In this document: in pieces, positions 1 to 64,000 of the stretch
How the letters are laid out: each line of letters opens with the position of its first letter
How positions within the stretch are numbered: the first letter of the stretch is position 1
NCBI GenBank assembly: GCA_964609245.1
Contig: CAZSSB010000003.1
Coordinates: 55,854-119,853, forward strand
Origin: an uncultured Planctomycetales bacterium
GTDB lineage: Bacteria; 4484-113; JAFGCY01
Length of the DNA: 64,000 bases
Reading direction: 5' to 3'
Position numbers and translations under genes: made by a program
The notes under the pieces: generated by a model
Seen by the model: the letters and a program-made list of their open reading frames with translations, nothing else
Told to the model about the DNA's origin: nothing
Database searches by the model: none

Positions 1-176
1 TGCGCAGCGTCACCTTCTGTGAGCCGGGGGTCAAGGGCGACACCGCCACCGGGGCGACCAAAGCCGCTACCGTCGAAGGCGGTGCGGTGGTCAACGTGCC
101 GTTGTTCATCAACCAGGGCGACCGGATCAAGATCGACACGCGGTCTTTCAGCTACCTCGAGCGCGTCAGGGAATGA
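1..176 (+). CDS. efp: Elongation factor P, C-terminal part (runs off window start)
   Basis: Frame from nt 3 reads [57 protein letters not shown], the EF-P C-terminal OB-domain signature (EPGVKGDT...VPLFI...IDTR). TGA at 174-176. Confidence 0.95.
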
Positions 177-343
177 CACTCGTCAGGTTGCGAAGATAGC
201 CCGAATAGTAGATAATGTATCGATGGCGCTCTCCTGCGCGCCCTGACGGCTAGAGAGCGACACGTTTAAGCTGGGTATAATAGGTCAACCTGTAGAGGAT
301 TGCTTTGGGGCAAGACGACAAAGTGTGTACCAGGAGGCTGGCT

Positions 344-3300
344 ATGTTTAGCAGGTCCAATTGGGTGTGGACCCCGCTTCTGCTCGCCGTGGTTCTGTTT
401 CTGGGAGCCTGCGGTGGTGGGGATGCCACGACGGCGCCTGTCCTTGGCCCGGCGTTCAACCTCTTCATCTCGACGGATCGAGAGGTAGGAGCCGCGCCGC
501 TGACGGTGACTTTCAACGCGGTGCCGTCCGGAGGGCACCTGCCGTACACCTACGCCTGGGACTTCAACGGCGATGACGTCGTTGACTCGAACGCGGCTCA
601 AGGCCAATACACCTATGAGGCCAGCACAGTCGCGACGGTGACCGTGACGGACGCCGAGAACCAGGTGGTGACGGCATCGCGAACGATCACGATTACCGGA
701 GACGCTGTCGTGAATCCCGGCGATCCTCTCGACGTGCGCTTCAACGCCATGCCGCAGGTGGGCAATGTGCCCTTCAACGTGCAGTTCACGGCGTACGTCA
801 CGGGTGGCAAGCAGCCATACAGCTACTCATGGGACTTCGAAGGCGACGGTGTCTACGATAGTTTCATCGAGAATCCGCTGTACACCTACGAGGAAGTGGG
901 GCAGGAGGTTGAGGGGAATCGCAACGTCTTCTATCCCGTGCTGCGGGTGCAGGACAACCGCGGGGTTGTCGGCACCAACTTCGATGACAAGGACAGCAAC
1001 GGCAGTCCGGACTTCAAGATCCAGATTAACGCTGCGCCGCCGCTGACGGGCGGGATGCAAGTCGCCGTCAACGCCAATCCGTTGTCGGGGCAGGCACCAC
1101 TGACCGTTGAGTTCAGCGGAGCGGTAACCGGGGGATCCGGAAACTACGAGTTCGTGTGGAGTTTCGGCGACGGATCGTCCAGCGAGCCGCTGGCGAGTTC
1201 GATGGCCACTCACACCTACCTGCAGTCCGGCGTGTATCAAGCACGAGTGACAGTGCACGATACGACAACCGACGAGGAGGAGACCTCCTATCCGCTGACG
1301 ATCGAGGCCAGTCCTCAGCAGGAATTCACCATCAGCATCGACAGCGACGTCGTCGCTGGACAAGTGCCGTTTGTGGTCAACTTCGAAGCGTTGCCCGCCA
1401 ACGGCAAAGAGCCAATCCTCTACGAATGGGACGTATTCACAGACATGACGCCTGGGGAGGACGAGCCGACGATCGGCAATCCTCCGGCACTGAACGGAGC
1501 CGCCGTCGTAACACCGGATTACACGAACCGGGTTAATCCGACGATCCACTTCGGCAACACCGCGGGCACGGGAGCTGCGTACAGCTACGTGGCTCGCTGC
1601 GTGGCCCATGATGCCAACGGCAACGACGCCGTGAGCAACCTGATCCGGGTCGTGGCGTCGCCCAACACCGCGATGCCGTTCTACGAGTGTGAGCGGCCGC
1701 TGGTGATGGGCAGCACCATCTTCCCGGTCTTCGCCGGCACCGGCGAATCGGCCGACGCGATCTACCAGCCGTATCTGATACCCGTTCCGTGGCCGGCTCG
1801 TGCCAACGCGGCTACGACGGCGCATCCCACAGGTATCACCTACATCCTGGGCGGTGAGCACCTGGATGAGAACGGCAACTTCGAGAGCCTGGTTGACCGC
1901 GGGGACTCGGCCTACATGTTCGTGCCCGCCACCGGCGGCACCGGCACCGGCGAGGGAACGATCGGCAAGTTCAACACCTTGGCCGACGGTTACATCATCA
2001 AATTGAACGATGACACCGCCCCGGCATTCCCCAGTTCCCCGCAGACGCCATTCTCGCCTGAGTGGCGCAGCGACTTCGACGCAGGCGATACGGCTGTCCC
2101 GATTCCGGTGGAGGATCCGCCGACAGCCTCGCCGCCGCCGGTTGGATCGCAGCGCAGTGCGCCGTTCACGATCGTGGGTAGTGCCGCAGCAACGTACATC
2201 AACGAGCGTCCAGAGACCAACCCGGCGGGCGCGTATCCCGGCCCCGGTTACTGGGCCAGTGCCCTGCCGCCGATCGTCCTCGATCGGGATGTCCAGTTCC
2301 TGGATGTGGACAAGCTCTGGCCGTGGCCCGATCAGGCCTGTCACGGCTGGGGCTGCGATGCCGGCAGTTGAGGCACGATAGATGGCACGGGCGTGCCTGT
2401 AATCTACGTGTTTGGTGGGCGTACCGCCGCGACTACTCCGACCGACCTGGTCCAGAAGTACCTCGTCTATGGCTATGGCTCAGAGTATCTGGTGCCGTGG
2501 AGCCAGGACTTTGGCTTCCAGGTGACGTCGAATCAGACCGATATCTGGAGCCCGTATTTCCTGAGGCCTGACACGGATCAGTTCCCGGGTTCGGGGGGCA
2601 ACTTCGATCCACAGATCGATGATCGCCGTGAAGGTGGTTCCGGTGGTTCAGACAACGCGGTACTGCCCAGCCTGCCACAGCCGCTATACGGTCTGATGGC
2701 GGTGCGCGTGCAGAGCGGCGTCGACTCGCCGTCACCTGACTTCCCCTACGGTGGTTTCACTTACATCTACTTGTTCGGCGGCATCACGGCGTCCGGCGTT
2801 GCCTCCGACGAGATGTTGCGCTGGAGTCCGAGCGAAGGTGCGGAAACGACGGGCGGTGGCCAGGCGGAGAACCCGATCCAGATCGTCAGCCAGATGCCGC
2901 GGGCCCGGGCTTACGGCAAGGCCGTGTTTGTGCCGGCTCGTGACTACTTGATCGCGCTGGTGGGCGGCTTTGACGACAACGGCGTGCCGATTGATGAGAT
3001 TGACATCTTCACCTTCGACAGCATCTACAACCCGTCGGGTGGCGGCTGGTCCACCTTTGAGGGATCCCTGCCAGAGGCACTGGTGGCCTGCGGCGCGGGC
3101 TACAACGAGGGCTACCCCGGCGAGGACTGGGTGCTGACGATGGGTGGTTGGAACGGCGAGTTGTATTCGCACCGGATGTATTCCGCCCGTATCGAGAGCG
3201 CCGGCAACCAGGTGATCCGCGAGCTGGTGGTTACGGTGCCGCGCGCGTACGCGGGCAGCACGCAGTCGGGCTCGAACCCGCTGAGTACGCTTCGCGTGGA

Positions 3301-3400
3301 GAACATGCTCTCGCCCATTACGTTCAACCGCTACTTCGTACTGGCGGGCGTGGATGAGAATGGTGCCGAGTCGATTGTGGAGACGCTGAGTCTCCCATAG
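344..3400 (+). CDS. PKD-repeat / Kelch beta-propeller lipoprotein with an in-frame TGA at 2369-2371 (candidate selenocysteine, residue 676 of ~1018)
   Basis: AGGAGG RBS before ATG 344; lipobox FLGAC; several PKD motifs (YxWDFxGDG, VTVTDA). Track ORFs 305..2371 and 2393..3400 are in the same frame, separated only by TGA plus 7 sense codons. Six Kelch-type xxYxxGG blades span the TGA. Confidence 0.8.
2372..2412 (+). promoter_or_regulatory. SECIS-like hairpin directly 3' of the in-frame UGA
   Basis: CACG(2374-77)/CGTG(2407-10), TAGAT(2379-83)/ATCTA(2402-06), GGCAC(2384-88)/GTGCC(2393-97); apical loop GGGC starts with G, 17 nt after UGA. Confidence 0.65.
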
Positions 3401-3413
3401 GAGAAACATCAGG

Positions 3414-3447
3414 CCGGGTCCGGTGTCGGAACAGACACCGGACCCGG
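3414..3447 (+). terminator. Perfect 14-bp intergenic stem-loop (terminator or mRNA-stabilising hairpin)
   Basis: CCGGGTCCGGTGTC-ggaaca-GACACCGGACCCGG; no clear U-tract. Confidence 0.6.
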
Positions 3448-3493
3448 TGATTAGACTAGAGGGATGTTGGTGAAGTTACAGGAGGGTGCTGGA

Positions 3494-6100
3494 GTGAAAC
3501 GGACAGCATTGGTTCTGGGGTTGATCGGCGTGATCCTGCTGCTGGCTGCCTGCGGCGGCGGTAACGATGGCACACCTGATGCGGAGGTTGGCCCACTGGC
3601 GATTGAACTGCTCTGGGCGGAGCCCGCAACGGGTTCGAGCCCGTTGAGGGTTACGTTCACAGCGAATGTCACGGGAGGTCTAGCCCCGTACTATTACGCT
3701 TGGGACTATACCAATGACGGCTCGGTTGACAGATACCTCAACGGTGAATTTCGGCGGACGCTTAGCGTGGCCGAAGACTACTACTTCCGGGCGTCGGATC
3801 CTGGCGGCGTGTCCAGCTACGAGGCAGTCTTGACGGTGACCGACAGTGAGGGCACCATCGTCACCAGTGACCCGGTTGCGATCAACGTGCTTGGCAGCAG
3901 CGGCGTGACCCTCGATCCCGCTGGCACGGGGGCCATTTCGGACGAGGTGGTTGAGGAAGAGATAGACGGCGAGACTGTCTTGGTTTACGTCTACCGGACC
4001 GGAATGCCGGTCTACTTCAGGGCGCAGCCGGTGGGTGGCACCCCTCCCTACGAGTATCAGTGGGACTTCGATGACGACGGAGCGATTGACTCGACAGTCG
4101 CCAACCCGCAGTACATCTTCACCCACACGGGTGTCGGCGTGATGATAGCCGTCGTGAATCTGGAAGTAGTGGACGGGGCCGGCGAGCGGGTGATGTGGCG
4201 GACTTTCCTTGAGATCGAGGGGCCGGATTCCGGCGAAGAGCCCGAACCGCAGTTCGACATCGTCGTCAACTCAACGCCGCCCGCCGATTCCGAGGGCGTG
4301 ATCACAGTCAAATTCGACCCAACCGAGGCTACGGATACGGTGCCCGCGGAGCCCGAGATTGACCTGGCGGTCATCGTGGATCCGTCCGGCGGAGGGATTC
4401 CGCCGTTCGAGTATTACTGGGACTTCGAGAACGATGGCGCATTGGACAGCCAGGCGCTGTCGCCGACGATCCCGTATTACGACAGCAGCCGCAAGATCCT
4501 GATTAACCCCTACTTCCACCAGGAAAGCTCCAAGACGTTCACCCTGCGCTGCATGGTGCTGGATAGCAGCGGCCAGCTGCAGGAAGAGACGCGTACGATC
4601 CTGGCCATCAACGTGGCCAATCGCCCACCCAACGAGATGTCGGTTGAGACCACATATGGCATCGTCAACGAGGGCGGTGCGTTCCTCGATACTCCGCCGC
4701 TGCCCTACGCGGAGGTCGGGGATCGTGAAACGACCACTTACGCCAAGTTCTCGTGTGAGATTAGCGGCAGCACGGGCAATACGTTCGAGTTCCAGTTCGA
4801 TGCCAATGGCGACAACGTTCCGGAGATACCGACGGAGGGCACTGGCTGGTTTGCGATCGAGGGTAGTTCATTCGATGTATTGCAGCCATTCCAGGGCGCA
4901 GGCTATTTCCCGGCCAACGTGCAGATTCGGGCCCTGAACAGCGACCTCAACGTCGTCGATACGACCAGGATCGAACTGCCGATCAGCCTGGTGATCAGGA
5001 AGGACATCCAGCTCACCGAAGGCACACTCGATCCGCGCACGGATCACTGCATGGTCGCGACGTGGACAACCGAGCCCCACGCGTCTAACGGCGAGACCCT
5101 GACTTCGCGAGAGCTGATCATCGTCGGCGGTGCGCGCGGGACCACCCCGCTGAACACAGTTCAGCGCGTGCTGCAGACATATACGCCGCCCAACGAGGAG
5201 GGGCTGATCGAACGGCAGGTCTCGGCAGTGGTGACCGAGCGGCCGTCCATCAACCAGGAGCGACGCGGCAGCGTGATGTGGGCCAACAACGCCGGTTCGG
5301 GCGCGGGAGCCGAGATCCGCATCCACGGTGGCAAGAACGAGGTCAGCGGGATCATGGCGAGCAACGAGCTCTCGAACGGTGGCGGCGGCAACGTGCTCTG
5401 GCTGGTCCTGGCCGAGACGTTGATTCCTGAATACTACCCGCTGCGCGACGCCGCAGGCACGGTGGTGCCCGGACTGGGCTACGTACTAGCGGGTGGCGTC
5501 AACCAGCCGGCCGAGGAGGCCAATACCGTCGTATCGGGCAAAGTGCTGCTCTATGACTCGGTGTTCGACTCCTACGGCGAGATTGCCAACATGATCAAGC
5601 CACGGTACGATGCCAGCGTGGCCTACGTCAATGACCGCCTCTACATCATCGGCGGTCGTTCACCGAGTGGGCAGAGCGTGGCGACGGTTGAATCCTACGA
5701 TCCGAATTCAGGTCAGTGGGACACCTTTGCGCCTCCGATGATTGAGCGGCGCTCCGGCGCGGCGTGTCACGTCGTCGGTGGTCAGATCTACGTGATCGGC
5801 GGCGCGTTCTGGCCTGACAACGAATCAGATCGCATTCTCAAGACGACGGCCGAGGTGTTCAACCCGCAGACCGGAGTCTGGAGCTATACGCTGCCGCTCG
5901 CCAGCGGTGACGAGGCCGACGATCTGGCCTCGACGGCGGCTCCTGCCCCGGGCGGGGTGGCGACCGGTGGCGCGGTAGTCAATTCCATCGTGTGCTTCGG
6001 TGGTGAGCGGCCGGTGGCCGGTGGCGGTAGTGGCGGTGAGGTCAACAACCTCGTCGAGTTCATCTACTTCCACATCGTGGAGCTGCCGCCGGAAGTCTAG
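3494..6100 (+). CDS. PKD-repeat / Kelch-repeat lipoprotein (architecture like the upstream gene)
   Basis: GTG start after GGAGG; lipobox LLAAC; YEYQWDFDDDG and YYWDFENDG PKD motifs; canonical Kelch repeats (PRYDASVAYVNDRLYIIGG...VESYDP; RRSGAACHVVGGQIYVIGG...AEVFNP). Confidence 0.85.
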   Translation: MKRTALVLGLIGVILLLAACGGGNDGTPDAEVGPLAIELLWAEPATGSSPLRVTFTANVTGGLAPYYYAWDYTNDGSVDRYLNGEFRRTLSVAEDYYFRASDPGGVSSYEAVLTVTDSEGTIVTSDPVAINVLGSSGVTLDPAGTGAISDEVVEEEIDGETVLVYVYRTGMPVYFRAQPVGGTPPYEYQWDFDDDGAIDSTVANPQYIFTHTGVGVMIAVVNLEVVDGAGERVMWRTFLEIEGPDSGEEPEPQFDIVVNSTPPADSEGVITVKFDPTEATDTVPAEPEIDLAVIVDPSGGGIPPFEYYWDFENDGALDSQALSPTIPYYDSSRKILINPYFHQESSKTFTLRCMVLDSSGQLQEETRTILAINVANRPPNEMSVETTYGIVNEGGAFLDTPPLPYAEVGDRETTTYAKFSCEISGSTGNTFEFQFDANGDNVPEIPTEGTGWFAIEGSSFDVLQPFQGAGYFPANVQIRALNSDLNVVDTTRIELPISLVIRKDIQLTEGTLDPRTDHCMVATWTTEPHASNGETLTSRELIIVGGARGTTPLNTVQRVLQTYTPPNEEGLIERQVSAVVTERPSINQERRGSVMWANNAGSGAGAEIRIHGGKNEVSGIMASNELSNGGGGNVLWLVLAETLIPEYYPLRDAAGTVVPGLGYVLAGGVNQPAEEANTVVSGKVLLYDSVFDSYGEIANMIKPRYDASVAYVNDRLYIIGGRSPSGQSVATVESYDPNSGQWDTFAPPMIERRSGAACHVVGGQIYVIGGAFWPDNESDRILKTTAEVFNPQTGVWSYTLPLASGDEADDLASTAAPAPGGVATGGAVVNSIVCFGGERPVAGGGSGGEVNNLVEFIYFHIVELPPEV

Positions 6101-6125
6101 GAAGCGAATCAGACATGAACCGCAG

Positions 6126-6165
6126 ACAGGCGGTCCCGTGCTCAGCAGGGAGCGGGGCCGCCTGT
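6126..6165. terminator. GC-rich hairpin between convergent genes
   Basis: ACAGGCGGTCCCG...CGGGGCCGCCTGT inverted repeat between stops at 6100 (+) and 6225 (-). Confidence 0.6.
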
Positions 6166-6224
6166 GGTGTATCTTGGGGAGATCCTTGGGACAGGCTACG
6201 CGGCTGAGCAGCGGTTAGCCCCGG

Positions 6225-6845
6225 TCAGATGCTGGAAGCACCGACCGGCGGCAGCATTTCCTCCAGGCGGTGGAATTCGGGTGGGCGGGCGCCCAAGCGG
6301 TCCAGTTCCGTCAGCGTGCGGTAGCAGCGATCGTACAGGGCGGCCTTCAGCTCTACCTTGAGCTTGAGCGTCCAGATGCCGGGGTCGTTGGTTTCGTAGC
6401 AGACGGCGCGGGCGAGGTGCTGGGCTGCCGGCATGTAGGCGCCCTCACGTGCCGCCGTCAGGGCGTGATTGTAGAGCTCCTGGGCGCGCCGGCGGTCGCG
6501 GTGCCGTGCCTCGAGCTCCGCGCGGACTTCCGCCGCCACCACCGGGCTTAAGTCTGCCAGCAGAGCCTCGGCGCCCGGGGTGTTGCCTTCCAGCATCAGC
6601 AGGCGAGCCGTCAACGCGTTGAGTTCGGCGCTGTCTATCTCGCCCAGCTGTGGCAGCCGCTCAACGATCTGGCGCGCCGCCGGAAGTTCACCGCGGCTGA
6701 GGAGTTCGCTGGCGAGATTCAGGTAGTTTGCGGACAGCATCGCAAGGTCGCGGTAAGGTGACAGGTCCGCCCCGCAGCCGGGACACTGCACCGAGTCCTT
6801 GCTCAGCACCGTCCGGCACAGCGGGCAGGCGTCCAGTTCCTGCAC
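6225..6845 (-). CDS. Zinc-ribbon + TPR-like protein
   Basis: N-terminal CPLC-x10-CPGC; helical TPR-like segments (AQELYNHALTAAREGAY...); begins 3 nt after the Hsp70 stop. Confidence 0.75.
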   Translation of the reverse strand: MQELDACPLCRTVLSKDSVQCPGCGADLSPYRDLAMLSANYLNLASELLSRGELPAARQIVERLPQLGEIDSAELNALTARLLMLEGNTPGAEALLADLSPVVAAEVRAELEARHRDRRRAQELYNHALTAAREGAYMPAAQHLARAVCYETNDPGIWTLKLKVELKAALYDRCYRTLTELDRLGARPPEFHRLEEMLPPVGASSI

Positions 6846-6848
6846 GAT

Positions 6849-8594
6849 CTAGAGTCCCCAGTCTGACAGGTAGTTTCCAACCTTGTCGATAAGCTTCTCG
6901 AGCCCTTCCTCGTCTTCTTCCTTGATCGAGGCTTCCAGCTCTTCCATCATCGAGCGCAGCATCCCCAGCTGCAATTCGTCCATCTTCTTGGCGCCGTCGG
7001 CCGCCTGCTTCTCCAGCGTCTTGGCGCGTTCATAGACGCCCTGAGCTTCGAACAGCGCCTTGCCCTTCTCACGCTGCGCGATCAGCATGCCGCTCATCTG
7101 GGAGACGTCGCGCTCCGCCAGTGAGATGTCGTCCTCGGTCAGACGCGCCTTGGAGGCCTTGATGGTGATCCCCTGTCCAACTCCGGTCTGACGGTCGCGG
7201 GCCGTGACCTTCACGATACCGTTGACGTCGTAGTCGAAGCTGACCTCGACGAGTGATTCGCCGGCGCCGCCGTAGGTGATGCCGCTGAGCACGAACTCGC
7301 CGAGGCTGGCGTTCTCCGTGGCCGCCATGCTCTCGCCCTGAAGCACGTGAATCAGCGCCTCTGTCTGCCCGTCGATCGTGGTCTTGTACAGCTGCTTGCG
7401 TGAGCACGGGACGCTGGTGTTGCGCGGGATGATCGGGCTGAACTTGCCGCCCTCGGTTTCGATGCCCAGCGTAAACGGCGCAACGTCGACTACGACGAGC
7501 TCGTCCAGCTTGCCGCGCTTGATTCCGGCCTGAATGCTGGCCCCCAGCGCCACGCACTCCTCCGGGTTGATGTCGTGGTACGGTTCCTTGTTGGTGATGT
7601 TCTTCACCAACCGCTGCACGGCCGGCGTGCGGGTCATACCGCCGACCAGGATGACGGCGTCGAGATTGTCCGGATCCATATTGGCGTCGGACAGCGCCAG
7701 CTCCATCGGCTGCAGCGTCTGGTCAATCAGGTCCTGGACCAGGTCCTCGTACTTGGCGCGCGTGAGCGTCTCGTTGAGGTGCAGCGGTTCGTCGCCGCCG
7801 GTGTAGATGAACGGCAGATTGATGTTGGTCTCCAGCAGCGATGACAGGTCGATCTTGGCGTTCTCGGCAGCCTCCTTGAGCCGCTGCATGATCGCGCGCT
7901 GCTGGCTGATGTCGGAGATCGTGCGCAGATCGACCTTCTCCTTCTCCTTGAAGCGCTCGATCAGCCACTCCACCACGCGGTAGTCGAAGTCGTCGCCGCC
8001 GAGGTTGTTGTTGCCGGTGGTGGCGAGCACTTTGAACGCGCCCTCGACCAGCCGGATCACACTGACATCGAAGGTCCCGCCGCCCAGGTCGTAAACCATG
8101 ATCGTGCGGCTCTCGCCCTTGTCGAAGCCGTAGACCAGCGCCGCGGCGGTGGGCTCGTTGATGATCCGCTCCACCTTGAAACCGGCGACTTCACCGGCGT
8201 CCTTGGTTGCCTGCCGCTGGGAGTCCGTGAAGTAGGCCGGGACCGTGATGATCGCCTCGTCGACGATGTCGTTAAGGTAGGTTTCGGCGTCGAGCTTGAG
8301 CTTCTTGAGAATGACGGCGCTGATCTCCTGGGGACTGAATTCCTTGTCCCCAACGGTAATGCGCCGGTCGGTACCCATCAGCCGCTTGACGCTGGTGATG
8401 GTACGCTCGGGATTGGCCACCGCCTGGTTCTTGGCGACCTCGCCGACCAGCAGCTCACCGGTCTCCGTAAAGCCGACCACCGACGGAGTGACGAACTTGC
8501 CCCGCTCATTGGGGATTAGCGTCGGCTGGCCGTCGATGATGGCGGCAACCAGTGAATTGGTCGTGCCCAGGTCAATTCCAACAATCTGGCCCAT
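6849..8594 (-). CDS. dnaK: Hsp70/DnaK-family chaperone with a divergent substrate-binding domain
   Basis: GIDLGTTNS, TVPAYF, INEPTAAAL, YDLGGGTFDVS, LGGDDFD, LVGGMTRTP motifs; 581 aa, no acidic DnaK tail. Confidence 0.9.
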   Translation of the reverse strand: MGQIVGIDLGTTNSLVAAIIDGQPTLIPNERGKFVTPSVVGFTETGELLVGEVAKNQAVANPERTITSVKRLMGTDRRITVGDKEFSPQEISAVILKKLKLDAETYLNDIVDEAIITVPAYFTDSQRQATKDAGEVAGFKVERIINEPTAAALVYGFDKGESRTIMVYDLGGGTFDVSVIRLVEGAFKVLATTGNNNLGGDDFDYRVVEWLIERFKEKEKVDLRTISDISQQRAIMQRLKEAAENAKIDLSSLLETNINLPFIYTGGDEPLHLNETLTRAKYEDLVQDLIDQTLQPMELALSDANMDPDNLDAVILVGGMTRTPAVQRLVKNITNKEPYHDINPEECVALGASIQAGIKRGKLDELVVVDVAPFTLGIETEGGKFSPIIPRNTSVPCSRKQLYKTTIDGQTEALIHVLQGESMAATENASLGEFVLSGITYGGAGESLVEVSFDYDVNGIVKVTARDRQTGVGQGITIKASKARLTEDDISLAERDVSQMSGMLIAQREKGKALFEAQGVYERAKTLEKQAADGAKKMDELQLGMLRSMMEELEASIKEEDEEGLEKLIDKVGNYLSDWGL

Positions 8595-8677
8595 TGATTT
8601 ACTCCTTGTCTACCTCGCGTCCACCTACCAATGTACCTTCATCAATCAGCGATCAGGGCCGCCGACAGGCCGGCCGT

Positions 8678-9352
8678 TCACGCCTGTTCGTTCTTCACCA
8701 CCACTACCTGTGCCGTCCGCAGGATCTGCTCGCCGAGGCGGTAGCCCCTGAGCATCACCCGGCTCACCGTTCCGTCAGACATGTCGGTACGCACCTCGGT
8801 TCCCATCGCCAACTGCTCGTGGGGATCGAAGGCGTCGCCGGGCTTGACCTCCAACTGTGTCAGGCCGTGGCGCGCCAGCGTCTCACGTGCCAGGTGATAC
8901 AGGGAATCCAGCCCGGTCCGCACCCCTTCGCTGATTGCCCCGGGTTGCGACTGGGCCAACTCGAATACGCGATCCAGCGTGTCGAGCACCAGCAACAGGT
9001 CTTTCAACAAGCGCCTGACGCGGCCTTCCTCCTCCGCTTGCGACGGCAAGTCGGCCAGAGGCTTAAGCCGCGCTTCAACACTGCGCAATCCATCCGCCAC
9101 GCGATCCAGTCCGACCGCCTCGATGGCCGGCAGACGCAGTTCCTCAACACCACGCCGGAGCCGCGACAACTCGTTACGCAGCTTGCCGATGTCGGCCGTC
9201 AGAGCGCTCAGATTCGCCCACGCTTCCGTGGACAGGTCAGCTGGCGGGGCCTCGCCCGCCGCTTCGAAGTAGAGATTATAGTAATGCTCAGATGCGAAGT
9301 CAATTTGCGTGACCAGCTGCGCGAGCGCTTCATCTGTTGATGCCAGTCTCAC
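8678..9352 (-). CDS. grpE: Nucleotide exchange factor GrpE
   Basis: LLKDLLLVLDTLDR, GDAFDPHEQLAM, VMLRGYRLGEQILRTAQVVV; directly upstream of Hsp70. Confidence 0.9.
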   Translation of the reverse strand: MRLASTDEALAQLVTQIDFASEHYYNLYFEAAGEAPPADLSTEAWANLSALTADIGKLRNELSRLRRGVEELRLPAIEAVGLDRVADGLRSVEARLKPLADLPSQAEEEGRVRRLLKDLLLVLDTLDRVFELAQSQPGAISEGVRTGLDSLYHLARETLARHGLTQLEVKPGDAFDPHEQLAMGTEVRTDMSDGTVSRVMLRGYRLGEQILRTAQVVVVKNEQA

Positions 9353-12300
9353 AGAATCGTCCAGTCCGGAATCTTGAAGTTGATCCTGAGCAGGTCGGCC
9401 AATGGCTCAACCAGCTCTTGTTCATCTGCCTTGGCCGGCTCCAGCTGCTGGAAATCCGGTGGTGGCACGCTGTCGGGCAGCTGCAGCTGCTCGAAACTGA
9501 TGCCGCCGTCGCGTGACAGCCGCGTCAGACGTTGACGCACCGCCGGCACTTCGGTGGGGTTGAACACGAACAGATCGATCAGTTCGCGCCGCGCAGGATC
9601 GGCAAACAGGTTACTGTAGGACTCCTCGACCAGCATGAAGTCGTCCGCGTGCCGCTCGGGGTTGAAGATCTTGATCAACCTGAAGTACTCGTTCTCGATC
9701 TGCTGTTGGGTTGCACGCTTGTCCAGGCTCAGAATCCAGTAGAACTGGTTGGCCTTCTGGTAGTAGTCGATAATGTCCTCGGCGCGCACCTTGGTCAGAT
9801 CGAAGTCACCACGCCCCTTGGTCAGCGCCAGGGTGTTCATTGCGCGTTCCAGATGGCTGATCGATGACTGCAGTTCGTTGTAGCGCTCGCGGTCGGTACG
9901 GCTGGCTTCCTGCCACAGCAGCGCCAGTCGGGTGAACTGCCTCGACGCCTCGTCATAGTCATCGAGCAACAGGTTCACGATCCCGTAGTTCTGGAGGATG
10001 CGCGGGTTATCCGGGTCGAAGCCCAGTGCCTTCTTCCATTCCTCACGCGCCAGTTTGTTCTGATCCTTGCGCGCCAGCTGGTAGGCATTGAGGTCCAGGG
10101 TGGAGGCGTACAGCACGGGCAGGTCCGCGTTGCCCTCGTCGAGTTGACGCAGGTGATCCCAGGTCTGCATCGCCTCCGGGGCGTAGCCGGCGCTGAGGAA
10201 GGCCAGTCCGATCTCAGTGAACTGCCGGATCTTCATCTCGGGTGATCCGGGTCCATCGCCGACGAGGCGGGAGAGTTCCAGCCAGTTGTGAACGGCGAGA
10301 TCGCGTTTGTCCATCCGGGCGTAGGCTTGGCCAAGGTACCAGTGAACCTGGGGTGTAGCGCCCTCCCCACGGATCATCTCCTCGAGCTGCTGAGCCGAGC
10401 GCTTAAACTGGCCGTCGTGGATCAGCAGCGCTGCCAGCAGCAACTTGTCAACGCCCTCGGGGAACTGCACTGGTTCCCACAACTGCCCGTCCACGGCGTC
10501 CTGATCGGCCAGGAAGCAGGAAACCAGCCGCGGGAAGTTCTCGGCCAGCAGGTTGCCGCGGCGCGCGAGGTCCAGAAACACCCGCCAGGCCTTCTCCGGC
10601 TGCTGGTTGGCCAGGTAGGCGTAGGCATGGGAACGCTCCAGCTGCGGATCCTCGTCGGTCCAGGTGATGTCCCGGTAGTAGATAATCGCCTTGGCGTATT
10701 CCTTGAGCCGGTGGTATGCATAGGCCAGGTAGATCTTGGTGCGGGTGCGCTTGGGAAGAATGCGGTGCGCGACCTCCAGAATCCGCGCCGCACGCTCCAG
10801 TTGACCGCCGAAGAACGCCTGTTCGCCATAGAAACTGAGCAACTCGACGATGACCTGCCTCAGCAGGCGGTGATTGCGGTTGACTTCGACCGCTCGGGTG
10901 AACAGCGGCAGTGCTTCGGCAAGCTCATCATTTTGCAGCTGCTCGCGAGCCAGCAGGAAGAGCGACAGGCTGAAGAACAGCTGCTCTGCACGACCGTTCG
11001 GGTTGTGGCGATGAATCTCTTCCAGGTGCTGGCGCGCCTCTTCCAGCCGTCCCAGCTTCATCAGCACGATCCCGCGTTCCAGCTGCAGCCATCGCTGGAA
11101 GCGCGCAACGTCCTCGCCGTCGGTGATTCCGCTGTAGACCTCGAGGCTGTCGTCCAGCTTGTCCTGGAGTTCCAGGTTGATGGCGCTGCGCAGGTCAAGC
11201 AGGAAGGATGGAATCTCGCCGTCACGCGGCAGCTCCGCCAGAATCTTGCCGGCGCGTCCGGGATCGCCCAGCTGCTGGTGGGCCGCGGCCTCCCAGTACC
11301 GGCGCCGGATTGCCATTTCTGGGGCGTCCAGCGCGGCCAGCTGCTCCAGGCTGCGATCGGCGCGATCTTCGAGCAGGTGGATCTTGGCCAGCCGGTAGCG
11401 GATCTCGTCGGTAGGCGACAGCTCATAGCTGGTCTCGAACGCGCGCGCGGCCTGTGGAAAGTTGTAGTGCTCAATGTAGAAGTCGCCGATCTCCTGGAGC
11501 AGCGACTCGCGGTCGTGCCGCTGAGTCAGCGCCACGAGTTGCGCGGCGTCCGCCTCGAAGCAGCGGACCGCCAGATTCAGTACGTTGACCGCCGGCTCTG
11601 GCTGCGAGAAGCAGTCCGCCATGAGCACGAACGCGATCTCGGCATCGGTGGAGAATTTCTGCAGCTCGAACAGCTTGCGGTAGACCCGCATTTCGATGCT
11701 GCCCGGTTCCGGCGGTGCTCCCCGCTCCTTGATGATGTCCGCCAGCAGCGTGACCAGCCGTGGATTGAGGTGCTCGGTCTCCTCGGTGCGCTTGAACAGC
11801 GCGAAGTAGGCCGCCTGAGCCTGTTCGCCGCGGCGTCCGGCCGCCAGGAAGCAGTTGGTCAGCGCTTCATCGTAGACCTCGGCCAGCGGCCCGCGTTCCG
11901 GCCGGCCCATTACGCTCAGGTACTGCAGTGTCTCCTCGTTGTAATCGTTGACCGCAACACGCATCTCGGCCAGCACGGTGGCCAACTCGCGCTTGACCTG
12001 CTCGTCGGCGATCGGGAAGGCGTGCCGGTAGATCTCCTCTGCGGCCTCATCGCGCCGGTCGGCGGCATGGTACGCCCGCGCCAGGATGGTGATCGCCAGC
12101 GGATCAGTCGGGGTGTCGATCAGCGCCTCTTCGTAGATCTTCTGCGCCTGATCGTCAACCCGCGTCAGGTTGGCGTAGTGGTGGGCCAGCACACCGTAGA
12201 TCCGGCGTTGCGGCCGGTCGGGCCAGGTGCTGAGGTAGCTCTCGTAGACCCGAACAGCGAAGTCATCCTCGCGGTCGTTGGCCAGGCAGTGCTCGGTCAG

Positions 12301-13332
12301 AATCAGGATTGCGCGCTTGGAGACCATCCTGAGCTCGAACGCCTTGGTCATCACCTCGATGGCCTCGTCGTCGAACTTATTAGCCTGGGCGAGGAACTCG
12401 CCGAGGAAGGCCAACAGGTCGCGGTCGCTGTAGCCTTGACGGTAGACCGCCAGCAGCAGCTCGCCGCGGTCGAGCAGTTCATTGGTGCTGCCGAGCACAA
12501 TGCCGGACAGCTGTTTAAGTGCCTCCTGCGACAGCTTCGCCTTTTCCAGCGCGCGCGTGATGTAGGGCACCGTGGCGGACGAGAAATCCTCCTGCTGGAT
12601 GTAGTACTCAGCCAGCAGTCGCAGCGCCGCCGGATTCTCGGAGGTCTCTACCGTGTCGCGATAGACTTCGGCGGCGAACTCGTCGGTTTCCTCATTCTCG
12701 ATCAGGCTTTCCAGCAGGACCGCGCGCAGGCGCCGATCGGCCTTGCGGTTGTGGTAGGCGTTCCGGTAGATCGCCAGAGCCTCGGCGTCGCTGCGGCTCT
12801 CACGCAGATAGCGGTCGGCCAGCATGCCCTGGCCTTCCTGCCAGAGCGGGAACGCCGTGGCAGTTTCGGTCAGGAACTTGAGCTCCTCGTCCGCCACATC
12901 CTCGCCGCGAGCCGCGATGATGTTCTTGGCGGCCGTGATCATCAGGCGCCGGTCCTTGGGACTGATCTCGACGGCCTGCTTGGCGAGGGCCAGCACTCGC
13001 GGCTCGATGGCTCCGCTGTCGATGAGCGCGGCGACGATTTGGGGTAGTTCCTTGGGGACCGCCTCTGCCAGCGACTCGGCCAGATCCAGTGCGGAGTCCT
13101 GGAGCCCGGCTGCGAACAGCCCATGGAACAGCCGTACACGCAACGAGTTGAGTTCTGACAGGTCCTCGGCGGAAACGTCCTCAGGCCGTTCCGTCCAGAG
13201 CTTACCCAGCAATTCGGCGGCGTCATCCAGCTTGTCGCCGTCCAGCAGTCGTGCGGCCTGCTTCAGCTTCGGCCCAAGCTTGCTTTTCGAGCCACCTAAT
13301 ATCTTGCCGAGAATCCCCATTGGTCTTCCCAA
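9349..13332 (-). CDS. Giant (~1320 aa) TPR/helical-repeat protein with a C-terminal J-like domain
   Basis: Many TPR-like repeats; C-terminus FYWILSLDKRATQQQIENEYFRLIKIFNPERHADDFMLVEESYSNL matches the J-domain pattern with NPE in place of HPD; overlaps grpE start by 4 nt. Start is TTG 13332 or ATG 13320. Confidence 0.8.
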   Translation of the reverse strand: MGRPMGILGKILGGSKSKLGPKLKQAARLLDGDKLDDAAELLGKLWTERPEDVSAEDLSELNSLRVRLFHGLFAAGLQDSALDLAESLAEAVPKELPQIVAALIDSGAIEPRVLALAKQAVEISPKDRRLMITAAKNIIAARGEDVADEELKFLTETATAFPLWQEGQGMLADRYLRESRSDAEALAIYRNAYHNRKADRRLRAVLLESLIENEETDEFAAEVYRDTVETSENPAALRLLAEYYIQQEDFSSATVPYITRALEKAKLSQEALKQLSGIVLGSTNELLDRGELLLAVYRQGYSDRDLLAFLGEFLAQANKFDDEAIEVMTKAFELRMVSKRAILILTEHCLANDREDDFAVRVYESYLSTWPDRPQRRIYGVLAHHYANLTRVDDQAQKIYEEALIDTPTDPLAITILARAYHAADRRDEAAEEIYRHAFPIADEQVKRELATVLAEMRVAVNDYNEETLQYLSVMGRPERGPLAEVYDEALTNCFLAAGRRGEQAQAAYFALFKRTEETEHLNPRLVTLLADIIKERGAPPEPGSIEMRVYRKLFELQKFSTDAEIAFVLMADCFSQPEPAVNVLNLAVRCFEADAAQLVALTQRHDRESLLQEIGDFYIEHYNFPQAARAFETSYELSPTDEIRYRLAKIHLLEDRADRSLEQLAALDAPEMAIRRRYWEAAAHQQLGDPGRAGKILAELPRDGEIPSFLLDLRSAINLELQDKLDDSLEVYSGITDGEDVARFQRWLQLERGIVLMKLGRLEEARQHLEEIHRHNPNGRAEQLFFSLSLFLLAREQLQNDELAEALPLFTRAVEVNRNHRLLRQVIVELLSFYGEQAFFGGQLERAARILEVAHRILPKRTRTKIYLAYAYHRLKEYAKAIIYYRDITWTDEDPQLERSHAYAYLANQQPEKAWRVFLDLARRGNLLAENFPRLVSCFLADQDAVDGQLWEPVQFPEGVDKLLLAALLIHDGQFKRSAQQLEEMIRGEGATPQVHWYLGQAYARMDKRDLAVHNWLELSRLVGDGPGSPEMKIRQFTEIGLAFLSAGYAPEAMQTWDHLRQLDEGNADLPVLYASTLDLNAYQLARKDQNKLAREEWKKALGFDPDNPRILQNYGIVNLLLDDYDEASRQFTRLALLWQEASRTDRERYNELQSSISHLERAMNTLALTKGRGDFDLTKVRAEDIIDYYQKANQFYWILSLDKRATQQQIENEYFRLIKIFNPERHADDFMLVEESYSNLFADPARRELIDLFVFNPTEVPAVRQRLTRLSRDGGISFEQLQLPDSVPPPDFQQLEPAKADEQELVEPLADLLRINFKIPDWTIL

Positions 13333-13390
13333 ACCAATATTATACAGTCGAGTCGGGCTGCTGGCGCTCGAGGTCCGTGCGCAGAGTCAG

Positions 13391-14518
13391 TTACTGCTGT
13401 CGGCCGTTGAGCAGCTGATACAGGAAGTGACCGGACTTCTGGCTGGCTGCGACGTCTTCCTCACGCAGCTCCTTGAGCAATTCGCGCTGGCGCTTGCTCA
13501 GGCGTTGCGGCACTGCGACCACGACGCGCACGTGCAGTTCGCCGCGCCCGCCGCGTCTGAGCCGCGGCAGTCCGTGTCCGCGCAGCTGGAACACGTGATG
13601 ACTGCGCGTGCCGGCCGGAATCCTGAGCTGCTCCTCGCCCGTCAGGGTCGGCACGCTGACTGTGGCACCGAGGACCAGATCGGCGTAATGCACCGGCAGT
13701 TCCACGTACAGCGAGTCGCCCTCGCGGTGGAACTGCTTGTGAGTCTCCACCGAGACCTGGACCAGCAGACTGCCTGCCGGCGCTCCTCCGCGTCCGCTGT
13801 GGCCCTGGCCGCTGACCCGGATGATGTTGCCGTCGTCGATGCCGGCCGGAATCGTGATCTCGATGGTGCGCTGACGCTCGGTGAATCCCGTGCCACGGCA
13901 GGCCTTGCAGGGGTCAGTGATCGTGTAGCCCGCGCCGCGGCAGGCCGGGCACGTGGTGGTGGTCTGCATCCGTCCCAGCAGGGTGTCTCGCACCTGGATG
14001 ACCACGCCGCGGCCGCCACAGGTCTCGCAGTCCACGGGCTGTGTGCCGGGCTCCGCCCGCGATCCCCCGCAGCTCTCGCAGGTCTCCCGGCGCTGAACCT
14101 GCAGTTCAACGTCCTTGTCTTCCAGGACTTCCTCCAGGCGCAGGTGCACCGCCCGGTGGATATCGGCGCCCGGTTCGTATTTGCGGGGTCGTCCCGGTGC
14201 TGCGGCCCCGGAGAAACCGCCGCCGAAGAAGAAGTCGAAGATATCGTTGATGCTGCCGAAGCCCATGCCACCAAACGGATCACCGCCGGTGGGACCCCCG
14301 GTGGTGCCGAACTGGTCGTATTGCTGGCGCTTCCGGGGATCGGACAGCACCTCGTGCGCCAGGTTGATCTCCTTGAAGCGCTCGTCGGCCTGCGGATCGT
14401 CGCTGACGTCCGGGTGGTGCTGGCGGGCCAGCTTGCGGTAGGCGCGCTTGATGTCGTCCGGGCTGGCGTTGCGCGGTACGCCCAGGATCTCGTACAGGTC
14501 CACCTTGCTGGCCGGCAT
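13391..14518 (-). CDS. dnaJ: Chaperone DnaJ
   Basis: ATG 14518 overlaps the hrcA stop (TGATG); J-domain with HHPD, G/F region, four CxxCxGxG motifs, C-terminal domain. Confidence 0.97.
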   Translation of the reverse strand: MPASKVDLYEILGVPRNASPDDIKRAYRKLARQHHPDVSDDPQADERFKEINLAHEVLSDPRKRQQYDQFGTTGGPTGGDPFGGMGFGSINDIFDFFFGGGFSGAAAPGRPRKYEPGADIHRAVHLRLEEVLEDKDVELQVQRRETCESCGGSRAEPGTQPVDCETCGGRGVVIQVRDTLLGRMQTTTTCPACRGAGYTITDPCKACRGTGFTERQRTIEITIPAGIDDGNIIRVSGQGHSGRGGAPAGSLLVQVSVETHKQFHREGDSLYVELPVHYADLVLGATVSVPTLTGEEQLRIPAGTRSHHVFQLRGHGLPRLRRGGRGELHVRVVVAVPQRLSKRQRELLKELREEDVAASQKSGHFLYQLLNGRQQ

Positions 14519-15585
14519 CAGCTGGTACCCTCGTCCTCGGCAATCTCGCGCAGCGTCTGCGCGACGACCTCGCCGATCGCCTTGACCCAGGGCAGGGTGC
14601 GAGCGTAGAACAGGCGAGTGGGACCGAGCACGCCCACGGTGCCCTCGCCGCTGCTGGGCAGGCTGTAGCGCGACAGCACCAGGCTGCACTCGTGGAGGTC
14701 CGGATCGAGGTTCTCACTGCCGATGATCGTCTGTACTTCGCGTTGGCTGAGCTGCTGATGCACCGTCCGCACGAAACGGTCGCGGTCCTGCAGGACGTTG
14801 ATGACGTTGCTGAGCCGGTCGACGCTGGAGAATTCCGGTTCCAGCGCCAGCTTCAGCGCATTGCCGAACAGCACCCGTTCTCCGCTGCCCGCCAGGCTGA
14901 GGAAGAACTCCTGGATCGCGTCCAGCACTTTCTCGGGAACCGCGACGGTGTCCTCGATCAGGCGTCGCAGCTCGTCGTAGTCAACCTCGATTACGCTGCG
15001 CTCGCGCAGGTAGTTGTTGAGCCGCTCCGTCAGCTGGCCCAACTCGAGTTCGCGGATCGGCACATCGAACGTCAGCCGCCGGCTCTGCATCGCGCCGGCG
15101 CCGGTGACCAGCACCACCAGCAACTCGTGTGTGTCGACTTCAACGAAGTTGATGCTCTTGATGTCCAGCGCCGAGGGAACGGGCAGGCTGACCCAGGCGA
15201 CGTAGCCGGTCATCTCGGTCAGCAGGTCCAGGGTGCCTTCCAGCAGCGCCTCGATCTCGCGTCCCAGCTCACGGTAGACCTGGGAGACGCGCGCCCGCCG
15301 GCCGATAGTATCGGCCAGGCTGTGCACCAGTTCCTCGACCAGGAACCGGTAGGCCTGATCGGTCGGGATGCGCCCGCCGGAGGTGTGCGGCTGCCGCAGG
15401 TACCCCTGTTCCTCCAGCGCGACAAGCTCGTGACGTACGGTGGCCGGACTGACGTGCACTTCGTCGGCGACCACGTTGCTGGACACGGGATGCACCTGGC
15501 GCACGTAGTGGTTGATCACCTGACGCAGAATCTCCCGCTTGCGCGGGCTCAGGCCATCCTCCAGTTCCTCAGGCAGCTTGCTCAC
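14518..15585 (-). CDS. hrcA: Heat-inducible transcription repressor HrcA
   Basis: RKREILRQVINHY...PVSS...VSPATVRHELVALEEQGYLRQPHTSGGRIPTDQAYR; GTVGVLGPTR. Confidence 0.97.
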   Translation of the reverse strand: MSKLPEELEDGLSPRKREILRQVINHYVRQVHPVSSNVVADEVHVSPATVRHELVALEEQGYLRQPHTSGGRIPTDQAYRFLVEELVHSLADTIGRRARVSQVYRELGREIEALLEGTLDLLTEMTGYVAWVSLPVPSALDIKSINFVEVDTHELLVVLVTGAGAMQSRRLTFDVPIRELELGQLTERLNNYLRERSVIEVDYDELRRLIEDTVAVPEKVLDAIQEFFLSLAGSGERVLFGNALKLALEPEFSSVDRLSNVINVLQDRDRFVRTVHQQLSQREVQTIIGSENLDPDLHECSLVLSRYSLPSSGEGTVGVLGPTRLFYARTLPWVKAIGEVVAQTLREIAEDEGTS

Positions 15586-15699
15586 AGCTTAATTCTACCG
15601 GGCGTGTGCCGGTCAGCGTCTACAACGTGGCCGTCGGTCTTCAACGGCCCGGTGGCTTGCGGCCCTGTCCGGGCCCGGCCACAACTCGGTGCCAGCAGT

Positions 15700-16908
15700 C
15701 TAGTGCCCGCCTGGGCTCTTGACAATCCGCGCCTCGGTGATCAGCGCCATCCGGAACGGATCCCAGTACTGGCCGACGTATTGCTGCCAGGCCAGGTCAT
15801 TGAGCAGGTACTGCTCAATCGCCTCTTCTGGGGCCCCGTCGGCCTCCAGCTGGGCGCGCAGGTCGGCTTTGGCGGACTCCATCGCTGGGTTGAACGATTC
15901 CACCAGCCGCTCCACGTTGTCCCGGCCCTCCGTCACGTAGGCGAACGGTGTGAAGTAGGTCTCCTGCGACATGTCGCTGAGGCGGGAGTTGTTGGCAAGA
16001 TTGATGAACGGCTGGGTGGACGCGGTATCCGGACCTCGTTTGGCGAAGCAGACCGTCCACTGCCGGGCCGGGAAGCGCACCGGTTCATCCTTCAACTCGA
16101 CGACCAGACCTTTGCGATCCTCATAGCGCGGATAGACCGGGGGCTCCTCGCCCGGTCGCAGGCTGGCGGCGTCACTGAGGTCGTAGAGGTCGCCCCACTG
16201 CACCACCCAGCCCGGCGCGATGCGGTGGACATGCATGTTGTCATAGAAGCCGGCCTCCACGAGTTCAAGGAAGCGCACCGCGTGGATTGGCGCCAGCTCT
16301 GGATAGACCTCCAAGCTGAACTCGCCGAAGGTGGTGCTGAATTCCACCGTCCAGACCTCGTCCAGCTCATCGCGCAGGTCATCGATCGGCCGCTCCGGCC
16401 CCGTGTAGGGGTCGCCCAGCAGCGCAATGACCATGCCGGCGGGCTCGGTGTCCTCCTCCGGTGCGTCGCCACCGGCCAGGGCCTGCCACTCGCCGGCGAT
16501 CTCGCTGTCGACGCTGGCCAGCACCTCAAGCTCACTGAGCACGGCGTCGCGGTCCTTCTCGGCCAGTTCCTTCAATTCGTCGTCCAGAGCGGCCAGTTCG
16601 TCCTGCAGCTCGGCCACGCGCTCCGGAGCCAGTCCCGGCGTGGCAGCCAGTGTCTCCAGCTCTCGCTCGATTGCCGCACGCTGATCGAACAGGTTGCGGA
16701 CCACGAGTTCCGTCGAGCCCCCGCCGGTGGTTTCTCGGCCGCTGGTCGCCTGGTCGCGTTTTGTGCCGGCGTCATCCGTCGCACCATCGTCCGCTGACGC
16801 CACGGCCGCGGGCTCGACGGTGTCTGATTCATCCCCGCCGCTTGGGCAGCTGCTGATCAGTGGCAGCAGCAGGAGGACAGCCAGCATCGCTGGCAGTATG
16901 CGTTGCAT
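15700..16908 (-). CDS. Cyclophilin-type peptidyl-prolyl isomerase, lipoprotein
   Basis: AAGGAG RBS, ATG 16908; lipobox LISSC; PELAPIHAVRFLELVEAGFYDNMHVHRIAPGWVVQWGD...ASTQPFINL cyclophilin motifs after an acidic helical linker. Confidence 0.88.
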   Translation of the reverse strand: MQRILPAMLAVLLLLPLISSCPSGGDESDTVEPAAVASADDGATDDAGTKRDQATSGRETTGGGSTELVVRNLFDQRAAIERELETLAATPGLAPERVAELQDELAALDDELKELAEKDRDAVLSELEVLASVDSEIAGEWQALAGGDAPEEDTEPAGMVIALLGDPYTGPERPIDDLRDELDEVWTVEFSTTFGEFSLEVYPELAPIHAVRFLELVEAGFYDNMHVHRIAPGWVVQWGDLYDLSDAASLRPGEEPPVYPRYEDRKGLVVELKDEPVRFPARQWTVCFAKRGPDTASTQPFINLANNSRLSDMSQETYFTPFAYVTEGRDNVERLVESFNPAMESAKADLRAQLEADGAPEEAIEQYLLNDLAWQQYVGQYWDPFRMALITEARIVKSPGGH

Positions 16909-17175
16909 CGTCAACTCCTTCGGCTTCCCGCGCCGCCTGGCCAGACGCTGGCCGCATGCGGGCAGGTTCCCGCCTGTACCACGCAATTCCTGAGGTTACC
17001 GGCTACACATTAGCATACCCCTCCTGCAGGGCGCAGGCTCAGTGGTCGCCGCGCGTGATCCGCTGCATCTCGTGCACGCCGCCGTCGGCCGTGCGGTGGC
17101 AGGGGGCTGGACTGACCACCTGGTCAGGCGCGATCAGAGCCGGGTTTGTTGCCACTGGATGGTCAATTCATCGGC

Positions 17176-17181
17176 TATAAT
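17176..17181 (+). promoter_or_regulatory. Putative sigma70 -10 box for citrate synthase
   Basis: Exact TATAAT ~95 nt upstream of ATG 17277 (GGGAGGAAGG RBS); no convincing -35. Confidence 0.45.
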
Positions 17182-17276
17182 GTGTTCAGAAGGGCCGCTT
17201 CGCGATTCTTCCGGGGCCAGCAAGCACCATCGCCGGCGGCACTGCCAACACTTATCTTAGTTCGGGAGGAAGGCAT

Positions 17277-18563
17277 ATGTCGATGCTGAAGGACAAGCTC
17301 GCCGCTCAGATTCCGGGCATTCGCGCGGACCTAAAGGAGCTCGGTAAGAACTACGGCGATGTCAAGATCTCGGATGTGTCGGTGGCCCAGGCCTATGGCG
17401 GCATGCGCGGCGTCAAGGGCATGATCTGCGACACCTCCGTGGTGGAGCCGGACAAGGGCCTGATCATCCGGGGGATTCCGATCCTGGAGATCAAGGACAA
17501 GCTGCCCGAGGAGATCTTCTGGCTGCTGATCACCGGGGAACTGCCCAGCGAGGCTGAGCTCAAGTCGCTGCAGGACGAGTTCCGGGCCGCCGGCAAGGTG
17601 CCGGACTACGTCTGGAAAGTACTGGAGGCGATGCCGAAGGACAGCCACCCGATGACGATGCTGGACACCGCGATCCTGGTGATGCAGGCTGAGTCGAAGT
17701 TCGCGGCGCGCTATCACGAGATGGCCAAGACCGACTACTGGGAGGCGGCGCTGGAAGACGCAATCGCGATCCTGGGCACGATTCCGGTAGTGGCGGCCGG
17801 CATGTATCGGATGCGCTACGACAAGGGCGCGCGGATCGAACCCAATCCGGACCTGGACTGGGCAGCCAACTACGTGCACATGCTGGGTCTCGAGGAGACG
17901 CCGGACTGCTACGACATGATGCGGCTCTACCTCACCCTGCATACCGACCACGAGGGCGGCAACGTCAGCGCCAACACCTGCCACACCGTCGGCAGCGCAC
18001 TCAGCGATCCATACTACTCGGTCAGCGCGGGTCTGAACGGTCTGGCCGGCCCACTGCACGGCCTGGCCAACCAGGAGTGCCTGGGCTTCGTGATCAAGCT
18101 GCGCGACCAGTTCGGCGGCGTGATGAGCGAGGAAGAGCTGACCAAGGCCTGCTGGGATCTGCTCAACGCTGGCCAGGTGGTGCCGGGCTACGGCCACGCC
18201 GTGCTGCGCGTGCCCGATCCCCGCTTTGTCGCCTTCCACGGCTTCGGCAAGGAACACTGCGCCGACGACGATATCTACAAGATCGTCGACCTGCTGTATC
18301 AGGTGGCGCCCAAGGTGCTCAAGGAGCACGGCAAGGCCAAGAACCCGTGGCCGAACGTCGATGCCGGCAGCGGCGCGCTGCTCTATCACTACGGTCTGAC
18401 CGAGTTCCCGTACTACACGGTGCTCTTCAGCGTCAGCCGCGCGATGGGTATGCTCAGCCAGCTGGTGATCAACCGCGCGATCGGCACCTCGATCACGCGG
18501 CCCAAGAGCGTCAGCACGGAGTGGATCAAGAAGACCGTCGGCGCCACGGCGGCGGCCGGCTAG
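17277..18563 (+). CDS. gltA: Citrate (Si)-synthase, eukaryotic/mitochondrial type
   Basis: YGGMRG, DHEGGNVSA, GLAGPLHGLANQE, VVPGYGHAVLR, PWPNVDA motifs. Confidence 0.95.
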   Translation: MSMLKDKLAAQIPGIRADLKELGKNYGDVKISDVSVAQAYGGMRGVKGMICDTSVVEPDKGLIIRGIPILEIKDKLPEEIFWLLITGELPSEAELKSLQDEFRAAGKVPDYVWKVLEAMPKDSHPMTMLDTAILVMQAESKFAARYHEMAKTDYWEAALEDAIAILGTIPVVAAGMYRMRYDKGARIEPNPDLDWAANYVHMLGLEETPDCYDMMRLYLTLHTDHEGGNVSANTCHTVGSALSDPYYSVSAGLNGLAGPLHGLANQECLGFVIKLRDQFGGVMSEEELTKACWDLLNAGQVVPGYGHAVLRVPDPRFVAFHGFGKEHCADDDIYKIVDLLYQVAPKVLKEHGKAKNPWPNVDAGSGALLYHYGLTEFPYYTVLFSVSRAMGMLSQLVINRAIGTSITRPKSVSTEWIKKTVGATAAAG

Positions 18564-18602
18564 CCAGCGCCGACGACCGACTGCGGCAACTTAGGAAAAA
18601 TC

Positions 18603-18630
18603 GCGGGGGAGGAGAGACTCCCTCCCCCGC
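18603..18630. terminator. Stem-loop after citrate synthase
   Basis: GCGGGGGAGG/CCTCCCCCGC 10-bp stem; A-run on the 5' side. Confidence 0.6.
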
Positions 18631-18676
18631 GTACCTCTGCGGTAGCGCGCCGCCAGTGCGCTATGCTACTGCGCGT

Positions 18677-19768
18677 ATGGCAATGCGGCTGGATGCTTCC
18701 CTGATGCCCGAGGCGCGCTGGAACACGCACATCGCGTGCCTGACGCGGCTGTGTGACGCGGCCGGGCGCGGCCTGGACCTGATCGACGTGGCCGGGACGA
18801 CCGGATTGGCCTTCCGCACATCGCTGGCGCGCCGGGTCTCGCCCGCCGGCCAGTACCTTGCCTGGGCCTGGGAGCCGTCCTTCCGGCTGTGGCTGGACGT
18901 CCTGGGGCTGGACGCCGACGTTGCCGCCCACCGCGCCGGCCGTCCGACCTACGACAGCTGGCTTCAGCGCCAGCACGAGCGGATCGCGGACACGCTGGCG
19001 CGGGGTTTTCCGGTGCTCTGGTGGGACAACGTCGGCTTCGCGCTGATCTTGGGGGAGGAGGACGGCGGCTATCTGGTCTCCGGTCTGCCGTCCCAGGTCG
19101 TTCATCCGTTTTGGCTCACCGTGCCGGAGACCGCCGGGCTGGCGGCCCGCCTGCGCGATCCGCGCTCGCGTCAGCCCCAGTCGGTCTTCCGCGTGGAGCG
19201 CGACGACCTGACCTCGGCGGTCGAGCCCGAGGCGCTGCTTGTCTACGTGCACGGCGTGGGTCGGTTCGACCCGGAGCGGGCGCGTGCGCGCAGCATCGCC
19301 CTGGCCTGCGCCGAGCTGGGCGGCCGCGTTGCCTACCCGCGGCTGCGAGGGGACCTCGGGCGCGAATACGAGCCGCAGTTCGGCACGGAGGCCCTGACCC
19401 GCTGGCGCGAGGAGCTGAAGGACGGCCGCGTCCACCCCTTCGGCATGATCCAGGCGCTGCAGTCACTGGGCGAAGCGCGGCGGCTGGGTGCCGAGTATCT
19501 TGGCCGGCTGGCCGACCGCGCGGAGCCGGACCGGGAGCCGGCCCTCAGGCAGGCGGCGCACTTTTTCAAGCAGATCGGCGACTACCTGCGGCCGCTGCTG
19601 CGGGTCTTCGACATGCCGCTCGATCCTGACTCGCAGATGACTCGCGCGCGCTGGGAGTCCGGCCGCGAGGCGCTCTACCAGATGCAGCAGACCGAGGGCA
19701 CCGCCGCCCGCCTGCTGGCCAGCCTGGCTTCCGGCTCGCCGGACGAGGAGCAGGTGGTGGGGGGCTGA
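18677..19768 (+). CDS. Hypothetical protein
   Basis: Coding-like 3' part of track ORF 18077..19768, starting MAMRLDAS; the upstream part overlaps gltA out of frame. Confidence 0.65.
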   Translation: MAMRLDASLMPEARWNTHIACLTRLCDAAGRGLDLIDVAGTTGLAFRTSLARRVSPAGQYLAWAWEPSFRLWLDVLGLDADVAAHRAGRPTYDSWLQRQHERIADTLARGFPVLWWDNVGFALILGEEDGGYLVSGLPSQVVHPFWLTVPETAGLAARLRDPRSRQPQSVFRVERDDLTSAVEPEALLVYVHGVGRFDPERARARSIALACAELGGRVAYPRLRGDLGREYEPQFGTEALTRWREELKDGRVHPFGMIQALQSLGEARRLGAEYLGRLADRAEPDREPALRQAAHFFKQIGDYLRPLLRVFDMPLDPDSQMTRARWESGREALYQMQQTEGTAARLLASLASGSPDEEQVVGG

Positions 19769-19861
19769 GCCGCCGGGCTCAGGCTACAATGAACCGCAGC
19801 TGCCGCCGCCACGTCCAACTGGCGCGCGTGCAATCCTGCTAGGCAGCCAAAGGAGCTGGTT

Positions 19862-20338
19862 ATGGTGACATTCTTCAGGCGCATTCGATTCCAGCTGCTG
19901 ATCGCGGTGGCTTTCGTGCTGGGCTTCGGTTTCGCCGGCGCGCTCAGGCCCCTGCCGGCGACCGCCGGTATTGATCTCGGCGACATCCTGGAAGGCGCCG
20001 TCAAGATCGGCGGCGTCAAACTGGCGATCGACGAGTTCGGCGATGAACTCAACGACCTGATCAACAAGCTGCTGGACAACAATGATGCCAGCGTCGATGC
20101 CGCCACCAAGGTGGTGCCGATCATCTCGCTGATCGGCAACAAGCACATCGGCGCCGCGCAGGTGGTCGGGCCCGAGGACGCCGTGGAGAAGGTCGGCGCG
20201 GTCGTGCAGCTGGAAACCAGCTTCATGGACAAGCTGTTCCGCGTGCGCGCGATGGTGCCGATCGAGGGCGAAGATCCCGCCAAGCTGCACCGCGTCAAGG
20301 GCGTGGCAGTCAGCGCGATGATCGACATCAAGCTCTAG
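19862..20338 (+). CDS. Secreted/membrane-anchored hypothetical protein
   Basis: AAGGAG RBS; N-terminal hydrophobic signal ending LPATA; typical codon usage. Confidence 0.75.
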   Translation: MVTFFRRIRFQLLIAVAFVLGFGFAGALRPLPATAGIDLGDILEGAVKIGGVKLAIDEFGDELNDLINKLLDNNDASVDAATKVVPIISLIGNKHIGAAQVVGPEDAVEKVGAVVQLETSFMDKLFRVRAMVPIEGEDPAKLHRVKGVAVSAMIDIKL

Positions 20339-20601
20339 TCTGCGCGCGTCGCCAGGGCTTGACCGCTGATCTGGTGGGAACTGGGCCGGTCGCGAAGCCG
20401 CATCCGAATGCAAGGGGCGGAGGCTACCCCATGTGGGAACTCACCTCCGCCGATGCTTTGGGGAATCGCACCTTATAGTACCCAGGCGGTCCGCGCACTT
20501 AATCTGCCCTTGCCGAGATTGAACTGAGTCTCGCTTATCAACTCCGGCGCAAGCGTCGGGCCTGGGATTATCACGGCGCACTCGATGAGCCGGGCCCGCG
20601 A

Positions 20602-21381
20602 TCACCCGACCTGCAGCTGGCCGGCCAGGCGCGCGAGCGTCGCGATGGCGGACAGCGCCGCCAGGTAGCTGGTCCGCGGGTTCTCGGGGAATGGCAGGTT
20701 GCGCGAGGTGAACTCCACCTCGCCGGCCGGGCCTCGCGCGTAGACGTGGTGCGTGTTGCGCTCGACGGCCGGGTCCGCGATCAGCCTTACCTGCGTGCGC
20801 TCTGGCCCCAGGCCGGCGAAGCTGAGCGCGATCGCGACGTTGACATTCTTGGGGTAGTCACGGATCACGTCGGCGGCGCTGCCCTCGAACACGATCGTCT
20901 CTGTGGCGACCTCGAGGCCCAGGCTGGCGGGCGGCTTGCGCGTGGTTAGGCGCACCTCGTCGAGGCCGGCCACTGCCATTGCCTGGACCGCGTCCAGGCC
21001 GCCCAGCGCGCCGGAGGGTACGTGAATCACGGGCCCGGCTGCCGCGCGGTCTTTGACGTCCAGCAGGCCGCCAACCGACATCACCAGTACGTGACGGGGG
21101 CGGCCCAAAGCGGCCCCGGTCTGGCGCGCGGCGTCGATGACGGGCGGGACGGCACTGCCCGCGGCGCATTCGACCAGCACATCGGCGGCCGCAGCGGTGT
21201 CGGCCAGACCCAGGACGCGGGCCTCCGTCGCGTAGTCCTTGACCAGCCGTTGCGCGGCTTCCTGATCGACGTCGCACACGCCGGCGAGTTCGTAGGGGAG
21301 GGTGCCCTCGGCGACGGCCTGGGCGATGCGGCGACCGATGCACCCGGCGCCGACGATAGCGAGCGTTCGAAGATCACTCAT
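20602..21381 (-). CDS. nadX: L-aspartate dehydrogenase
   Basis: GAGCIG Rossmann motif, VECA, MSVGGL, PSGALGGLD, TTRKPP, YPKNVNVAIAL, NPRTSYLAALS. Confidence 0.92.
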   Translation of the reverse strand: MSDLRTLAIVGAGCIGRRIAQAVAEGTLPYELAGVCDVDQEAAQRLVKDYATEARVLGLADTAAAADVLVECAAGSAVPPVIDAARQTGAALGRPRHVLVMSVGGLLDVKDRAAAGPVIHVPSGALGGLDAVQAMAVAGLDEVRLTTRKPPASLGLEVATETIVFEGSAADVIRDYPKNVNVAIALSFAGLGPERTQVRLIADPAVERNTHHVYARGPAGEVEFTSRNLPFPENPRTSYLAALSAIATLARLAGQLQVG

Positions 21382-21472
21382 GCTGAATTCACCACCTTGG
21401 GGCTGACCACTGACCTCGTGCCGCCGGGCAGCGTGCCCCGGCTCTTGCCAGCCACCTGACGGGAGAGTGCGT

Positions 21473-22228
21473 CTACTTCAGCCAGCCGGAGTCGTCTGCT
21501 GCTTCCTGGTCGGTGGCCGCATCCGCCGATTCGGCGGGTGCGCCATCCGCGACGCCGATGCGTGTGACCTCCTTGGCCATGACGAAGATCATCATCGTCC
21601 TGCCCTGCAGCGCCGGCTCGTTGGCCATCTCCTCGGCAATCTGCTTGCCGACGAACGGCAGTTTCTCCAGCTCCATCAGGTCCCAGACCATGCACTGCCC
21701 GTAGGCGCGCACTCGATCGCCGACGCCACCGACGGGAGCCTGCTTGGTGATGTCCAGGACCATCACGCTGTTCTCCAGAATGTAAGGAGTCGCGTCCTCC
21801 GCATTGAAGGCGCCCTGCATGTCAGCCATGGGGCCGCTCTGGGAGGTGATGACGCCCTCGATCGCCAGCCACTTGCCCTTGTAGACGGTCGGGTTGGCGG
21901 CCAGGGCCTCGGCGTCCGTTTCCATCGCCTCCGCCTTGATGGTCGCGATGTCGGTGGCCTCTACGGTCTCGGCCACCTGCACCATCTGCATACCGATGTT
22001 GAGGAACGGCTGGGCGAACCGATAGCCGCAGTAGCCGACGACGCCGCCGATGATCAGCAGCACGAGGCACGTGATTCCGCAACAGGCCAGCCAGTTGAAG
22101 CCCTTGCCCTGCGGCGGCGGCGGCACATACCCCCCGGGTGGCTGGGTGGGTGGCTGATAGGGCTGCTGGGCGGGGGGCGCTCCCGTATCGGCCGGCACCT
22201 GGGGCGGTTGCTGCTGGTCGCTGTCCAT
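21473..22228 (-). CDS. Single-pass membrane protein: Pro/Gln-rich N-terminus, Cys-rich TM, OB-fold-like ectodomain
   Basis: GGAG RBS; WLACCGITCLVLLIIGGVVGYC TM; ANPTVYKGKWLAIEGVI and VGDRVRAYG OB-like strands. Confidence 0.7.
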   Translation of the reverse strand: MDSDQQQPPQVPADTGAPPAQQPYQPPTQPPGGYVPPPPQGKGFNWLACCGITCLVLLIIGGVVGYCGYRFAQPFLNIGMQMVQVAETVEATDIATIKAEAMETDAEALAANPTVYKGKWLAIEGVITSQSGPMADMQGAFNAEDATPYILENSVMVLDITKQAPVGGVGDRVRAYGQCMVWDLMELEKLPFVGKQIAEEMANEPALQGRTMMIFVMAKEVTRIGVADGAPAESADAATDQEAADDSGWLK

Positions 22229-22358
22229 GAGTGTCCTCCAATCCAGTTGTCGAAACGCTCGGTCAAGCGGCTGCCGAACGTGAACCGCCTGCGCGCGTCA
22301 CCGGCGCACAGGCGGCTGTTGGCTCTTCACAGGCAACCTGCGGTGGTCGGCCGCACCG

Positions 22359-23126
22359 CTAGGCGCTACCCTCTTCGGGTTCCTCGGTTTCGTTCTCCGC
22401 AGCCTCGTCCTCGGCCGGTTCCTCATCAGGCATCGTCTCATCGGCAGCCGGCTCCTCGGCCATCTCGTCGGTTGCTTCCTCGGTAGTCAGCTCGCCCGGC
22501 ATCGGCTCCGCGCCCTCTTCCGTCGGCAGCGCCGTGACCTCGACGTCCTTGGCGATCAGGAACACGACGGTCTCGGACATACCTTCCACGTCGCCGAATT
22601 CCGTCCTGAGATTCTCGCCGACTACCGGCAGCTCCCAGATGTCGCTGATTCTCAGGACGAACAGCTTGCCGTAGGCCATGATCGTGGTGCCTTCGGCGAC
22701 GTCCGGACCCTCACCACTGATGTCCACGACAACCACGGAGTCGTCGATCACGTAGCCCTTGTAGCTCTCGTCGTCACGGTAGATATTGAGCGCCATGTTC
22801 TGCTCAACACCGATCGACTCCTCCTTGCTGACCATGCCGTCCGTCATAACGTAGCGGTCGTCAAACCCGGTCGGATCCTTGCCCAGCTGCTCCGCTGGTA
22901 CGTAGGCCGCTTCGTTCTCAATCTGGGACCGCGTCATGTCCATCATCTCGGCGATGGCGGGCTCCAGGCGCATTGCCGACTGCACGATTGGGTTTTCCTT
23001 GGCCTTGTTCCAGATAGTAATCGCGTAGATCACGATAAACACCAGGATGACCAAGGCTACAATGCCGAAGATACTAAGCCAGTTAATGCCCTTGGGACTA
23101 TCTTCGATCTGCGGGGTGGTGTCCAT
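22359..23126 (-). CDS. Single-pass membrane protein, paralog of 21473..22228
   Basis: GGAGG RBS; TM INWLSIFGIVALVILVFIVIYAI; DDSVVVVDISGEGPDVAEGTTIMAYG aligns with ENSVMVLDITKQAPVGGVGDRVRAYG; acidic tail. Confidence 0.7.
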   Translation of the reverse strand: MDTTPQIEDSPKGINWLSIFGIVALVILVFIVIYAITIWNKAKENPIVQSAMRLEPAIAEMMDMTRSQIENEAAYVPAEQLGKDPTGFDDRYVMTDGMVSKEESIGVEQNMALNIYRDDESYKGYVIDDSVVVVDISGEGPDVAEGTTIMAYGKLFVLRISDIWELPVVGENLRTEFGDVEGMSETVVFLIAKDVEVTALPTEEGAEPMPGELTTEEATDEMAEEPAADETMPDEEPAEDEAAENETEEPEEGSA

Positions 23127-23246
23127 ACGTCTTCCTCCTGCCAGATTGCCACAATTATAGACGATTCCACTGTCAAGGCCACGCGTTCGGCGCTTTCGCG
23201 CCTGTCCGCTACACTAATGAGGATCACACCGGGCGGGAGGAGTGGT

Positions 23247-24137
23247 ATGGGAGTCCAACCTGCGAGCGGGCCCCAGGCGGCATTGGGCATGGCTGTTCGC
23301 TGGGGGCTGCTGGTGTTGGCAGTCGGCGCGGCGCTGGCTTATCTGCTGCTCAGCAGCGCTGTGGCCGGCGCGGCGCGCAGCGGGCTGTATGACAGCCAAC
23401 TCGGCGGCCAGCAGGCGCTGGTGGTGGCGATGTGCTCACACCTGGACGCCGATGTCCGCAGCGGAGAGGATGCGCTGACCGCATTCGATCGCTTGGCATC
23501 GTTTATGACGCTGCAGCTCGGTTCGGCCGGCGGGGGCCTCAGCTTGGTTGATCCTGAGGGCTCCGTCGTCGCGCAGCAGGGCGCCGGAGAGATCGCCGCC
23601 GCCGGCGAGTTGACCGGGCTGGTCGTCAGAGATCCGCGTTCCGGCGCTGCATTCAGCTTCGATGAGTACCTCTCGCTGCATCGCAAGCTGCAGCAGCCTC
23701 CGGCCGGTTTGCTCTACTCCGCGGCCGGCACGCCCCAGCGGCAGAGCATCGCAACCGCCCGCGTCCCGGCCAACGGGTGGTCGCTGGTGGTGCACCAGGG
23801 CACGCGTCCGATCGAGGAGGTGCTGAGCACGGTGCGTCTTTACCTGCTGGTCTCTTTCCTCTGCCTGGCGATCCTGGTACTGCTGTTCGTACTGCGCATC
23901 TATCACTCGCTGGCTGTCGTGTTCAATACCGCCGTGCGGTCGTCGGAGGCGCTGACGGTGGCATCGACTACCTTCCAGGAAAGCCTGGGTGTGATGCGGG
24001 CGCCACTGCACAACATCCAGGGACTGGCGGACCTGCTCTGTCTGGCGGCCGACAGCGTGGAGCGCGAACGCTACGCCGAAGAGATCAAGACCGAGGTCCG
24101 CAAGCTCATCGAGATGTTCAAGAAAGCGGAGATCTAG
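23247..24137 (+). CDS. Membrane sensor-like protein (2 TM, Cache-like periplasmic domain, degenerate HisKA helix, no HATPase)
   Basis: GGAGGAG RBS, ATG 23247; TM-periplasm-TM; C-terminus LGVMRAPLHNIQGLADLL...ERERYAEEIKTEVRKL. Confidence 0.65.
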   Translation: MGVQPASGPQAALGMAVRWGLLVLAVGAALAYLLLSSAVAGAARSGLYDSQLGGQQALVVAMCSHLDADVRSGEDALTAFDRLASFMTLQLGSAGGGLSLVDPEGSVVAQQGAGEIAAAGELTGLVVRDPRSGAAFSFDEYLSLHRKLQQPPAGLLYSAAGTPQRQSIATARVPANGWSLVVHQGTRPIEEVLSTVRLYLLVSFLCLAILVLLFVLRIYHSLAVVFNTAVRSSEALTVASTTFQESLGVMRAPLHNIQGLADLLCLAADSVERERYAEEIKTEVRKLIEMFKKAEI

Positions 24138-25066
24138 TCGCCCGCCGGCGGCGGTGGGGCCTGGCTGACAATCCGGTTCTTCTTCATCCGCACCTCGTTG
24201 CCGGCCTCGTTGAAGGCCACGCCGTCCATCAGCGACTGAATCAGCAGCAGGCCGCGACCGCTGCTGCGGAACAGCTCCTCCGGGTCAGTGCTCTGCGTCC
24301 GAGCTTGGTGGTCGAAGCCGGGTCCCTCGTCGCGGATCGCCACGGACATCTCCTCCTCGGAGATCACCAGGTTGACGCGGATCTTCTTGTCGCGGTTCTG
24401 CGGATCCTCCATGCACCCCAGCAGGAAGTCACGCCACTCCTGCTGGCCGTGCTCCAGGTACTTGGTCTTGGTGTCGCCGCTGATGCCGAGATTGCCATGC
24501 TCGAACGCGTTGGTCAGCGCCTCGTAGAGGCAGACCTTGACGTCGTGCAGATCCTCATCGCTGACCAGCCAGCGCGCCCTGAGGTGGGAGAAGATGTAGT
24601 TGATCACGGTGTTGAGCAGGTCGAACTCGTTGGGGACCTCGAGATTGATATCCTCGTGGGCGATGTACTTGATAATCTCGCGTTGGTCGGCCTCTTCCGC
24701 CATCTTGCGGAAGGTCTTGTCGATGGTCTCCAGCACCTCATTGATGTCGAAGGGCTTCTTGATGAAGTCCTCTGCGCCAAGGTGGATCGCCTCGATCGCG
24801 TCGTCCAGCGTTCCGTAGCCGGTGATGATGATCACCGGAATGCCGGGCTCGATCGCCTTGAGATTGCGCAATAGCTCGATCCCGTTCATCTCCTTCATCA
24901 GCAGGTCGGAGATGACCAGGTCCACCGGCTGCTCCTTGAACATGTCCAGCGCCACAACGCCGTCATCCGCGGTGAAAACCCGATAGGCCGTGGTCTGCTC
25001 CAGCTTGCGGCGCAGCACGTTGCGGATGATCTCTTCGTCGTCAACAATGAGGATTGACTTGGCCAT
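24134..25066 (-). CDS. Response regulator receiver fused to an RsbW-type (HATPase_c_2) anti-sigma/Ser kinase domain
   Basis: ILIVDD, VISDLLM, IIITGYG, FIKKPF; EALTNAFEHGN, IRDEGPGFD, SGRGLLLI, GNEVRM. Confidence 0.9.
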   Translation of the reverse strand: MAKSILIVDDEEIIRNVLRRKLEQTTAYRVFTADDGVVALDMFKEQPVDLVISDLLMKEMNGIELLRNLKAIEPGIPVIIITGYGTLDDAIEAIHLGAEDFIKKPFDINEVLETIDKTFRKMAEEADQREIIKYIAHEDINLEVPNEFDLLNTVINYIFSHLRARWLVSDEDLHDVKVCLYEALTNAFEHGNLGISGDTKTKYLEHGQQEWRDFLLGCMEDPQNRDKKIRVNLVISEEEMSVAIRDEGPGFDHQARTQSTDPEELFRSSGRGLLLIQSLMDGVAFNEAGNEVRMKKNRIVSQAPPPPAGD

Positions 25067-25154
25067 AGCGCTGCTGCTCGTTGGACTCGTATTATACCTT
25101 TGCGTTGAGTCTGCCGCTGCTCCCACGAGACGTGCCGAGCCGTTATACTCAAGT

Positions 25155-25400
25155 ATGGTGCCCGGCGGCGATGAACTCTGGCTGACGGTTTTCGGTGGGC
25201 TGATCGTGTTGGCGATCATTGCCTTCCTGCGCATTCAGTCCTACATGGAGGATCCCCGCCGCGCGGAGTTCAACGAGTGGTGGTTTGCCCGCTTCGAGGA
25301 GCGGCAGCGCCGACGCTACCACGACCGGCGGCTCCGGTGGCGCATCCACGTGCTCGACGGGGCGTTTCGGGTGCGGGACGGGCGGCGGATGGCGCGCTGA
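25155..25400 (+). CDS. Small single-TM hypothetical protein
   Basis: MVPGGDELWLTVFGGLIVLAIIAFLRIQSY...; similar to the next gene; TATACT 5 nt before ATG. Confidence 0.6.
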   Translation: MVPGGDELWLTVFGGLIVLAIIAFLRIQSYMEDPRRAEFNEWWFARFEERQRRRYHDRRLRWRIHVLDGAFRVRDGRRMAR

Positions 25401-25458
25401 ACCTCCGGGCGTGCCGCGGAGTCTGATATGTGCGGCCAACCGCTATACTGGGGGTGCC

Positions 25459-25761
25459 ATGTACACGCTGGAGTTTCTGATCGATCCGCAGGCACAGGCC
25501 AGTCTGGAACTGGTGTGGTGGGCGCTGGCGCTGGGCGCCGCCCTGCTCGTGTTCATCAATATCCAGGTCTACTACGCTAATCCGCGGCGTCGAGATTTGG
25601 AGCGCAGCTGGGCCCAGGCGTTCGAGGCGGCTCAGCTGCAGCGCTACGCCGACAGCGACATCGAGTGGCGGGCCAAAGACCTGAACCTGCATTTCGGCCA
25701 CCAGCTGACGGGCCGGAATACTCTCGACGAGTGGTTCGATTCCAAGATGTCGGTGTTCTGA
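25459..25761 (+). CDS. Small single-TM hypothetical protein, paralog of 25155..25400
   Basis: MYTLEFLID...WWALALGAALLVFINIQVYYANPRRRDL...; shares the IQxYxxxPRR...W...F...RY......WR pattern. Confidence 0.6.
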   Translation: MYTLEFLIDPQAQASLELVWWALALGAALLVFINIQVYYANPRRRDLERSWAQAFEAAQLQRYADSDIEWRAKDLNLHFGHQLTGRNTLDEWFDSKMSVF

Positions 25762-25762
25762 G

Positions 25763-26347
25763 CTAGCCGCCCAGTCCGGCGAAGCCCTGAAAGGCCATCG
25801 CGACGATGCCCGCGATGACCAGGGCGATCGGCACACCCTCCATTGCCTTGGGCACCTCCATCAGTTCCATCCTCTCGCGGATGCCGGCGAAGATCACAAT
25901 CGCCAGGATGAAGCCGATCGCCGAGCCGAAGGCGAACAGCAGCGCGACCGGGTAGTTGTATTCGTTCTGGATCGCCAGCAGCGCCACGCCCAGGATTGCG
26001 CAGTTGGTGGTGATCAGCGGCAGGTAGATTCCCAGCGCGTCGAACAGGCCCTTGGCCACCTTGCGCAGCACGATCTCGACCAGCTGGACCAGTGAGGCGA
26101 TCACCAGAATGAAGGCCAGCGTACGCAGATAGCCCAGGTCGAGCGGGACGAGCACCAGATGGTAGATCGGCCAGGTCACGGCGACGGCCAGCGTCATCAC
26201 GAAGGTGACTGCGAAGCCCATGCCCAGGGCGGTGTCCAGCTTCTTGGAGACACCCAGGTAGGGGCAGATCCCCAGGAACTGCTGGAAGATGACGTTGTTG
26301 ACCAGGATCGCTCCCAGTACCAGCATCAGGATCTCTGCTACGCCCAT
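25763..26347 (-). CDS. rnfA: Rnf electron transport complex subunit A
   Basis: [29 protein letters not shown]. Confidence 0.96.
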
Positions 26348-27003
26348 TACGCCGCACCTCCCTTGGCCAGCCGCGCCTCACGCTCGCGCGACTTTCTCAG
26401 CTCCTCTTGTCGCTGGGTGATTGCGTTCATGCCGGCGATCAGCAGCCCCAGCGTGATGAACGCTCCCGGTGGCAGGATCATGATGATCCAGGGGTGGGCG
26501 GTGAAGGGCGGGACCGGAAACCCCAGCCAGGTGCCGTTGCCCAGAATCTCACGGACGGTGCCGACGGCCACGAGCGCGAAGGTGAAGCCGATTCCCATCC
26601 CCAGCGCGTCGATCATCGACATGAAGATGCCGTTCTTCGAGGCGAAGGCCTCGGCGCGTCCCAGGATGATGCAGTTGACCACGATCAGCGGCACGAAGAC
26701 CCCCAGGCTCTTGCTAAGCTCGAAGAAGAAGCCTTGCAGCACCAGGTCGACGATGGTGACGAAGGCCGCGATCACCACGATGAAGCACGGGATGCGCATC
26801 CGCGGCGGGATGATCTTGCGCAGCAGGCTGACCACGATGTTGCTGCACAGCAGCACGAAGGTCGCCGCCGCCCCCATCCCCAGTCCGTTCTCGACGCTGG
26901 TGGTGACCGCCAGCACCGGGCAGAGCCCCAGCAGCAGCCTGAGGACCGGGTTGTCCTTCCATATTCCCTTCATGAACTCAGCGGAGACGCTGCTAGTTGC
27001 CAC
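26347..27003 (-). CDS. rnfE: Rnf electron transport complex subunit E
   Basis: GTG 27003 after GGAGG; [41 protein letters not shown]. Confidence 0.96.
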
Positions 27004-27814
27004 TTCCCACCTCCTCGGCGGCAGGTGCCTCTGCCGCGTCCGGCTCCATGGTTTCCTCCGCGACCGCCAACTCCTCTTCGGCCGCCATGGTTGGGGCTGC
27101 CTCGGTCGCACCCGGCTGCTCAGCGGTGTCCGTGGGCCGTGACGCGAACTCCTTGATGCCGCCGGCGGACTCGAACGCCCCGATACCCTGGCTCAGCGCG
27201 CTGCAGACGGCGCGGCTGGTGATCGTCGCGCCGGTAACCGCGTCGATCTCGCCGCCGTCCTTGGCGACCATGAAGCTGTAGTCAAGCGGCTTGCCGTCGA
27301 ACTGGTCGATATAGGGCGACTCGGCCGCCTTGCTGCCGAGGCCCGGCGTTTCGGCGCTTTCCAGCACGCGCACGCGCTCAATCGTGCCGTCGGGCGCGAT
27401 GCCGAAGACGATCGAGAAGTAGCCGGAGTAGCCAGTCTTGACCGCGCTGGTCATCCCGAAGCCCGAGGCCGCGCCCTCGTGCTCGCCGACGTACAGCCTG
27501 ACGTCCTCGCTCAGTTCCTGCTCAGTCGCCAGGATGTCGTTGCCGAAGGCCGGCATCACCTGGGTCAGCTTGTCCTGCTTGTCCTTGCGCTTGGCCTCGG
27601 CGATCGGCTCCTCCGTGACGGCGTAGACCATCGCCAGCAGCAGCCCCATCACGGCGGCGATCAGGACGGGCGGCAGCATGATCAGCGGGCTGATTGTGGC
27701 GGCTCCGCTGCTCTGCGCCAGCGCCTCGCCGATCTGCTCGCGCGCCTCGCTGATCTCCTCGTGCTCCGGTGGCTGCACGCTTCTCTGCTGCTCTTGCTCA
27801 GGCACTGGCCTCAC
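26993..27814 (-). CDS. rnfG: Rnf electron transport complex subunit G
   Basis: TM anchor, GYSG, ETPGLGS, IDAVTGATITSRAV FMN-binding motif. Confidence 0.95.
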   Translation of the reverse strand: MRPVPEQEQQRSVQPPEHEEISEAREQIGEALAQSSGAATISPLIMLPPVLIAAVMGLLLAMVYAVTEEPIAEAKRKDKQDKLTQVMPAFGNDILATEQELSEDVRLYVGEHEGAASGFGMTSAVKTGYSGYFSIVFGIAPDGTIERVRVLESAETPGLGSKAAESPYIDQFDGKPLDYSFMVAKDGGEIDAVTGATITSRAVCSALSQGIGAFESAGGIKEFASRPTDTAEQPGATEAAPTMAAEEELAVAEETMEPDAAEAPAAEEVGSGN

Positions 27815-28859
27815 CTCGCAGTACTGTCTCCGCGCCGAACTTGCGCGGCTTGGTATAGCGGTCGATCAGCGGCGTCAGGCCGTTCATGATCAGGATCGCG
27901 AAGCTGACGCCCTCGGGGAACGATCCGAACAGGCGGATCAGCGCCGTGATCAGCCCGCAGCCGATGCCGAAGATGATCATGCCCTTGGCGCTGACCGGAC
28001 TGGTCACCATGTCTGTCGCCATGAAGAATGCGCCGAGGATCAGGCCGGCGCTGAGTACGTGCAGGATGGGATTGGCGTAGTAGTTGGGATTGACCAGCCA
28101 CATGATGCCGGTCAGCACGAACACGGTGACAACATACGTGACCGGCACGTGCCAGCTGATGTAGCCGCGCCAGAACAGCAGTCCCGCGCCGATCAGCAGC
28201 AGCAGCGCGCTGGTTTCGCCCAGACTGCCGCCGGTGTTGCCGATCAGCATCGACCACAGCGAGGTCCCGCTCTGGGCCATCCAGTCCAGGAACGCCTGCA
28301 GGCCATCGCTCTTGATCATGCCCAGCGGGGTGGCGCCGGTCACCGCGTCGAGATTGTCCGCGGCGAGGCTGGGCAGGTCCATGAACTGCGCACCGCTTCT
28401 CGGGTAAAGCCACGTGGTCATCTCCGCCGGGAACGCCAGGAGCAGGAACACCCGAGCTACCAGCGCCGGGTTGAAGATGTTCTGGCCCAGCCCGCCGAAC
28501 AGGTGCTTGCCGAGCAGCATCGCCACCAGCGCGCCGATCAGAACCAGCCACCACGGCGATGTGGCCGGCAGGTTCAGCGCCAGCAGCACTCCGGTCACCA
28601 CCGCGCTGCCGTCCAGCGACATGCTCATCGCCTTGCGGGCATCGATGCGCAGCCTGAGTAGTACGTATTCGAAGACCACGCAGCCGATCGTCGCGCCGAC
28701 GATCACCAGCAGCGCCCGCAGCCCGAAGAACCAGCAGGCGGCCAGCATCGCGGGCGCCAGCGACAGCACCACCGTCCACATTACGTGCGGCACCTGCTCG
28801 CTGCCCAGCGCGTGCGGGCTCGACCTCAGTACCGCCGATTCAACCTTCACGTCAGCCAA
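27798..28859 (-). CDS. rnfD: Rnf electron transport complex subunit D
   Basis: SSPH, DGSAVVTGVLLA, FGGLGQNIFNPALVAR, DAVTGATPL FMN site, GSLGETS, FFMATD. Confidence 0.96.
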   Translation of the reverse strand: MADVKVESAVLRSSPHALGSEQVPHVMWTVVLSLAPAMLAACWFFGLRALLVIVGATIGCVVFEYVLLRLRIDARKAMSMSLDGSAVVTGVLLALNLPATSPWWLVLIGALVAMLLGKHLFGGLGQNIFNPALVARVFLLLAFPAEMTTWLYPRSGAQFMDLPSLAADNLDAVTGATPLGMIKSDGLQAFLDWMAQSGTSLWSMLIGNTGGSLGETSALLLLIGAGLLFWRGYISWHVPVTYVVTVFVLTGIMWLVNPNYYANPILHVLSAGLILGAFFMATDMVTSPVSAKGMIIFGIGCGLITALIRLFGSFPEGVSFAILIMNGLTPLIDRYTKPRKFGAETVLRGEASA

Positions 28860-28868
28860 TACAACCCC

Positions 28869-30242
28869 CTAACTCTTCGCCGCCTCGGCTTCCTGTTGTT
28901 TCTGCTTCGCCTGCGCGCGCCGGCGCATCCGGTTCAGTTCCCACTTCGCCAGCCTGATCCAGTGAACCAGGCGGCGGTTGCTGGGGCAGATGTAGGCGCA
29001 GGTGCCGCATTCGATGCAGTCCAGCGCGTCGGTGGCTTCCTCGAAGCGGCCACGCATCGCCAGGCCCATCAGCTCCGTCGGCACGAGACCCATCGGGCAG
29101 CCGGCCACGCAGCGCCCGCAGCGGATACAGGGATCTTCCTCGGGCAGCCGGACTTCATCCGGCGCGAGGAACAGGATGCCGCTGGTGGCCTTGGTGGTCG
29201 GCTCCGTGATGTCGCTGGTGGCACGGCCCATCATCGGCCCGCCCATCACCACCTCGGCGACGTCACCCTTCAGCCCGCCGCAGAAGTCGAGCAGCGTTTT
29301 GACGCTGGTGCCCATCGGCACCAGCACGTTCTGCGGACGGGCCACCGCGTGGCCCGAGACGGTCACCAGCCGCCGCATCAGCGGACGGTCGTACTGCAGC
29401 GCCTCGTATACGGCCGCGGCGGTCGCGACGTTCTGCACCACGACGCCGACGCTGAAGGGCAGCTTGCCCGGCGGGACGCGGCGGCCGACCGCGGCTTCGA
29501 TCAACTGCTTCTCCGAGCCCTGTGGATAGCGCGTTCTGCAGCGCAGGATCTCGATGCCGGGCAGTCCCTCGGCGGCCGCGCTCATCACCGCGAACGACTG
29601 CGGCTTGTTGTCCTCGATCCCGATGTAAGCGCGCTCGATGCCGGCCGACTTCATCAGCGCCCGCGTACCCTCCAGCACCTGCACGGGATGATTGCGCATC
29701 AGGCAGTCGTCGGCGGTCAGGTAGGGTTCGCACTCCGCGCCGTTGATGATCAGCACGTCGAGAGTGACGCCCGGCGGCGGGCTGAGCTTGACGTGCGTCG
29801 GAAACGCCGCGCCGCCCATGCCCACCAGTCCGGCATCCTTGATCTTGTCGATGATCTGTTTGGCCTCAAGGCCAGCCAGATCGAGCGGCGGCGGGTTGTG
29901 CTCATAGCCGACCACCGGCTCGGCGTCGTCGGCGGGCTTGATCACCACCGACGGGCTGTTGACCGGTCCGATGTGGACCTTGTCCTGCGAGCGCACCACG
30001 CCCTTGAGGGGCGTATGGATGTTGGCGGAGACGAACCCGCCGGCCTCGGCGATCAGCTGGCCGGCCTTCACCTCATCGCGGTTCTTGACCACCGCCTTGG
30101 CCGGGGCGCCGAGGTGCTGACTCAGTGCGATCACCAGCTGCTCGGGATTGGGCAGGACGCTGTAGGTACTGGGATCACACAGCTCCTTGTGCTCCGGCGG
30201 ATGCGTGCCGCCGCGTCTGAAGGTCGCTCCCCTGCCACTCAT
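28869..30242 (-). CDS. rnfC: Rnf electron transport complex subunit C
   Basis: GLVGMGGAAFPTHVKL, NGAECEPYLTAD, YPQGSEKQLI, CIRCGRCVAGCP, CIECGTCAYICP. Start ATG 30242 or GTG 30245. Confidence 0.96.
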   Translation of the reverse strand: MSGRGATFRRGGTHPPEHKELCDPSTYSVLPNPEQLVIALSQHLGAPAKAVVKNRDEVKAGQLIAEAGGFVSANIHTPLKGVVRSQDKVHIGPVNSPSVVIKPADDAEPVVGYEHNPPPLDLAGLEAKQIIDKIKDAGLVGMGGAAFPTHVKLSPPPGVTLDVLIINGAECEPYLTADDCLMRNHPVQVLEGTRALMKSAGIERAYIGIEDNKPQSFAVMSAAAEGLPGIEILRCRTRYPQGSEKQLIEAAVGRRVPPGKLPFSVGVVVQNVATAAAVYEALQYDRPLMRRLVTVSGHAVARPQNVLVPMGTSVKTLLDFCGGLKGDVAEVVMGGPMMGRATSDITEPTTKATSGILFLAPDEVRLPEEDPCIRCGRCVAGCPMGLVPTELMGLAMRGRFEEATDALDCIECGTCAYICPSNRRLVHWIRLAKWELNRMRRRAQAKQKQQEAEAAKS

Positions 30243-31543
30243 CACTGCGCCTCCTCACCGGTCTGGCTACCGGCGATCTCCGCCGGATCGTGTTCGGCCG
30301 CCTTTGACGCCGGGTCGAGCGCGGCCAGTTTGGCCTTGAATCCCGCCTCGATCTTGGGCAGCCGCTTGGCGTATTCCGGATCATTCTCGGCCTTGGCCCG
30401 GGCATCGTCCAATGCCTGCTGGATCTTCTGCCGCTTGGCCTCCAGCTCCGGATCGACCGCCGGTGCCGCGCCCGGCGGCGGACCAAGCTCCTCCAGTTTC
30501 TTAAGGAAGCCCGCTTCGATCTTGGGTAGTTTCTTGGCGTACTCGGGATCGGCGGCCGCCTTGGCGCGGGCGTCGTCCAGTCCCTGCTGGAACTTGGCGC
30601 GCTTGGCGGCGGTCTCGGGGTCTTCACCGCCGGCCGCCAACTCCGCCTGCCGCTGCTTCTCGGCCTCGGCCTTCTCGCGGGCGCGCTCCGTCCACAGCGC
30701 CTCGGCGATGGTGTCGAAGCCCTGCTTCAGGTCCTCCTCGGTGACCATGAACTCCGCCAGATCACGGACCTTGATGAGGTGGCGCGGGCAGGCCACCACG
30801 CACTCGTAGCACTGCGTGCACTTCTCGTAGTTGATTTCCGCCAGGTTGTCATTGAACCAGATCGCGTCGCTGGGGCAGACCTTGACGCATTTCTGGCAGC
30901 CGATGCAGCCGATCTCGCAGACCTTGCTGACCACCTTGCCGCTGTCCAGGCTCTTGCAGGGGATGAACACCTGCCGCCCCTTGGGGATCATCACGATCAG
31001 CTCGCGCGGGCAGGCCTCCACGCACTTGCCGCAGGCCACGCAGTTCTCGGGGATGATCCGCGCGACGTGGTTGTAGATCTCGATCGCGTCGAACGCGCAG
31101 GCTTCGACACAGGTTCCCATCCCGATGCAGCCGTAGGAGCAGACGCGGTCGACCTGGCCCACCAGATGGGCGGCCCGGCAGTCGTTGATGCCTTGATACA
31201 GGCCGTTGAAGCTGGCGCTGCTCTGCAGGCCCTCGCACATCACGTGCGCGACAACCGGTTCCGCATCCGCCAGCTGTTTTCCCAGCAGCCGCGCGATCTC
31301 GGCCATCGCGTCCTGGCTGCAGACCGGACAGGTGCCGTCCTCGCCGGCTACCAGGGCCTCGGCGAAGGCCTTGCAGCCCGCCTTGCCACAGCCACCGCAG
31401 TTGGCGCCGGGCAATAGCTCCTCGACCTGACCGATGCGCGGGTCCTCGTAGACGTAGAACTTCTTGGCCGCCAGGAGCAGTGCCAGAGAAAGGAGCAGCC
31501 CCAGGCCGCCCATCACGCCCGCCGGTATCAATACTTCGATCAT
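30242..31543 (-). CDS. rnfB: Rnf electron transport complex subunit B with a duplicated helical C-terminal extension
   Basis: ATG 31543 (MIEVLIP); LPGANCGGCG, CSYGCIGMGTCVEAC, multiple CxxCxxCxxxCP; ~150 aa charged tail. Confidence 0.94.
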   Translation of the reverse strand: MIEVLIPAGVMGGLGLLLSLALLLAAKKFYVYEDPRIGQVEELLPGANCGGCGKAGCKAFAEALVAGEDGTCPVCSQDAMAEIARLLGKQLADAEPVVAHVMCEGLQSSASFNGLYQGINDCRAAHLVGQVDRVCSYGCIGMGTCVEACAFDAIEIYNHVARIIPENCVACGKCVEACPRELIVMIPKGRQVFIPCKSLDSGKVVSKVCEIGCIGCQKCVKVCPSDAIWFNDNLAEINYEKCTQCYECVVACPRHLIKVRDLAEFMVTEEDLKQGFDTIAEALWTERAREKAEAEKQRQAELAAGGEDPETAAKRAKFQQGLDDARAKAAADPEYAKKLPKIEAGFLKKLEELGPPPGAAPAVDPELEAKRQKIQQALDDARAKAENDPEYAKRLPKIEAGFKAKLAALDPASKAAEHDPAEIAGSQTGEEAQ

Positions 31544-31547
31544 AAGC

Positions 31548-32057
31548 TCACTCGATCTTGTCCAGATGTATCTCGAGTCCACCGTCCCTGGATGCCACCT
31601 TGTACAGGTGCACGAACGCCAGGCTGATTCCGATCCCCGCCGCGACGCCGATCAGGCTGCCGATGTTGCCGTCGATGCCCAGAAAGGCCTCGGCCACCGC
31701 GAAGCCGGCGAACGAACCCACCAGCACCAGGAGCGCCGGGATCAGGTAGAGCACAAATGACGCTCTTACCACCGCCGCCGCGAAGGTGGTGATCCGTACC
31801 CGGTCCCCGACGCTGAACCCGCTCGCTTGCACTTCCAGCTGCCGGCCACCGAGTTCCGCTACGTGGCAGGACTGCCGTGTCTGACAGGCGTCACAGGCGG
31901 TCGGAGTGGCGACCTCGACCACCACCACCGATTCCCGAACTGCCACAACGCGTCCCTCGCAGGAGGACTGGGCACGCTCGGCGCCCGCGCCGTCTGGCGC
32001 CTGGTCATCCGGATTCCGTCTGCTCATGGCTGCTCGGTCCAGTTCCATGCGCCTCAT
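31548..32057 (-). CDS. rseC: SoxR reducing system RseC family protein
   Basis: EGRVVAV, CDACQTRQSC, VGDRVRI, SFVLYLIP plus 2 TM; first gene of the rnf operon. Confidence 0.85.
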   Translation of the reverse strand: MRRMELDRAAMSRRNPDDQAPDGAGAERAQSSCEGRVVAVRESVVVVEVATPTACDACQTRQSCHVAELGGRQLEVQASGFSVGDRVRITTFAAAVVRASFVLYLIPALLVLVGSFAGFAVAEAFLGIDGNIGSLIGVAAGIGISLAFVHLYKVASRDGGLEIHLDKIE

Positions 32058-32216
32058 GTTGTCTCAGCGCACCGGCAGCGCGCACCGCAGGGACTGATCA
32101 GCTGAGACGGGAACCGGCGCCAGTAGAATACCACCACCCGCGCCGCCGTTCAAGGTATGTGCATATCCGAATGCGATCCGCGCTGGGCAGGCTTTGTCGC
32201 CGCTGGCGAGGACACG

Positions 32217-32672
32217 CTAAGGCGTTTGCCGACGGCTGTCGAGGAAGGTCTGCAGGATGGCGGCGGCGGCCTGAGCGTCCACGGCTGCCCGCGGGCGTTT
32301 GCCGCCCCTGTGGGCTTCGCGGTCCCGGGCCAGCGCCTCGGCTGTCGTGAAGCGTTCATCGACGAAATGCAGTTCGCAGCCGAGTTCAGCGGCGAGCGTG
32401 GTGCCCAGCTCGCGGGCGCGGACGGCGGCCTCGCCTTCGCCGCCGTGCTGGTCCAGTGGCAGGCCGACCACCAGGCCGGCCAGCTGGCGCTGGCCCAGCG
32501 CTGCCCGGAGGCGGGTGGCAAGTGTGTGACGCGGTTCGGTGGGTAGTACAGATAAAGGCAGGGCCAGCGTGGCGCTGGTATCGGCGACGGCCAGTCCGCA
32601 ACGCACAATGCCGGGATCAAGACCGAGCCATTGAGTGTCTATCTCACTGGTGGGTGGTTTCAGGTTGCACAT
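32217..32672 (-). CDS. ruvX: Holliday junction resolvase-like / pre-16S rRNA nuclease RuvX (YqgF)
   Basis: WLGLDPGIVRCGLAVAD, LVVGLPL, FVDERFTT, VDAQAAAAILQTFLD. Confidence 0.92.
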   Translation of the reverse strand: MCNLKPPTSEIDTQWLGLDPGIVRCGLAVADTSATLALPLSVLPTEPRHTLATRLRAALGQRQLAGLVVGLPLDQHGGEGEAAVRARELGTTLAAELGCELHFVDERFTTAEALARDREAHRGGKRPRAAVDAQAAAAILQTFLDSRRQTP

Positions 32673-32727
32673 CGGTATGCTGGAGGATAATATTACACCG
32701 GTGGCCCCGAACCTTAGCGAGGTGGCA

Positions 32728-34719
32728 GTGGCAGCGAGGCTAATCAGTGCATGGCTGTTGGTGACGGCGCTGCTGGCTGCTGGCTGCGGTGGTGGCGGGG
32801 GGCACGTCGACCTCGCTGCCGATGGCCTTGGTGACGCTCTTCCCAGTGTTGATGAGCTTACGCGCGGCACTTCGGGGCTGATGCACGTCAGCGGTGAGGA
32901 CTACGTCCGCCAGCACGGGGGCCAGGTGGAGAACACCGACCTGGTCCTGACCTACGTGCCGCCCGAACTGGTCGGTGGGGGCCCGACCGGACCGGGGCCG
33001 GAGACGCACCTGGCTTATGCGGTCTACGCAATCGACGGCGCCGCCGAACAGCCGCTGACCCTGGAAGTCAAGGTTGGTTACGACAACGAGGCTGTGTACT
33101 GGCTGGGCTTCGCGGACTGGCAGGGCCGGACGTGGAACTTCTCAGATGGCTATCATTACGGCTCCGTGCTGACGGGGATCGAGGATTTGCCTGGCGGCGC
33201 CGAGCGGTTTGTATCGCCCGAGGGCCGGGTCGCCCTGGCGGTGGTGCTGCTGGATGAGAACGTTCCCCTCAGGATTCACTTCGTCGAAGTCACCACAGCC
33301 ACCGAGGTCCAGGACCTGACGGCCAGCACGGACCGCTGGGACGGTGTTCATCTGACCTGGGAAGGCGACGACAACGCCGACGGCTACCACCTGTACCGGC
33401 GCCCGACGATCATTCCGGATGATGCCTGGGAGCAGGTGACCGATGATCCGATCAGTGGGTTCGCCGAGGAGTACCTGGACACCACCGCCCTGGGGGGGCT
33501 CGAGTACGAGTACCGGCTTTCGGTCGGTTTCTGGCGACTGGTGCAGGGCCTGCCGCGCTGGTTCTGGAGCGAGGGGACAACGACGATCGGCAAGCGCCAC
33601 CTGTCTCATCTGAACGTCGATCTCACGGCCTACTGGCCGGCAAACATGTACAAGTACCTGGCTTTCTTCCAGACGCCCACCGCTGCGCCGCAGACGATCA
33701 GCGCGCAGCAGACCACCAGCTATCCGCCGGGCGACGGGTGGATCGCCTACAGCGAGGCGACCGAGGGCTTTGGCGGTATCGAACTGGGTTCGCTCGAGCA
33801 GTTCGGCAGCCCGTTCACGCTCTACCAGGAAGAGGATCTCGACAACCAGACTCTGTGCATGCTGTACAGCAACAGCGCGGGTCTGTTCAGCCATGTGGCG
33901 ACGATCACGCCCGAGGGCGAAGCGGCCTGGGAGACACCGGTCACCGTCCGTGAGGCCGGCCCGCACCTGCTGGGCGTCATCCGCATGCCGCGCCGGATCG
34001 GTGCCGTCACCTGGAATCAGACTCTCGGCCGCATCGAACTGGTCGACAGCATCGACATGATGGGGCGCGACTGGTATCCGTTCGATCCCGACGGCATCGC
34101 CTGGCACGTGGTGGGTGAACGGGTCCCGGATGGCAATCTGGATCTGCGCTACTTCGGTGGTGGCGAGCGGATCACCTATCGCGAGCGCGACACCGGTGAG
34201 ATTGTCTGCTACGAACGTGAAGGAACGTGGAAGGACATCTCCCCGGGCATCGTCTGCGGACCGGGTCCGACCAGCCGGGTCGTTATCAACGGCTTCGGTC
34301 TGCCCGGCTACGCCATCATCTACCTGACGCCGGACGGCAAGCGGATCAAGATGCTGCGTCAGAACAACACCGGAGACTGGCTGACCTTCGAGATCGTGGA
34401 CCTGGTGATCGCCAAGGGGGAGTCGACGATCAGCGAGTTCGCATTGCTGACCAGCGATGAAGTGTCCTGGCAGAACTACCTGGCCTACGTGCTGGACGGC
34501 GAGCTCTACGTGCGCTACACGGAGTACGCCTCCTTCGCCAGTTTCGACAATCCGGCGCTGGTGGACGATGCCCCCGGGATACATGATCTTCGGGTCATCA
34601 GGCTCGGCTCAGGTGAGAACTGGACCAGTCTGAAGTTCGTCACCTACCTCAGCGACGGACCGGGTGGCCAGCAGCGCCTCAACTTCCGGGACATGGACAT
34701 CGCCCGCCTGCCGCAGTAG
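32728..34719 (+). CDS. Surface lipoprotein with FN3-like domain
   Basis: GAGGTG RBS; lipobox LAAGC; VQDLTASTDRWDGVHLTWEG...GYHLYRR...LEYEYRLS FN3 pattern; beta-rich C-terminus. Confidence 0.75.
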   Translation: MAARLISAWLLVTALLAAGCGGGGGHVDLAADGLGDALPSVDELTRGTSGLMHVSGEDYVRQHGGQVENTDLVLTYVPPELVGGGPTGPGPETHLAYAVYAIDGAAEQPLTLEVKVGYDNEAVYWLGFADWQGRTWNFSDGYHYGSVLTGIEDLPGGAERFVSPEGRVALAVVLLDENVPLRIHFVEVTTATEVQDLTASTDRWDGVHLTWEGDDNADGYHLYRRPTIIPDDAWEQVTDDPISGFAEEYLDTTALGGLEYEYRLSVGFWRLVQGLPRWFWSEGTTTIGKRHLSHLNVDLTAYWPANMYKYLAFFQTPTAAPQTISAQQTTSYPPGDGWIAYSEATEGFGGIELGSLEQFGSPFTLYQEEDLDNQTLCMLYSNSAGLFSHVATITPEGEAAWETPVTVREAGPHLLGVIRMPRRIGAVTWNQTLGRIELVDSIDMMGRDWYPFDPDGIAWHVVGERVPDGNLDLRYFGGGERITYRERDTGEIVCYEREGTWKDISPGIVCGPGPTSRVVINGFGLPGYAIIYLTPDGKRIKMLRQNNTGDWLTFEIVDLVIAKGESTISEFALLTSDEVSWQNYLAYVLDGELYVRYTEYASFASFDNPALVDDAPGIHDLRVIRLGSGENWTSLKFVTYLSDGPGGQQRLNFRDMDIARLPQ

Positions 34720-34761
34720 TGTCGCCGGCAGCGGGTTTTCACGATCTGCCGATCCGCTTTC

Positions 34762-35844
34762 TCACACGTGAACCGTGAAGCGTTCGCCCTTGCGCAGGTC
34801 GAGGCAAAATGCGCTCAGCAGCCGCGCGATCTTCTCAAGATCCTTGAGATCGACGGTCTCGACCGGGCTGTGCATATAGCGCTGGGCCAGGCTGACCACC
34901 GCCGTGGGGATGCCGGCGCGCGTGCGGAAGATGCTGTCGCCGTCGGTGCCCGTCCAGCCGGGCGCGGCCTCGTGCTGCAGATTGATCCTGAGGCGCCGCG
35001 CCAGCCTGGTCAGGCGCTCGACCACCACCGGGTGGCAGGCGCTGCCGTGGGCCAGCACCGGGCCCTGGCCGATCTTGTGCTCGCCCCACTTCTTCTTGTC
35101 GCTGTGGGGATGGTCCACGCTCTGGGTAACGTCGACGGCCAGCGCCACGTGCGGATCGATGCGGAAGGAGCCCATGCGGGCTCCGTGGCCGCCGATCTCC
35201 TCCTGGACGGTGGCCAGCGCCACCACCTTGGCCTTGAGCTTGTCGCGTTTGGCCGCGCAGCGGCGCAGACCCTCGGCGGCGGCCCAGATGCCGATCTTGT
35301 TGTCCAGGCCGCGGCTGGCCAGCAGCTCGTTCTGCAACTCCAGCGGTCCGTAGTCGAGGATCATCGGATCGCCGACGCGCACGTGCTGCTCGGCTTCCTT
35401 CTTGTTCCTGGCGCCGATATCAACATAGATGTGCTCGCCGAACTTATAGCGCGCGATCTCGGTGCCGCCCGTCGCCGGATGCTGCAGGTGCGGGGGCTGC
35501 GCGCCGATCACGCCCGCAAGCGGCCCGTCCTTGGTGAAGATCTTGACACGCATGCTGGGCAGGATCTTGGCGTCGTAGCCACCCAGGCTGGCGACCCACA
35601 GGAAGCCCTCGTCGTCGATGTAGGTCACCATCAATCCGATCTCGTCGGCGTGGCCGGTCAGCAGAGCCGTGGGATCGCCGTCCGGGTTGAGTACGGCGAA
35701 GCCGTTGCCGTAGCTGTCGGTGAAAACCTCGTCGGCATATGGCTTCAGGTAGTCGCACCAGGCCTTGACCGCCGGGCCCTCAAAGCCGGTCGGCGCGGGG
35801 CGCTCGATCAGGTCGAGCAGGAACTGCTTGGCGTCCTTGTCCAT
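34762..35844 (-). CDS. M42 family metallopeptidase (TET/Frv type)
   Basis: GHADEIG, SRGLDNKIG, TVQEEIG, AVDVT, GTDGD, RYMHSPVE. Confidence 0.93.
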   Translation of the reverse strand: MDKDAKQFLLDLIERPAPTGFEGPAVKAWCDYLKPYADEVFTDSYGNGFAVLNPDGDPTALLTGHADEIGLMVTYIDDEGFLWVASLGGYDAKILPSMRVKIFTKDGPLAGVIGAQPPHLQHPATGGTEIARYKFGEHIYVDIGARNKKEAEQHVRVGDPMILDYGPLELQNELLASRGLDNKIGIWAAAEGLRRCAAKRDKLKAKVVALATVQEEIGGHGARMGSFRIDPHVALAVDVTQSVDHPHSDKKKWGEHKIGQGPVLAHGSACHPVVVERLTRLARRLRINLQHEAAPGWTGTDGDSIFRTRAGIPTAVVSLAQRYMHSPVETVDLKDLEKIARLLSAFCLDLRKGERFTVHV

Positions 35845-35850
35845 GGCGGG

Positions 35851-36690
35851 CTATTGTAGCGCCTGCGGGGCATGTCCGGGCTTGTCTGCAACGGCCTCGC
35901 CAAACTCCGCCGGCGGTCGCCTGCCGGCGTGCCACAGCACTGCGCCGGCTGCCGCCATCAGCACGATCACCACGACGCGGTAGGCATCGGGTTTCTCCGG
36001 AGCGGTGTTGGCGACGAACCAGAGCAGGAAGATGCACACGACGTACATGGTGCAGGTGCCCATGTGCCACATGAAGCCCTCTTTGCGGCGCAGCAGCACC
36101 AGCCACTGGACGAGCATCGCCAGCAGCACTGCCAGTGCCAGCCAGGAGCCCAGGACGGGTCCGTAGTACGTCCAGTTGCGGCTGATCAGGAAGTAGGTCC
36201 CCGGCAGCAGGTGCGGAACGAGGTTCAGCACCTCAAAGGCCGCGAGCGGGAGGATCAGCAGCCCCAGCGTCCAGCCCAGGGACTGCCGGATGACGTTCGA
36301 GCGTACGGCGGCATAGATGGCTGAGGGCGGGTAGGCGACGAGCAACTCAGGTGGCACCGTCAGGTGCAGCGAATGGTGGATCGCGGCGGCGGCGGCGCCA
36401 AAGACCGCCAGCAGGGCGCTGAACGGCTGCGAGATGAGCGCGGGCTCGAGGAAGCCTCCGGGCGAGCCGTACCACGGCCGGGGTGGCCCGCCTCAACCCC
36501 CGCCGGGGCAGCCGATGCCGAAGGCGCTGAGCACGTTCCAGCCGGTGGCGACGGCCAGCAGCAGCACCGGCAGCCAGACCGCGGCGATCAGCAGCAGCGC
36601 CGGCCAGCGGTAGCGCCGCCACCAGTCGTGCTGCCTGGCCGCCAGCTGGCGCCGCAGTGGCGCAAGCCCGCTGTCAGCCCGCCGTCGCAC
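35851..36690 (-). CDS. Multi-pass membrane protein with an in-frame TGA at 36495-36493 (candidate selenocysteine, residue 66 of 279)
   Basis: Track ORFs 36493..36690 and 35851..36357 are in the same frame (333 nt apart). Reading through gives ...FGIGCPGGG*GGPPRPWYGSPGGFLEPALISQPFSALLAVFGAAAAAIHHSLHLTVPPELL... with no other stop. TACAAT lies 7 nt before GTG 36690. Confidence 0.75.
36459..36490 (-). promoter_or_regulatory. SECIS-like hairpin directly 3' of the in-frame UGA
   Basis: mRNA: UGA GG CGGGC CACCCC G GCCGU GGU ACGGC U C GCCCG; lower stem CGGGC/GCCCG, upper stem GCCGU/ACGGC, loop GGU 19 nt after UGA. Confidence 0.6.
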
Positions 36691-36732
36691 AGTTGGGATT
36701 GTACCCCCATCTCAGGAGCCGCCGCGCCACTG

Positions 36733-38121
36733 CTACTGCTCCCAGCTCAGCGTGGTGTAGTCGAAGGTCTCGATCTCGTCGACCAGCTGCTGGATCCTGC
36801 CGCCAAACGCCTGCTGCTCGAGCAGGGTGTCATCATGCAGCTTCTCGAGGTAGATCAGTGAGAAGCTGCCGCTGCCGGTCAGCAGACTCTCCGCGTACAG
36901 TGGCCAGTACTGGCGGGGGGGCAGCTGGCCCGCCAGATACAGCGTGGACGGGCTGCCGATAGCTCTGAGCTTGGCTCGCAGCCGGTCCTTCTTTGCCTCC
37001 AACTCGTCCAACGCCTTGCGCGCCTCCACGCTGAGAGGCTCGGGCCACTGATCTTTGACAGCCTGAAGTGGCAGGACGATCAGCACGCAGCCGAGCAGGG
37101 CCTGGATCAGGGTGGTTCCTTCTGCGCTGCCAAAACGGCATCCAAACGTGTGGAGTTCGTCCAGAGCGGCCAGGTCCTGGCGTTCAATCGCCTCGGCGAT
37201 CAGCAGCTTGGCTGTGTCCTTGACCATGATGAAGTCGGGGAGCGCCAGCATGAGGGAATGCTCGCACAATCTGCCGCTGACGAGCTTGTCGTTCAGTGGC
37301 CGGCCGGCGCGCATGCCGCCCCATAGTTCGTCGAAGGGGAATCCGGTCAAGGACGTGTTGCGAGGCGCTGCATTGCCCTGACGAAGCTTGTCCACGGCGG
37401 CATCGTAGTTACCGCGCTCGGTCTCATACATCGCTGCGTAGTAGTAAGGCAGTGCTTCGTCCGGCGCAGCGGCGAACAGCTCGGAGAGCAGCAGCTTGTA
37501 CTCGGTGCCGCGGTACTGGTCCACTGCCGCTCGGCGCGCCTGCAGGTACGGTGCCTTGGTCTCGTCGCGATGTTGCGGTGGAGTGACCGCCACATACTGA
37601 TTCGTCGCCTCTCGCCAGGCCCGGTCGCAGGCGCGCAGCAGTCGCAGCAGCACTGCACCGTCGACCGCGCCGCGGCGCCGCGCCTCTTCCAGGTAGCGGG
37701 CACGTGGATCGAGATCGACTTCCGCCCACTCGCTGGAATAGCCTTCCGTCGAGCACCTCGCGAAGTGGTAGCAGAGCATCCAGTAGCGTGGATCGTCCCC
37801 GAATTCCACCTCCCATTCGGCGAGCACGCCCTCACAGATACCTCGGGCATCCGTGGGCATGCCCCACGGGGACAGCGCTGGATCACTCTTGCTGGCGGCG
37901 ATCGTGCCAAGGAGCCTGTCCAGCAAAGGATCGCCGGTGGAGGCGCTCGGCGGAACAGCCGTATAGACCGTCACCAGCAGCGCGCACCAGGCGAGGACGG
38001 GCGCCACGATCAGCGCCAACCAGACGCCGCGCCCCTCCGCCAGCCAGGGCTGCCTTGCAGCTGCATGGGCGTCGGGGCTGCCGCTATCCCGCTCCCGGCT
38101 GCTGTGCTGAGTGTCCGCCAC
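36733..38121 (-). CDS. Membrane-anchored helical/TPR-like hypothetical protein
   Basis: GTG 38121 overlaps the upstream TAG; one TM (VWLALIVAPVLAWCALLVTV); APDEALPYYYAAMYETERGNYDAAVDKL TPR-like segment. Confidence 0.7.
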   Translation of the reverse strand: MADTQHSSRERDSGSPDAHAAARQPWLAEGRGVWLALIVAPVLAWCALLVTVYTAVPPSASTGDPLLDRLLGTIAASKSDPALSPWGMPTDARGICEGVLAEWEVEFGDDPRYWMLCYHFARCSTEGYSSEWAEVDLDPRARYLEEARRRGAVDGAVLLRLLRACDRAWREATNQYVAVTPPQHRDETKAPYLQARRAAVDQYRGTEYKLLLSELFAAAPDEALPYYYAAMYETERGNYDAAVDKLRQGNAAPRNTSLTGFPFDELWGGMRAGRPLNDKLVSGRLCEHSLMLALPDFIMVKDTAKLLIAEAIERQDLAALDELHTFGCRFGSAEGTTLIQALLGCVLIVLPLQAVKDQWPEPLSVEARKALDELEAKKDRLRAKLRAIGSPSTLYLAGQLPPRQYWPLYAESLLTGSGSFSLIYLEKLHDDTLLEQQAFGGRIQQLVDEIETFDYTTLSWEQ

Positions 38122-39326
38122 TACTCCCCCTTCAGCCCCCACTTGCGGCGGCGGATGGCGTCGCGGGCGAACTCGGCGCAGCCCCAGAGCAGGATCAGCT
38201 GCATTGCCAGCAGGATGCCCATCTGCCACCAGCTGCCTGTGATTTCGGGATCGGCATGGTGGCTGAAGGACGCCAGCGAGGTTGCCTCCGCGGGCATCGG
38301 CGCGATGACAGCAAGGCACTGCAGCACCCAGGCAAAACCTACGGTGATCGGCTCCATCCAGAACAGCAGGTCATCACCGAGCGCGAAGGCTCCGAAGACC
38401 AGCATGGCGATGGCGGCCAGCACCAGCGGGAACGCCCAGGCCAGGGCTGCGCGCATCCAGTCCAGCCGCCGCGCCAGATAGAGCAGCAGCCCGACGGTCA
38501 GCACCGTCAGCGTGCCGTACATGACGGCGGCCATCGCGTCGAACTCCTCGCCCTGCATGCCGCGGGAGGCGAATACGGCGTAGAACACGCCGCCCAGCAG
38601 CGCCAGCTGCATCAGCAGCTGCAGCGCCGCCCCGACGCTGGGCATCATGCCGGCCCGCGGCACCAGCCCCACGCTCACCATCAGATAGGTCAGGGCCAGC
38701 ACCGCCAGCGCCCCGCCCAGCACCACGTAGGCCAGCACCAGCAGTGCGGAGCCGAGCGTGTCCAGCGCGCCGCCCAGCGATGCTGGCAGTCCGGTGCGCA
38801 GCACATTTGCACTGACGCGCAGCACGCTGAGCAGCAGCAGTGGCGGCAGTGCCAGTCGCAGGCTGTGCAGGCCGAGCCCGACCAGCGTCTCCTGCTCGCT
38901 GAGCGCCGAGACCGCCAGCATGTCGTCGAGCGTCTGTCTGAGCTGCTGGCGCGGCTGCTTCTCCAGAAAACCCAGCGCCAGCTGCGCGATGGTGTAGAAG
39001 CGACCCAGCAGCCAGGCCCCGGCGAAGATGGTCGCGCCGACCACCAGCAGCCCAGTGCCCGTCCGGACCGCCATGTGGGCATAGCCCGGGCCGTTCTCCG
39101 GCGCCAGCACCTCAAGCGTGAACAGAACCAACCGGATGGTCAGGCCGAGCGAGATCAGGGCCAGCAGGATCAGCAGGCCCAGGTTGCGCTTCCACCAGGC
39201 CACCGTGCTCAGCCGGTGCCGCTCGGCGCGCAGCCAGTAAGCGGCCAGCGGGTTGTGGCGGATGGAGAGCCACGCTTGAGCCCAGCTGCCGCCGATATCG
39301 AGCAGGTGACGTGAAATCGCACTCAT
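38121..39326 (-). CDS. Polytopic membrane protein (ABC-2 permease-like N-terminus)
   Basis: HNPLAAYWLRAE N-terminal motif, about 9 hydrophobic segments. Confidence 0.65.
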   Translation of the reverse strand: MSAISRHLLDIGGSWAQAWLSIRHNPLAAYWLRAERHRLSTVAWWKRNLGLLILLALISLGLTIRLVLFTLEVLAPENGPGYAHMAVRTGTGLLVVGATIFAGAWLLGRFYTIAQLALGFLEKQPRQQLRQTLDDMLAVSALSEQETLVGLGLHSLRLALPPLLLLSVLRVSANVLRTGLPASLGGALDTLGSALLVLAYVVLGGALAVLALTYLMVSVGLVPRAGMMPSVGAALQLLMQLALLGGVFYAVFASRGMQGEEFDAMAAVMYGTLTVLTVGLLLYLARRLDWMRAALAWAFPLVLAAIAMLVFGAFALGDDLLFWMEPITVGFAWVLQCLAVIAPMPAEATSLASFSHHADPEITGSWWQMGILLAMQLILLWGCAEFARDAIRRRKWGLKGE

Positions 39327-39387
39327 CCCACCGGATTATACCGGCGGCTGTGCATGCGAAACGGACCTGAACGGCGAGCAGCCGCTG

Positions 39388-39984
39388 TCACTCTTCCACC
39401 TTGAACACGTCGCCCACCGGGGCATAGCGGCCGCCGCCCATACGCGCCAGCGCCTTGAAGCGGTGCGGGTCGACGCAGCCGTGGTCGTCCAGCAGCGTGT
39501 CCTGGATGTGAAACAGCCTGATCTCGGCCAGCAGCAGCGTGGAGCCCTGCTCGCCGAGTGATATCAGCTGGTGCGTCGTGCACTCCATGCACACCTTCGC
39601 CTCGGCGATCCGCGGCGCGCTGACCGTCTCTCCGGGCAGCGGCGTGAGTCCCGCCGCCTCGAACTCGCTCTGGCCGTAGGGCAGGTCCTGGCCGCAGGCG
39701 TCCACCTGTGCGACCTGGTCCAGCGAGGGCACGCTGACGGTCAGCTCGCCCGTGCGCTCGATGTTGCGCAGGCTGTCCTTGCGGCCCTTCTCATCGTGCG
39801 GGCCGAAACCGATCCCGATGATCGGCGGGGTGCTGGACAGCCCGTTGAAGTAGCTGAACGGCGCCAGGTTGAAGCCGCCGTCCTCATTGACGGTGCCGAC
39901 CCAGGCGATCGGGCGCGGGATGATCGCGCTGATCATCAGGTAGTAGCGGCGGCCGGGACTTAAGCTGGCGGGATCGAGGCGCAT
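39388..39984 (-). CDS. Flavin reductase family (DIM6/NTAB) protein
   Basis: SAIIPRPIAWVGT, NLAPFSYFN, KDSLRNIERTGE, ALARMGG. Confidence 0.93.
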   Translation of the reverse strand: MRLDPASLSPGRRYYLMISAIIPRPIAWVGTVNEDGGFNLAPFSYFNGLSSTPPIIGIGFGPHDEKGRKDSLRNIERTGELTVSVPSLDQVAQVDACGQDLPYGQSEFEAAGLTPLPGETVSAPRIAEAKVCMECTTHQLISLGEQGSTLLLAEIRLFHIQDTLLDDHGCVDPHRFKALARMGGGRYAPVGDVFKVEE

Positions 39985-40044
39985 CGCGCTATCCTCCGTG
40001 GTATATAATCCGCTTTCGGCTATTGTCCCACGGGGAATTCTCTG

Positions 40045-41040
<996 letters not shown>

Positions 41041-41119
41041 GCCCGGCCTGGGTCCAAGCGGAACACGGGGGAGCCGCGCGGCGTCCAGAGCATAGCCTGC
41101 GGTTATCATTAACCAGCGC

Positions 41120-42376
41120 GTGTTCTCGAAGTTCACGATCAATTCGGTTGTCCTGCTGGCGTTGACGGTGTTCAGCGTCGCGGTTGCGGCGATCTACCGC
41201 AATCCGCTGGTGGTCTACACGGCGGTATTCCTGGTCGTGACCAACATCGCGCTGTTCACCTGGGCGCAGCTCAGTGTCGCCGGGCTGACCATCAGGCGGC
41301 GCCATCCGCGTTTCGGCGTGGCCACGCAGCCGACGGAGATTACGATCGAGCTGGTCAACGAGCGGCGCTCACCGCGCTACGGCACCCTTGGCTTCGACGT
41401 CCACGCCCAGCTGACCCCCGGCCAGGACTACACGCCGGTGGCGTTTCTCGATGCGCCACCCCAGCAGCCGGTACTGGCCGACTACACCCTGGTGCCGCAG
41501 CGCCGGGGGGTGTTCCGCATCGGTCCGTTCTACCTGTACGGCGGCGATCCGTTTGGCTTCTACAAGTGCTGGTCGCGGCGTGAGCAGTACAGCGACCTGA
41601 CCGTGCTGCCCTGCCCGGTGGCGTTCAGTTTCCGGCGGCCGGCCAGTATCTCGCAGCTCAAGCAGGACGAAGTCGAGACGGTCCCGCTCAGCGGCGACAG
41701 CACGGAGTTTCTGGGCGTTCGCGACTACGTTGAGGGCGAGCCCCTCAAGCGCGTGCATTGGCGGACCAGCGCGCGCATCGGCCGCTTGATCAGTCGCCAG
41801 TACGAACTCAACGTCGCCGCCTCGCTCAGCGCGCTGGTGCTGGTTGATGAGCCGATGCTGACGGGTACACGCGTGGACAGCCCGCTGGAATACAGCCTGA
41901 CGATGGTGGCCAGCCTGGGCTACGCCACGGTCAGCGAGAATTTCCACTTCAACTACCTGGCGGTGATGGGGGATCAGCACGATATCTGCGCGGGCACCGG
42001 CCGCGGCTTCTACGAGGAGCTCGCGGTGCGGCTGGCGAATCTCAACCAACTCGGTCCCGTCGACTGGGAGAGCCAGGGCCGCGTGGTGCTCAACTACCTG
42101 CCGGCGGGCTCCCACCTGATCGTGTTCACGGCGGACCTGGGCGGCAAGACGCGCGAGCGGCTGCGCCAGCTGGCGACCCGCTTTCGCGGCCTGACGGCGG
42201 TGACGTTCAACCTCGACAGCTTCAAGCACGCGCGGGCGTCGCAGCACGCTGGTCCGCAGTTGGTCCTGGGCGAGGGCTACCTGGTACTTGAGGTTTCCTA
42301 TCGCGATGAGCTGTCGGCCGTACTGGCCCAGTGCCTGAGTGCGCCGGCGATGATCGGGAGGCAGCGATGGGCCTGA
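41120..42376 (+). CDS. DUF58 domain protein
   Basis: RRGVFRIGP...GDPFG, EFLGVRDYVEGEPLKRVHWRTSAR; follows MoxR. Confidence 0.92.
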   Translation: MFSKFTINSVVLLALTVFSVAVAAIYRNPLVVYTAVFLVVTNIALFTWAQLSVAGLTIRRRHPRFGVATQPTEITIELVNERRSPRYGTLGFDVHAQLTPGQDYTPVAFLDAPPQQPVLADYTLVPQRRGVFRIGPFYLYGGDPFGFYKCWSRREQYSDLTVLPCPVAFSFRRPASISQLKQDEVETVPLSGDSTEFLGVRDYVEGEPLKRVHWRTSARIGRLISRQYELNVAASLSALVLVDEPMLTGTRVDSPLEYSLTMVASLGYATVSENFHFNYLAVMGDQHDICAGTGRGFYEELAVRLANLNQLGPVDWESQGRVVLNYLPAGSHLIVFTADLGGKTRERLRQLATRFRGLTAVTFNLDSFKHARASQHAGPQLVLGEGYLVLEVSYRDELSAVLAQCLSAPAMIGRQRWA

Positions 42377-44820
42377 GGCGCAGCCGCCAGCGGCTGGCGG
42401 CGACGGCGGTGCTGGACGCCAACCCGCGGCAGCGGCTGCTGCTCTACCTCTTCGGCTACCTGGCAGCGCTGACCGCACTGCTGATCCTCCACCTCGCGCT
42501 GGACAATCTCAACCTGACCCTTGGGCTGGTGGGCGCGCTGACGGCGGGCTACGTCTACAGCTACTTCCTGGCGCCGGTCTACCGCGCGATTACCACCTAC
42601 AGCATTTCACTGCTGGCCGCCGGCATCTCGGTGTCCTACTTCCTGAAGATCACCGCCAACCTCGCGCAGTACGGCAACTTCCTGGGCGTACTGCTGGGGA
42701 TCCTGACGGCCCTGCTGGCCTACAAGGCGTTCTCGCCCGCCGACCATCGCTTCATCCTGATGGTCTGCGTGATCTTCCTGCTGTTCAGCGGCGTGGCCAG
42801 CTACGACCTGAAGTTCATGGTGCTGCTGCCGCTGTTCCTGATCTTCGCGGGTGTGGCGCTGCACGTCGCCAACCAGATCGACGTGGCGGTGCGGGTCGCT
42901 GGCACGGCGAAGGAGCCGGCCGAAGTGCGCTTTCACGTCGGGCTGCAGTTCCTGGCCGTGCTGTTGCGCGCGATTCTGGGGCTGATCGGGTTGTCGATCG
43001 TCGCCTATGTGATCGCCCCGCATTCGGCGCAGGGGCCGCAGAACCGGGTGCTGACCAAGGCCCCGGAAGTCAGCAATCCCCTCAATGAGCAGGCGGATCT
43101 GACCGGCATGGGTGGGAGCCGCGAGAACCCCGATGAGGTGCAAATCGGCATCGGCAACGAGTTCGACTTGACCGATCAGCGGCGCCTGACCGCGGATCCG
43201 CGGCCGGTACTGCAGCTGAAGAGCCACCGCGCCGGGTATCTGCGAGCCCAGGTCTACGACGTCTACACGGGCAGCGGCTGGGTCAAATCCCCCCGCCTCG
43301 ACGAGAGAAAGGGCGGCAGCCAGATTCTGCGTGACCTCAGCGATATCAGCGAGAGCGGGCAGTTTCACGGCGACTTCTACAAGCTATATCTGGTGCCGCT
43401 GGTCGATTTCCCTTCCGAGGACTACGCCGAGGAGCTGGGACGGAAGCATGGTGTCACCATGGATCCTGAGAACGACTTCTCGGGCGACGAAGTCTCGGAT
43501 CTGAGCTACGACATCCTCCGTCAGGAAATCAAGCTGCTGGAACCGCAGCCACCGTTCTACTACGCGATGTACCAGCCGTTCAGGCTGGAGAATGTTTCCG
43601 AGACTGACGGCCGCGCGCAGCTGGATACCCCGCTGGTGGACGCGGCCTCGGTGGTGCGCCCGCTCTCTCTTGAGGTCATGCACCCGGTTAACTTCGCCTA
43701 CACCGTGTATTCGCTCGAGGTGCGCCCGAAGCCGGCGGCTCTCAGGCAGGTCGTCTCAGGCGGGCCGGCCGGAATCGTCAGGGATTACACCCAACTGCCA
43801 CTGGAGGAGCGCTACGATCCGCAGCTGCATCGCGATCAGCAGGGAATCGCCCGGGAGGAGTACCGCCCGATCAGCCGCCAGCTGGTGAACTTCGCGGGGC
43901 AGTTCTCCCAGCATCCGGCGGGCGTGGATCAGACCGGTCAATTGGTGCCGACCTACGACAAAGTCCAGGCGATCGTCAGCCACCTGCTCGACGAGGACGA
44001 AGGCTATCTCTACGACCGCGAGTTCACCCTGCTGGACAGTGACGCCGAACTGACGGAGGCCTTCGTGCTGGGGACCCGCCAGGGTTACTGCCGTTACTTC
44101 GCGAGTGCGATGGCAGTACTCTGCCGGCTCAACGGCATCCCCGCCCGCGTGGTCACCGGTTATGCACCGGGTTCGTTCAGCTTGATCGAGAACGCCTACA
44201 TCTATCGGGCGAGCAATGCTCACGCCTGGGTCGAGGTCTACTTCGACGGCTACGGCTGGATAATGTTTGACCCCACGCCCACCAGCCGTAGTCCGTACGG
44301 CGGGTCCGACGCCGCGCAGTGGCTGGGCGGGATCGTCGACTTCCTGCAGGATCTGTTCATCATCGACCCGGCCAGAACCCAGCAGATGATCGTCGGAGTG
44401 CTTGGAGACCTTTGGCGCCTGATCGTTGCCCACTGGCCACTGGCCGCGGTTGGCGCGCTGGCGCTGCTGGCGATCGGGGCACTGGTCTGGGCGATGCTGA
44501 GGCTGCGGTGGCGGAAGCGTTCCCGTCGGCTGACGGCGGAAAACCCGGTGGTGGCGGCCTACGACGGCGTCGCTCGCGAGCTCGCGCGCCTCGGATTCCC
44601 GCGCAGACCGGGGCAGACCGCCCGCAGCTATCTCGGTGGCGCGGGCGAGGAGCACGCCGTGCTGGCGGAGCCGCTGGCGCGGTTGGCACCGGCCTATGAG
44701 CGCGCGGCGTTCTCGGTGGGCGGGCCGACCGATGTCGATCTGCGGGTGGCGGCCGCCGCGCTGGCGGCGGTGGAGGACGCTGTCAGCGCCGAGCTGCAGC
44801 GGCGGAGGCGCAGCCGATGA
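42367..44820 (+). CDS. Membrane transglutaminase-like protein (TgpA/DUF3488 type)
   Basis: N-terminal TMs; YLRAQVYDVYTGSGW; GYCRYFASAMAVLCRLNGIPARVVTGY; AHAWVEVYFDGYGWIMFDPTP (C-H-D triad). Confidence 0.92.
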   Translation: MGLRRSRQRLAATAVLDANPRQRLLLYLFGYLAALTALLILHLALDNLNLTLGLVGALTAGYVYSYFLAPVYRAITTYSISLLAAGISVSYFLKITANLAQYGNFLGVLLGILTALLAYKAFSPADHRFILMVCVIFLLFSGVASYDLKFMVLLPLFLIFAGVALHVANQIDVAVRVAGTAKEPAEVRFHVGLQFLAVLLRAILGLIGLSIVAYVIAPHSAQGPQNRVLTKAPEVSNPLNEQADLTGMGGSRENPDEVQIGIGNEFDLTDQRRLTADPRPVLQLKSHRAGYLRAQVYDVYTGSGWVKSPRLDERKGGSQILRDLSDISESGQFHGDFYKLYLVPLVDFPSEDYAEELGRKHGVTMDPENDFSGDEVSDLSYDILRQEIKLLEPQPPFYYAMYQPFRLENVSETDGRAQLDTPLVDAASVVRPLSLEVMHPVNFAYTVYSLEVRPKPAALRQVVSGGPAGIVRDYTQLPLEERYDPQLHRDQQGIAREEYRPISRQLVNFAGQFSQHPAGVDQTGQLVPTYDKVQAIVSHLLDEDEGYLYDREFTLLDSDAELTEAFVLGTRQGYCRYFASAMAVLCRLNGIPARVVTGYAPGSFSLIENAYIYRASNAHAWVEVYFDGYGWIMFDPTPTSRSPYGGSDAAQWLGGIVDFLQDLFIIDPARTQQMIVGVLGDLWRLIVAHWPLAAVGALALLAIGALVWAMLRLRWRKRSRRLTAENPVVAAYDGVARELARLGFPRRPGQTARSYLGGAGEEHAVLAEPLARLAPAYERAAFSVGGPTDVDLRVAAAALAAVEDAVSAELQRRRRSR

Positions 44821-45566
44821 CCAGGCGCGTGATCTTCAACGCCGATGACTATGGCCTCAGCCCGGGCGTCAGCGCCGGCATCCTGGCGGCGGCCGAGGGC
44901 GTTGTGGGGTCAACTACGGTTATGGCCAATCTCGTCTCGCAGCTGGAGGCGGACTTCCTGCGCCGCAGCGGCGTGTCCGTGGGCGCGCACCTGACGATCA
45001 CGGTCGGTCTGCCGCTGAGCGACGAGTACCCGGAGGAGCTGCGGGGTCCTTACGGGGGCTTCAACAAGGAACTGGCGCTGGACGCGGCCACCTGGCGGGA
45101 CGATGCGCGGCGCGAGGCGGTGGAGCGCGAATGGCGCGCGCAGCTGCGCCGCCTGCGTGAACTGGGCTTCGAACTCGATCATCTCGACAGCCACCACCAT
45201 GCCCACCTGCTGGGCCCGCTGCTGCCGATCGCCGTCCAGCTGGCGCGCGAGCGCGGTCTGGCGCTGAGGACCCGGCCCGCGAAGGTCAGTCCGGTGCGGC
45301 GGGCGGGCGTGCTAACCCCCGATCTGCTGATCGAGGGATATTTCGGTATAACAAATGTAGGGATGGATCATCTGCTGGCCCTGCTGGATGCGGCAGATGG
45401 CGACGTGGTTGAAGTGATGTGCCATCCGGGGCGCGTTGACGGGCTGCTGAAGCTGCGTTCAGGCTATGTGGCGGAACGGGAGGCTGAGTTGGACGTGCTC
45501 AGTGATCCAAGGCTGAAACAGGAGGTCAGGCAGCGAGGATGGATACTTTCCGGCTACCGGTGGTAA
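44817..45566 (+). CDS. ChbG/HpnK (YdjC) family deacetylase
   Basis: IFNADDYG, GAHL, HLDSHHHAH, EVMCHPG, REAELDVL. Confidence 0.92.
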   Translation: MTRRVIFNADDYGLSPGVSAGILAAAEGVVGSTTVMANLVSQLEADFLRRSGVSVGAHLTITVGLPLSDEYPEELRGPYGGFNKELALDAATWRDDARREAVEREWRAQLRRLRELGFELDHLDSHHHAHLLGPLLPIAVQLARERGLALRTRPAKVSPVRRAGVLTPDLLIEGYFGITNVGMDHLLALLDAADGDVVEVMCHPGRVDGLLKLRSGYVAEREAELDVLSDPRLKQEVRQRGWILSGYRW

Positions 45567-45583
45567 GACGGCTCGGGGGAGCC

Positions 45584-48500
45584 ATGGCGGCGGCGCTGGG
45601 GGCGCTGGTGCTGAATGCTTGCGGGGGCAGCGCCCATGATGCTACGGCGGTGCCGGTCGCGCAACCGACGGCGGGGCCCGTGCGGGTCTCGGCGCAGTGG
45701 CTGCGGCAGCAGCCGGGTCCGCGCCTGGGCGAGTACAGCTTTCACCTGCTGGACTCTGACGGCCGCGCGCTGAGCGACTGGTCGCGCGTGGGTCTGAGCG
45801 TCTCGGCGGGCGGCCAGGTTGGCCATTACGTAGTAGAGGCGGCCGAGCGGCCAACGGACGATATTTACCTCTATGTCACATACCCGGGCGCGGATGTCCA
45901 CGTTGGCGATGCGCGGCTGGCGAGCGGTCGCGGCGGTGAGTATGTCTTTCTCTCCGTGCCGGGCCGGATCCGCGACGTACTGGTGATCGGGATGGCGCGG
46001 ATCGGCGGCCGGCGAGCGGCGGCCCTGAAGCCCGGGCCGCTGGCGCGGATCAGCTTCGCCGCGGGCGGCGAGCAGGTCGTAAGGGCGGCCAGCCGCGTCA
46101 ACGAGGACCCGCGCAGCGCGGCGGTGTTCGGCGCCAGCGGCGGCGGGGACTGGTTGGTCGCCGACATCTGGTGGGAAGAGCGCAACATCGGCGACTACAA
46201 CAACAACGGCCTGGTGGAAGTGGCCGACATCACGCCGATCGGTGTCTACTTCGACCAGGAAGTGGCAGCCGCGGACGACCCGGCGCTGCTGGAAATCGTC
46301 GACGGCACCCTGGACGGGTTCGTCACGATCCACGACATCACGCCGATCGGCCAGAATTTCGACGCGCGTATCGACGGCTTCCGGCTGTACGCCGCCTATA
46401 CAGAAAACCCCGATCCCGAGGACTTCGAGCTGTTTCCATGGGAGGACTACTCAACCTGGCCGCGCCCGGAGCTCTATGACGCCACGGATGAGCTGGCGCG
46501 GCGCAAGCGCCTGCAGTACCGCGGAAACATGATTCCGATTGATGATCCGGCGGGCATCTGGACGGGAGGCAAGCTGAGCCTGCTGGTGCGTGCATTCGCC
46601 GACGATGGCGGCACGATCGAGGAAGGGCCGCCCAGCAACGCGGTCGAGCTGAACTACAGCGGCCTGCCCGTCAATCACGCGCCAATCTGGGTTGAACAGC
46701 CCGGTCTCACCGCAGCCATTGGCACCGGTGAAGGAATCCTGGTGCGTTGGGGGCAGGCCCTCGATCCGGACGGGGACGAGATCGAATACGTACTGCGCTA
46801 CATCGACGGCGGTCAGGCCATCGGCCTGCCGGGCACGGTGGTGCTGGTGATGCCGCCGGAGACGACTGCCGGAGGTCCACCCTACGAGTACTATGTCGAG
46901 GGGCTGACGCGGGGCGAGGAATACACGCTGCTGATGAAAGCCCGTGACGAGCTTGGGCTGGAGAGCAGCAATTCCGCCACCAGCCTGGTGCGCGTGCCGG
47001 CGCTGGGCGTCAGCGCGGATACCTGGCCCTACCACCGCTTCGATCCGGCGCGGACCGGCTGCAATGCGGAGTGCTTGCTTGAGGAACCTCTTTGTGAGGC
47101 GTGGACTGCGCCGCTCGACTGGCCGACCGCCACGGAAGCGCCCAACGAGCCGCTGATCAGCGCTGAAGGCTGGATCGGCGCGCCGACCGGAGATGGCCTG
47201 TTCAGGCGCTATCTGCTCGAGAGCGGCGCGGATCACTCCTTTGAGCATTTCTACACTGTCGATCGCTTTCGCGGTTCTCTCAGCGGTGGGTACATGGCGT
47301 ACGGCGAGCCCTCATCCGGACTGGTAGTTGAACAGCTATACGGCCCGATGTGGCTTTGGCCGGAGGTTGGCGAGCTGACGGGCGGCCCGTTGGTCCTAGG
47401 TGACCTGGTGTTCGCGGCGGGAGGCAGCGCCGTAGTCGGCGCGGAGATCTACTACGGTTCGGAGTGGTTGTTCGAACCCGGCGGGGATTCCCCGTACACA
47501 CTGTCCCCCGCCGCCGACGAGCAGCACCTCTACACCGTCCGCGACGATGGGCGCGTCGACAAGCTGGATCTGCTGACCGGTGACAACGCCGCGACCGGTG
47601 ACCTGGCGGCCATTCCCAGTGGCGACGCTGTTGCGCTGGACTCCGCGAGCGGCCGGCTGTACGTGGCGACCGAGGATGACTGGCTGGTGGAGCTGAGCGC
47701 GGATGACCTGAGCGTGCTCAATCGCTGGCCGGCGGGCGAGGACGACCACTCGATGACCAGCCCCTGCCTGGTGCTGCATAGCGATCCGCCGCTGGCCGTC
47801 GTCGGTCACGGACTCTACGGCATGATCGAAACGCCGGGCTTCCTGCATGCCATCAACCTGCTGACCGGTGATACGGAGTGGACGCGGGCGATCCGCTTTC
47901 CCTTCGTGCCCCAGCAGATCACCGCCGGGCAGTCACGTCTGTTTGTCGTGTCACGCAACGGCGGGCTGTTCGTGCTCGACTTCGCGGGCAACGTGCGCCA
48001 GGAGGTGGACTTGCAGGCGCCGATGCACTCATCCGCGGTGCTGGCCGCGGACCGGCTGGCGCTGGTCAGCACCGACAGCCTGCGCGTCTTCGAGGCGGCG
48101 GCCGACGAACCGCCGGTGTGGGTCGGGACCGAAGGGGTGCGCGAACTGACTACCGGCGACGGCAGTGTCACCGCGCACTGGGATCACGCCGTCGATGACA
48201 ACGGCGAGCCGGTTCACTACGCGCTCTACTATCGGGCGGGCGCTGCTCCCGTCTTCAGCCAGCCGCTGGGCGATACGCAGCTGATCACCGGTATCGAGGA
48301 CAACGGCTTCGGCCACTCATACATGATCGACGGCCTGGACAACGGCACGCGCTACTACGTGGCGGTGCGGGCATATGACGGCCGCTGGGACGATCTGCCC
48401 AACGTCGAGCAGAACACGAACGTGTTGGCCGCCACGCCGCCCTGGCAGCGCGAGCAGCTGGTGCTCGGCGGCGACCTGCCTGCCGGCGAGATTCTGTTTA

Positions 48501-49651
48501 TGCGCGGGGTGCTCGATCCGACCGGTGAGATCAACCTGGTATACAGCGACGCCGATGACGCACAGCTGATGCGCGTCTGGGGCGGTGCGGGCAGCTGGCA
48601 GTGGGAGCAGGTGATCGACGACACCAGCTGGCTGGTCGCGGCCCAGGCCTTCGATCTGGGCTGGAACACGACCGCCGACGCGCTGCTGATCGGGATGGCC
48701 AACACCAACTTCGTCGGGCACTCCGCCCTGCTGCTGCGGCTGCCCTCCGGGGCGTATGACCTGCGCAGCTTTGACGATACCGATCCGGGGCTCAATCCGC
48801 AGGTCTCGCTGGGCTACGGCGCCGAGGCGGCGCTGGCCTATACCGAGAACGCCGGCAGCGGTGTCGAGCGCCCCGTCGACTACTACCTGAAGCGCACGAT
48901 CGCGGGCGTCTGGCAACCGGTGGAGCCGCTGGACCAGACCAATCTCTCCGGCCGCGACCTGGATCTGGTGCTGTCGCCGGCGGACGATGCCTCGCCGTGG
49001 GTCGCCCTGCAGCGCGGCGGCGAGAGCACCCCCAACCGCTACACTCCGCAGGAAGGCGAGTGCGTGTACGCCCGGTGGGACAGCGGCGGATCAACCTGGA
49101 GCTTCGATCTGGTGGACGCCGGCGACAACGCACCGGACAGCGATTGCGGCAAGCGCGTCGTGCAGATGGTTGACGACGACGACCGTCCCCGGCTGGCCTA
49201 TCTCGACCTGAACGCCGATCCGGCGGACCCCAGCGGCCAGCTCAAGTACGCCTGGTACGACGCCGGCGACTGGTACATCGAGATCGTGGATAGCTTCCCG
49301 TTGCAGTTCAACTACGCCTCGGACCAGTTCATCTGGCCGGAGCTTGGTCTGGCGCTCTACGAGCCCGGCGGCGGCCAGCAGGCGCTGATCGCCCAGCTGC
49401 AGGTCACCACGGCCCGGACACTCAGTATGCCGCAGCGGGCGGTCCTGGAGGTCTGGGTGCGGCAGGGCGCCGACGACTGGCGGCGCGAGCAGCTGGCGGA
49501 CGAGGAGTGGATCTTCACCGAGGATCGGGCGCCCTGCGTGCTGCTCGTCACCCCCAACGGCAGCTGGCACGTCCTCTACGCCACCACCCATGACCAGCAG
49601 GTAGTGGACGGCGCCGATGCACTCGTGCACTACTGGCGGCCGGCGGCCTAG
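45584..49651 (+). CDS. Large surface lipoprotein: cohesin-like, dockerin-like, FN3, PQQ-type propeller, FN3, second propeller
   Basis: Lipobox VLNAC; [18 protein letters not shown]...[20 protein letters not shown]; NHAPIW...VRWGQALDPDG and PPVW...AHWDHAVDDNG FN3 units; WPYHRFDPARTG PQQ-like start. Confidence 0.8.
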   Translation: MAAALGALVLNACGGSAHDATAVPVAQPTAGPVRVSAQWLRQQPGPRLGEYSFHLLDSDGRALSDWSRVGLSVSAGGQVGHYVVEAAERPTDDIYLYVTYPGADVHVGDARLASGRGGEYVFLSVPGRIRDVLVIGMARIGGRRAAALKPGPLARISFAAGGEQVVRAASRVNEDPRSAAVFGASGGGDWLVADIWWEERNIGDYNNNGLVEVADITPIGVYFDQEVAAADDPALLEIVDGTLDGFVTIHDITPIGQNFDARIDGFRLYAAYTENPDPEDFELFPWEDYSTWPRPELYDATDELARRKRLQYRGNMIPIDDPAGIWTGGKLSLLVRAFADDGGTIEEGPPSNAVELNYSGLPVNHAPIWVEQPGLTAAIGTGEGILVRWGQALDPDGDEIEYVLRYIDGGQAIGLPGTVVLVMPPETTAGGPPYEYYVEGLTRGEEYTLLMKARDELGLESSNSATSLVRVPALGVSADTWPYHRFDPARTGCNAECLLEEPLCEAWTAPLDWPTATEAPNEPLISAEGWIGAPTGDGLFRRYLLESGADHSFEHFYTVDRFRGSLSGGYMAYGEPSSGLVVEQLYGPMWLWPEVGELTGGPLVLGDLVFAAGGSAVVGAEIYYGSEWLFEPGGDSPYTLSPAADEQHLYTVRDDGRVDKLDLLTGDNAATGDLAAIPSGDAVALDSASGRLYVATEDDWLVELSADDLSVLNRWPAGEDDHSMTSPCLVLHSDPPLAVVGHGLYGMIETPGFLHAINLLTGDTEWTRAIRFPFVPQQITAGQSRLFVVSRNGGLFVLDFAGNVRQEVDLQAPMHSSAVLAADRLALVSTDSLRVFEAAADEPPVWVGTEGVRELTTGDGSVTAHWDHAVDDNGEPVHYALYYRAGAAPVFSQPLGDTQLITGIEDNGFGHSYMIDGLDNGTRYYVAVRAYDGRWDDLPNVEQNTNVLAATPPWQREQLVLGGDLPAGEILFMRGVLDPTGEINLVYSDADDAQLMRVWGGAGSWQWEQVIDDTSWLVAAQAFDLGWNTTADALLIGMANTNFVGHSALLLRLPSGAYDLRSFDDTDPGLNPQVSLGYGAEAALAYTENAGSGVERPVDYYLKRTIAGVWQPVEPLDQTNLSGRDLDLVLSPADDASPWVALQRGGESTPNRYTPQEGECVYARWDSGGSTWSFDLVDAGDNAPDSDCGKRVVQMVDDDDRPRLAYLDLNADPADPSGQLKYAWYDAGDWYIEIVDSFPLQFNYASDQFIWPELGLALYEPGGGQQALIAQLQVTTARTLSMPQRAVLEVWVRQGADDWRREQLADEEWIFTEDRAPCVLLVTPNGSWHVLYATTHDQQVVDGADALVHYWRPAA

Positions 49652-49684
49652 CCTGGTCCGAGCGTCCGCGCGCGGTGCCGCCGG

Positions 49685-51391
49685 CTAGTTGACGTTAACT
49701 ACCACGGCATTGCTGACGCGCCGCTGGTTGTCGTAAAGCGTGACGTTGGCTGTCCGCGGATACTCGCAGCGCACGACCAGTTCCGCCCCGCCGGCGCCGG
49801 TGGTGTCGAGCACGCCGGCGAAGGTGTCGATCGCGTATGTTGCGGTGTCAGGGGTGGGCGTCGCGGTCCAGTTGCACCAACTGGTCAGATCCTGGACAAC
49901 CTCGTTGCCGTTGTCCAGCCCGTCCCAGTCGAAGGTGCCCTCGATCGCGAACTGCACGTCATCGCCGTCGTTGGCGGCGATCGGCCCGCTGCCGCCGCCG
50001 CTGCTGAGCGCCAGGTCCTGGATGCTGAGCAGCACGAAGCCCGCCGTTTGCGTCTTGGTGAAGTTGCCCGGGATCTGGGCGGTGACCTCGATCCTGCCGC
50101 GGTTGACGAAGGTCAGCAGCCCCTTGAGGTCGCTGGGATCGCCGCCCTCGGCGTTGCCGACCTTGGCCAGACCGCCGCCGTCGCTGACGTACCAGACCAG
50201 ATGCTCGCTGTCCTCGTAAGTGTTACCGGGATCCTCGACAATCTCCACGGTGGCGGTCAGCTGCAGTGACTCGGGCGCGAACGGCTCGGCGTTGCCGTCG
50301 ATGTCGTCCACCGACCACTCGCTGAGCAGCACGATGTAGTTGCCATCGCCGTCCGTCGGGAGGCCGGACGGCACGTTGATCGCCAGCACCTCGGTCGGCG
50401 TGAACGTCGGGTTCGCCGCCTCGATCAGCACGCCGTAGTCGCTGGGGTAGGCGCTCAGTGCGCCGTCGCGGTCGTAGGCGTGGACCCAGAAGCGCGTATC
50501 CTCGGCCAGCTCTGTGCTGCCGGTCCAGGTCCAGCGCAGTTCGCCATCGATGGTGGTCGGCGCGGTCGGGAACATCGCGACGCGGTCGAAGCGGACGAGT
50601 TCGGTCAGACTGCCGGCGCTCTCGCCGGTCATGATCGCGTAGCCGCCCAGCGTGACGTCGAGCTGCTGGCTGATGACCGTGATGTCCGAAACACCCACCT
50701 CGCCGTCGCGGTTGTAGTCGGCATCGCGTGCCTGCTTGTCCGCGTCGCCGGTCGCGGCCGGCGTGGCGCCGAACTGCTGGCCGATCTGGGTGTAGTCGCT
50801 GACCGTCACCTGCCCGTCGTTACTGCCGTCGGCGACCAGCCGCTCGACCCAGGTCAACTGCGGGTAATCGTCTTCAGTCAGGTCGCCGCTGAGCGAGGAA
50901 TCGATGTGGTTGTAGACGCCATCCGGACCCCGCAGGACCTGCTTGGTCACCTCGGAGGCGCCGGCGGCGAACCGCAGGCGGCACAGCTCCTGGGTGCCCG
51001 ATACGCCCTCGCGCTCGCCGAAGCGTGGCAGCAGCCAGCCGACCTCGACCACGCCCTGGTCGGGCCGGTCGATGCACAGCACCATCCCGTCCTCCAGCCG
51101 CTCGGCCGCGGTCTCCCCGGCCGCGAAGTGCAGCGCCGCGGGATCGTAGGCGACCCGGGCGTAGAGCACCTTCGCGTTGACGAGCTCGGTCGCCGAGAGG
51201 GTCAGCTCCGTGCTCTCGCCGGTCAGCTCCAGCCCGCCGACGCCGTCCGCGATGCTGTGCTCACGGTCGAGCTGCGCACTCAGACGCGGGGCGTCCAGGG
51301 TCTGGTTCTCGTTCAGCGTGTCGGCGCAGGCCGACAGCGCCAGAGCGGCCAGGCCGCTCACCAGCACGGTAATCGCCAGGTTCTTCAGCAT
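49685..51391 (-). CDS. Surface lipoprotein: cohesin-like + dockerin-like + Ig-like domains
   Basis: Lipobox LSAC; VLYARVAYDP...ELCRLRFAAG cohesin-like segment; ADGSNDGQVTVSD...ADYNRDGEVGVSD duplicated Ca-binding loops. Confidence 0.75.
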   Translation of the reverse strand: MLKNLAITVLVSGLAALALSACADTLNENQTLDAPRLSAQLDREHSIADGVGGLELTGESTELTLSATELVNAKVLYARVAYDPAALHFAAGETAAERLEDGMVLCIDRPDQGVVEVGWLLPRFGEREGVSGTQELCRLRFAAGASEVTKQVLRGPDGVYNHIDSSLSGDLTEDDYPQLTWVERLVADGSNDGQVTVSDYTQIGQQFGATPAATGDADKQARDADYNRDGEVGVSDITVISQQLDVTLGGYAIMTGESAGSLTELVRFDRVAMFPTAPTTIDGELRWTWTGSTELAEDTRFWVHAYDRDGALSAYPSDYGVLIEAANPTFTPTEVLAINVPSGLPTDGDGNYIVLLSEWSVDDIDGNAEPFAPESLQLTATVEIVEDPGNTYEDSEHLVWYVSDGGGLAKVGNAEGGDPSDLKGLLTFVNRGRIEVTAQIPGNFTKTQTAGFVLLSIQDLALSSGGGSGPIAANDGDDVQFAIEGTFDWDGLDNGNEVVQDLTSWCNWTATPTPDTATYAIDTFAGVLDTTGAGGAELVVRCEYPRTANVTLYDNQRRVSNAVVVNVN

Positions 51392-51470
51392 GATGCACCC
51401 GGTAGTTGATATCTGGATTGATGACAGCGAATAATCCTATTAACTATACCCGATGGCCGCCCTAGCGCGC

Positions 51471-52748
51471 CTAGCTGCCCGGCGTCGGGGCCAGCAGACC
51501 CAGCACGGCCTCCACCGCCCGCTGGGCGGCTCCGCGGTTGGCCAGCGTAGCTTCGCGCGCGGCGGCGCCGATGCGGGCGGCGGCCGCCGGCTGGCCAAGC
51601 AGGCGGGTCAATTCGGCGGCAAGCGCTTCGCTATCCCGGACCTCGACGATGCCGCCAACCTGCCTGAGCAGTTCCAGCTGGGCGGTGATCGAGAAGGTGT
51701 GCGGCCCGACGAGCACCGGCTTGCCCAGCACGGTGGCCTCCAGGATGTTGTGGCCGCCGACTTGGCGGCTGAAGGTACCGCCCATCACCACCACGTCTGC
51801 CAGCCGGTAAGTGTCCGTCAGCACGCCGTAGCGGTCCACCACCAGCACGTCCCAGGGCTCGGCTGCCGGCAGGTCCTTCAGCAGGACGGCGCCGAGTCCC
51901 TGCTGGGCGGCCAGCTTCGCCACCTCCGCGGCGCGCTCGACGTGGCGGGGGGCGACAATCAGGCGCAGCCGACCGCCGGCCAGCGAAGCCGGAGCGCCGC
52001 CCAGGGTCCTCAGCAGCAGTTCCTCTTCCCCAGGGTGCGTGCTGCCCGCCACGATCACGCGCTCATCGCCGAGGCCGAAGTGCACCCGGGCCGCGCCCAG
52101 CAACTCTCCGTCCCAGTCCTTGAGCTCGAAGTCGAACTTGGTGTTGCCGCTGACGGTCAGCTTGTCAGGTCTCAGCCCGAACTTCAGGAAGTTGACGCGC
52201 TGCTGCTCGCTCTGGCAGACGACCAGGTCCACCAGTTCGTAGAGCCGCTGGTGCAGGGCGGCGCGCCAGCCGTGCTTGTTATGCAGGTAGATTCGCGCGT
52301 TGACCAGCGCCACCGGAATCTTGCGCTGGCGGCAGCCGGTCATGATGTTGGGCCACAGCTCGGCCTCGGTGGTGACGTAGAGGTCGGGCTTCAGCCGGTC
52401 CAGATAGCGCCGGACGATGAATGGCAGGTCGATCAGCGGGAAGTAGGCCAGCAGCGCCAGCTGGTCGCCCAGCTTCTCCCTGGCCATCGTCTGGCCGCTC
52501 TCGGTGGTGGTCAGCAGCGCTATCTGCGCGTCCGGCCGCTGCCGGAGCAGTTCGGTGACGAAGGGGGTGATCGCCACCACCTCGCCGGCGCTGACGGCGT
52601 TGATCAGGACGCGCGGACCGGCGGCCCTGGGGTCATAGCGGCCCAGTTCGAAGCGCCCCAGCCGCCGGCCGATGGTGCCGCGAAAGGGCGGATAGAGGTA
52701 GAGGGCCGGCCAGCCAAGTGTGATCAGCGTGTTCCACAGCGGCAGCAC
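51471..52748 (-). CDS. kdtA: 3-deoxy-D-manno-octulosonic acid transferase
   Basis: INAVSAGEV, TTTTESG, ELWPN, LVNARI, SGNTKFD, AGSTHPGEE, PRHVER, GGHNILE. GTG 52748 is 7 nt after TATAAT. Confidence 0.95.
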   Translation of the reverse strand: MLPLWNTLITLGWPALYLYPPFRGTIGRRLGRFELGRYDPRAAGPRVLINAVSAGEVVAITPFVTELLRQRPDAQIALLTTTESGQTMAREKLGDQLALLAYFPLIDLPFIVRRYLDRLKPDLYVTTEAELWPNIMTGCRQRKIPVALVNARIYLHNKHGWRAALHQRLYELVDLVVCQSEQQRVNFLKFGLRPDKLTVSGNTKFDFELKDWDGELLGAARVHFGLGDERVIVAGSTHPGEEELLLRTLGGAPASLAGGRLRLIVAPRHVERAAEVAKLAAQQGLGAVLLKDLPAAEPWDVLVVDRYGVLTDTYRLADVVVMGGTFSRQVGGHNILEATVLGKPVLVGPHTFSITAQLELLRQVGGIVEVRDSEALAAELTRLLGQPAAAARIGAAAREATLANRGAAQRAVEAVLGLLAPTPGS

Positions 52749-52821
52749 GGGCTCGATTATAGCCCCGTGCAGCAACCTTGGGCCGCGACCTGCGGTGCCC
52801 GGGCGCGAAATAGCGGCTTGC

Positions 52822-53526
52822 TCAGAATCCCACCATGCTCACGCGGCGGCAGTCGTTGCTGCGCGCGATCAGCGCAATCTGGGCGTGGCGGCCCATTGCC
52901 ACCTGCTGAGCCTGGGACTCGGCGGCGCGCCAGGCTGCGACCACCTTGCGCTCCTCGGCTTCGGTCCGGCCCAGCACGGAGTACGCCAGCATCTCGCGCA
53001 CGCTGACGCGGAAGGGCAGCAGCGGCTGCGTGATGGTGTAAGGCGTGCCGTTCAGTTCCGGCACCCGCTGCATCACGTCGCGCAGCCAGTCGTTGGCCTC
53101 GGTGTAGCTGACGCCGATAATCCCCAGCTGCAAGAAGTAGCTATCGTCCGAGCCCTGCCGGTAGTCCACGATCAGGCTGTGACCCCCATGGTCCGCCAGC
53201 GCCTCGGCGTGGTTGGCGAAGACGCCGACCCAGTGCGGATAGGCGGCCGGCACGAAGCTGTCCGGCGCCTGGATGGTGATCAGCTGGCCGTCGTCCCAGC
53301 CGATGACGGGCGCCCCGCTGGCCCAGCCTCCCAGCGCCAGCAGGCCGGTGATGAACGCCAGCACCTTGATCGCAGTGCTCACGCGGCGGCGCCTGGGCCG
53401 GCGCTCGAGGCTGCGCTCCAGCCTGAGGCGGGCGATCACGGGATCGGCCTGGCCGGTCAGGCGGTCGAACACGCTCTGGATCAGCTGTTCGGCGTTGTTA
53501 TCCGGTCTGGTGTTGAACTCACTCAT
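52822..53526 (-). CDS. Putative transmembrane anti-sigma factor
   Basis: Overlaps the ECF sigma stop; ~50 aa cytoplasmic N-terminus, one TM, periplasmic domain. Confidence 0.6.
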   Translation of the reverse strand: MSEFNTRPDNNAEQLIQSVFDRLTGQADPVIARLRLERSLERRPRRRRVSTAIKVLAFITGLLALGGWASGAPVIGWDDGQLITIQAPDSFVPAAYPHWVGVFANHAEALADHGGHSLIVDYRQGSDDSYFLQLGIIGVSYTEANDWLRDVMQRVPELNGTPYTITQPLLPFRVSVREMLAYSVLGRTEAEERKVVAAWRAAESQAQQVAMGRHAQIALIARSNDCRRVSMVGF

Positions 53527-54196
53527 GGTTGGTCACTCCCGGTGCCGGGATGTTAAGAAAGGACAGCGCGCCCTCGGGCAGCATCGCCCTCAGTTTGCGC
53601 CGCGCACGGTAGGCCAGCTGAATCACCGCCCGCTGGCTGATGCGCTGGATGCGCGCCACTTCCTCCGGAGTGAATCCGGCGGGCCCCAGCAGCAGAATCA
53701 CGTCGCGCTCACGCGCGCTGAGCCGTCCCAGCAGCTCCCTGACCAGAGTAAGTTGGTAGCCGAGCTCGGCGGGATCGCCGCTTACGCTCGCTGTGGCTTC
53801 CAGAATACTGTGCGAACTGCCCAGCTCGGCTACCAACTTGAACGGTCGCAACCGCCAGCGGTTGCGAAGGTTCCTGAAGCGGTTCAGGAGGATTGCAAAG
53901 AACCACTCGCGGAAGCGTTCGCGGTTCCGGAGTGTGTCAAACCGCGAGTAGGCTGAAAGCACCGCATCCTGGACCAGGTCCTCGCCGTCCATCAGGCTTC
54001 CACTGATCGACTGCGCATAGGCCAGGGCTCTGGGGTAGACGGGCATCAGCAGGCTGAGAAACTCATCCCGGTGGTTGCTCTCCAGAACTGCGCCGCCAGC
54101 TGTCCTCGAACCTCCATCCTCGGATCGCTGGCCGTGCGCCGGCTTCTCGCCCCGCCGAGTGCCCTTCTTCCCTGCGGATGTGTGCTTATCGCCCAC
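53519..54196 (-). CDS. ECF-type sigma-70 factor
   Basis: DGEDLVQDAVLSAY...FREWFFAILLNRFRN (region 2); LSARERDVILL...FTPEEVA (region 4). Confidence 0.9.
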   Translation of the reverse strand: MGDKHTSAGKKGTRRGEKPAHGQRSEDGGSRTAGGAVLESNHRDEFLSLLMPVYPRALAYAQSISGSLMDGEDLVQDAVLSAYSRFDTLRNRERFREWFFAILLNRFRNLRNRWRLRPFKLVAELGSSHSILEATASVSGDPAELGYQLTLVRELLGRLSARERDVILLLGPAGFTPEEVARIQRISQRAVIQLAYRARRKLRAMLPEGALSFLNIPAPGVTNHE

Positions 54197-54340
54197 TACT
54201 TACGGTGACAATCCTTCAAGTTGGTAGTAACGCCGGGTCACAGTAATTGTAACGAACACTCTGACTGCCGGGCTAAACATCTGTTCCAGTGCCGCGCCGG
54301 ACACAGCTGCCGGTCCTCTGCCAAGAGCTGGCGATGTGCC

Positions 54341-54390
54341 GATAATACGTTATCATTTCAACAGATGGATCTCGCGGGGAGGTGGGCGCG
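54341..54390 (+). repeat. Promoter/RBS block duplicated at 58023-58072
   Basis: GATAATxCGxTATCATTTCAxCAGxTGGAxCTCGCGGGGAGGTGGGCGCG precedes both ATG 54391 and ATG 58073. Confidence 0.85.
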
Positions 54391-57300
54391 ATGCGCGCTT
54401 ACGCTGTGCTGATGACGTTGACCCGCGCAGCCGTGTTGATGCTCGTAATTGCTGGTGCTACTGGTTGCGGAGGCGGTAGGAGTGGTGCGGTGGACATGGC
54501 GGCCGAACAGCTGGCCGCTGCGCCGCTGAAAGAGAGTCCCGGGCTGGATGATGCGACAGAAGGCATGCGTGCCGAGTCACTGGCTGAAGCGCTTCAGCAG
54601 GTGGAGTCCGCGCAGGCTCCGGCGGGCGTTGATCCGGCGCTGTACGCCGAGCTGCAGGCCGAGCTGGTCCGGGTGATCAGAGAGGCGGCGGAGAAGGGCG
54701 CCTCGATTCCGCCCTCGGGCGAGAAGAACGAGGTGACGGACCTGCTGCTGATGGGCGATGACGGCGAGGGCTACACGCTGGAGTGGAGCTACTGCAACGT
54801 CGGGGATTACAACCTCGACGGCCTGGTGGGGGTCAGCGATCTGACGCCGGTGGGGATGTACTTCGAGTGCGCCACGGGCGATCCGGACTGGCCCGACGGC
54901 CGGATGGCGGACGGCAACGAGGATGGCATGGTGACGGTGGCGGACATCACGCCGATCGGGCAGAACTACGATGCGTTCATCGCCGGCTTCAACATCTACG
55001 GAGGCAGCTCGGTCACCGGGCCCTGGACGCTGGTCGATGCGCTGGACCGGCCGGCGCCGCCGGAGGATGGCTGGTTTCTGGTCAGCTACGACCTCGGTGC
55101 GGGGGGCCACGATGTTTACCGCGTGGTGCCCTACGACGGTGACGGCGTAGAGGGCCAGGGCAGCACGGCCAGCGCGATCTGCGCCAACGGCGCGCAGGTG
55201 ACCTTTGGCGACTACTTCGAGGATGCCAGCGCCACCATCGGTGCCGCTGGCGGTGAGTTGCACGGCCTGGCCGGCTCGCCGCTGGAAGGGGTGGAGGTGC
55301 ACTTCCCGGAGGGCGCCCTGCCGGAGGACACGCTGGTCACGCTGGGCTACAACGACGGCTCGATCACGCCGGTCGAGGGCGAGTTCCACGGCCCGCTGCT
55401 GTCACTTACGGCGGGCGACCTGACCTCGTTTGAGGAGCCGGTGGAGATCGTGATGCCGTTCGACGGCGATGAGGAGACCGTGCCCGTGCCGTTCTGCGTC
55501 TACGAGGATGGCAGCCTGGGACTGATGCAGCTGGTGGACGTGGACTACGAAGCGGACACGATGACGCTGATGACCATGCATCCGACCTCACGCGATGCAC
55601 ACGCTACATCTGATGTCTCGCCCGTGGACGATGCTTTTCTGGGCGCGTTAATTGGCGCTATCTACGAGCGCTTCGAGAGCGCAAATGTAGTCGTACCGCA
55701 CGTGACATCGTTCAGGCCGGAGCGGGATGGATTCTCTTTCAGTGAGAATGCCAGCAGCACAACGGCAAAGGGCATGTGCGCCTTTGCTCTTTGGTACTGG
55801 ACTCACCATCGCAATGACGGCCGGTTTTACGGTCGGTTCTCCGAGTACAGCCAGGAACCGCCCGCGGGCGGTGATAACGGATTCGTGCCTAAGACAGTTG
55901 AAGAGATAATCGCTTCGCGGGCCACGATATCAGTGGTGCAGCAATGGGACAAGTACGAGGCCAACTGCGCCGCAGAGCATGATGCTGGTCCCACTGCCAA
56001 TTGTGCGATCGCTCGTTGTGCGATACTGAACACGCGACATCCCGTCTGGACACAGATTACTCTCCTTGGGGAGGATGTGTACGGGCAGCATTGCCTGATA
56101 TACGGCTTCGATGACAGCCACTACTTCTTCTATCTGCCTGACAGTCCTGGCGAAGAGAGGTGGTGCTACTCCTACCGTGCGACCCCATGGTATGTTGCAG
56201 GTCCTGACTCCCTTGCCATGACTGAGTCCTTCGAGAACATCCTCACTGACGCTGAGCACAACTTCGACTACGGCTACGGCAGAGCGGTGATCAATATCGA
56301 TTCACACTACGAGGGTGAGGTAGTGAACCACGACAAGGCAACTCTCGCCGGCGTGGTCGAAAGCGGCGACTTGCTGGTTGACAAGCTGATCATCATCAAC
56401 GAGAGCATGGGACACCAGATGTACAACCTGGTGCTGGATGAAACCGGTGTGTTCTCGCAGGAAATCCAATTGGGTGTCGGCACAAACAACCTCGACTTCA
56501 AGTGCTGGGGGAAAGCTGAGGACAGCCAGAGGGTGCCGATACCGTGGGTGCTTGACATCCGCGAGGATGAAGATGTGTACAAGCGCCTTTACCATGGAAT
56601 CAAGCTAGAGTGCATGATCAACCCGATTGAGATCACGATCATTAACTACTTCGACGAGGAGGAGGTAACGGACGAGAAGGTCTTCCTTGAGGGCCAGCTT
56701 GATGAGGGAGCGTATGATGTGACACGCCTGCTGGCTTTTAGCTTCTCCGAGACTAGGATTCCCCTGCCCGGTCGCCTGGTAACAATTGAACCGGACAACA
56801 GCTTCACTCTGGGCGTACCGTTGGACCCCGGTGAGAATGAGATCAAGTTCCAGACGTCGGCGCAGCTTGACACAGGCAAAACCGTGATTGTGGAAAACAA
56901 CTACCAAAACGAGCCGTTCACCATCATCCGTACGGTCGCGCCAGCCACGCTCACGATCACCTCGCACACCAGCGGCGATACGGTGCAGGACCGCAGCGTT
57001 CTGTTGAAAGGAACCTACAGCGAAGGCGGCGCGCCGCTGGACAGGCTGGCGGTACTGGTCAACTACGAGGATGAGCACAGTGTGGACCTGGACGGTAGCG
57101 GGGGATTCGAGATCAGCATCCCGCTGTGCTTCGGCGACAACTACTTGCTGTTCAGGCTGCTCAGCGAGAACAGTGAAGGCCAGCTGATCGAAGTGCCCAG
57201 CAACATGAAGGATGTGCTCTTCACATTGGATGCCAACTTCGAGCGCTACGTTATCTGGGCGGAGCTGACCTGGCCGTTTGTCGACGAATACATGATCTAC

Positions 57301-57744
57301 AACCCGGATACGCTTAACGAGCCTGATGGTAAGAGCGATCACAACTTCGATCTGATGGTGTACGAGCCAGGCGGACGTACCTATGGGCCGGGGGGGAGCA
57401 ACGACCTGAAGGGCTTTGTCGGCCAGGCCGGCACGTATCCCAATTATCACCCGAAGTACTTCATTCGTGATGATGACGGTGTTGAGTATGGTTCAGAGTA
57501 CCGCTTCCGCGTGTACTACCAGTGGGCCGCGTACATCTCCTACTACCCGAGCTCACCCGGTACGGTTGAGTTGCCGATGGACTTCACGCTGACGGTTACC
57601 GTCAACGAAGGCCAACCCCATGAGTACACAGAGGTGTTCACAGGAACGCTGACTTATCCGTTGGGAACCAGTGAGGACTGGGTGATCGACGGAACTGGGC
57701 CGCAGATCTCGGAGTACTTCTCGGTGACGCCGACTCTGCAGTAG
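54391..57744 (+). CDS. Surface lipoprotein: dockerin-in-FN3, ZU5-like, degenerate papain-like domain, Ig repeats, YfaP-like C-terminus
   Basis: GGAGG RBS; lipobox ATGC; [16 protein letters not shown]...ADGNEDGMVTVADITP; VHFPEGALPEDTLVTL; AELTW...FDLMVYEPGG. Confidence 0.8.
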   Translation: MRAYAVLMTLTRAAVLMLVIAGATGCGGGRSGAVDMAAEQLAAAPLKESPGLDDATEGMRAESLAEALQQVESAQAPAGVDPALYAELQAELVRVIREAAEKGASIPPSGEKNEVTDLLLMGDDGEGYTLEWSYCNVGDYNLDGLVGVSDLTPVGMYFECATGDPDWPDGRMADGNEDGMVTVADITPIGQNYDAFIAGFNIYGGSSVTGPWTLVDALDRPAPPEDGWFLVSYDLGAGGHDVYRVVPYDGDGVEGQGSTASAICANGAQVTFGDYFEDASATIGAAGGELHGLAGSPLEGVEVHFPEGALPEDTLVTLGYNDGSITPVEGEFHGPLLSLTAGDLTSFEEPVEIVMPFDGDEETVPVPFCVYEDGSLGLMQLVDVDYEADTMTLMTMHPTSRDAHATSDVSPVDDAFLGALIGAIYERFESANVVVPHVTSFRPERDGFSFSENASSTTAKGMCAFALWYWTHHRNDGRFYGRFSEYSQEPPAGGDNGFVPKTVEEIIASRATISVVQQWDKYEANCAAEHDAGPTANCAIARCAILNTRHPVWTQITLLGEDVYGQHCLIYGFDDSHYFFYLPDSPGEERWCYSYRATPWYVAGPDSLAMTESFENILTDAEHNFDYGYGRAVINIDSHYEGEVVNHDKATLAGVVESGDLLVDKLIIINESMGHQMYNLVLDETGVFSQEIQLGVGTNNLDFKCWGKAEDSQRVPIPWVLDIREDEDVYKRLYHGIKLECMINPIEITIINYFDEEEVTDEKVFLEGQLDEGAYDVTRLLAFSFSETRIPLPGRLVTIEPDNSFTLGVPLDPGENEIKFQTSAQLDTGKTVIVENNYQNEPFTIIRTVAPATLTITSHTSGDTVQDRSVLLKGTYSEGGAPLDRLAVLVNYEDEHSVDLDGSGGFEISIPLCFGDNYLLFRLLSENSEGQLIEVPSNMKDVLFTLDANFERYVIWAELTWPFVDEYMIYNPDTLNEPDGKSDHNFDLMVYEPGGRTYGPGGSNDLKGFVGQAGTYPNYHPKYFIRDDDGVEYGSEYRFRVYYQWAAYISYYPSSPGTVELPMDFTLTVTVNEGQPHEYTEVFTGTLTYPLGTSEDWVIDGTGPQISEYFSVTPTLQ

Positions 57745-57816
57745 GTTCTCTTCTTCACGTAAAGCGGGGCTGGTGCGGGACAACAGCTTAGCGGCTCAGT
57801 TCGCGGGGCCGACTGC

Positions 57817-58010
57817 CTAGTCCGTCTTGCCCCGGACCGCGCGGCCCAGCACCTGGCGGGCGATGACCATGCGCTGAATCTCGCTGGTGCCCTCGCCGAT
57901 CGTGCACAGCTTGGCGTCGCGCCACATCCGCTCCACCTCGTACTCCCGCGTATAGCCGTAGCCGTCGTGCAGCTGCACCGCCAGTTCGGTGATGCGCATC
58001 GCCACCTCGC
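57817..58010 (-). pseudogene. Displaced 3' fragment (~195 bp) of the acyl-CoA dehydrogenase gene
   Basis: Encodes [63 protein letters not shown], nearly identical to the C-terminus of the gene ending at 63186. Confidence 0.92.
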
Positions 58011-58072
58011 CGGCGAAACATAGATAATGCGCTATCATTTCAGCAGGTGGAACTCGCGGGGAGGTGGGCGCG

Positions 58073-61000
58073 ATGCGCGCTTACGCTGGGCTGATGACGT
58101 TAACCCGCGCAGCCGTGTTAATGCTCGTGATTGCTGGTGCTACTGGTTGCGGAGGTGGCAGGAGTGGTGCGGTGGACATGACGGCTGAGCCGATGGCTGC
58201 TGCGCCGCTGATAGAGAGTCTTGGGCAGGATGATGCAACGCCCGGGATGCGTGCCGAATCGCTGGCTGAAGCCATCGCGCAGGTGGAGACCGCACCGGTG
58301 CCGGCGGAAGTCGACCCGGCGCTGTTCGCCGAGCTCCAGGCCGAGCTTGTCCGCGTGATCAGGGAAGCGGCGGAGAAGGGCGCCTCGATTCCGCCGTCGG
58401 GTGAGCACAATCGTGTCACCGACCTGGCGCTGGTCGAGTCCGCCGATGGCTGGGAGCTGAGCTGGAGCTACTTGAACACCGGCGACTACAACCTCGACGG
58501 TCTGGTGGGGGTCAGTGATCTGACGCCGGTGGGGGTGCACTTCGATGCGGAGCAGGGCGATCCTGCCTGGCCCCAGGCACAGTGCGCCGATGGCAACCAT
58601 GACGGCATGATTACGGTCGCGGACATCACGCCGATCGGCCAGAACTTCGGCGCCTTTGTGGCCGGCTACAACGTCTATGGATCGGACGAAGCGGATGGCC
58701 CCTGGACGGAAATCGGGTACAGCCAGCGCCCCGCCGCCTTTACCGCGGGCTCGCTGGCCTGCAGCTTTGAACTGGCCGCACGCGAGCATGAATACTACCG
58801 GGTCGAGGCGGTCGACGCGCAGGGCTCGGCCGGCGATCCCAGCGATGAGGTGCTTGCTCCTGGCGAACCGGCGCAGGTCAGCCTGGGGACGGACACAATC
58901 CTTACAAGCGAGGTGGTTCCCGACGGCGGCTCGCTGCTGCATGGTCCGGCAGGCTCGCCGCTGGAGGGAATGGAGTTCTACTTCCCCTCGGGTGTGATCG
59001 GCGAGAACATGGAGGTCGGGCTGGGCTACAACGACGGCTCGATCGCCCCCGTCGACGGAGTGTTCCAGCCACCGATCATCGTGATTGACTGCGGCGATGT
59101 CGACGTCCTGCCGATGCCGCTGGAAATCCGCCTGCCGTTCCCCGCCGATCAGCCGGTTGTGCCCGTGCTGTATGACATCGGAGAAGACGGCATTCTGCTG
59201 CCGATCGCTTATCAGGAGATCAACTACGAAACGGGCATGGCTGTCTACCGGACGATGCACGCCTCGCGAAAGGCCCTGATACTGGGCCGCCTGCATTTTG
59301 CCTCCACTGCCGATATCGGCCAGTGGGACACGGGGTTCCGCCCGCGCAAGGACGGCTTCTTCATTGTCAACAAGGGCAGCATGGTCTATCCGAAGGGCGA
59401 GTGCATGGGGATGACGGCGTTCAGCATGTGGTACTACCGCCTGAAGCACTACTGGAATCACGGCTTTTTGTATCTCAGCTTCCGGCAGCTCCTGGAGCCA
59501 GGCCCTGAGATCGTACAGGACGTGATTGCGACGCGCGCCCACACCTCGATCCACACCCAGTACAATTCGCTGTACCGCCCGCTGGCGCACACCCGCTTCC
59601 AGCTGCCGGCACCATACCGCTTCGCGATGATCCGCACCGCGCTGCTCAACAGCGGCGGGCCAATCACGATGACGGCGCAGGATGAGGCGGTAACCTGCGG
59701 CCATTCAATGCTGGTCTGTCGCATGAGTACGTACAGCCAGTTCCCGAACGCAGTGATTCTGGGTGTCTACGATCCCAACAAGCCCGGCAGGCTGTCAGAG
59801 GTTGGCTACTACTGCGACGAGCCGGTTAACTGGGATCTGGGCAAATTCGCGCCATATGCCAGCGGCGTGGTGTATGACGAGACCGAAATCGTGTTCGCCG
59901 ACTTCATACTGGAGGGGGAAGCATCGCTGCGCTTCAGGGAACACTTCGCATCGATCCTCGAGGATGCCCTGGATGATCCGCCATTCGGCGGCAGCAACCA
60001 GGTAACGATTCGGATCAGCGAACCAGCGGACGGATCGGCGCTGGATGTTCGGGATGTGGTTATCCGCGGCCAGGCGCTGAGTGGCGAAGTCCTGGTCGAT
60101 AGCCTGGGAATCTCAGCCATACCTGAGACGCGGTTTCACGCCAATACCGCGTTTGATCAACTGCCAAACCAGAGCAAGCTGGTCATGCCGGACGCCGAGG
60201 GCTATTTCGCGGCAGCGCTGACACTGCTGCCGGGGCCGAACACGATTGGGTTCGCGCCGTTCGGCTATGACGCGGATGAGAACCACCGGCTGCTGCCGGT
60301 GCGCATGCATCCCGACGATCTGGAGTTGGACGAAGGTTTCCCGGTGAACAATGGCTACGATCTTGAGGCTCCCTTCGGCCTCGTGGAGATCGGTATCAAC
60401 GGACTGAGTTCCGGACAGCAGGTTCCGCAAGCTCCGCTTGCGCTTTCCGGTACCTTGACATGTGGGGATACGCCAGCCGACAGGCTGGAAATGCTGAACG
60501 GCGCGGACAGGTACGAGGCAATCCTGACACAGACTGGTGATCTCACTGCCAGTTTCGCACTGAGCGGAGTGAACATCGGGTCCGGAGTGAATAACCTGCT
60601 GTTCAAAGCCTGGGCTGAGGATGTCTGCCTCTACGAATACTACGAGATGCCGACGACGTACAGCGAGCACCCCTTCGTGCTCATCGGAGCGGAAGCACCG
60701 CCTCCCGGCCAGGTGACGATCGAGGTGGAGTGGGGCAATGGTGCGGATTGCGGCATCGTGCTTTCCTGTCCGTGGATGGATGGCGCGTATCACTACGTCA
60801 GCAAACAGAACCCGGGCAGCATTGGCAGCGTTCCGTACGCGCTGTTCGAGGATTCGAGCGTCTATGGCGCTGGCGATGTGGTGTGGCCCGGCAACGGGCA
60901 CTACACGATCACTATCGCGCATCTGGAGCCCGGTGGCTACGCGCTTAAGGAAGATGTCTGGCACACCACGCGCAAGACCACTTTGGTGAAGGTCAGCAAA

Positions 61001-61141
61001 GGCGGCAGCCTGGAGCACACGATCATCCCGACCAGCGATCCCAAGCCCCCCGACGGCGAGTACAGCAACGACTGGGTGGTGTTGAGGATCGACGGAGAAA
61101 CGGGTGAGATCACGGTGGTAAACGAGTATCAGACATTCTGA
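58073..61141 (+). CDS. Surface lipoprotein, paralog of 54391..57744, with a putative papain-like Cys-His-Asp/Asn domain
   Basis: Near-identical signal peptide and N-terminus; dockerin-like pair; ZU5-like segment; [10 protein letters not shown]...GECMGM...CGHSML...YDPNKPG. Confidence 0.8.
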
Positions 61142-61337
61142 GGGGGGCTGCTGATGCAGCCGGCCTTCTGATCGGCTGGCGGGATGGATCAACTGCCGGC
61201 AGGAAATCGATCCGGCGGTAGAGGAATCGAGCCTGCCAGGCACAAGGCGGACTGCACCGTACTGCCAGCGTCCCTGCCTGGAGATCCCAGCCGTGCAGCC
61301 ACCGGGGCTTGTACAGCTCCAGTGCAAGCGCTACACG

Positions 61338-61388
61338 TCAGTCCGTTTTGCCCTTGACCGCGCGGCCCGGCACCTGGCGGGCGATCAC
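61338..61388 (-). pseudogene. Second, shorter displaced 3' fragment of the acyl-CoA dehydrogenase gene
   Basis: Encodes VIARQVPGRAVKGKTD*; core ACCGCGCGGCCCxGCACCTGGCGGGCGATxAC is shared with 57817 and 63186. Confidence 0.85.
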
Positions 61389-61491
61389 GGTGCTGTGTTT
61401 CGATCCGACCGCGAGGGCATTACGATGGTACAATATCAGCGACGACGCTGTAGGGGCGTTATCGGTTGGCTGTGCAGCCGTGGAGGTTGTG

Positions 61492-63168
61492 ATGCGTAAC
61501 GGTGCACGGCGAGAGAGACCCTCTCCCATTGCTTTAGTGGCGGTGGCTTGCGCCATCACGGCGCTCTGCGCGCTGGGCTGCGAGGCGAACAGCGTTGAGC
61601 CGCGCCTGCGCGATGACCAGCTTGATCCGTCCCTGGAGCGGCCACTGCCTGCCGCTGATTTCGGGCTGGCGTCGCCGACGGAGCTGGCGCGGGAGACGGC
61701 GGCGGCAACCGGTGGCTGCTTCCGCTACGGCGCGGCCTACAACGCCGCACTGCCCACACGCCATGCCAGCATTTCCGGGGCAAGCCTGTGGCTCGACCCG
61801 CCAGCGTGGTCCACGGGACTGGATGAAGACCCAACCGAGCCGGCATTCGCAATCTACAGCTTCGACGTCAGCGATTTCGCGGGTGCAGCCCGGTTCACAG
61901 TCAGGTCCCGCAGCGGCGTGCCCTACGCCGGGCTGGCCAACTACAAGCGTGACAGCTGGGACTGGTTCGCGGTTCCCCCCGATGGCGATGTGGCGATCGA
62001 CAGCTTTGCCTCATACGCGTCCGACACGGGCGTGTGCTATCTGGCGGTTGTCTCGATCAACGATGCTCAAGACGTCCACCGCACCGACGTCGTCGACTGG
62101 GTGCGGATCGGCGCCGATCCCTGGGAGTATTCCCCGCTGGCAGGCAGCGAATCAGGCAAGTACTACCAGTCACTGGCGCTGGACTCACAGGACCGGTCAT
62201 GGGTGGCGTGGTCAACGGCCGAACCCGAGCACGCCAGCGGGGTGGCGTTCTGCGGCGATGCGGGCCTGGTTCACGAAGCGATCAGCGACCACTACGCCCT
62301 CGGCCAGTCGCTGCGCCTGGACACCGATGACAGGCCACAGCTGTGCTACGTGATCCTGGCAGAGACGCAGTACGAGATCCGCTATGCCTGCCGCGAGCAA
62401 GGCGAGTGGCTTGACGAGCGGATCGCCGGGGTAGCCTACTCGCACACCACAAGCCAGGGCGCGCCGGAGCCCACCGCGCTGGACTACCTGCCCGCCGTGG
62501 ACTTGTCCCTCGATTCGGGTGGCCGGCCGCGGATTGCCTTGGTGGATACCGGCGACTCGGCGGTACGTTTCTGGTGGCACGACGGGTCGGACTGGCGCGC
62601 CGAGCTGGTGGACGACGACGCGATCGAGAAGCACCGCAGCGACATCAGCCTGGCACTTGATGTCGCTGGCAATCCGCGGCTTGTGTACAGCGGTGGCCAC
62701 CCACTCGAGCTTCGCTATGCCGTAAACGACGGCCCGGGCTGGGTTGTCGAGGCCGTGCTGCCTGAGGAAGGAGGATATCGGCATGTGTCGCTGGTGCTGG
62801 ATGAGACGGACAGGCCCATTCTGGCCTGCGGTTATGGATCGCTGGTGACAATCCTTCGCCGGAGCCAGGAGTGGGAGAGCACGACTCGCCCTGAAACGTA
62901 CGCTGTGCAGTACCTCGATCTGGCCTGCGCCGGCACTGCGCCTGCGCAGCTCTGTTACGGTCCGCTGGTCGACTACTGGGACCTGCAGTACGGGAGCCTT
63001 AACGGTGATACCTGGCAAATGGAAACCGTGTACCCGGCAGACCACCTCAGCTATTACCGGGAGACTCCGCCCGACGCTCTCGCGCTGGACTCCACCGGTG
63101 CACCGGTGATCCTGCTCCTGGAGGATTGCATAGAGGGGCGCGCCTGGTTCCTGATAACCCGCAGGTGA
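61492..63168 (+). CDS. Surface lipoprotein with beta-propeller-type repeats
   Basis: GGAGG RBS, ATG 61492; lipobox ALGC; repeats SLALDSQDRSWVAW, SLRLDTDDRPQLCY, DLSLDSGGRPRIAL, SLALDVAGNPRLVY, SLVLDETDRPILAC. Confidence 0.8.
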   Translation: MRNGARRERPSPIALVAVACAITALCALGCEANSVEPRLRDDQLDPSLERPLPAADFGLASPTELARETAAATGGCFRYGAAYNAALPTRHASISGASLWLDPPAWSTGLDEDPTEPAFAIYSFDVSDFAGAARFTVRSRSGVPYAGLANYKRDSWDWFAVPPDGDVAIDSFASYASDTGVCYLAVVSINDAQDVHRTDVVDWVRIGADPWEYSPLAGSESGKYYQSLALDSQDRSWVAWSTAEPEHASGVAFCGDAGLVHEAISDHYALGQSLRLDTDDRPQLCYVILAETQYEIRYACREQGEWLDERIAGVAYSHTTSQGAPEPTALDYLPAVDLSLDSGGRPRIALVDTGDSAVRFWWHDGSDWRAELVDDDAIEKHRSDISLALDVAGNPRLVYSGGHPLELRYAVNDGPGWVVEAVLPEEGGYRHVSLVLDETDRPILACGYGSLVTILRRSQEWESTTRPETYAVQYLDLACAGTAPAQLCYGPLVDYWDLQYGSLNGDTWQMETVYPADHLSYYRETPPDALALDSTGAPVILLLEDCIEGRAWFLITRR

Positions 63169-63185
63169 TTCGGCTTTCTGGACGG

Positions 63186-64000
63186 CTAGTCTACCTTGCC
63201 TCTAACCGCGCGGCCCAGCACCTGGCGGGCGATCACCATCCGCTGGATCTCGCTGGTGCCCTCGCCGATGGTGCACAGCTTGGCGTCGCGCCACATCCGC
63301 TCCACCTCGTACTCGCGGGTATAGCCATAGCCGCCGTGCAGCTGGACCGCCAGCTCCGTGATGCGCATCGCCACCTCGCTGGCATACAGCTTGGCCATCG
63401 CGGCCTCCTTGGTGATGTGCATCCCCTGGTCCTTCATCCACGCCGCGCGGTAGACCATCAGCCGCGCCGCCTCCAGCTCGGTGGCCATGTTGGCGATGAA
63501 GTGCTGGATCGGCTCGTGCTGGGCCAGCAGCTTGTCAAAGGTCTTGCGCTCCCTGACGTAGGCCACGGCGCGCTCGTAGGCGCCCTGGGCCAGACCCAGC
63601 GCCATCGCGCCGATACCGATCCGCCCGCCCTCCAGTGTCTGCATGAAGGCGCCGAAACCGGTGTTCTCCTCGCCGAGCAGGTTCTCAACCGGCACGCGGA
63701 CGTTGTCGAGGAAGATCTGCGACGTGCTGGAGCCGCGCAGGCCCAGCTTGTCCTCGACCTTGGGCACGCTGACGCCCTCGCTCTGCATGTCGATGATCAG
63801 CGCGCTGATGCCGTGGCTGCGGCGTGCCGAGGGATCGGTCTTGACGGTGGCGACCATCGTCCGGGCCTCGCGGCCGTTGGTGATCCACTGCTTGGCGCCA
63901 TTGACCACGTAGTGGTCACCCTCGCGGATCGCAGTGGTGCGGCAATTGCCGGCGTCGCTGCCCGCCTCGGGCTCGCTGAGGCCGAAGCAGCCGATATGCT
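63186..64000 (-). CDS. Acyl-CoA dehydrogenase (5' part beyond window end)
   Basis: [64 protein letters not shown]. Confidence 0.96.

Follow-up and report, generated by a model that had tools for sequence, protein, structure and literature searches.

A conserved in-frame UGA followed by a SECIS-like hairpin as a probable selenocysteine codon in a PKD/Kelch-type lipoprotein gene

Is a TGA that interrupts an otherwise continuous coding frame a stop codon or a codon for selenocysteine (Sec)? The question is posed by two open reading frames on the forward strand of the 64-kb stretch of DNA analyzed here (the window), at 344..2371 and 2393..3400. An earlier note on this DNA had described the two as sharing one frame that is split by a single TGA, and this description was borne out. 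The upstream frame, taken from 305 or 344, ends with the TGA at 2369-2371, and the frame past this codon stays open until the TAG at 3398-3400. By our own estimate, the chance probability of a 342-codon open run after a stop is about 1.6e-4 at this base composition. The GC3 value is 0.78 both upstream and downstream of the TGA, and full-length homologues of 950-1014 amino acids align across the junction. The note had proposed a selenoprotein, and the proposal is supported by the conservation of the TGA, equal selection on the two sides of it, a sister lineage with Cys in its place, and a covarying stem-loop that fits the bacterial SECIS (bSECIS) model. In our judgment, the TGA at 2369-2371 is most likely a Sec codon. 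The layout of the gene and its surroundings is as follows.

332..337, + strand: Shine-Dalgarno sequence AGGAGG, 6 nt before ATG344, read directly
344..3400, + strand: complete coding sequence as recoded, 1018 codons including one UGA (Sec676) and ending at TAG; the encoded prelipoprotein combines PKD repeats with a six-bladed Kelch-type propeller
2369..2371, + strand: in-frame UGA, the proposed Sec676 codon; TGA in 11 orthologous lineages, TGT (Cys) in the sister lineage L021/P0039
3414..3447, no strand assigned: 14-bp GC-rich inverted repeat directly after the stop codon and before the paralogue at 3464..6100

The inverted repeat, which was called on the minus strand, is probably a transcription terminator or an mRNA-stabilizing hairpin. 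The gene that adjoins downstream, at 3464..6100, is a paralogue of the recoded gene.

A sequencing or assembly error, or the use of TGA as a sense codon throughout the organism, is extremely improbable, and nothing beyond the in-frame stop itself speaks for either. Four independent assemblies (L017-L020), each from a different sample, agree exactly in the TGA and the sequence around it, although one of them carries a nearby synonymous polymorphism, T2383C. This identity excludes an assembly error, which the earlier note had named as an outcome that would refute its proposal; moreover, the TGA recurs in 11 lineages, which come from different samples and sequencing centers. Elsewhere TGA is an ordinary stop: of 43 well-supported window genes, about 16 are terminated by TGA, in no case with a coding extension beyond it, by which genetic-code reassignment is ruled out.

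A real TGA could also mark a gene that is truly split or decaying, with a split of common ancestry and the 335-codon downstream frame either started separately at an internal GTG or left untranslated. We consider this quite unlikely. It would agree with the annotation, since gene callers have divided the gene in two in every public assembly examined, and with the frameshifted downstream half of one Sec-type locus, L025, which is what decay predicts; most family members outside the clade, moreover, are uninterrupted and have no Cys at the column. Against it stands the conservation of the locus. Eleven orthologous lineages (WIN, L001, L002/3, L004, L005, L006/7, L012, L013, L014, L024, and L025) keep the frame and have a stop at exactly one codon, always TGA and never TAA or TAG. 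Pairwise dS among the orthologues is 1.0-2.9, so neutral sites are saturated, and yet dN/dS is as low in the downstream half (0.12-0.32) as in the upstream half (0.10-0.31). Purifying selection is equal on both halves; the in-frame UGA is thus flanked on both sides by sequence conserved at the protein level and is kept in orthologues. Protein-level conservation also covers the seven to eight codons that separate the TGA from any possible restart (GT[IV]DG[TA]G[VA]P), and this linker aligns with full-length homologues.

The start signals likewise argue against a split. The earlier note's statement that the downstream frame has no ribosome-binding site proved correct: no Shine-Dalgarno sequence comparable to the AGGAGG before ATG344 precedes 2393, and comparison of the orthologous loci revealed no conserved start for the downstream half (codon +8 is GTG in some loci only, and codon +13 is GTC in L014). 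AGGAGG and the lipobox LGAC are found upstream only, and a C-terminal piece made separately would lack both a signal peptide and one of the six blades. The note had named consistently split homologues as an outcome that would count against it. Homologues are indeed consistently split by gene callers, but always by an in-frame TGA. Together with the conserved linker, the lack of a conserved restart codon, and the equally low dN/dS, this indicates recoding rather than a split gene.

As recoded, the gene specifies a lipoprotein of 1018 residues, made up of PKD repeats and a six-bladed Kelch propeller. The UGA falls within the propeller, where the proposed Sec676 lies in a long loop beside Cys666, His667, and Cys671. 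The parts of the protein are encoded as follows.

344..412, + strand: lipoprotein signal peptide MFSRSNWVWTPLLLAVVLFLGA/C with lipobox L-G-A-C, Cys23 (410-412), and then GGG, by inspection
431..1660 (approximate), + strand: about four PKD/Ig-like repeats, from Pfam matches and repeated 'PLxVxF...GG..PY.Y.WDF' motifs
1676..3397 (start approximate), + strand: Kelch-type beta-propeller spanning the UGA, with one blade motif upstream of it and five downstream

Inspection of MFSRSNWVWTPLLLAVVLFLGA-C-GGG shows a lipobox of the form [LVI][ASTVI][GAS]C, and essentially all homologues carry [AGS][AGS]C-(G/S)GG at this place. The PKD region matches PF00801 with 63.7 bits (cut-off, 23.5) and PF18911 (PKD_4) with 57.9 bits (cut-off, 27), the best stretch being residues 240-312. 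The downstream half matches Pfam Kelch_4 with 36.3 bits (cut-off, 21.6). Reading the sequence for hhhhGG blade motifs confirmed the earlier count of one blade upstream (ITYILGG) and five downstream (VIYVFGG, YIYLFGG, LIALVGG, VLTMGG, and FVLAGV) of the TGA. A search of PDB sequences with the C-terminal profile yielded marginal Kelch matches only (E = 0.14 or worse). An AlphaFold2 model was examined for the Cys homologue P0039 rather than for the window protein; it has a pLDDT of about 90 in the propeller, and its best Foldseek matches are the six-bladed Kelch domains of KLHDC2, Keap1, K13, and RAG2, with a probability of 1.00. From the profile match, the six motifs, and this model, the C-terminal domain is predicted to be a six-bladed Kelch-type propeller. 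Such a propeller needs both halves of the gene, as had been claimed: KLHDC2-type alignments extend over about 570 columns and exceed the 342-residue downstream half.

The UGA stands in the context DQAC-HGWG-C-DAGS-[TGA]-GTIDGTGVPVIYVFGG and belongs to a short motif, the spacing of which is that given in the earlier note.

2339..2371, + strand: C-x4-C-x4-U motif with Cys666 (TGT, 2339-2341), His667, Cys671 (TGC, 2354-2356), and Sec676 (TGA, 2369-2371)

The string WPDQ[AG]CHGWGCDAG[SG]-TGA is kept in the window locus (WIN), L001, L002/3, L006/7, L012, and L013, and also in P0018, P0027, and P0030. The partner arrangement around Sec varies within the one orthologous group, comprising C-x4-C-x4-U, C-x-U, and U-x-U patterns; the Cys form is C-x11-C. 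All of these Sec/Cys loop variants carry at least two chalcogen residues close together. At the -2 position, L005, L014, L024, and L025 have C (C-A-U) and L004 has U (U-A-U). The two UGAs of L004 are 3 nt apart, with one Ala codon between them, and a single hairpin appears to serve both.

In the lineage that is sister to the Sec clade in a tree of the propeller domain (P0039/L021), the aligned Sec column holds TGT, which codes for Cys. This is the single Cys homologue at that column among 1.84 billion cluster representatives, so that Cys/Sec pairs consist of this one Cys lineage at the main column and of L004 at -2. The remaining homologues have a different, Cys-free loop. The earlier note had regarded a non-Cys residue at this column as evidence against Sec; such residues are found in distant homologues, but not in the sister lineage. 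With one Cys homologue and otherwise Cys-free loops, Sec does not stand at a catalytic position common to the whole family, an unusual situation for a selenoprotein. The Sec/Cys loop was added within a lineage and is not the ancestral active site of the family.

If the UGA specifies Sec, a SECIS element is expected, and the earlier note had pointed to a hairpin with a G-initial loop right after the codon. Such a hairpin was found, with a GGGC loop that begins 17 nt after the UGA.

2371..2413, + strand: full SECIS-like hairpin, composed of a lower (7 bp), a middle (5 bp), and an apical (5 bp) stem, with a bulged A and an internal loop of 4 nt
2384..2397, + strand: apical stem-loop GGCAC-GGGC-GUGCC, the conserved core; the stem starts 12 nt and the loop 17 nt after the UGA

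Positions 2369-2413 fold at -18.3 kcal/mol (z = -3.5), a value equalled by 1 of 200 shuffles. The apical stem-loop is presumed to be the SelB-binding part. Its stem (5 bp, with an RGGY loop) pairs in 60 of 60 cells, which represent 12 distinct sequences, and has undergone compensatory changes from A-U to G-C and from C-G to U-A in addition to one G-U wobble; the covariation score was reached by none of 500 shuffles. The loop is either GGGC or AGGU, giving the consensus GGCRC-RGGY-GYGCC, and its GG is invariant at positions 22-23 from the UGA, with the spacing kept. Type-A loci and L014 also have the lower stem; in L005 and L004 it is harder to recognize. The bSECIS model (PMC13188914, Fig. 2) specifies a loop of 3-9 nt, an upper stem of 4-16 bp, an MFE of at most -7.5 kcal/mol, a G within the first two bases of the loop, and a distance of 16-37 nt to the UGA. 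The values observed here are a loop of 4 nt, a stem of 5 bp, a spacing of 17 nt, and an MFE of -18.3 kcal/mol; position 1 or 2 of the loop is G and the next base is G.

The hairpin is conserved wherever the UGA is present, as the note had required, with the caveat that a weaker form occurs in some UGA-free homologues: five of the five apical pairs can form in L015, four of five in L016 and L021, and three to four of five in UBP7 genomes. Gly (GGN) and Pro (CCN) codons by themselves already supply two of these five pairs. Taken alone, the hairpin is thus not as specific as it seems. Conservation of synonymous sites over it is mildly raised (pS of 0.53 versus a median of 0.62, the 11th percentile). 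Rfam SECIS families gave no match either in the whole window at gathering thresholds or in 2340-2460 at E values up to 10, a null result that is uninformative because bacterial SECIS elements are gene-specific. The only match in these Rfam scans was a chance one to a lncRNA.

The same hairpin bears on another account, in which a near-cognate or suppressor tRNA (Trp, Cys, or Arg) reads the UGA with low to moderate efficiency, the hairpin acts as a generic stimulator, and the full-length product is free of selenium. We regard this as unlikely. The UGA is the leakiest of the bacterial stop codons, and a hairpin of similar shape without a UGA implies that the structure need not be a dedicated SECIS. 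The Sec machinery, too, was not encountered nearby: a Pfam scan found no selA, selB, or selD among 40 window genes, ARAGORN found no tRNA-Sec in the 64-kb window or in 16 related loci, and none of these genes is present in about 250 kb of related loci, although such a length of sequence is too small to support a conclusion. On the other side, the sister lineage has TGT (Cys) opposite the TGA, and relatives of L004 have Cys opposite its -2 TGA. Judged from these alignments, this is the pattern that would be expected for Sec, and not for Trp or Arg. A generic stimulator also fits poorly with the invariant loop GG at positions 22-23 and its constant spacing, and, to our knowledge, cellular bacterial genes with conserved UGA read-through stimulated by a hairpin do not form an established class. 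Finally, a second gene on the same contig combines the same features.

36493-36495, - strand: second in-frame TGA, in an unrelated gene, with the same signature

This TGA is conserved in L022 and L023, has a Cys homologue (P0103), and is accompanied by a hairpin with a GGU loop; its TGA/Cys pair indirectly supports a host genome that encodes the Sec machinery. It was found by a gene-by-gene extension scan that followed a strict scan for coding-composition signal over 60 stop-free codons on each side. In the strict scan, the TGA at 2369-2371 was the only one in 64 kb with such a signal, and in the related loci no other in-frame TGA was detected with 60 clean codons on each side.

If the UGA is indeed a Sec codon, SelB with GTP and Sec-tRNA(Sec) would bind the apical stem-loop while the ribosome is at the UGA and would thereby deliver Sec, and translation would run on through the hairpin to the TAG at 3398-3400. 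The prelipoprotein would then leave the cytoplasm through the Sec translocon and receive its lipid at Cys23, so as to be displayed on the envelope as a stalk of four PKD repeats bearing the six-bladed Kelch propeller. Sec676 would be located in a long excursion (about 60 residues) that links two strands of the UGA-straddling blade, beside Cys666, His667, and Cys671. Since at least two chalcogen residues are close together in every loop variant, we infer that a redox-active selenenylsulfide or diselenide center on the propeller surface is the most likely role, this being the weakest step of the proposal. For the subtype in the window, the C-H...C...U ligand set suggests a soft-metal site as an alternative.

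How does this gene compare with known selenoprotein genes? The prototype with an intragenic SECIS is fdhF of E. coli, and the bSECIS consensus is that of Zhang and Gladyshev (as summarized in PMC13188914). As in genes of the fdhF type, an in-frame UGA is followed by a stem-loop within the coding region, with a small G-rich loop that starts at 17 nt, and a Cys-containing homologue exists. In half of the orthologues the loop is A21-G22-G23-U24, counted from the U of UGA, a register that we take to be that of the essential G23/U24 in fdhF. Unlike those genes, the present one belongs to an unrelated protein family, has its Sec in a lineage-specific loop, and shows no Rfam SECIS similarity.

Most bacterial selenoproteins are cytoplasmic redox enzymes with a thioredoxin fold or similar. 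The exported selenoprotein proposed in the earlier note is unusual, but it is not unprecedented: predicted extracytoplasmic selenoproteins include a TonB-dependent receptor (FCYXU motif), an MtrB/PioB outer-membrane barrel, an ExtKL multiheme cytochrome, and DsbA/DsbG-like proteins (PMC13188914; PMC12013277). These share with the present protein an export signal, a place of work outside the cytoplasm, and a Cys near Sec, but they include no Kelch propeller, PKD protein, or lipoprotein. Close Cys/Sec or Sec/Sec pairs are also known, in UshA-like proteins (CxU), ferredoxin-thioredoxin reductase (CxU), a putative mercuric-reductase-like metal-binding protein (UxxU), and TsoB (UxxxxU) (PMC13188914). 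By this likeness, the C-A-U and U-A-U pairs found here suggest a selenenylsulfide, a diselenide, or a soft-metal site, although fold and cellular location differ.

The C-terminal fold of about 570 residues resembles six-bladed Kelch proteins such as KLHDC2, Keap1, PfK13, RAG2, and the bacterial NanM/YjhT (Foldseek to KLHDC2: E = 1e-7, target-normalized TM-score of about 0.65). It differs from them in its low identity (about 10-12%), its long insertions, and its fusion to PKD repeats and a lipoprotein signal. We know of no Kelch protein that contains Sec. About 111 bacterial selenoprotein families have been cataloged (PMC13326102). The words Kelch, PKD, propeller, and lipoprotein are absent from a 2026 review, the text of the BSepDB paper, the deep-Sep paper, and a 2022 review. 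Searches of NCBIfam release 20 with both halves of the protein and with P0039 returned sub-threshold PKD-type matches only, and no selenoprotein model was matched. The earlier note had recognized no PKD/Kelch Sec family, and judged by the NCBIfam models and these selenoproteome papers, the family is uncataloged among known selenoproteins.

Taken jointly, these observations lead us to a tentative reading, to which we give slightly less than even weight. A UBP7-related uncultured lineage may recently have recruited Sec into a surface loop of a surface Kelch-propeller lipoprotein as an add-on redox or metal center, with no ancestral catalytic Cys replaced. This center would have been remodeled three times (C-x4-C-x4-U, C-x-U, and U-x-U), one form having two UGAs one Ala codon apart on one SECIS hairpin, and the hairpin would have evolved from a structure latent in Gly-x-Gly-x-Pro codons.

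If the Sec assignment is true, the use of Sec would reach a fold of the binding type, in a protein that combines a lipid anchor, a PKD stalk, and a Kelch propeller and sits on the envelope of a little-known lineage. That the window contains a second candidate suggests that this lineage harbors an unexplored selenoproteome. The U-A-U form, if real, could be used to find out whether two UGAs at a distance of 3 nt can share one SECIS. Since this small family includes Sec-free members, a Cys form, three Sec subtypes, and UGA-free partial hairpins, it offers a direct test of the joint origin of a Sec codon and its SECIS. Should the reading of joint recruitment be true, the family would be a live example of a new selenoprotein arising together with its SECIS, and of an extracytoplasmic selenoprotein with a non-enzyme fold.

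The upstream ORF (305..2371; window G+C, 65%) terminates in a single TGA at 2369-2371, beyond which the same frame stays open for 342 more codons to a TAG at 3398-3400. This bears out the earlier note in every respect checked. The true start is likely ATG344, with AGGAGG ahead of it at 332-337. The interruption lies in the context D-Q-A-C-H-G-W-G-C-D-A-G-S-[TGA]-G-T-I-D-G-T-G-V-P-V-I-Y-V-F-G-G, as first read, and GC3 is 0.78 both upstream and downstream of it. A scan of the 64 kb found no other in-frame TGA with a coding composition signal and 60 stop-free codons on each side. The TGA at 19463 (minus strand), also flagged, was rejected for its antisense composition signature. It lies in the ~1.3 kb from citrate synthase to the next confident gene (18563..19862), where all ORFs look noncoding or antisense by codon-position composition (GC1 > 0.85).

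The earlier note had allowed for an assembly error. The 3.1-kb gene, TGA included, was found in four assemblies made independently of one another from separate samples (L017-L020; three from ENA and one from Logan), two being 100% identical to the window gene and two differing by one base each; one difference is the synonymous T2383C, 14 nt from the TGA. This argues against an artefact. An altered genetic code is opposed by about 16 of the 43 well-supported window genes, including grpE, hrcA, and rnfD, which stop at TGA with no coding signal found beyond it: TGA is an ordinary stop in the source organism. We regard artefact or altered code as a negligible prospect.

The family is small: it forms 36 clusters at 90% identity, and a profile run exhaustively against 1.84 billion representatives matched only 22 at E < 1e-10. 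One group comprises full-length proteins of 950-1175 residues, and the other comprises pairs of ~680 and ~330 residues, the first ending exactly in ...WPDQ[AG]CHGWGCDAG[SG]. The DNA of split-type loci was fetched. These loci are syntenic (efp, gene under study, PKD/Kelch paralogue, TPR gene, dnaK-grpE). All the organisms are uncultured, and those relatives that carry a name are MAGs listed as UBP7, "Planctomycetales bacterium," or plain "bacterium." The interruption is a TGA, in frame and at the same codon, in 11 of 11 distinct lineages (the window, L001, L002/3, L004, L005, L006/7, L012, L013, L014, L024, and L025). Thus, the TGA is conserved; homologues are indeed annotated as split pairs, but the break is always an in-frame TGA followed by sequence conserved as protein. 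Three arrangements occur at the site:

Subtype A: C-x4-C-x4-U, including the window.
Subtype B: C-A-U, in L005, L014, L024, and L025.
Subtype C: U-A-U, two TGAs with one Ala codon between them, in L004.

Subtype C is known from one contig, where positions 6666-6674 read ET-TGA-GCT-TGA-GN, with a single hairpin downstream.

Between the window and other lineages, dN/dS was 0.10-0.31 upstream of the TGA and 0.12-0.32 downstream, at pairwise dS values of 1.0-2.9 (saturated). Protein-level conservation extends over the codons directly 3' of the TGA (GT[IV]DG[TA]G[VA]P), which align to the segment G[LI]G[SV]P in uninterrupted homologues. No restart codon downstream of the TGA is common to the compared loci: at codon +8, GTG is confined to loci that have Val there (four have Ala), and codon +13 is GTC in L014. 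The downstream ORF lacks a Shine-Dalgarno sequence and a signal peptide and holds only five of six blade motifs (hhhhGG), as the earlier note had seen. Judging from these comparisons, the two halves are translated as one protein. A split or decaying gene could be read from L025 (1257-2143, Sec-type), whose downstream half shifts out of frame after ~170 residues, its true C terminus continuing in another frame; the copy may be decaying, or the shift may stem from an indel in the assembly. The low downstream dN/dS at saturated dS, together with the missing common restart codon and Shine-Dalgarno sequence, makes such a gene very unlikely.

One homologue, P0039 (1,031 residues, on the 2.4-Mb contig L021), carries Cys, encoded by TGT, at the Sec column. 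Its sequence here, LWAWPDCPLEGWNINTAV-C-GSYTGSGAP, corresponds to LWAWPDSAVEGWVRNTCA-U-GSVPGTGVP in subtype B, and MAFFT aligned the two columns without manual help. In a neighbor-joining tree of the propeller part, the Sec clade is monophyletic with P0039 as its sister, a position only moderately secure because the full-length tree places P0039 elsewhere on a long branch. Likewise, L024 and L025, the closest relatives of L004 (70% identical), have Cys aligned with its first TGA. In all remaining homologues, the loop at the site differs and lacks Cys. From this distribution, the Cys/Sec site is an innovation of one clade and not an active site conserved throughout the family.

Bases 2369-2413 fold into a three-part hairpin (-18.3 kcal/mol; z = -3.5; 1 of 200 shuffles equally stable) with the apical part GGCAC-GGGC-GUGCC at 2384-2397, confirming the SECIS-like structure noticed earlier. 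The bSECIS model (PMC13188914, Fig. 2) has a loop of 3-9 nt with G at position 1 or 2, then usually G or U, an upper stem of 4-16 bp, a UGA-loop distance of 16-37 nt, and a minimum free energy of ≤ -7.5 kcal/mol. The candidate, with a GGGC or AGGU loop, a 5-bp stem, and 17 nt from the UGA, falls within every range. Across 12 distinct sequences, every cell of the five apical pairs (60 of 60) is paired. Compensatory changes convert A-U to G-C in four sequences, requiring a coordinated two-residue change (Thr...Val to Ala...Ala), and C-G to U-A in one, both at synonymous third positions; one G-U wobble occurs. The covariation score was equalled by none of 500 shuffles, and sliding the 3' partner abolished pairing. 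G23 and U24 are essential in the Escherichia coli fdhF SECIS, and we take the A21-G22-G23-U24 loop found in half of the compared sequences to be in the same register.

Conservation of the hairpin has limits. Subtype A and L014 show its lower stem clearly, but L005 and L004 do not; synonymous-site conservation over the hairpin is only at the 11th percentile of the gene, and Rfam gave no match. Two of the five apical pairs come free with Gly (GGN) and Pro (CCN) codons, and homologues without the UGA form three to five of the five. The Cys form (P0039, codon 684 onward) has four, L016 (~1162-1214) keeps much of the apical hairpin, and L015 (~2988-3040) has all five (GGGCU-GGGC-AGCCC) via Leu-CUG and Ser-AGC. 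Therefore, the hairpin may predate the Sec codon, and the SECIS may have grown from structure already present in Gly-x-Gly-x-Pro codons.

Neither selA, selB, selD, nor tRNA-Sec was found in the 64-kb window or the fetched loci. Extending every window gene through neighboring stops revealed a second interrupted gene:

35851..~36640, minus strand: second candidate selenoprotein gene, TGA at 36495-36493.

It encodes a multipass membrane protein that matches no family in Pfam or NCBIfam, reading ...AFGIGCPGGG-[TGA]-GGPPRPWYGSP..., with a hairpin 3' of the TGA (apical GCCG-UGGUA-CGGC; GGU loop). Its sole full-length homologue, P0103, has Cys at the TGA column (AGGG-C-GAPTRPW), and L022 and L023 (71-75% identity) keep both TGA and hairpin. 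Since two unrelated genes on one contig share this signature, a working Sec system appears much more likely than two coincidences. Sec-independent read-through of the UGA would accord with apical pairing in homologues that lack it, but the aligned TGT in P0039 and the second gene's TGA/Cys/hairpin signature render it unlikely. The TGA at 2369-2371 is probably a genuine Sec codon, and the selenoprotein proposed in the earlier note is supported by the conserved TGA, equal dN/dS, agreement with the SECIS model, and Cys in P0039.

The product is a 1,018-residue prelipoprotein with a lipobox (LGA-C23) conserved across the family, ~4 PKD repeats, and a six-bladed Kelch propeller. An AlphaFold2 model of P0039, standing in for the window protein, has a pLDDT of ~90 in the propeller part, which Foldseek matched to the six-bladed Kelch domains of KLHDC2, Keap1, PfK13, and RAG2. 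Because KLHDC2-type alignments span ~570 columns, far more than the 342 residues past the UGA, the propeller extends across the UGA and needs read-through, as proposed. In the model, strands 623-629 and 692-698 are joined by a 62-residue excursion that holds the Cys, in line with the long interstrand loop first described.

Downstream, a 14-bp perfect GC-rich inverted repeat (3414-3447; terminator-like on the minus strand in the scan) separates the gene from its paralogue (3464..6100, plus strand), an 878-residue lipoprotein that matches PKD weakly and Kelch strongly and is free of in-frame stops; the two are syntenic 3' of efp in all related loci. A heat-shock cluster follows (6225..15585, minus strand: hrcA, dnaJ, a TPR protein with a C-terminal J domain, grpE, dnaK, and a small TPR protein), its giant TPR-DnaJ protein (1,327 residues) being conserved in related loci. 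This conserved neighborhood (efp, paralogue, dnaK operon) gave no functional lead. A complete cluster for an Rnf-type ion-translocating ferredoxin:NAD+ oxidoreductase (25763..32057, minus strand), in which an RseC/MucC-like gene accompanies six genes for subunits with domains of the RnfB, C, D, G, E, and A types, suggests anaerobic or ferredoxin-based energy metabolism. Genes for a MoxR AAA+ ATPase, a DUF58 protein, and a transglutaminase-like TgpA membrane protein adjoin at 40045..44820 (plus strand), followed by YdjC and a 1,370-residue fn3-containing protein.

Sec676 would lie in a long surface excursion together with Cys666, His667, and Cys671. Each subtype, and the Cys form (C-x11-C), places at least two chalcogen residues in proximity, which favors a putative redox-active selenenylsulfide or diselenide center; in subtype A, the Cys, His, Cys, and Sec together could instead form a soft-metal site. 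Inefficient Sec insertion or scarce selenium would leave a product cut short at 675 residues, its propeller incomplete, in which case expression of the protein might depend on selenium.

In mechanism, the gene is standard among known bacterial Sec-UGA/SECIS genes. The PKD/Kelch lipoprotein family is absent from selenoprotein catalogues, as the first reading had supposed: no Kelch, PKD, propeller, or lipoprotein entry occurs in the table of a 2026 review (PMC13188914), the BSepDB paper (111 families), the deep-Sep paper, or a 2022 review, and no NCBIfam selenoprotein model matched. Export, which had seemed unusual, is precedented, with a TonB-dependent receptor, the MtrB/PioB barrel, and ExtKL already predicted (PMC13188914), and so, taken singly, are CxU- and UxxU-type motifs (PMC13188914). 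What is unusual is that Sec is a clade-specific add-on within a binding-type fold, that its partner arrangement was remodelled three times, and that one form (L004) may carry two Sec codons in tandem that rely on a single SECIS.

Follow-up and report, generated by a model that had tools for sequence, protein, structure and literature searches.

Two genes in the 64-kb stretch of DNA analysed here (the window) are each interrupted by an in-frame TGA, which raises the question of whether these codons end translation or are decoded. Judged by comparison with relatives, the window probably holds two unrelated, unannotated selenoprotein genes in which UGA is recoded to selenocysteine (Sec), most likely founding two new selenoprotein families with Sec outside the cytoplasm. 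Sec is very probably what is decoded, as indicated by the conservation of TGA, reading frame and flanking peptides, by compensatory changes in SECIS-like hairpins and by a swap between Cys and Sec. The first-pass annotation had correctly described both TGAs, each with a Cys codon at position (-5), GGC as the next codon and a hairpin loop 17–19 nt further on. Chance nonsense mutations, which it had considered unlikely, are ruled out because TGA, frame and hairpin are retained among relatives (TGA and hairpin in those of gene 1, TGA in those of gene 2).

A Kelch-propeller lipoprotein gene with an in-frame TGA

Gene 1 (positions 344–3400, forward strand; ATG at 344, TAG at 3400) encodes a candidate selenoprotein of 1018 residues. 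A comparison of open reading frames places those at 305–2371 and 2393–3400 in one frame; databases annotate the gene as two proteins of 675 and 335 residues. The translation begins with a lipoprotein signal peptide (344–412, forward strand; MFSRSNWVWTPLLLAVVLFLGA followed by C) whose lipobox, LGAC, is kept with it in the orthologues P0019, P0021 and P0033. PKD/Ig-like repeats and then a Kelch beta-propeller follow, PKD and Kelch both being matched by Pfam. Full-length homologues of 950–1004 residues span the junction, and the model of homologue P0003 resembles Ig-like repeats plus Keap1/KLHL12-type propellers. The fragment 3' of the TGA lacks a separate signal peptide and forms the rest of an exported propeller, so it cannot stand alone. 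The gene order efp, gene 1, paralogue, dnaK, grpE is conserved across the orthologous loci. The adjoining paralogue (3464–6100) has clear Kelch repeats in Pfam.

The proposed Sec codon (2369–2371, forward strand) aligns in one column across the eight orthologous loci compared (L012, L001, L002, L003, L014, L004, L011 and L013), and the reading frame across it is retained in every one. The junction sequence of a ninth locus, L015, is identical to that of L014. Directly 3' of the TGA, the peptide GT[IV]DG[TA]G is conserved with synonymous codon variation, while the start codons that gene callers place after the TGA vary between orthologues; both observations argue that translation continues across the TGA. 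The exact 675-residue upstream product occurs on 17 contigs from independent assemblies, so the gene 1 TGA is not an assembly artefact, an objection raised in the first-pass annotation.

Upstream of the TGA lies a Cys/His-rich stretch, CHGWGCDAGS (2339–2368, forward strand), with Cys(-10), His(-9) and Cys(-5), the last being the TGC at 2354–2356; the TGA is followed by GTIDGTGVPVIYVFGG, with GGC as the next codon. The stretch is kept in clade A (the window, L012, L001, L002, L003 and L014), whereas clade B has NTCA in its place and L013 has ET-U-A. The pairing of Sec with its partner in this family differs by clade, being C-x4-U, C-x-U or U-x-U. A gap-free alignment of ET-TGA-A-TGA-G in L013 with TCA-TGA-G in L004 and L011 presents a Cys/Sec swap. 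The first-pass annotation had suggested comparing relatives for U-to-C swaps; one is seen at the partner residue (C-A-U versus U-A-U) but not at the main Sec site, where none of the 20 full-length relatives without the TGA has a Cys; other residues stand there, in a variable loop. The modelled loop around the site is of low confidence (pLDDT 53–61).

Twelve nucleotides after the TGA is an apical SECIS-like hairpin, GGCAC-GGGC-GTGCC (2384–2397, forward strand), whose loop begins 17 nt from that codon; the stem predicted for this genome spans about 2371–2413. Pairing is complete in nine sequences (45 of 45 cells), against 20–71% in slid-register controls. Two of the five pairs have changed on both sides (A-U to G-C and C-G to U-A), one of them through two synonymous third-position changes. 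Stem mismatches occur in non-Sec relatives, and L007, one of these, has the same peptide as gene 1, GTGVP, yet a mismatch in the stem. The folding energy is not clearly better than that of shuffled sequence (z = -2.3 to +0.7). As read from these alignments, the gene 1 hairpin is under RNA-level selection.

An orphan membrane protein gene with an in-frame TGA

Gene 2 (35851–36690, reverse strand; GTG at 36690, TAG at 35851) encodes a candidate selenoprotein of 279 residues with Sec at residue 66. Hydropathy and the positive-inside count predict a membrane protein of six helices with both termini inside, eight Arg/Lys preceding helix 1 and one lying in the Sec loop. No relative of gene 2 was found in Pfam, NCBIfam or PDB folds, and no non-Sec relative is known. 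Its junction reads AFGIGCPGGG-TGA-GGPPRPWYGSP, with GGC as the next codon.

The proposed Sec codon (36493–36495, reverse strand) stands in the same column in all five other members with DNA (L009, L010, L016, L018 and L020), which are 39–75% identical to gene 2. All six sequences read as DNA across the junction retain the following G-[GA]-P-P-x-P-W, and where codons of GGPPxPW differ at the third position the encoded residue stays the same; as in gene 1, this argues that translation continues past the TGA. Thirteen nucleotides after the TGA is a SECIS-like hairpin, GGCCG(U)-GGU-(A)CGGCU (36465–36479, reverse strand), its loop 18–19 nt from the TGA. L009 has an outer A-U pair where gene 2 has G-U, and the distant members carry CAGC-CGUG-GCUG in the corresponding position, 12 nt from the TGA. 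Among the members compared, no pair of this hairpin has changed on both sides, and its folding energy, too, is not clearly better than that of shuffled sequence (z about 0).

Competing readings of the two TGA codons

At 65% G+C, two long open frames split by one stop are very common, and open frames alone therefore prove nothing; the weight of the case, as a matter of sequence, is on the comparison with relatives. Both hairpins have stems of 5–6 bp. Such hairpins are uncommon: one at the distance of the two candidates lies behind only 63 of the 1871 TGA trinucleotides in the window (3.4%) and behind two of the 107 TGAGG sites; both candidate sites pass the same test. The first-pass annotation had called for a genome-wide scan for in-frame TGA with Cys at (-5) and a hairpin. 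A scan of the 64-kb window that combined an in-frame TGA, open and coding-like frames on both sides and a hairpin returned just the gene 1 and gene 2 sites.

The alternative that survives best, though an unlikely one, is that the TGA is read through without Sec: a near-cognate tRNA would insert Trp, Cys or Arg, or deliberately partial termination would give a short and a long isoform. The hairpin and the TGA-GG context might help such read-through. It would fit the conservation of the TGA-GG context in both families, the short and energetically unremarkable hairpins, the want of a Cys homologue at the main site and the result that selA, selB, selD and tRNA-Sec were not found in the window or in about 170 kb of fetched loci, which overlap or repeat one another in part. 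Against it, hairpin position and loop match the SECIS consensus in every member, and the swap from C-A-U to U-A-U is what Sec/Cys exchange predicts. Truncation would leave half a propeller in one case and a single helix in the other, neither of them likely to be of use as an isoform.

Somewhat less probable still is the proposal of the first-pass annotation that there is a single extracytoplasmic redox or metal system in which surface proteins receive the same grafted Gly-rich C-x4-U loop, with Rnf/RseC as a possible source of electrons. Both sites do read G-C-x-x-G-x-U-G in this genome, both proteins are predicted to be extracytoplasmic, and both families occur in one metagenome (Ga0180435). 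The apparent motif in gene 2, however, stems from a Cys codon at (-5) (36508–36510, reverse strand) that is unique to this genome: L009 and L010 have Ser, L016 and L018 lack the residue, and L020 has a Cys at (-3) instead, the other four of the five members having no Cys nearby. Spacing also varies in the gene 1 family, which leaves only the Gly after U and the TGA-GG nucleotide context common to both. The SECIS elements are unlike, a covariance model of the gene 1 element missing that of gene 2 (9.5 bits, E = 0.58). The genes lie 34 kb apart and are not neighbours in any locus fetched; the 10-kb flanks fetched for gene 1 orthologues contain neither gene 2 nor Rnf, and nothing emerged that links the genes to one another or to Rnf/RseC. 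As to the motif, sequence comparison already contradicts this model, and the amino-acid likeness at the two sites is a coincidence.

It is very improbable that these are pseudogenes or truly split genes, with the TGA acting as a genuine stop and the part beyond it either dead or separately translated. Database gene callers do split both genes, and adjoining long open frames are expected at this G+C content. But about a dozen diverged lineages never have TAG or TAA in place of the TGA, and frameshifts and additional stops are absent. The residues immediately following the TGA are strongly conserved, no start codon is, and the downstream half of gene 1 lacks a signal peptide. Genes of this lineage end more often on TAG than on TGA (22 TAG, 15 TGA and 2 TAA among the 39 gene ends in the window), yet TAG never replaces either candidate TGA.

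This organism uses TGA as an ordinary stop, as the first-pass annotation held, and HrcA, RnfB, RseC and an M42 peptidase end on it with complete Pfam domains. An altered code with UGA as sense (Trp or Gly), or a sequencing or assembly error, has only the two in-frame TGAs themselves in its favour and is the least credible reading, already contradicted by the 15 domain-complete TGA-ended genes, by the occurrence of just two in-frame TGAs in about 39 genes and by the recurrence of the same TGA in every orthologue and on 17 separately assembled contigs.

Proposed decoding and relation to known selenoproteins

On the favoured reading of Sec insertion, the UGA of each gene would be recoded by the ordinary bacterial route. 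The short, G+C-rich hairpin 12–13 nt downstream, with its G-rich apical loop, would serve as a minimal bacterial SECIS, bringing SelB with Sec-tRNA(Sec) to the ribosome. The predicted location of both Sec residues is extracytoplasmic: gene 1 has the lipoprotein signal with its lipobox, and in gene 2, whose six-helix protein has its N-terminus inside, Sec falls in the first periplasmic loop. The Sec of gene 1 would occupy a flexible loop that is specific to the lineage and directly precedes a propeller blade, and it always has a Cys or second Sec as a close partner; we infer that it would most likely form a redox site (selenenylsulfide or diselenide) or bind a soft metal on the cell envelope. 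Gene 2 would be an orphan inner-membrane protein whose Sec heads U-G-[GA]-P-P-x-P-W some 15 residues beyond helix 1. What the genes would have in common is the machinery for recoding and their place in the envelope; no sequence module or demonstrable pathway unites them.

The published bacterial SECIS consensus, taken here as the bSECISearch model summarised in PMC13188914, is matched by both hairpins; it asks for a loop of 3–9 nt that opens with two G, at least 4 bp of stem and 16–37 nt from UGA to loop. The elements of genes 1 and 2 have loops of 3–5 nt with G at the first two positions, 16–19 nt from the UGA; Rfam gave no match to either. As in genes decoded by SelB and tRNA-Sec through an in-frame SECIS, a conserved UGA is followed by a small stem-loop right downstream inside the coding region, and, as with known bacterial selenoprotein genes, the database proteins end at the UGA. 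Unlike nearly all known selenoprotein families, neither has a Cys homologue at the main Sec position, and the host proteins belong to no recognised oxidoreductase or known enzyme family.

The first-pass annotation had spoken of an undescribed extracytoplasmic Sec system; its prediction of that location stands for both genes, but extracytoplasmic and membrane selenoproteins with a proposed metal-binding role are already on record. In the SAO system (Haft and Gwadz, bioRxiv 10.1101/2022.07.06.499078), SaoB is a substrate-binding protein with a CU motif and SaoP an ABC permease with a gating Sec. Sec likewise stands there in an extracytoplasmic binding protein and in a membrane protein, paired with a neighbouring Cys or second Sec, and soft-metal binding rather than classical redox catalysis is proposed. 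In contrast, genes 1 and 2 encode a PKD and Kelch lipoprotein and an orphan six-helix protein, without an ABC transporter, SAO neighbourhood or NCBIfam match, and have C-x4-U, C-x-U, U-x-U and U-GGPP in place of CU.

In thioredoxin-fold selenoproteins with CxxU/UxxC motifs (DsbA-like, AhpD-like and SelW-like; PMC1088965), some of which work in the envelope (for example, the DsbA-like), Sec and a nearby Cys could similarly form a selenenylsulfide. However, Pfam and NCBIfam detected no thioredoxin-like domain in genes 1 and 2, the spacing is one or four residues rather than two, and the gene 1 Sec lies in a variable beta-propeller loop rather than at the helix N-terminus of an active site. No Kelch or PKD selenoprotein is mentioned in the selenoprotein reviews and database papers examined. 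Gene 1 also resembles Kelch-propeller proteins, bacterial PKD-Kelch surface proteins among them: its C-terminal half matches Kelch Pfam models, and its homologue model superposes on the six-bladed propellers of Keap1 and KLHL12 (TM about 0.6, normalised to target). Unlike in those propellers, long disordered insertions carry the gene 1 Sec loop.

An in-frame TGA in a family of PKD-Kelch lipoproteins

Gene 1 (344..3400, + strand) starts at an ATG (344), meets an in-frame TGA at 2369-2371 and stays open beyond it as far as a TAG at 3400, giving a translation of 1018 aa with the junction ...WPWPDQACHGWGCDAGS-TGA-GTIDGTGVPVIYVFGG. The product starts with a lipoprotein signal peptide (MFSRSNWVWTPLLLAVVLFLGA, cleavage before C; lipobox LGAC) and matches the Pfam families PKD (7.5e-18) and Kelch_4 (3.6e-08), with propeller blades on both sides of the TGA. 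Lipobox signal, PKD domain and Kelch repeats are each present, which defines the fold class as PKD-Kelch bacterial lipoprotein; a fold search with the model of a full-length homologue (P0003) returned Ig-like repeats plus Kelch propellers. The 3' end of gene 1 is adjoined by a paralogue (3464-6100, + strand) encoding an 878-aa lipoprotein with PKD-like and clear Kelch repeats, 29% identity to gene 1 in the N-terminal part and no in-frame TGA. In all related loci with long enough flanks, the pair is kept beside efp and dnaK-grpE.

In a homologue search, relatives that share 54-82% identity with gene 1 appear in annotation as a pair of proteins (~680 and ~330 aa), and those at 33-53% identity are single proteins, mostly of 950-1010 aa. 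We compared the DNA of eight orthologous loci: L012, L001, L002, L003 and L014, which form clade A with the window; L004 and L011, which form clade B; and L013. The junction of a ninth locus, L015, is a duplicate of that in L014. The TGA occupies the same column, in frame and followed by a conserved peptide, in the window and in 8/8 orthologous loci, and the flanking peptides show coding conservation in one frame on both sides. Where flanks are long enough, the order efp, gene 1, PKD-Kelch paralogue, small TPR gene, dnaK, grpE is that of the window. One of the relatives belongs to MAG Zod_Metabat.1143 (JAFGCY01) from Zodletone spring.

The first-pass annotation had named assembly artefacts or recent pseudogenization as grounds on which a selenocysteine (Sec, U) reading would fall. 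For gene 1, both are excluded, as is a true split gene. An assembly error is incompatible with the finding of the window's exact upstream product on 17 contigs from separate assemblies. Against a recent pseudogene or a true split gene stand the retention of TGA, frame and downstream peptide, the unconserved start of the downstream part, for which gene callers pick different codons (MP[VIT].. versus VLGG..), and the lack of a signal peptide on that part, which yet completes an exported propeller.

The motif around the TGA differs between clades: GWGCDAG[SG]-U-GT[IV]DG[TA]G[VA]P in clade A, GW[VI][RQ]NTCA-U-GS[VI]PGTGVP in clade B and GWGLET-U-A-U-GNPPGTGVP in L013. The last contains two TGAs six bases apart (L013:6666-6674; JGI 3300060480, Ga0589154_00002891; ET-TGA-GCT-TGA-GG, with one Ala codon between). 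A single hairpin, 12 nt past the second TGA, is present for both, raising the puzzle of how one SECIS serves two UGAs 6 nt apart. The first of these TGAs aligns without gaps to the clade B Cys (C-A-U versus U-A-U). A search for U-to-C swaps, proposed earlier as a check, has a split outcome: there is a Cys/Sec swap two residues 5' of the main U, and none at the main Sec site, where 0/20 full-length homologues carry a Cys. Judged from its sequence, the U-x-U of L013 is a possible natural diselenide site.

Throughout the family, a chalcogen partner of Sec is always present and its spacing varies (C-x4-U, C-x-U or U-x-U); the C-x4-U type has a further C-H five residues upstream, and the resulting C-H-x3-C-x4-U of clade A looks like a ligand set. 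A relative close to clade B, L007 (Ga0180435_10056439, 2413-2700), from the same source metagenome as the Sec-containing L002 and L004, has no TGA, and V-S-V replaces C-A-U. Because Cys and Sec are absent together in L007, the comparison suggests that the pair acts as a unit, accessory to the core function of the propeller. In the predicted model of the full-length non-Sec homologue P0003, the loop that corresponds to the Sec site is of low confidence.

The gene 1 hairpin, GGCAC-GGGC-GTGCC, begins 12 nt 3' of the TGA. Elements of the family have a 5-6 bp stem, a GGGC or AGGU loop and 17 nt from UGA to loop, and in the window genome the predicted stem reaches ~16 bp, starting directly after the UGA. 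Pairing of the 5-bp stem is complete at every position of all nine sequences, and two of the five pairs are altered on both sides. An A-U pair becomes G-C in L001, L002, L003 and L014, where two amino acids change jointly (T-G-V to A-G-A), and a C-G pair becomes U-A in L014, with two codons altered synonymously at their third positions. As a control, the 3' arm was shifted by 1-3 columns, which gave 20-71% pairing, versus 100% in register. In the non-Sec L007, the same GTGVP peptide is encoded with a C-U mismatch in the stem, and the stems of two other loci with relatives (L006 and L008) are likewise imperfect. The covariation supports the view that the gene 1 hairpin acts as an RNA structure.

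A TGA in an orphan membrane protein gene

Gene 2 (35851..36690, - strand) is translated from a GTG at 36690 through a TGA at 36495-36493 to a TAG at 35851, yielding 279 aa with the junction ...NVLSAFGIGCPGGG-TGA-GGPPRPWYGSP. Searches of Pfam, NCBIfam and PDB folds returned no family or fold relatives. The hydropathy profile has six hydrophobic segments. Since eight Arg/Lys residues precede helix 1 and one lies in the next loop, the predicted topology is N-in, and residue 66, the Sec, would lie in the first loop on the periplasmic side. A DsbB-, VKOR- or CcdA-type protein finds no support, the predicted model of the C-terminal 213 aa (pLDDT 67) having no fold relative in the PDB.

Two relatives were found by word-based search, and six clusters when 1.84 billion representatives were searched exhaustively with HMMER. 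All of them are gene models starting past the TGA position, and no homologue without the TGA was found among those representatives. The TGA lies in the same column in the window and in 5/5 members for which DNA was obtained (L009, L010, L016, L018 and L020, at 75, 71, 41, 40 and 39% identity, respectively). Upstream of it, HDWWRRYRWPALLL-type sequence is present where the contig reaches; downstream follows U-G-[GA]-P-P-x-P-W, with codons varying synonymously.

The hairpin of the window gene, GGCCG(U)-GGU-(A)CGGCU, begins 13 nt 3' of the TGA and has a 5-6 bp stem with a UGGUA or GGU loop, 18-19 nt from the UGA. All members have a hairpin at the equivalent place, reading [G/A]GCCGU-GGU-ACGGCU in close members and CAGC-CGUG-GCUG, 16 nt from the UGA, in distant ones. 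The stem shows one change, which is one-sided (G-U to A-U), and the hairpin is re-formed in the distant members.

Upstream of gene 2, the stretch 36733-39326 (- strand) encodes two proteins that match no family, one of 528 aa and a membrane protein of 401 aa. The C-terminus of the 528-aa protein is kept 5' of gene 2 in L010 and not in the distant members, whose neighbours are ferredoxin and pyruvate:ferredoxin oxidoreductase genes.

The two sites within the window

Because long open-frame pairs split by one stop are very common at 65% G+C, frame continuity across a TGA is weak evidence, above all for gene 2 with only 72 codons upstream. A hairpin test (5 bp or more of stem, a loop of 3-5 nt containing G, 11-14 nt after the TGA) was passed by 63 of 1871 TGA trinucleotides in the window (3.4%) and by 2 of 107 TGAGG sites; both candidate sites pass it. 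When we scanned the window for in-frame TGAs that have a hairpin and are flanked on both sides by 50 or more open codons with coding-like codon-position G+C, the gene 1 and gene 2 sites alone were returned. Another apparent in-frame TGA, at 19463-19465 (- strand), lies in the antisense frame of a + strand gene.

The 39 gene ends in the window comprise 22 TAG, 15 TGA and 2 TAA. As stated in the first-pass annotation, TGA is an ordinary stop elsewhere: the genes for HrcA, RnfB, RseC and the M42 peptidase encode complete Pfam domains and end on TGA. A sense-codon reading of UGA (as in genetic codes 4 and 25) is rejected on the 15 gene ends and on the count of only two in-frame TGAs in the window. 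TAG is the commonest stop here despite 65% G+C; TGA is usually the dominant stop in G+C-rich genomes.

In bacterial SECIS elements, the apical loop measures 3-9 nt and the upper stem 4-16 bp, and the loop lies 16-37 nt from the UGA; either the first or the second loop position is a G, usually with G or U after it (PMC13188914, a 2026 review). All 15 of 15 elements from both families fit this consensus. No Rfam SECIS family matched, with only noise returned by a gathering-threshold scan of the window and by E-value scans at both sites; such silence is not unusual for short, diverse elements. Folding energies do not separate either element from shuffled G+C-rich sequence, and the case for the elements rests on conservation instead. 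No selA, selB, selD or selC (tRNA-Sec) gene turned up on searching the window, the 10 kb preceding it and 12 related loci. With TGA, frame and peptides conserved and hairpins fitting the consensus, there is good support, short of proof, for the proposed reading of both TGAs as selenocysteine. By the criteria of selenoproteome surveys, both genes qualify as candidate new selenoprotein families.

The two sites had also been taken for a common G-C-x-x-G-x-U-G or C-x4-U module of one extracytoplasmic Sec system with a possible link to Rnf. The description of the sites is accurate: in both genes a Cys lies five residues 5' of the TGA, GGC comes next and a hairpin follows. The module itself dissolves in the family alignments. 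At position -5 of the gene 2 family, Cys is found in the window only; L009 and L010 have Ser there, L016 and L018 lack the residue, and in L020 a Cys stands at -3. Spacing in the gene 1 family varies as well. Common to both families are only U-Gly and the nucleotide context TGA-GG. A covariance model, a step suggested earlier, was built from the nine gene 1 elements (R1). It scores 64 bits on itself and 9.5 bits (E = 0.58) on the gene 2 site, and nothing else in the window is significant; the two elements are thus not one sequence family. As for a single system, within the fetched flanks neither gene adjoins the other or Rnf/RseC in any relative. The Rnf cluster of the window (25763-32057, - strand) is complete, with rseC-like, rnfB, rnfC, rnfD, rnfG and rnfE/A-type genes whose ends overlap, and no link between this cluster and either TGA gene was found. 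Neither a single system nor a tie to Rnf is supported.

Relation to known selenoproteins and possible roles

The concept of extracytoplasmic metal-binding Sec is not new, because predicted selenoproteins outside the cytoplasm and in the membrane, with Sec/Cys pairs that bind metal, are already known from the SAO system (10.1101/2022.07.06.499078). In contrast to SaoB and SaoP, both genes described here have no NCBIfam match and no CU dipeptide. The ABC transporter neighbourhood of SAO is likewise absent, gene 1 lying beside efp, dnaK and grpE and gene 2 beside an M42 peptidase gene. The fold of the CxxU/UxxC selenoproteins of thioredoxin type is not seen: Pfam and NCBIfam give PKD and Kelch for gene 1 and nothing for gene 2, and the one CxxU is that of a distant gene 2 family member (L020). 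As a rule, nearly all selenoproteins have Cys homologues, whereas neither family here has a homologue with Cys at the Sec site. A Cys-aligned homologue is usual for selenoproteins, not strictly defining.

About 100 bacterial selenoprotein families are known, and new ones turn up regularly. Three features appear to be new here: the host families, the absence of homologues with Cys at the Sec site and the natural U-x-U variant. The reviews and database papers examined make no mention of a PKD-Kelch or orphan six-helix selenoprotein. An Ig-like/Kelch surface lipoprotein and an orphan polytopic membrane protein would be unusual additions. The standard discovery strategy seeks Cys/Sec pairs and is therefore blind to such families; proteins of this kind systematically escape searches that rely on Cys homologues, and many more may exist. 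In none of the public records examined that contain these genes is either one intact: the TGA splits or truncates it, and both are due for re-annotation.

The recoding mechanism would be the ordinary bacterial one. SelB with Sec-tRNA(Sec) would bind the mini-hairpin and Sec would be inserted at the UGA during translation, after which the gene 1 product would be exported by the lipoprotein pathway and the gene 2 product by membrane insertion. We consider this course, SelB-delivered Sec followed by export, quite probable. What the residue does is a more tentative matter. Its place in exposed envelope loops, U-x-U included, hints at a possible role beyond catalysis, in a surface selenium chemistry such as metal or chalcogen binding or a reversible Se-S/Se-Se switch. 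In gene 1, Sec and Cys (or two Sec) in a flexible loop might form a reversible selenenylsulfide or diselenide, or a soft-metal site, a predicted function that we put forward with some reserve. In gene 2, a single Sec would sit at the membrane surface, and two Sec could meet if the protein dimerizes; this is speculation by analogy with the proposal for SaoP (10.1101/2022.07.06.499078).

A wider reading is that the lineage put Sec de novo into variable surface loops and not in place of a catalytic Cys, giving rise to an extracytoplasmic, non-enzymatic class. The hosts would be an envelope lipoprotein, whose fold is of a binding type, and an orphan membrane protein, and U-x-U could form a diselenide. 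We hold this to be rather unlikely. If it were true, putative roles would include chalcophilic metal capture, selenium or polysulfide capture, or covalent tethering.

Several other genes in and near the window stand out. About 6 kb 5' of the window start, on the 5' flank locus (L021:4183-4548, - strand), a TauE/SafE-family ORF of 121 aa overlaps the end of a HAD hydrolase gene; the typical length in this family is about twice that, and the ORF may be a half-size or mis-called gene. At 40045-44820 (+ strand), three consecutive genes encode a MoxR-type AAA ATPase, a 418-aa protein that lacks annotation and a TgpA-like transglutaminase membrane protein with DUF4129. Tandem paralogous lipoprotein genes at 54382-57744 and 58064-61141 (+ strand) encode 1120 and 1025 aa, and an ECF-type sigma factor gene (53519-54196) lies just 5' of them on the other strand. 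The first ~120 residues of the two lipoproteins are almost identical and overall identity is 39%, a pattern that points to recent gene conversion or to an N-terminal module common to both.

Follow-up and report, generated by a model that had tools for sequence, protein, structure and literature searches.

A conserved in-frame UGA in a split membrane-protein gene points to a probable new bacterial selenoprotein family

The bacterial genes that carry an intragenic SECIS element, represented by E. coli fdhF and the factor SelB, are the closest described systems to the locus reported here. The fdhF element has G23/U24 in its apical loop, and its minimal helix lies 11 nt after the UGA. The present locus has in common with such genes an in-frame UGA in a conserved frame, a homologue with Cys in the UGA column, a predicted stem-loop that begins some 11 nt past the UGA and carries G/U near +23/+24 in its small apical loop, and the splitting or truncation of the gene by gene callers, as is described in the selenoprotein literature (PMC1088965, PMC12013277). 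It differs from them as follows: the protein family shows no sequence or domain relation to FdhF or to any other catalogued family, and the hairpin is short, varies in architecture among sub-lineages and lacks covariation.

Among the membrane selenoproteins covered by a 2026 review are the MerT-like mercuric transport protein (PF02411), the YeeE/YedE-type sulfur transporter family (PF04143, GUxSG), the Rnf/Nqr subunit E type (PF02508) and the SO_0444 Cu/Zn efflux transporter, and NCBIfam models are given there for many catalogued selenoprotein families (PMC13188914). The family described here would likewise be polytopic with a single Sec. There is a further likeness in that some of the reviewed proteins hold their Sec in a Gly-flanked motif (GUxSG, GUxG) and not in a CxxU/UxxC pair, whereas the motif proposed here, [G/T]-U-G-[G/A]-P-[P/A/T]-x-P-W, is placed in an extracytoplasmic loop and the protein has no Pfam or NCBIfam match. 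A conserved TGA, TGA/Cys pairing, the lack of a known function and occurrence in few organisms are shared with the 'hypothetical' selenoproteins found in metagenomes only (Sargasso Sea/GOS; deep-Sep DG, DW and DF).

A UGA/Cys pair in a conserved frame is used as a criterion in the selenoprotein literature, and published pipelines accept a family only when it has two or more Cys homologues or when a Sec homologue is already known (PMC1088965, PMC12013277). Known families mostly have far more Cys forms than Sec forms (PMC1088965); this ratio is reversed in the present family, which has one Cys form among nine lineages.

A split reading frame and its relatives

The locus lies on the minus strand of the window, by which we mean the whole 64-kb stretch of DNA that was analysed. 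As read from the letters, a frame of 279 codons is open from the GTG at 36690-36688 to the TAG at 35853-35851, and its sole internal stop is a TGA at 36495-36493 (codon 66), in the context FGIGCPGGG-[TGA]-GGPPRPWYG. The complete recoded gene would thus occupy 35851..36690 on the minus strand, with a GTG start, one internal UGA and a TAG stop, and would encode a predicted six-helix membrane protein. Codons 1-65 (36496..36690, minus strand) comprise an Arg-rich N-terminus, predicted to be cytoplasmic and holding the motif Q[HR][DE]WWxR[YW]RW before TM1, then TM1 itself and the start of loop 1; they are present in the databases as a separate 65-aa protein, P0009. The proposed Sec codon follows (36493..36495, minus strand), and the candidate Sec-spanning stretch of the product would read ...GIGCPGGG-U-GGPPRPWYGSPGGF.... 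Codons 67-111 (36358..36492, minus strand) encode the rest of loop 1 (GGPPRPWYGSPGG...) and TM2. ATG, GTG and TTG are absent from these 45 codons, so that they could be translated only via read-through of the UGA. The first start after the TGA in the window is GTG 36357, upstream of which a purine-rich SD was looked for in the window sequence and none was found. It is the database start of P0001, a 168-aa 'hypothetical protein' that corresponds to codons 112-279 and the TAG (35851..36357, minus strand) and covers TM3-TM6 and the predicted cytoplasmic tail. The frame with its one TGA, the 45 start-less codons and the absence of an RBS at GTG 36357 had all been reported in a preliminary description of this DNA, and translation and inspection of the sequence bear them out. 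The annotation of two 'hypothetical proteins' of 65 aa and 168 aa, with an apparently non-coding 135 nt between them, should be replaced by that of one 279-aa product.

TGA junctions throughout the 64 kb were filtered for high-GC3 coding-like sequence on both sides and at least 12 start-less codons after the TGA. Three junctions passed, with start-less stretches of 45 codons at 36495-36493 against 31 and 16 at the other two, and only the one at 36495-36493 has long open frames on both sides. The open frame across this TGA is more than a chance occurrence. There is no convincing TGA junction for a second selenoprotein gene within the 64-kb window. A TGA at 2369-2371 (plus strand) stands between a 688-codon PKD-domain ORF and a 335-codon Kelch ORF in the same frame; a start codon occurs 7 codons after it, and the two ORFs are most simply taken as two adjacent genes.

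Six independent assemblies from different samples (L003-L008) contain these 840 nt without a single difference, which excludes the sequencing error that the preliminary description had envisaged. The stops of 41 confident window genes are distributed as 22 TAG, 17 TGA and 2 TAA, and TGA-G, the tetranucleotide of the recoded site, is the commonest form of the TGA stops (9 of 17). The M42 aminopeptidase gene, which begins 7 nt past the TAG stop, ends in TGA-G and gives a full-length Pfam match; a flavin reductase gene of the window is also TGA-terminated with a full-length Pfam match. Since UGA ends 17 of the 41 genes, nine of them as TGA-G, the code has not been reassigned and the context is not intrinsically leaky: UGA is an ordinary terminator here, which is at odds with a genome-wide reassignment (translation table 4 or 25). 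As a separate observation, TAG is the commonest stop in the window despite a G+C content of about 65%, although TGA is usually the dominant stop in high-GC bacteria.

A word-indexed search returned two relatives, and 1.84 billion representatives, scanned in full by HMMER with the 213 residues that follow the UGA as the query, yielded six clusters, all of which are annotated solely as the 'downstream half', of 125-196 aa. DNA was fetched for all relatives from both searches and for one more that was reached via the 65-aa N-terminal ORF. All eight lineages whose DNA covers the site (the window, L102, L001, L002, L009, L012, L017 and L018) have a TGA in one and the same alignment column, and identity to the window declines across them from 77% down to about 40%. 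Neither TAA nor TAG ever takes the place of this TGA, though TAG is the commonest stop in the window, and its in-frame flanks follow the pattern [G/T]-TGA-G-[G/A]-P-[P/A]-[R/Q/K]-P-W-[Y/L]. The three closest relatives are collinear with the window gene, also 840 nt long, and free of indels. In the relatives the upstream ORF is conserved as 64-67 codons with Q[HR][DE]WWxR[YW]RW followed by TM1.

Coding constraint extends over both sides of the UGA. Comparison of the three closest sequences gave dN/dS values of 0.22-0.37 for the N-terminal segment, 0.25-0.34 for the start-less one after the TGA and 0.28-0.36 for the C-terminal one. Variable sites by codon position number 10/10/24, 10/7/20 and 51/29/79 in the same three segments, so that the variation is third-position-biased in the minus-strand frame in every one of them. 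An antisense ORF at 36364-36861 was also considered as the source of selection and was rejected, as the codon-position pattern fits the minus frame. Identity to the distant relatives is 45-62% for codons 1-65, 36-53% for codons 67-111 and 33-41% for the remainder; at the sequence level, the segments adjacent to the UGA, namely the N-terminal one and the first extracytoplasmic loop, are the best-conserved part of the family. Moreover, the first start after the UGA, 45 codons away in the window, is at a different position in each lineage. The in-frame constraint together with these shifting first starts implies that the stretch after the UGA is translated, and solely by passing the UGA. Homologues ending at the UGA and an independent downstream start, both raised in the preliminary description as possible objections, are not borne out: the eight lineages keep the TGA with coding conserved on both sides, and no conserved start follows it across the lineages.

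A profile search with the family alignment yielded an uninterrupted homologue of 276 aa, P0012, which covers 96% of the query and originates from Logan assembly SRR33089659 (locus L103, 6693-7523). It reads ...EHAGGG-C-GAPTRPWLTSPGDYW..., its codon 68 being a TGT (Cys) in the UGA column. P0012 is 71% identical to the TGA-bearing L018 protein and groups with it inside the TGA clade of the family tree, and the simplest history would be an ancestral UGA with one change to Cys. L103 and the TGA lineages would make up a classic Sec/Cys pair, as judged from the aligned sequences, and the alignment of Cys and Sec at position 66 that the preliminary description had suggested as a check thus gives TGA in eight lineages and Cys in L103. 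The Cys homologue is one sequence on one contig among nine lineages, and since two of the eight sense codons one step from TGA encode Cys, Cys would be reached one time in four by chance.

The family is tiny and is found in metagenome assemblies only, and the database entries for its TGA forms are split or truncated. No family member was found when JGI metagenome contigs and GTDB genomes were scanned with the close-relative alignment; a scan with a four-sequence alignment re-found L012 and L013 and nothing else. Likewise, tblastn found no family member in 80 GTDB loci that had been reached via the M42 peptidase. The nearest GTDB genomes by M42 peptidase are the unclassified MAGs L020 (Zod_Metabat.1143, 78%) and L021 (SJ870, 65%); both are without the family gene at the M42 peptidase locus, and in L020 no family gene occupies the position upstream of the peptidase gene. 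A further entry, P0013 (103 aa, on a 660-nt ENA contig), is 82% identical to the window protein from residue ~202 on, whereas its N-terminus is unrelated; the entry probably represents a truncated copy or a chimera produced during assembly.

The stem-loop downstream of the UGA

The bacterial SECIS was tested for as a 3' stem-loop with a small apical loop that contains G (GU) at about 16-37 nt from the UGA. The RNA directly 3' of the UGA can be folded into a SECIS-like 48-nt stem-loop (36448..36494, minus strand) with an apical hairpin at 36478-36466, in which the stem GCCGU/ACGGC encloses a GGU loop at 36473-36471, that is, +23..+25 when the U of UGA is counted as 1. The fold thus reproduces the GGU loop with its first G at position 23 that had been described earlier. 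The single-sequence MFE is -34.6 kcal/mol with z = -0.73, and 52 of 200 dinucleotide shuffles fold at least as well. As the hairpin is no better than shuffles and the genome has 65% G+C, the hairpin alone proves nothing.

Comparison among the lineages gives a somewhat different view of the same place. Three hairpin architectures are found there: GCCGU[GGU]ACGGC in the window group, CAGC[CGUG]GCUG in L009, L012 and L017, and a 7-bp GCCCGGC/GCCGGGC stem with a 13-nt loop in L018. In every lineage a distance of 10-13 nt separates the UGA from the hairpin, whose loop holds a GU at about +21..+25, and the energy of the local hairpin at +10..+42 lies between -9.7 and -18 kcal/mol. Under a strict rule, six of seven lineages have a GU-loop hairpin centred at +20..+27, and all seven have one when loops of up to 14 nt are allowed; of 255 columns, only the UGA column and its neighbour, which sees the same hairpin, reach at least six of seven lineages, by a hairpin criterion that was framed after the sequences had been seen. 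When the columns are ordered by how consistently low the plain MFE of +10..+42 is, the UGA column is third among 257.

When the region was re-coded synonymously with the codon usage of the gene, an equal or better hairpin was obtained in 0.2-32% of trials depending on the lineage (p = 0.002-0.32), so this resampling is only suggestive. RNAalifold returned a four-pair CCAC/GUGG helix with no covariation, and Rfam gave no SECIS or other credible match. Of the SECIS-like hairpin put forward in the preliminary description, the geometry thus recurs in all lineages, while the hairpin is not statistically exceptional on its own and does not covary. Taken together, the SECIS evidence is compatible with the Sec reading and mildly supportive of it, not decisive, and we infer that the hairpin may serve as the SECIS.

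Predicted topology and genomic neighbourhood

An AF2 model built from a shallow alignment has six long helices (pLDDT 72, pTM 0.64). The N-terminus, the tail and loops 2 and 4 together contain 17 Lys and Arg residues, against 3 in loops 1, 3 and 5; under the positive-inside rule, such a distribution puts the two termini inside and residue 66 outside. The protein would accordingly have six helices with both ends in the cytoplasm and residue 66 in its first outward loop. The polytopic protein with an outward-facing loop after TM1 that the preliminary description had proposed is therefore supported by both the charge bias and the six-helix model. The loop that holds residue 66 (residues 60-87) is Gly-rich and of low confidence in the AF2 model (pLDDT < 50), and could equally be a linker.

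Family searches gave no assignment. With Pfam, the window protein matched only DUF3792 at E = 0.029, below its cut-off, and P0012 had no match; among the NCBIfam models, none matched the window protein below E = 0.03 and none matched the Cys form. None of the catalogued selenoprotein families, including the selenoprotein-specific NF04xxxx models, matches either of the two proteins. Foldseek against the PDB returned no significant match (best E = 0.21, TM-scores 0.32-0.45). The top non-significant matches are ABC-2-type permease domains (LptF/G, NosY, CcmB; TM 0.32-0.45, E at least 0.2, identity 13-17%), which have in common with the predicted protein six helices, a cytoplasmic N-terminal helix and an extracytoplasmic TM1-TM2 loop, but differ in that no ABC ATPase gene is adjacent to the family gene. 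Membership of the ABC-2-type permeases was rejected; it is a resemblance only, with no significant structural match.

No Cys is conserved in the family, and no motif of the CxxU/UxxC type is found in it. The pairing of Cys61 with the Sec as a C-x4-U motif, which the preliminary description had suggested, was dropped because Cys61 is replaced by Ser in the closest relatives and is absent from the others. This lack of a conserved redox-partner Cys counts against the Sec reading.

A -10-like box, TACAAT, is read from the sequence at 36698..36703 (minus strand), 7 nt upstream of the GTG start, exactly where it had been noted before. GGTACAAT at the start box of the window is also kept in L001, L002 and L102, and TAGAAT (L009) and TATCAT (L012) occur 6-7 nt before the respective starts, so that six of eight lineages carry a TANNAT box at this distance from the start codon; in L018 and L103 its place is taken by a GGAGG-type SD. 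This arrangement suggests a leaderless or nearly leaderless mRNA. A consensus scan for a complete sigma-70 promoter found none, so the leaderless mRNA is offered here as a lead.

The M42 peptidase gene follows the family gene in the window and in the P0004 lineage. In L012-L017, ferredoxin genes are located downstream, and the L012-L014 contigs also carry 2-oxoacid:ferredoxin oxidoreductase genes beside them. Genes for ATP-citrate lyase, a citrate synthase-like protein and aconitase are near the family gene in L103, those of ATP-citrate lyase and aconitase being upstream on the opposite strand. In these distant lineages the family gene thus adjoins genes for low-potential electron carriers or carbon fixation; in the window, an rseC-rnfBCDGEA cluster (25763-32057) lies ~4 kb from it. 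These rnf genes, together with kdtA, dnaK/dnaJ/hrcA and a large number of proteins in the window that belong to no family, are in keeping with an anaerobic Gram-negative bacterium of a poorly known lineage.

Two genes are found upstream on the same strand, encoding a 462-aa protein that ends in ...FDYTTLSWEQ (36733-38121) and a 401-aa membrane protein (38121-39326), and no Pfam family was found for either protein. Tandem paralogues of the 462-aa protein (...FDYATLSWPE) are encoded at 6143-7537 and 7539-8882 of L020, directly before the M42 peptidase gene and with no selenoprotein gene between. Further along the window, on the plus strand, a cluster of a MoxR-type AAA ATPase, a DUF58-like protein, a TgpA transglutaminase-like membrane protein and YdjC (40045-45566) is followed by a gene for a 1370-aa fn3-containing protein.

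Decoding of the UGA

The retention of the UGA in eight lineages and the presence of Cys in a ninth indicate that the locus very probably encodes a previously undescribed selenocysteine protein. We consider it probable that the gene represents a new selenoprotein family, in which an integral membrane protein carries Sec in its first outward loop and is split in two in every database. The 279-aa polytopic selenoprotein of the preliminary description is thus upheld by the conserved TGA, the coding constraint on both sides, the Cys homologue and the lack of a downstream start. Against the Sec reading count the absence of tRNA-Sec, selA, selB and selD from the 64-kb window and from every fetched locus, and that of a recognisable second selenoprotein gene from the window.

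The proposed mechanism would proceed as follows. The interval 36690-35851 (minus strand) would be one gene for a 279-residue inner-membrane protein, in which the UGA at codon 66 is decoded as selenocysteine. Translation would start at GTG 36690, probably on a leaderless mRNA, and the ribosome would encounter the UGA after TM1. There, the stem-loop, with its beginning ~10-12 nt downstream and GU in its apical loop at about +21 to +25, could recruit SelB with Sec-tRNA(Sec); after insertion of Sec, translation would continue through GGPPRPW..., TM2-TM6 and the tail. The selenol would thereby be placed in the Gly/Pro-rich first extracytoplasmic loop. The inserted residue would be Sec, or Cys delivered by the same SelB route, and residue 66 may be catalytic or ligand-binding; our best guess is a putative outward-facing nucleophile that handles a chalcogen, metal or thiol substrate. 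Such a mechanism is of a known kind; what is new is the family itself, the preponderance of Sec forms in it and the absence of a redox-pair motif.

The alternative that survives best is a programmed read-through without Sec, in which a near-cognate tRNA (Trp or Cys) would inefficiently decode a leaky UGA, giving an abundant 65-aa single-helix peptide and little of the 279-aa fusion, with the Gly-rich stretch as a linker. UGA is the leakiest stop codon in bacteria, and here it lies within GGG-x-GG in a loop of low pLDDT; the missing partner Cys and the weak RNA structure evidence would also suit this alternative, as would the lack of Sec genes in the window and the fetched loci. On the other hand, TGA-G is the commonest ending of the TGA-terminated genes, which argues against an intrinsically leaky context; the sole sense replacement is Cys and not Gly, Arg or Trp; and the residues around the UGA are the best-conserved in the protein, unlike those of a linker. 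In addition, conserved non-Sec read-through in cellular bacterial genes is, to our knowledge, essentially undocumented. We regard this explanation as improbable.

Still less probable are two genes, in which a 65-aa membrane peptide would be followed by a five-helix protein that is reinitiated at a non-canonical codon just after the stop. All gene callers do split the gene at the UGA, and a weak SD-like GAGG can be read within UGAGG. Nevertheless, the window has no ATG, GTG or TTG for 45 codons and the nearest starts differ by lineage, every lineage retains in frame the residues right after the stop site (G-[GA]-P-[PAT]-x-P-W), a stop at this site is TGA in each case in spite of the preference of the genome for TAG, and L103 encodes both halves as one uninterrupted protein. 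An artefact or decay, be it a sequencing error, a pseudogene or UGA as a sense codon (table 4 or 25), is effectively refuted and hardly credible, for although long chance open frames arise in high-GC genomes and the hairpin is unexceptional as a single sequence, the DNA is identical in six assemblies, purifying selection acts on both sides of the UGA across nine lineages, and TGA closes 17 of 41 genes, among them that of the M42 peptidase, 7 nt downstream.

The selenoprotein reading, if correct, would lengthen by one family the short list of bacterial selenoproteins that are embedded in a membrane. The ratio of Sec to Cys forms in it is 8 to 1, and with one Cys form among nine lineages the standard filters, which ask for at least two Cys homologues, would miss the family; this suggests that similar Sec-dominant families remain hidden in metagenomes. 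A more tentative extension, which we think rather unlikely, is that the family is an almost obligate Sec integral membrane protein with a lone selenol in an outward Gly/Pro loop and no partner Cys. Under this extension, the UGA might in addition let the supply of selenium decide whether the 65-aa single-helix peptide or the six-helix protein is made. If this were true, it would represent an undescribed kind of selenium chemistry at the outer face of the cytoplasmic membrane, for example the capture or transfer of chalcogen or metal species.

Follow-up and report, generated by a model that had tools for sequence, protein, structure and literature searches.

Among the closest described counterparts of the proteins analysed here are the type II cohesin–dockerin pairs that anchor cellulosomes, in which the dockerin is joined to an X-module (XDoc), as in A. 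cellulolyticus ScaA XDoc with ScaB Coh3 (4U3S/4WI0) and C. thermocellum CipA XDoc with SdbA (2B59). The type I clostridial pairs, represented by C. thermocellum Xyn10B Doc with CipA Coh2 (1OHZ) and by the C. cellulolyticum CipC cohesin (1G1K/2VN5), have dockerins with Ser-Thr or Lys-Arg at the recognition positions, and in C. thermocellum roughly 70 type I dockerins share one common cohesin specificity. Cellulosomes normally contain more dockerins than cohesins, and uniform dockerins are usual where one cohesin type serves many proteins. Non-cellulosomal examples include a cohesin-like domain of C. perfringens (2JH2) with FIVAR-dockerin partners and a cohesin of Archaeoglobus fulgidus (2XDH), and Peer and colleagues reportedly surveyed such cohesin and dockerin modules in 2009 (FEMS Microbiol Lett). 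Cohesins and dockerins also work outside cellulose degradation in amylosomes and mucinolysomes (PMC9198524, PMC12997984). In the literature no paper was found on a nested dockerin or on an Fn3-nested dockerin lipoprotein system, nor on dockerins in UBP7, the label (UBP7/UBP7_A) given to public relatives of the host phylum.

The window, the whole stretch of 64,000 nucleotides that was analysed, encodes four lipoproteins, A to D, which are members of a large paralogous lipoprotein family spread through a single uncultured phylum of diderms. In each of the four the signal peptide runs up to a lipobox cysteine; Lgt, LspA and an Omp85 protein are encoded in the genome and a Kdo transferase gene lies within the window. 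The gene caller started A at 45584, and the ATG at 45539 adds an Arg-rich n-region; its product for C, of 1084 aa, is without the signal peptide. D is 39% identical to C over ~900 aa, the DNA repeats of the pair being spaced by 3679-3682 nt. Six MAG-derived orthologs are available for A (29-53% identity within the query region) and 14 for B (37-87%).

Features of lipoproteins A to D (positions in the window; domain assignments are predicted; module E-values are from a custom module HMM)
Feature	Position (nt)	Strand	Residues (aa)	Basis or remark
Lipoprotein A	45539..49651	+	1370 in all	ORF list
A lipobox Cys28	45620-45622	+		motif LNAC
A divergent cohesin-like beta domain	45710..46111	+	58-191	hhalign
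A Fn3-like host with nested dockerin	46163..46645	+	209-369	module HMM E 5.8e-36; alignment
A dockerin insert	46190..46360	+	218-274	regex and alignment
A Ca loops	start 46193, 46301	+	219-230, 255-266	
A passenger Fn3, ordinary, separate	48155..48385	+	873-949	Pfam fn3 E 1.1e-9
Lipoprotein B	49685..51391	-	568 in all	ORF list
B lipobox Cys22	51326-51328	-		motif LSAC
B reduced cohesin-like beta-sandwich	50963..51280	-	38-143	8 strands; AF2
B Fn3-like host with nested dockerin	50423..50890	-	168-323	AF2 order
B dockerin insert	50660..50833	-	187-244	
B Ca loops	50830-50684	-	188-199, 225-236	
B C-terminal Ig-like beta-sandwich passenger domains	49688..50404	-	330-568	AF2 all-beta
Lipoprotein C	54382..57744	+	1120 in all	ATG at 54391; ORF list
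C lipobox Cys29	54466-54468	+		motif ATGC
C Fn3-like host with nested dockerin	54733..55167	+	118-262	module HMM E 7.8e-47; alignment
C dockerin insert	54802..54969	+	141-196	regex
C Ca loops	start 54805, 54910	+	142-153, 177-188	
C passenger beta-sandwich	56632..56862	+	751-827	Pfam Glucodextran_B E 1.5e-7
Lipoprotein D	58064..61141	+	1025 in all	ATG at 58073; tandem paralog of C
D lipobox Cys29	58148-58150	+		motif ATGC
D Fn3-like host with nested dockerin	58412..58852	+	117-263	module HMM E 8.5e-53; alignment
D dockerin insert	58481..58648	+	140-195	regex
D Ca loops	start 58484, 58589	+	141-152, 176-187	

Each protein carries two DxNxDGxVxxxD calcium loops, located where the first-pass annotation had seen a duplicated loop. 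In a regex search of the four proteins the strict pattern D.[ND].[DN]G.[VILM]xxxD was matched by 6 of the 8 loops, against 0.008 matches expected by chance from the amino-acid composition of A-D, the third loop position of the remaining two being Ser or Thr. Consistent with the proposal that the pair is dockerin-like, a profile of B orthologs matches solved dockerins (4wi0_B at E 3.4e-8, 4fl4_A at 2e-6 and CelD at 6.5e-5) and Pfam Dockerin_1 is present in 15/15 of these orthologs. In the Pfam search of A-D themselves none rose above the Dockerin_1 cut-off: B reached 20.1 bits (cut-off 22.9) and C 15.1 bits, A and D were without any Dockerin_1 match, and D by itself had no Pfam match of any kind. 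The AF2 model of B gives the insert a three-helix pattern, and D-[LI]-T-P-[LI]-G-x-x-[FYW] is kept in both repeats in ~80% of paralogs. Sequence comparison supports homology of the inserts of A-D to dockerins, the nested dockerin consisting of two calcium-binding loop–helix repeats and a linker helix.

In the model of B, strands 168-171 and 177-182 lead into helices 197-206, 216-224 and 235-243, after which come strands 247-255, 263-269, 286-290, 299-307 and 321-323, with pLDDT of 72-91 by block over host and insert. The nested topology was modelled for B; for A, C and D it is drawn from the alignment. The flanking strands (YTLEWSY, GFNIY, YRVVPYD and their equivalents) are in register in A-D and 22 paralogs and coincide with strands 177-182, 247-255 and 299-307 of B; in the 26 aligned modules the Trp of strand B, GY.VY of strand C and Y.V.P.D..G..S of strands F-G are invariant. 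In all four proteins the three-helix dockerin is predicted to follow the second strand of an Fn3-like sandwich and to precede the third, so that the placement between FN3 strands already recognised in C and D stands while its restriction to these two does not. Beside the anchor there would be a docking cassette, an Fn3-like sandwich with a complete dockerin in place of its B-C loop. Membership of the host in Fn3 is not significant by sequence (hhalign probability 3%); with the insert spliced out, its sole two PDB matches are the Fn3 domains 1k85 and FN3con, at E 0.11-0.29.

In A and B an additional domain lies upstream of the cassette, and for both the earlier identification as cohesin-like is upheld. 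A seven-ortholog profile of the A domain aligned to the cohesin-like alignment of 28 paralogs with an hhalign probability of 97.2% (E 3e-11, 133 columns), the family HMM giving A alone no more than 12 bits. The domain of B was modelled with pLDDT 85.5 and pTM 0.80, and cohesins make up 45 of its 50 best Foldseek matches in the PDB, at weak scores (E 0.011-0.2, TM 0.40-0.55, about 0.5, rmsd 5-10 Å). The five best PDB matches of the family profile are all cohesins (best E 1.2e-3), and 2JH2 and 2XDH are among the cohesins matched by profile or Foldseek. Pfam Cohesin, found in 9/28 paralog N-domains, is the only family that recurs there; A and B are without any Pfam Cohesin match. With 8 strands and ~105 aa against the 9 strands and ~140 aa of a canonical cohesin, the B domain may lack the binding face; sequence profiles and the model support a reduced version of a cohesin-like domain.

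A genome-wide count, one of the suggested checks, gave 76 modules in 70 reading frames with the custom HMM. Cohesin-like domains occur in about 30 reading frames of this genome, which also encodes small single-cohesin lipoproteins, and the sandwich precedes the cassette in roughly one family member in three, A and B included. Across the phylum, 19-75 modules were counted in 23 of 24 genomes, and cohesin-like domains in every one of the 24 (5-38 per genome). In public data 801 clusters (50% identity) match at E 1e-30 or better.

The passengers, C-terminal of the cassette, are variable. Next to the Fn3 domain of A lies a PQQ/BamB-like propeller region, with PF13360 precomputed for the called product and a weak TIGR03300 BamB-like match, and B has Ig-like domains, the whole model matching LigA and cadherin Ig chains in Foldseek and one ortholog matching Big_2 weakly. 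Outside aa 751-827 the C passenger has no PDB, NCBIfam or known-family match. Among 55 passenger proteins the census counted PKD 20, Fn3 6, PQQ propellers 4, CotH 2, subtilase 1 and GHL15 1, and no canonical cellulase; the genome has no multi-cohesin scaffoldin. Since the passengers are PKD, propellers and Ig, with GHL15 in one of 55, the absence of a linked glycoside hydrolase noted for the window extends to the genome. Varied passengers were likewise expected, correctly for propellers and Ig; the peptidase-like passenger suggested for C and D found no Pfam, NCBIfam or PDB sequence match. Overall the first-pass interpretation is partly supported, its three domain calls having survived testing.

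Dockerins in all four proteins and cohesin-like domains in two probably serve to clip surface proteins together, and the explanation that we favour, with some reserve, is a non-cellulosomal docking system of envelope lipoproteins. Calcium would fold the dockerin, the host Fn3 would brace it much as the X-module braces a type II dockerin, and the dockerin would plug into cohesin-like sockets, borne either by the small cohesin lipoproteins or by sister proteins of the A and B kind; as A and B carry both socket and plug, chains could form. At the cell envelope this would join binding proteins in non-covalent complexes or a network, and not in an enzyme assembly for cellulose. Such a surface network is plausible, and the near-uniform helix signature resembles the case of the C. 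thermocellum type I dockerins with their single cohesin specificity. Counting against intermolecular binding, dockerin and cohesin-like domain are both lipid-anchored, which complicates its geometry. The other cohesin-like domains are only 14-25% identical to that of B while the dockerins are very uniform, a poor fit with one shared interface, and the host Fn3 could instead be what the conserved TP[IL]G residues of the helices pack against.

This last point leads to the strongest alternative, unlikely but deserving of weight, that the nested dockerin acts structurally, as a calcium clamp that stiffens or stabilises the anchor-proximal stalk, or binds a non-protein envelope ligand, and binds no cohesin-like domain, the latter being Ig-like spacers descended from cohesins. 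Near-invariance of TP[IL]G in both repeats of all paralogs is as expected of residues that pack within the molecule, the cohesin-like domain is shortened and divergent, modules exceed cohesin-like domains 2-6 fold in the phylum, and many non-cellulosomal dockerins are said, in the survey of Peer and colleagues, to be without a known partner. However, that excess and the uniformity of the dockerins are what cellulosomes and shared cohesin types also display, modules and cohesin-like domains occur together in every genome of the phylum, 25 of the 30 cohesin-like frames also have the module, and dedicated single-cohesin lipoproteins occur.

A cohesin-like domain of the A or B type might instead latch onto the dockerin of its own chain, giving a rigid base or an auto-inhibited state and no network. 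For 23/76 modules a cohesin-like domain lies upstream with its end no more than 60 residues away, in B a short low-confidence linker (aa 144-167) joins the two domains, and intramolecular clasps that stabilise dockerins have been described (PMC3821032). This is nonetheless improbable, as chains that lack a cohesin-like domain, C and D among them, account for two thirds of the modules and still retain the conserved dockerin, stand-alone cohesin lipoproteins occur, and B as a whole chain reaches a pTM of just 0.45, so that AF2 gives no confident fixed arrangement of the domains overall. That the inserts are generic calmodulin-like EF-hand pairs or chance motifs unrelated to dockerins is scarcely credible, for although Pfam EF-hand models weakly match 4-6 of the 15 B orthologs (best E 6.5e-4 to 0.02) and calmodulins appear in the PDB match list, dockerins outscore calmodulins (E 0.008 or worse) by more than five orders of magnitude, Dockerin_1 is found in every ortholog, strict loops far exceed chance, and in the B model a helix follows each loop and none precedes it, as in the dockerin F-hand and not in a helix-loop-helix.

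Read as a docking system, A-D resemble the type II XDoc, where the B-family profile finds its best sequence matches, the alignment spanning the last X-module strand into the dockerin. Both have an adjoining Ig-like beta-sandwich as brace and would serve envelope attachment rather than enzyme recruitment, and cohesins that partner XDoc are among the best Foldseek matches of the B N-domain. In type II the X-module precedes the dockerin in series at the C-terminus of secreted Firmicutes scaffoldins, whereas in A-D the dockerin interrupts the sandwich between strands two and three in an N-terminal cassette of N-terminally lipidated diderm proteins, with neither multi-cohesin scaffoldin nor cellulases. 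With type I they share internal two-fold symmetry, two 22-residue repeats that each pair a DxNxDGxxxxxD loop with a helix, and one conserved dockerin type common to many carriers, and among PDB sequences the cohesin-like family matches the CipC cohesin best; they differ in the helix signature, TP[IL]G.[NH][FY], in the smaller cohesin-like domain and in having binding modules rather than glycoside hydrolases as passengers. As in some non-cellulosomal systems, a single polypeptide can carry cohesin and dockerin together, but those systems have few copies per genome or assemble enzymes, whereas here each genome of 1.5-4 Mb encodes 20-75 module-bearing lipoproteins, their dockerins always nested in an Fn3-like host.

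The products of the four genes, here called A, B, C and D, all start with a signal peptide that terminates in a lipobox cysteine, and Cys22 is invariant across 15 B orthologs. The source genome is a 3.28-Mb MAG in 114 contigs that is 88% complete; at least 47 of the 83 of its reading frames that match the docking module of these proteins satisfy a strict lipobox rule, and Lgt, LspA and an Omp85 protein are all encoded. A to D thus combine the lipobox signal peptide with the Lgt and LspA expected for bacterial lipoproteins and, since a Kdo transferase is encoded in the window and Omp85 in the genome, they are lipoproteins of an LPS-bearing diderm. The public gene call for C (1084 aa) starts past the signal peptide, while that for A (1355 aa) starts at 45584; the ATG at 45539 used here gives A an Arg-rich n-region, as in its orthologs. 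The unassigned 234-aa protein encoded between B and C could be an anti-sigma factor, and the ECF sigma factor, whose gene is divergent to C, could regulate C.

Lipoprotein genes and associated features of the window
Feature	Positions	Strand	Product	Lipobox	Calcium loops (residue)
Gene A	45539-49651	+	1370 aa	LNAC	219, 255
Gene B	49685-51391	-	568 aa	LSAC	188, 225
Kdo transferase, 234-aa protein, ECF sigma factor	51471-54196	-			
Tandem duplication with C and D	54341-63383				
Gene C	54382-57744	+	1120 aa	ATGC	142, 177
Late start of the public call for C	54382-54500				
Conserved ~70-aa segment of C	54540-54760		aa ~55-125		
Acyl-CoA dehydrogenase 3' end, first segment	57817-58014				
Gene D	58064-61141	+	1025 aa	ATGC	141, 176
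Third lipoprotein gene, 3' of D	61309-63168	+			
Acyl-CoA dehydrogenase 3' end, 54-nt copy	61340-61393				
Acyl-CoA dehydrogenase 3' end, second segment (91% identical to first)	63186-63383				

The first-pass annotation had reported duplicated calcium loops in the four lipoproteins, and a pattern search bears this out: every one of them has a pair of EF-hand-type loops at the positions given there. A dockerin (PF00404) is made up of two tandem segments of ~22 residues, each opening with a 12-residue calcium loop D-x-[NDS]-x-D-G-x-[VI]-x-x-x-D, and the eight loops of the four proteins follow this arrangement. Six of them conform to the strict pattern D.[ND].[DN]G.[VILM]xxxD, against 0.008 expected from composition, and the remaining two have Ser or Thr in loop position 3. 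Across 76 paralog modules D1, D5/G6 and D12 are 96-100% conserved. The search with Pfam Dockerin_1 that had been proposed gave a divided answer. Taken singly, B (20.1 bits) and C (15.1 bits) fall below the 22.9-bit cut-off and A and D show no match, but the profile is matched by 15 out of 15 sequences when B is considered with its 14 orthologs, which are found in MAGs (best E 1.3e-5). Compared with the PDB, the profile of the B orthologs matches 4wi0_B (E 3.4e-8) and 4u3s_B (1.2e-7), both X-module-dockerins (XDoc) of A. cellulolyticus ScaA, followed by 4fl4_A (2e-6) and CelD (6.5e-5), with the first calmodulin only at E 0.008; similarity to experimentally defined dockerins is thus present at the level of the B-ortholog family. 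For B, AF2 (mean pLDDT 81) predicts helices at residues 197-206, 216-224 and 235-243, the two outer ones beginning inside the calcium loops, so that the predicted structure shows the two F-hand repeats and linker helix of the three-helix dockerin fold. Family profiles and modelling together identify the inserts of A to D as predicted dockerins, and at the family level this evidence is clear.

In the same model the dockerin interrupts a second domain. Strands 168-171 and 177-182 precede the insert and 247-255, 263-269, 286-290, 299-307 and 321-323 follow it, which in the prediction is the Fn3 order A-B | C-C'-E-F-G with the dockerin in place of the B-C loop. When the modules of A to D are aligned with 22 paralogs, an invariant Trp precedes the insert, G-Y-x-V-Y comes directly after it and Y-x-V-x-P-x-D...G-x-x-S lies close to the end of the module; the Trp of strand B is conserved at 96%. 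All three are classic Fn3 signatures, those of strands B, C and F-G. The structural definition of Fn3 (PF00041), a seven-strand sandwich in which strand B carries a Trp and strands C and F each a Tyr, describes the host domain as judged from its modelled strand order and conserved motifs. By sequence, membership of Fn3 is in register but not significant: Pfam fn3 finds no match over the module in A to D, the host profile with the insert spliced out has only two matches in the PDB, both Fn3 domains (1k85, E 0.11; FN3con, E 0.29), and against A's own bona fide Fn3 domain hhalign gives a probability of 3%. The nesting had been proposed for C and D. The alignment and the model of B are consistent with this, but extend it, as A and B would be nested too; the arrangement appears common to all four proteins, with the topology predicted for B and transferred to the others by alignment. 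The modules take up residues 209-369 in A, 168-323 in B, 118-262 in C and 117-263 in D.

A cohesin-like domain had been claimed at the N-termini of A and B. Canonical cohesins (PF00963) are flattened beta jelly-rolls of nine strands and ~140 aa that bind dockerins via the 8-3-6-5 sheet. Pfam Cohesin, also proposed as a check, has no match in A, in B or in any of the 15 B orthologs, yet it matches 9 of the 28 corresponding paralog domains (best E 2.4e-6), among which no other Pfam family recurs. A profile of the B domain retrieves these paralog domains at E 1e-9 to 1e-6 and, when iterated, ~30 reading frames of the genome, covering every Pfam Cohesin match site of the genome apart from the highest-scoring, on contig C1. 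For the alignment of 28 paralog domains the top five matches in the PDB are all cohesins (1g1k/2vn5 at E 1.2e-3, then 4uyp, 3l8q and 2xdh). Given the full-length model of B (568 aa), Foldseek matched multi-Ig chains (LigA, cadherins) and nothing else. This was uninformative on the N-terminal domain, which was therefore predicted separately. Modelled alone (pLDDT 85.5, pTM 0.80) it has eight strands in ~105 aa, and 45 of its top 50 Foldseek matches are cohesins, among them type I, type II and the cohesin-like module of C. perfringens, but at E 0.011-0.2 and TM 0.40-0.55. The A domain scores 12 bits against the family when taken singly; the profile of seven A orthologs aligns with it over 133 columns (hhalign probability 97.2%, E 3e-11), which suggests a very diverged member. 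The link of A and B to cohesins is transitive, running from the B profile through the paralogs to cohesins of the PDB and Pfam, and so indirect but consistent. It is concluded that both, at residues 58-191 of A and 38-143 of B, are probably reduced, diverged cohesin-like domains.

The genome-wide count of the module suggested in the first-pass annotation, made with an HMM built from A to D, gives 76 near-complete modules in 70 reading frames; the HMM also picks up a few ordinary C-terminal dockerins. A cohesin-like domain lies directly upstream of 23 of the 76. Most cohesin-like domains share their chain with a dockerin, the module being present in 25 of the 30 cohesin-like reading frames; those without it include a CAP-domain protein and single-cohesin lipoproteins of 182, 195 and 271 aa. 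Small lipoprotein cohesins lie, for example, at 24479-25063 of contig C9 and 65233-65778 of contig C13. Two cohesin-bearing proteins that lack a dockerin merit description. One, at 140334-142337 (+) of contig C1, is a secreted protein of 668 aa with a C-terminal cohesin above the Pfam cut-off (29.3 bits), no dockerin and a thrombospondin-type-3-like Asp-rich stretch; the other, at 11103-12116 (-) of contig C57, has a cohesin-like domain with a CAP/PR-1 domain, read by eye, and likewise no dockerin. The choice of WxE or WxY in strand B showed no correlation with the presence of a cohesin-like domain. One module copy, at 44182-44670 (-) of contig C15, contains an in-frame TGA, as does one copy in a relative (genome G007); these could be pseudogenes or contain a Sec codon.

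A survey of the 24 species genomes of the phylum gave 19-75 matches to the module in 23 of them and 5-38 matches to the cohesin-like domain in every one; among 1.84 billion representative proteins, 801 match the module at E <=1e-30. A locus search with a single module as query found no relative; a pattern search with back-translated DITPIGQNF led to the full module at 25 of 26 genome loci, in records labelled unclassified bacterium, UBP7/UBP7_A, Planctomycetales and, once, Armatimonadia. Public relatives, such as CP060262.1, are labelled 'UBP7' or 'UBP7_A'. Identifying the phylum with Ca. Bimafiota, called 'UBP7' in one review (marine, 0.8-1.4 Mb), was considered and rejected because the genomes here are of 1.5-4 Mb and 65% GC.

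The passengers, the variable domains C-terminal of the module, are diverse. A combines a PQQ/BamB-like propeller region with an ordinary Fn3 domain and B has Ig-like domains, while C and D, which are 39% identical, each carry ~800 aa in which a Glucodextran_B-like sandwich is the only match. The passengers of A, C and D have no sequence match in the PDB and, in NCBIfam, nothing beyond the weak BamB-like match, and a homolog search with that of C retrieved only C itself; the 'peptidase-like' passenger of the first-pass annotation thus found no support. In 55 other module proteins Pfam identifies PKD (20), Fn3 (6), PQQ propellers (4), CotH (2), subtilase (1), CAP (1) and GHL15 (1), the last being the sole glycoside hydrolase match, with no canonical cellulase or hemicellulase. 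A cellulosome requires a scaffoldin with several tandem cohesins, together with glycoside hydrolases borne on dockerins. Here the cohesin-like domain is essentially single-copy in each protein, a weak second match being seen in two reading frames, and no multi-cohesin scaffoldin was found in the genome. With neither cellulases nor scaffoldin this is therefore not a cellulosome, as had been anticipated from the lack of linked glycoside hydrolases.

As tandem duplicates, C and D share DNA repeat families at a spacing of 3679-3682 nt. Behind each is a 3'-end copy of a convergent acyl-CoA dehydrogenase gene, and these copies appear to be traces of repeated segmental duplication next to that gene. 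The cohesin-less subfamily to which C and D belong has, between lipobox and module, a conserved segment, helical-looking from sequence, that recurs in at least 17 paralogs and may substitute for the cohesin-like domain. The third lipoprotein, 3' of D, lacks the docking cassette and is matched by neither Pfam nor NCBIfam; its passenger resembles those of module-bearing paralogs on contigs C55 (15629-17284) and C49 (549-2804), and the same passenger is therefore found both in proteins that have the plug and in one that lacks it.

The most likely reading is a cohesin-dockerin network of the envelope without a role in cellulose use, which we consider probable. Both dockerin repeats retain D-[LI]-T-P-[LI]-G-x-x-[FYW] in ~80% of paralogs, which by analogy with C. 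thermocellum fits many carriers sharing one specificity. This conservation could equally arise from packing of the helices against the host domain, and so is also compatible with the main rival, that the dockerin is a structural calcium clamp, which seems rather unlikely. An intrachain latch between cohesin and dockerin in proteins of the A/B type is more doubtful still: two thirds of the modules stand in chains that lack a cohesin-like domain, and at a pTM of 0.45 the AF2 model of B does not fix the arrangement of its domains with confidence. Generic EF-hands or chance motifs are rejected, given a dockerin match at 3.4e-8 against 0.008 for calmodulin and six strict loops where 0.008 were expected. 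Returning to the envelope network, a fuller version can be put forward tentatively, in which ~70 lipoproteins per genome would build a self-assembling modular coat on the diderm cell, the universal Fn3-nested dockerin engaging cohesin-like sockets on sister proteins of the A/B type and on the small lipoprotein cohesins. The resulting daisy-chained, Ca-dependent arrays with interchangeable PKD, propeller and Ig binding heads might do the work of an S-layer or adhesin lattice through cohesin-dockerin contacts, as a system that evolved outside the Firmicutes and has nothing to do with polysaccharide degradation.

Cohesin-dockerin is the standard example of high-affinity modular assembly and is widely used in synthetic biology, and knowledge of it comes almost entirely from the cellulosomes of Gram-positive anaerobes. 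In full-text searches of the literature, neither a description of a nested dockerin nor a connection between UBP7 and dockerins turned up. A dockerin spliced into the loop of another domain would imply that it tolerates being an insert; the module has expanded to ~2% of reading frames in small genomes across a whole uncultured phylum, on lipid-anchored diderm proteins to which no carbohydrate-active enzymes are attached. If binding does occur, this would be a new surface-assembly architecture and a source of a compact, pre-braced dockerin for protein engineering; for a phylum known solely from metagenomes it would also provide a first hint of its cell biology. The nearest known systems are the type II XDoc/cohesin pairs that anchor cellulosomes to the cell surface, the type I pairs and scattered non-cellulosomal cohesin and dockerin modules. 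In contrast to these, the family of A to D has a nested topology and carriers lipid-anchored at the N-terminus in a diderm, combining a reduced cohesin and high copy number with the absence of enzymes.
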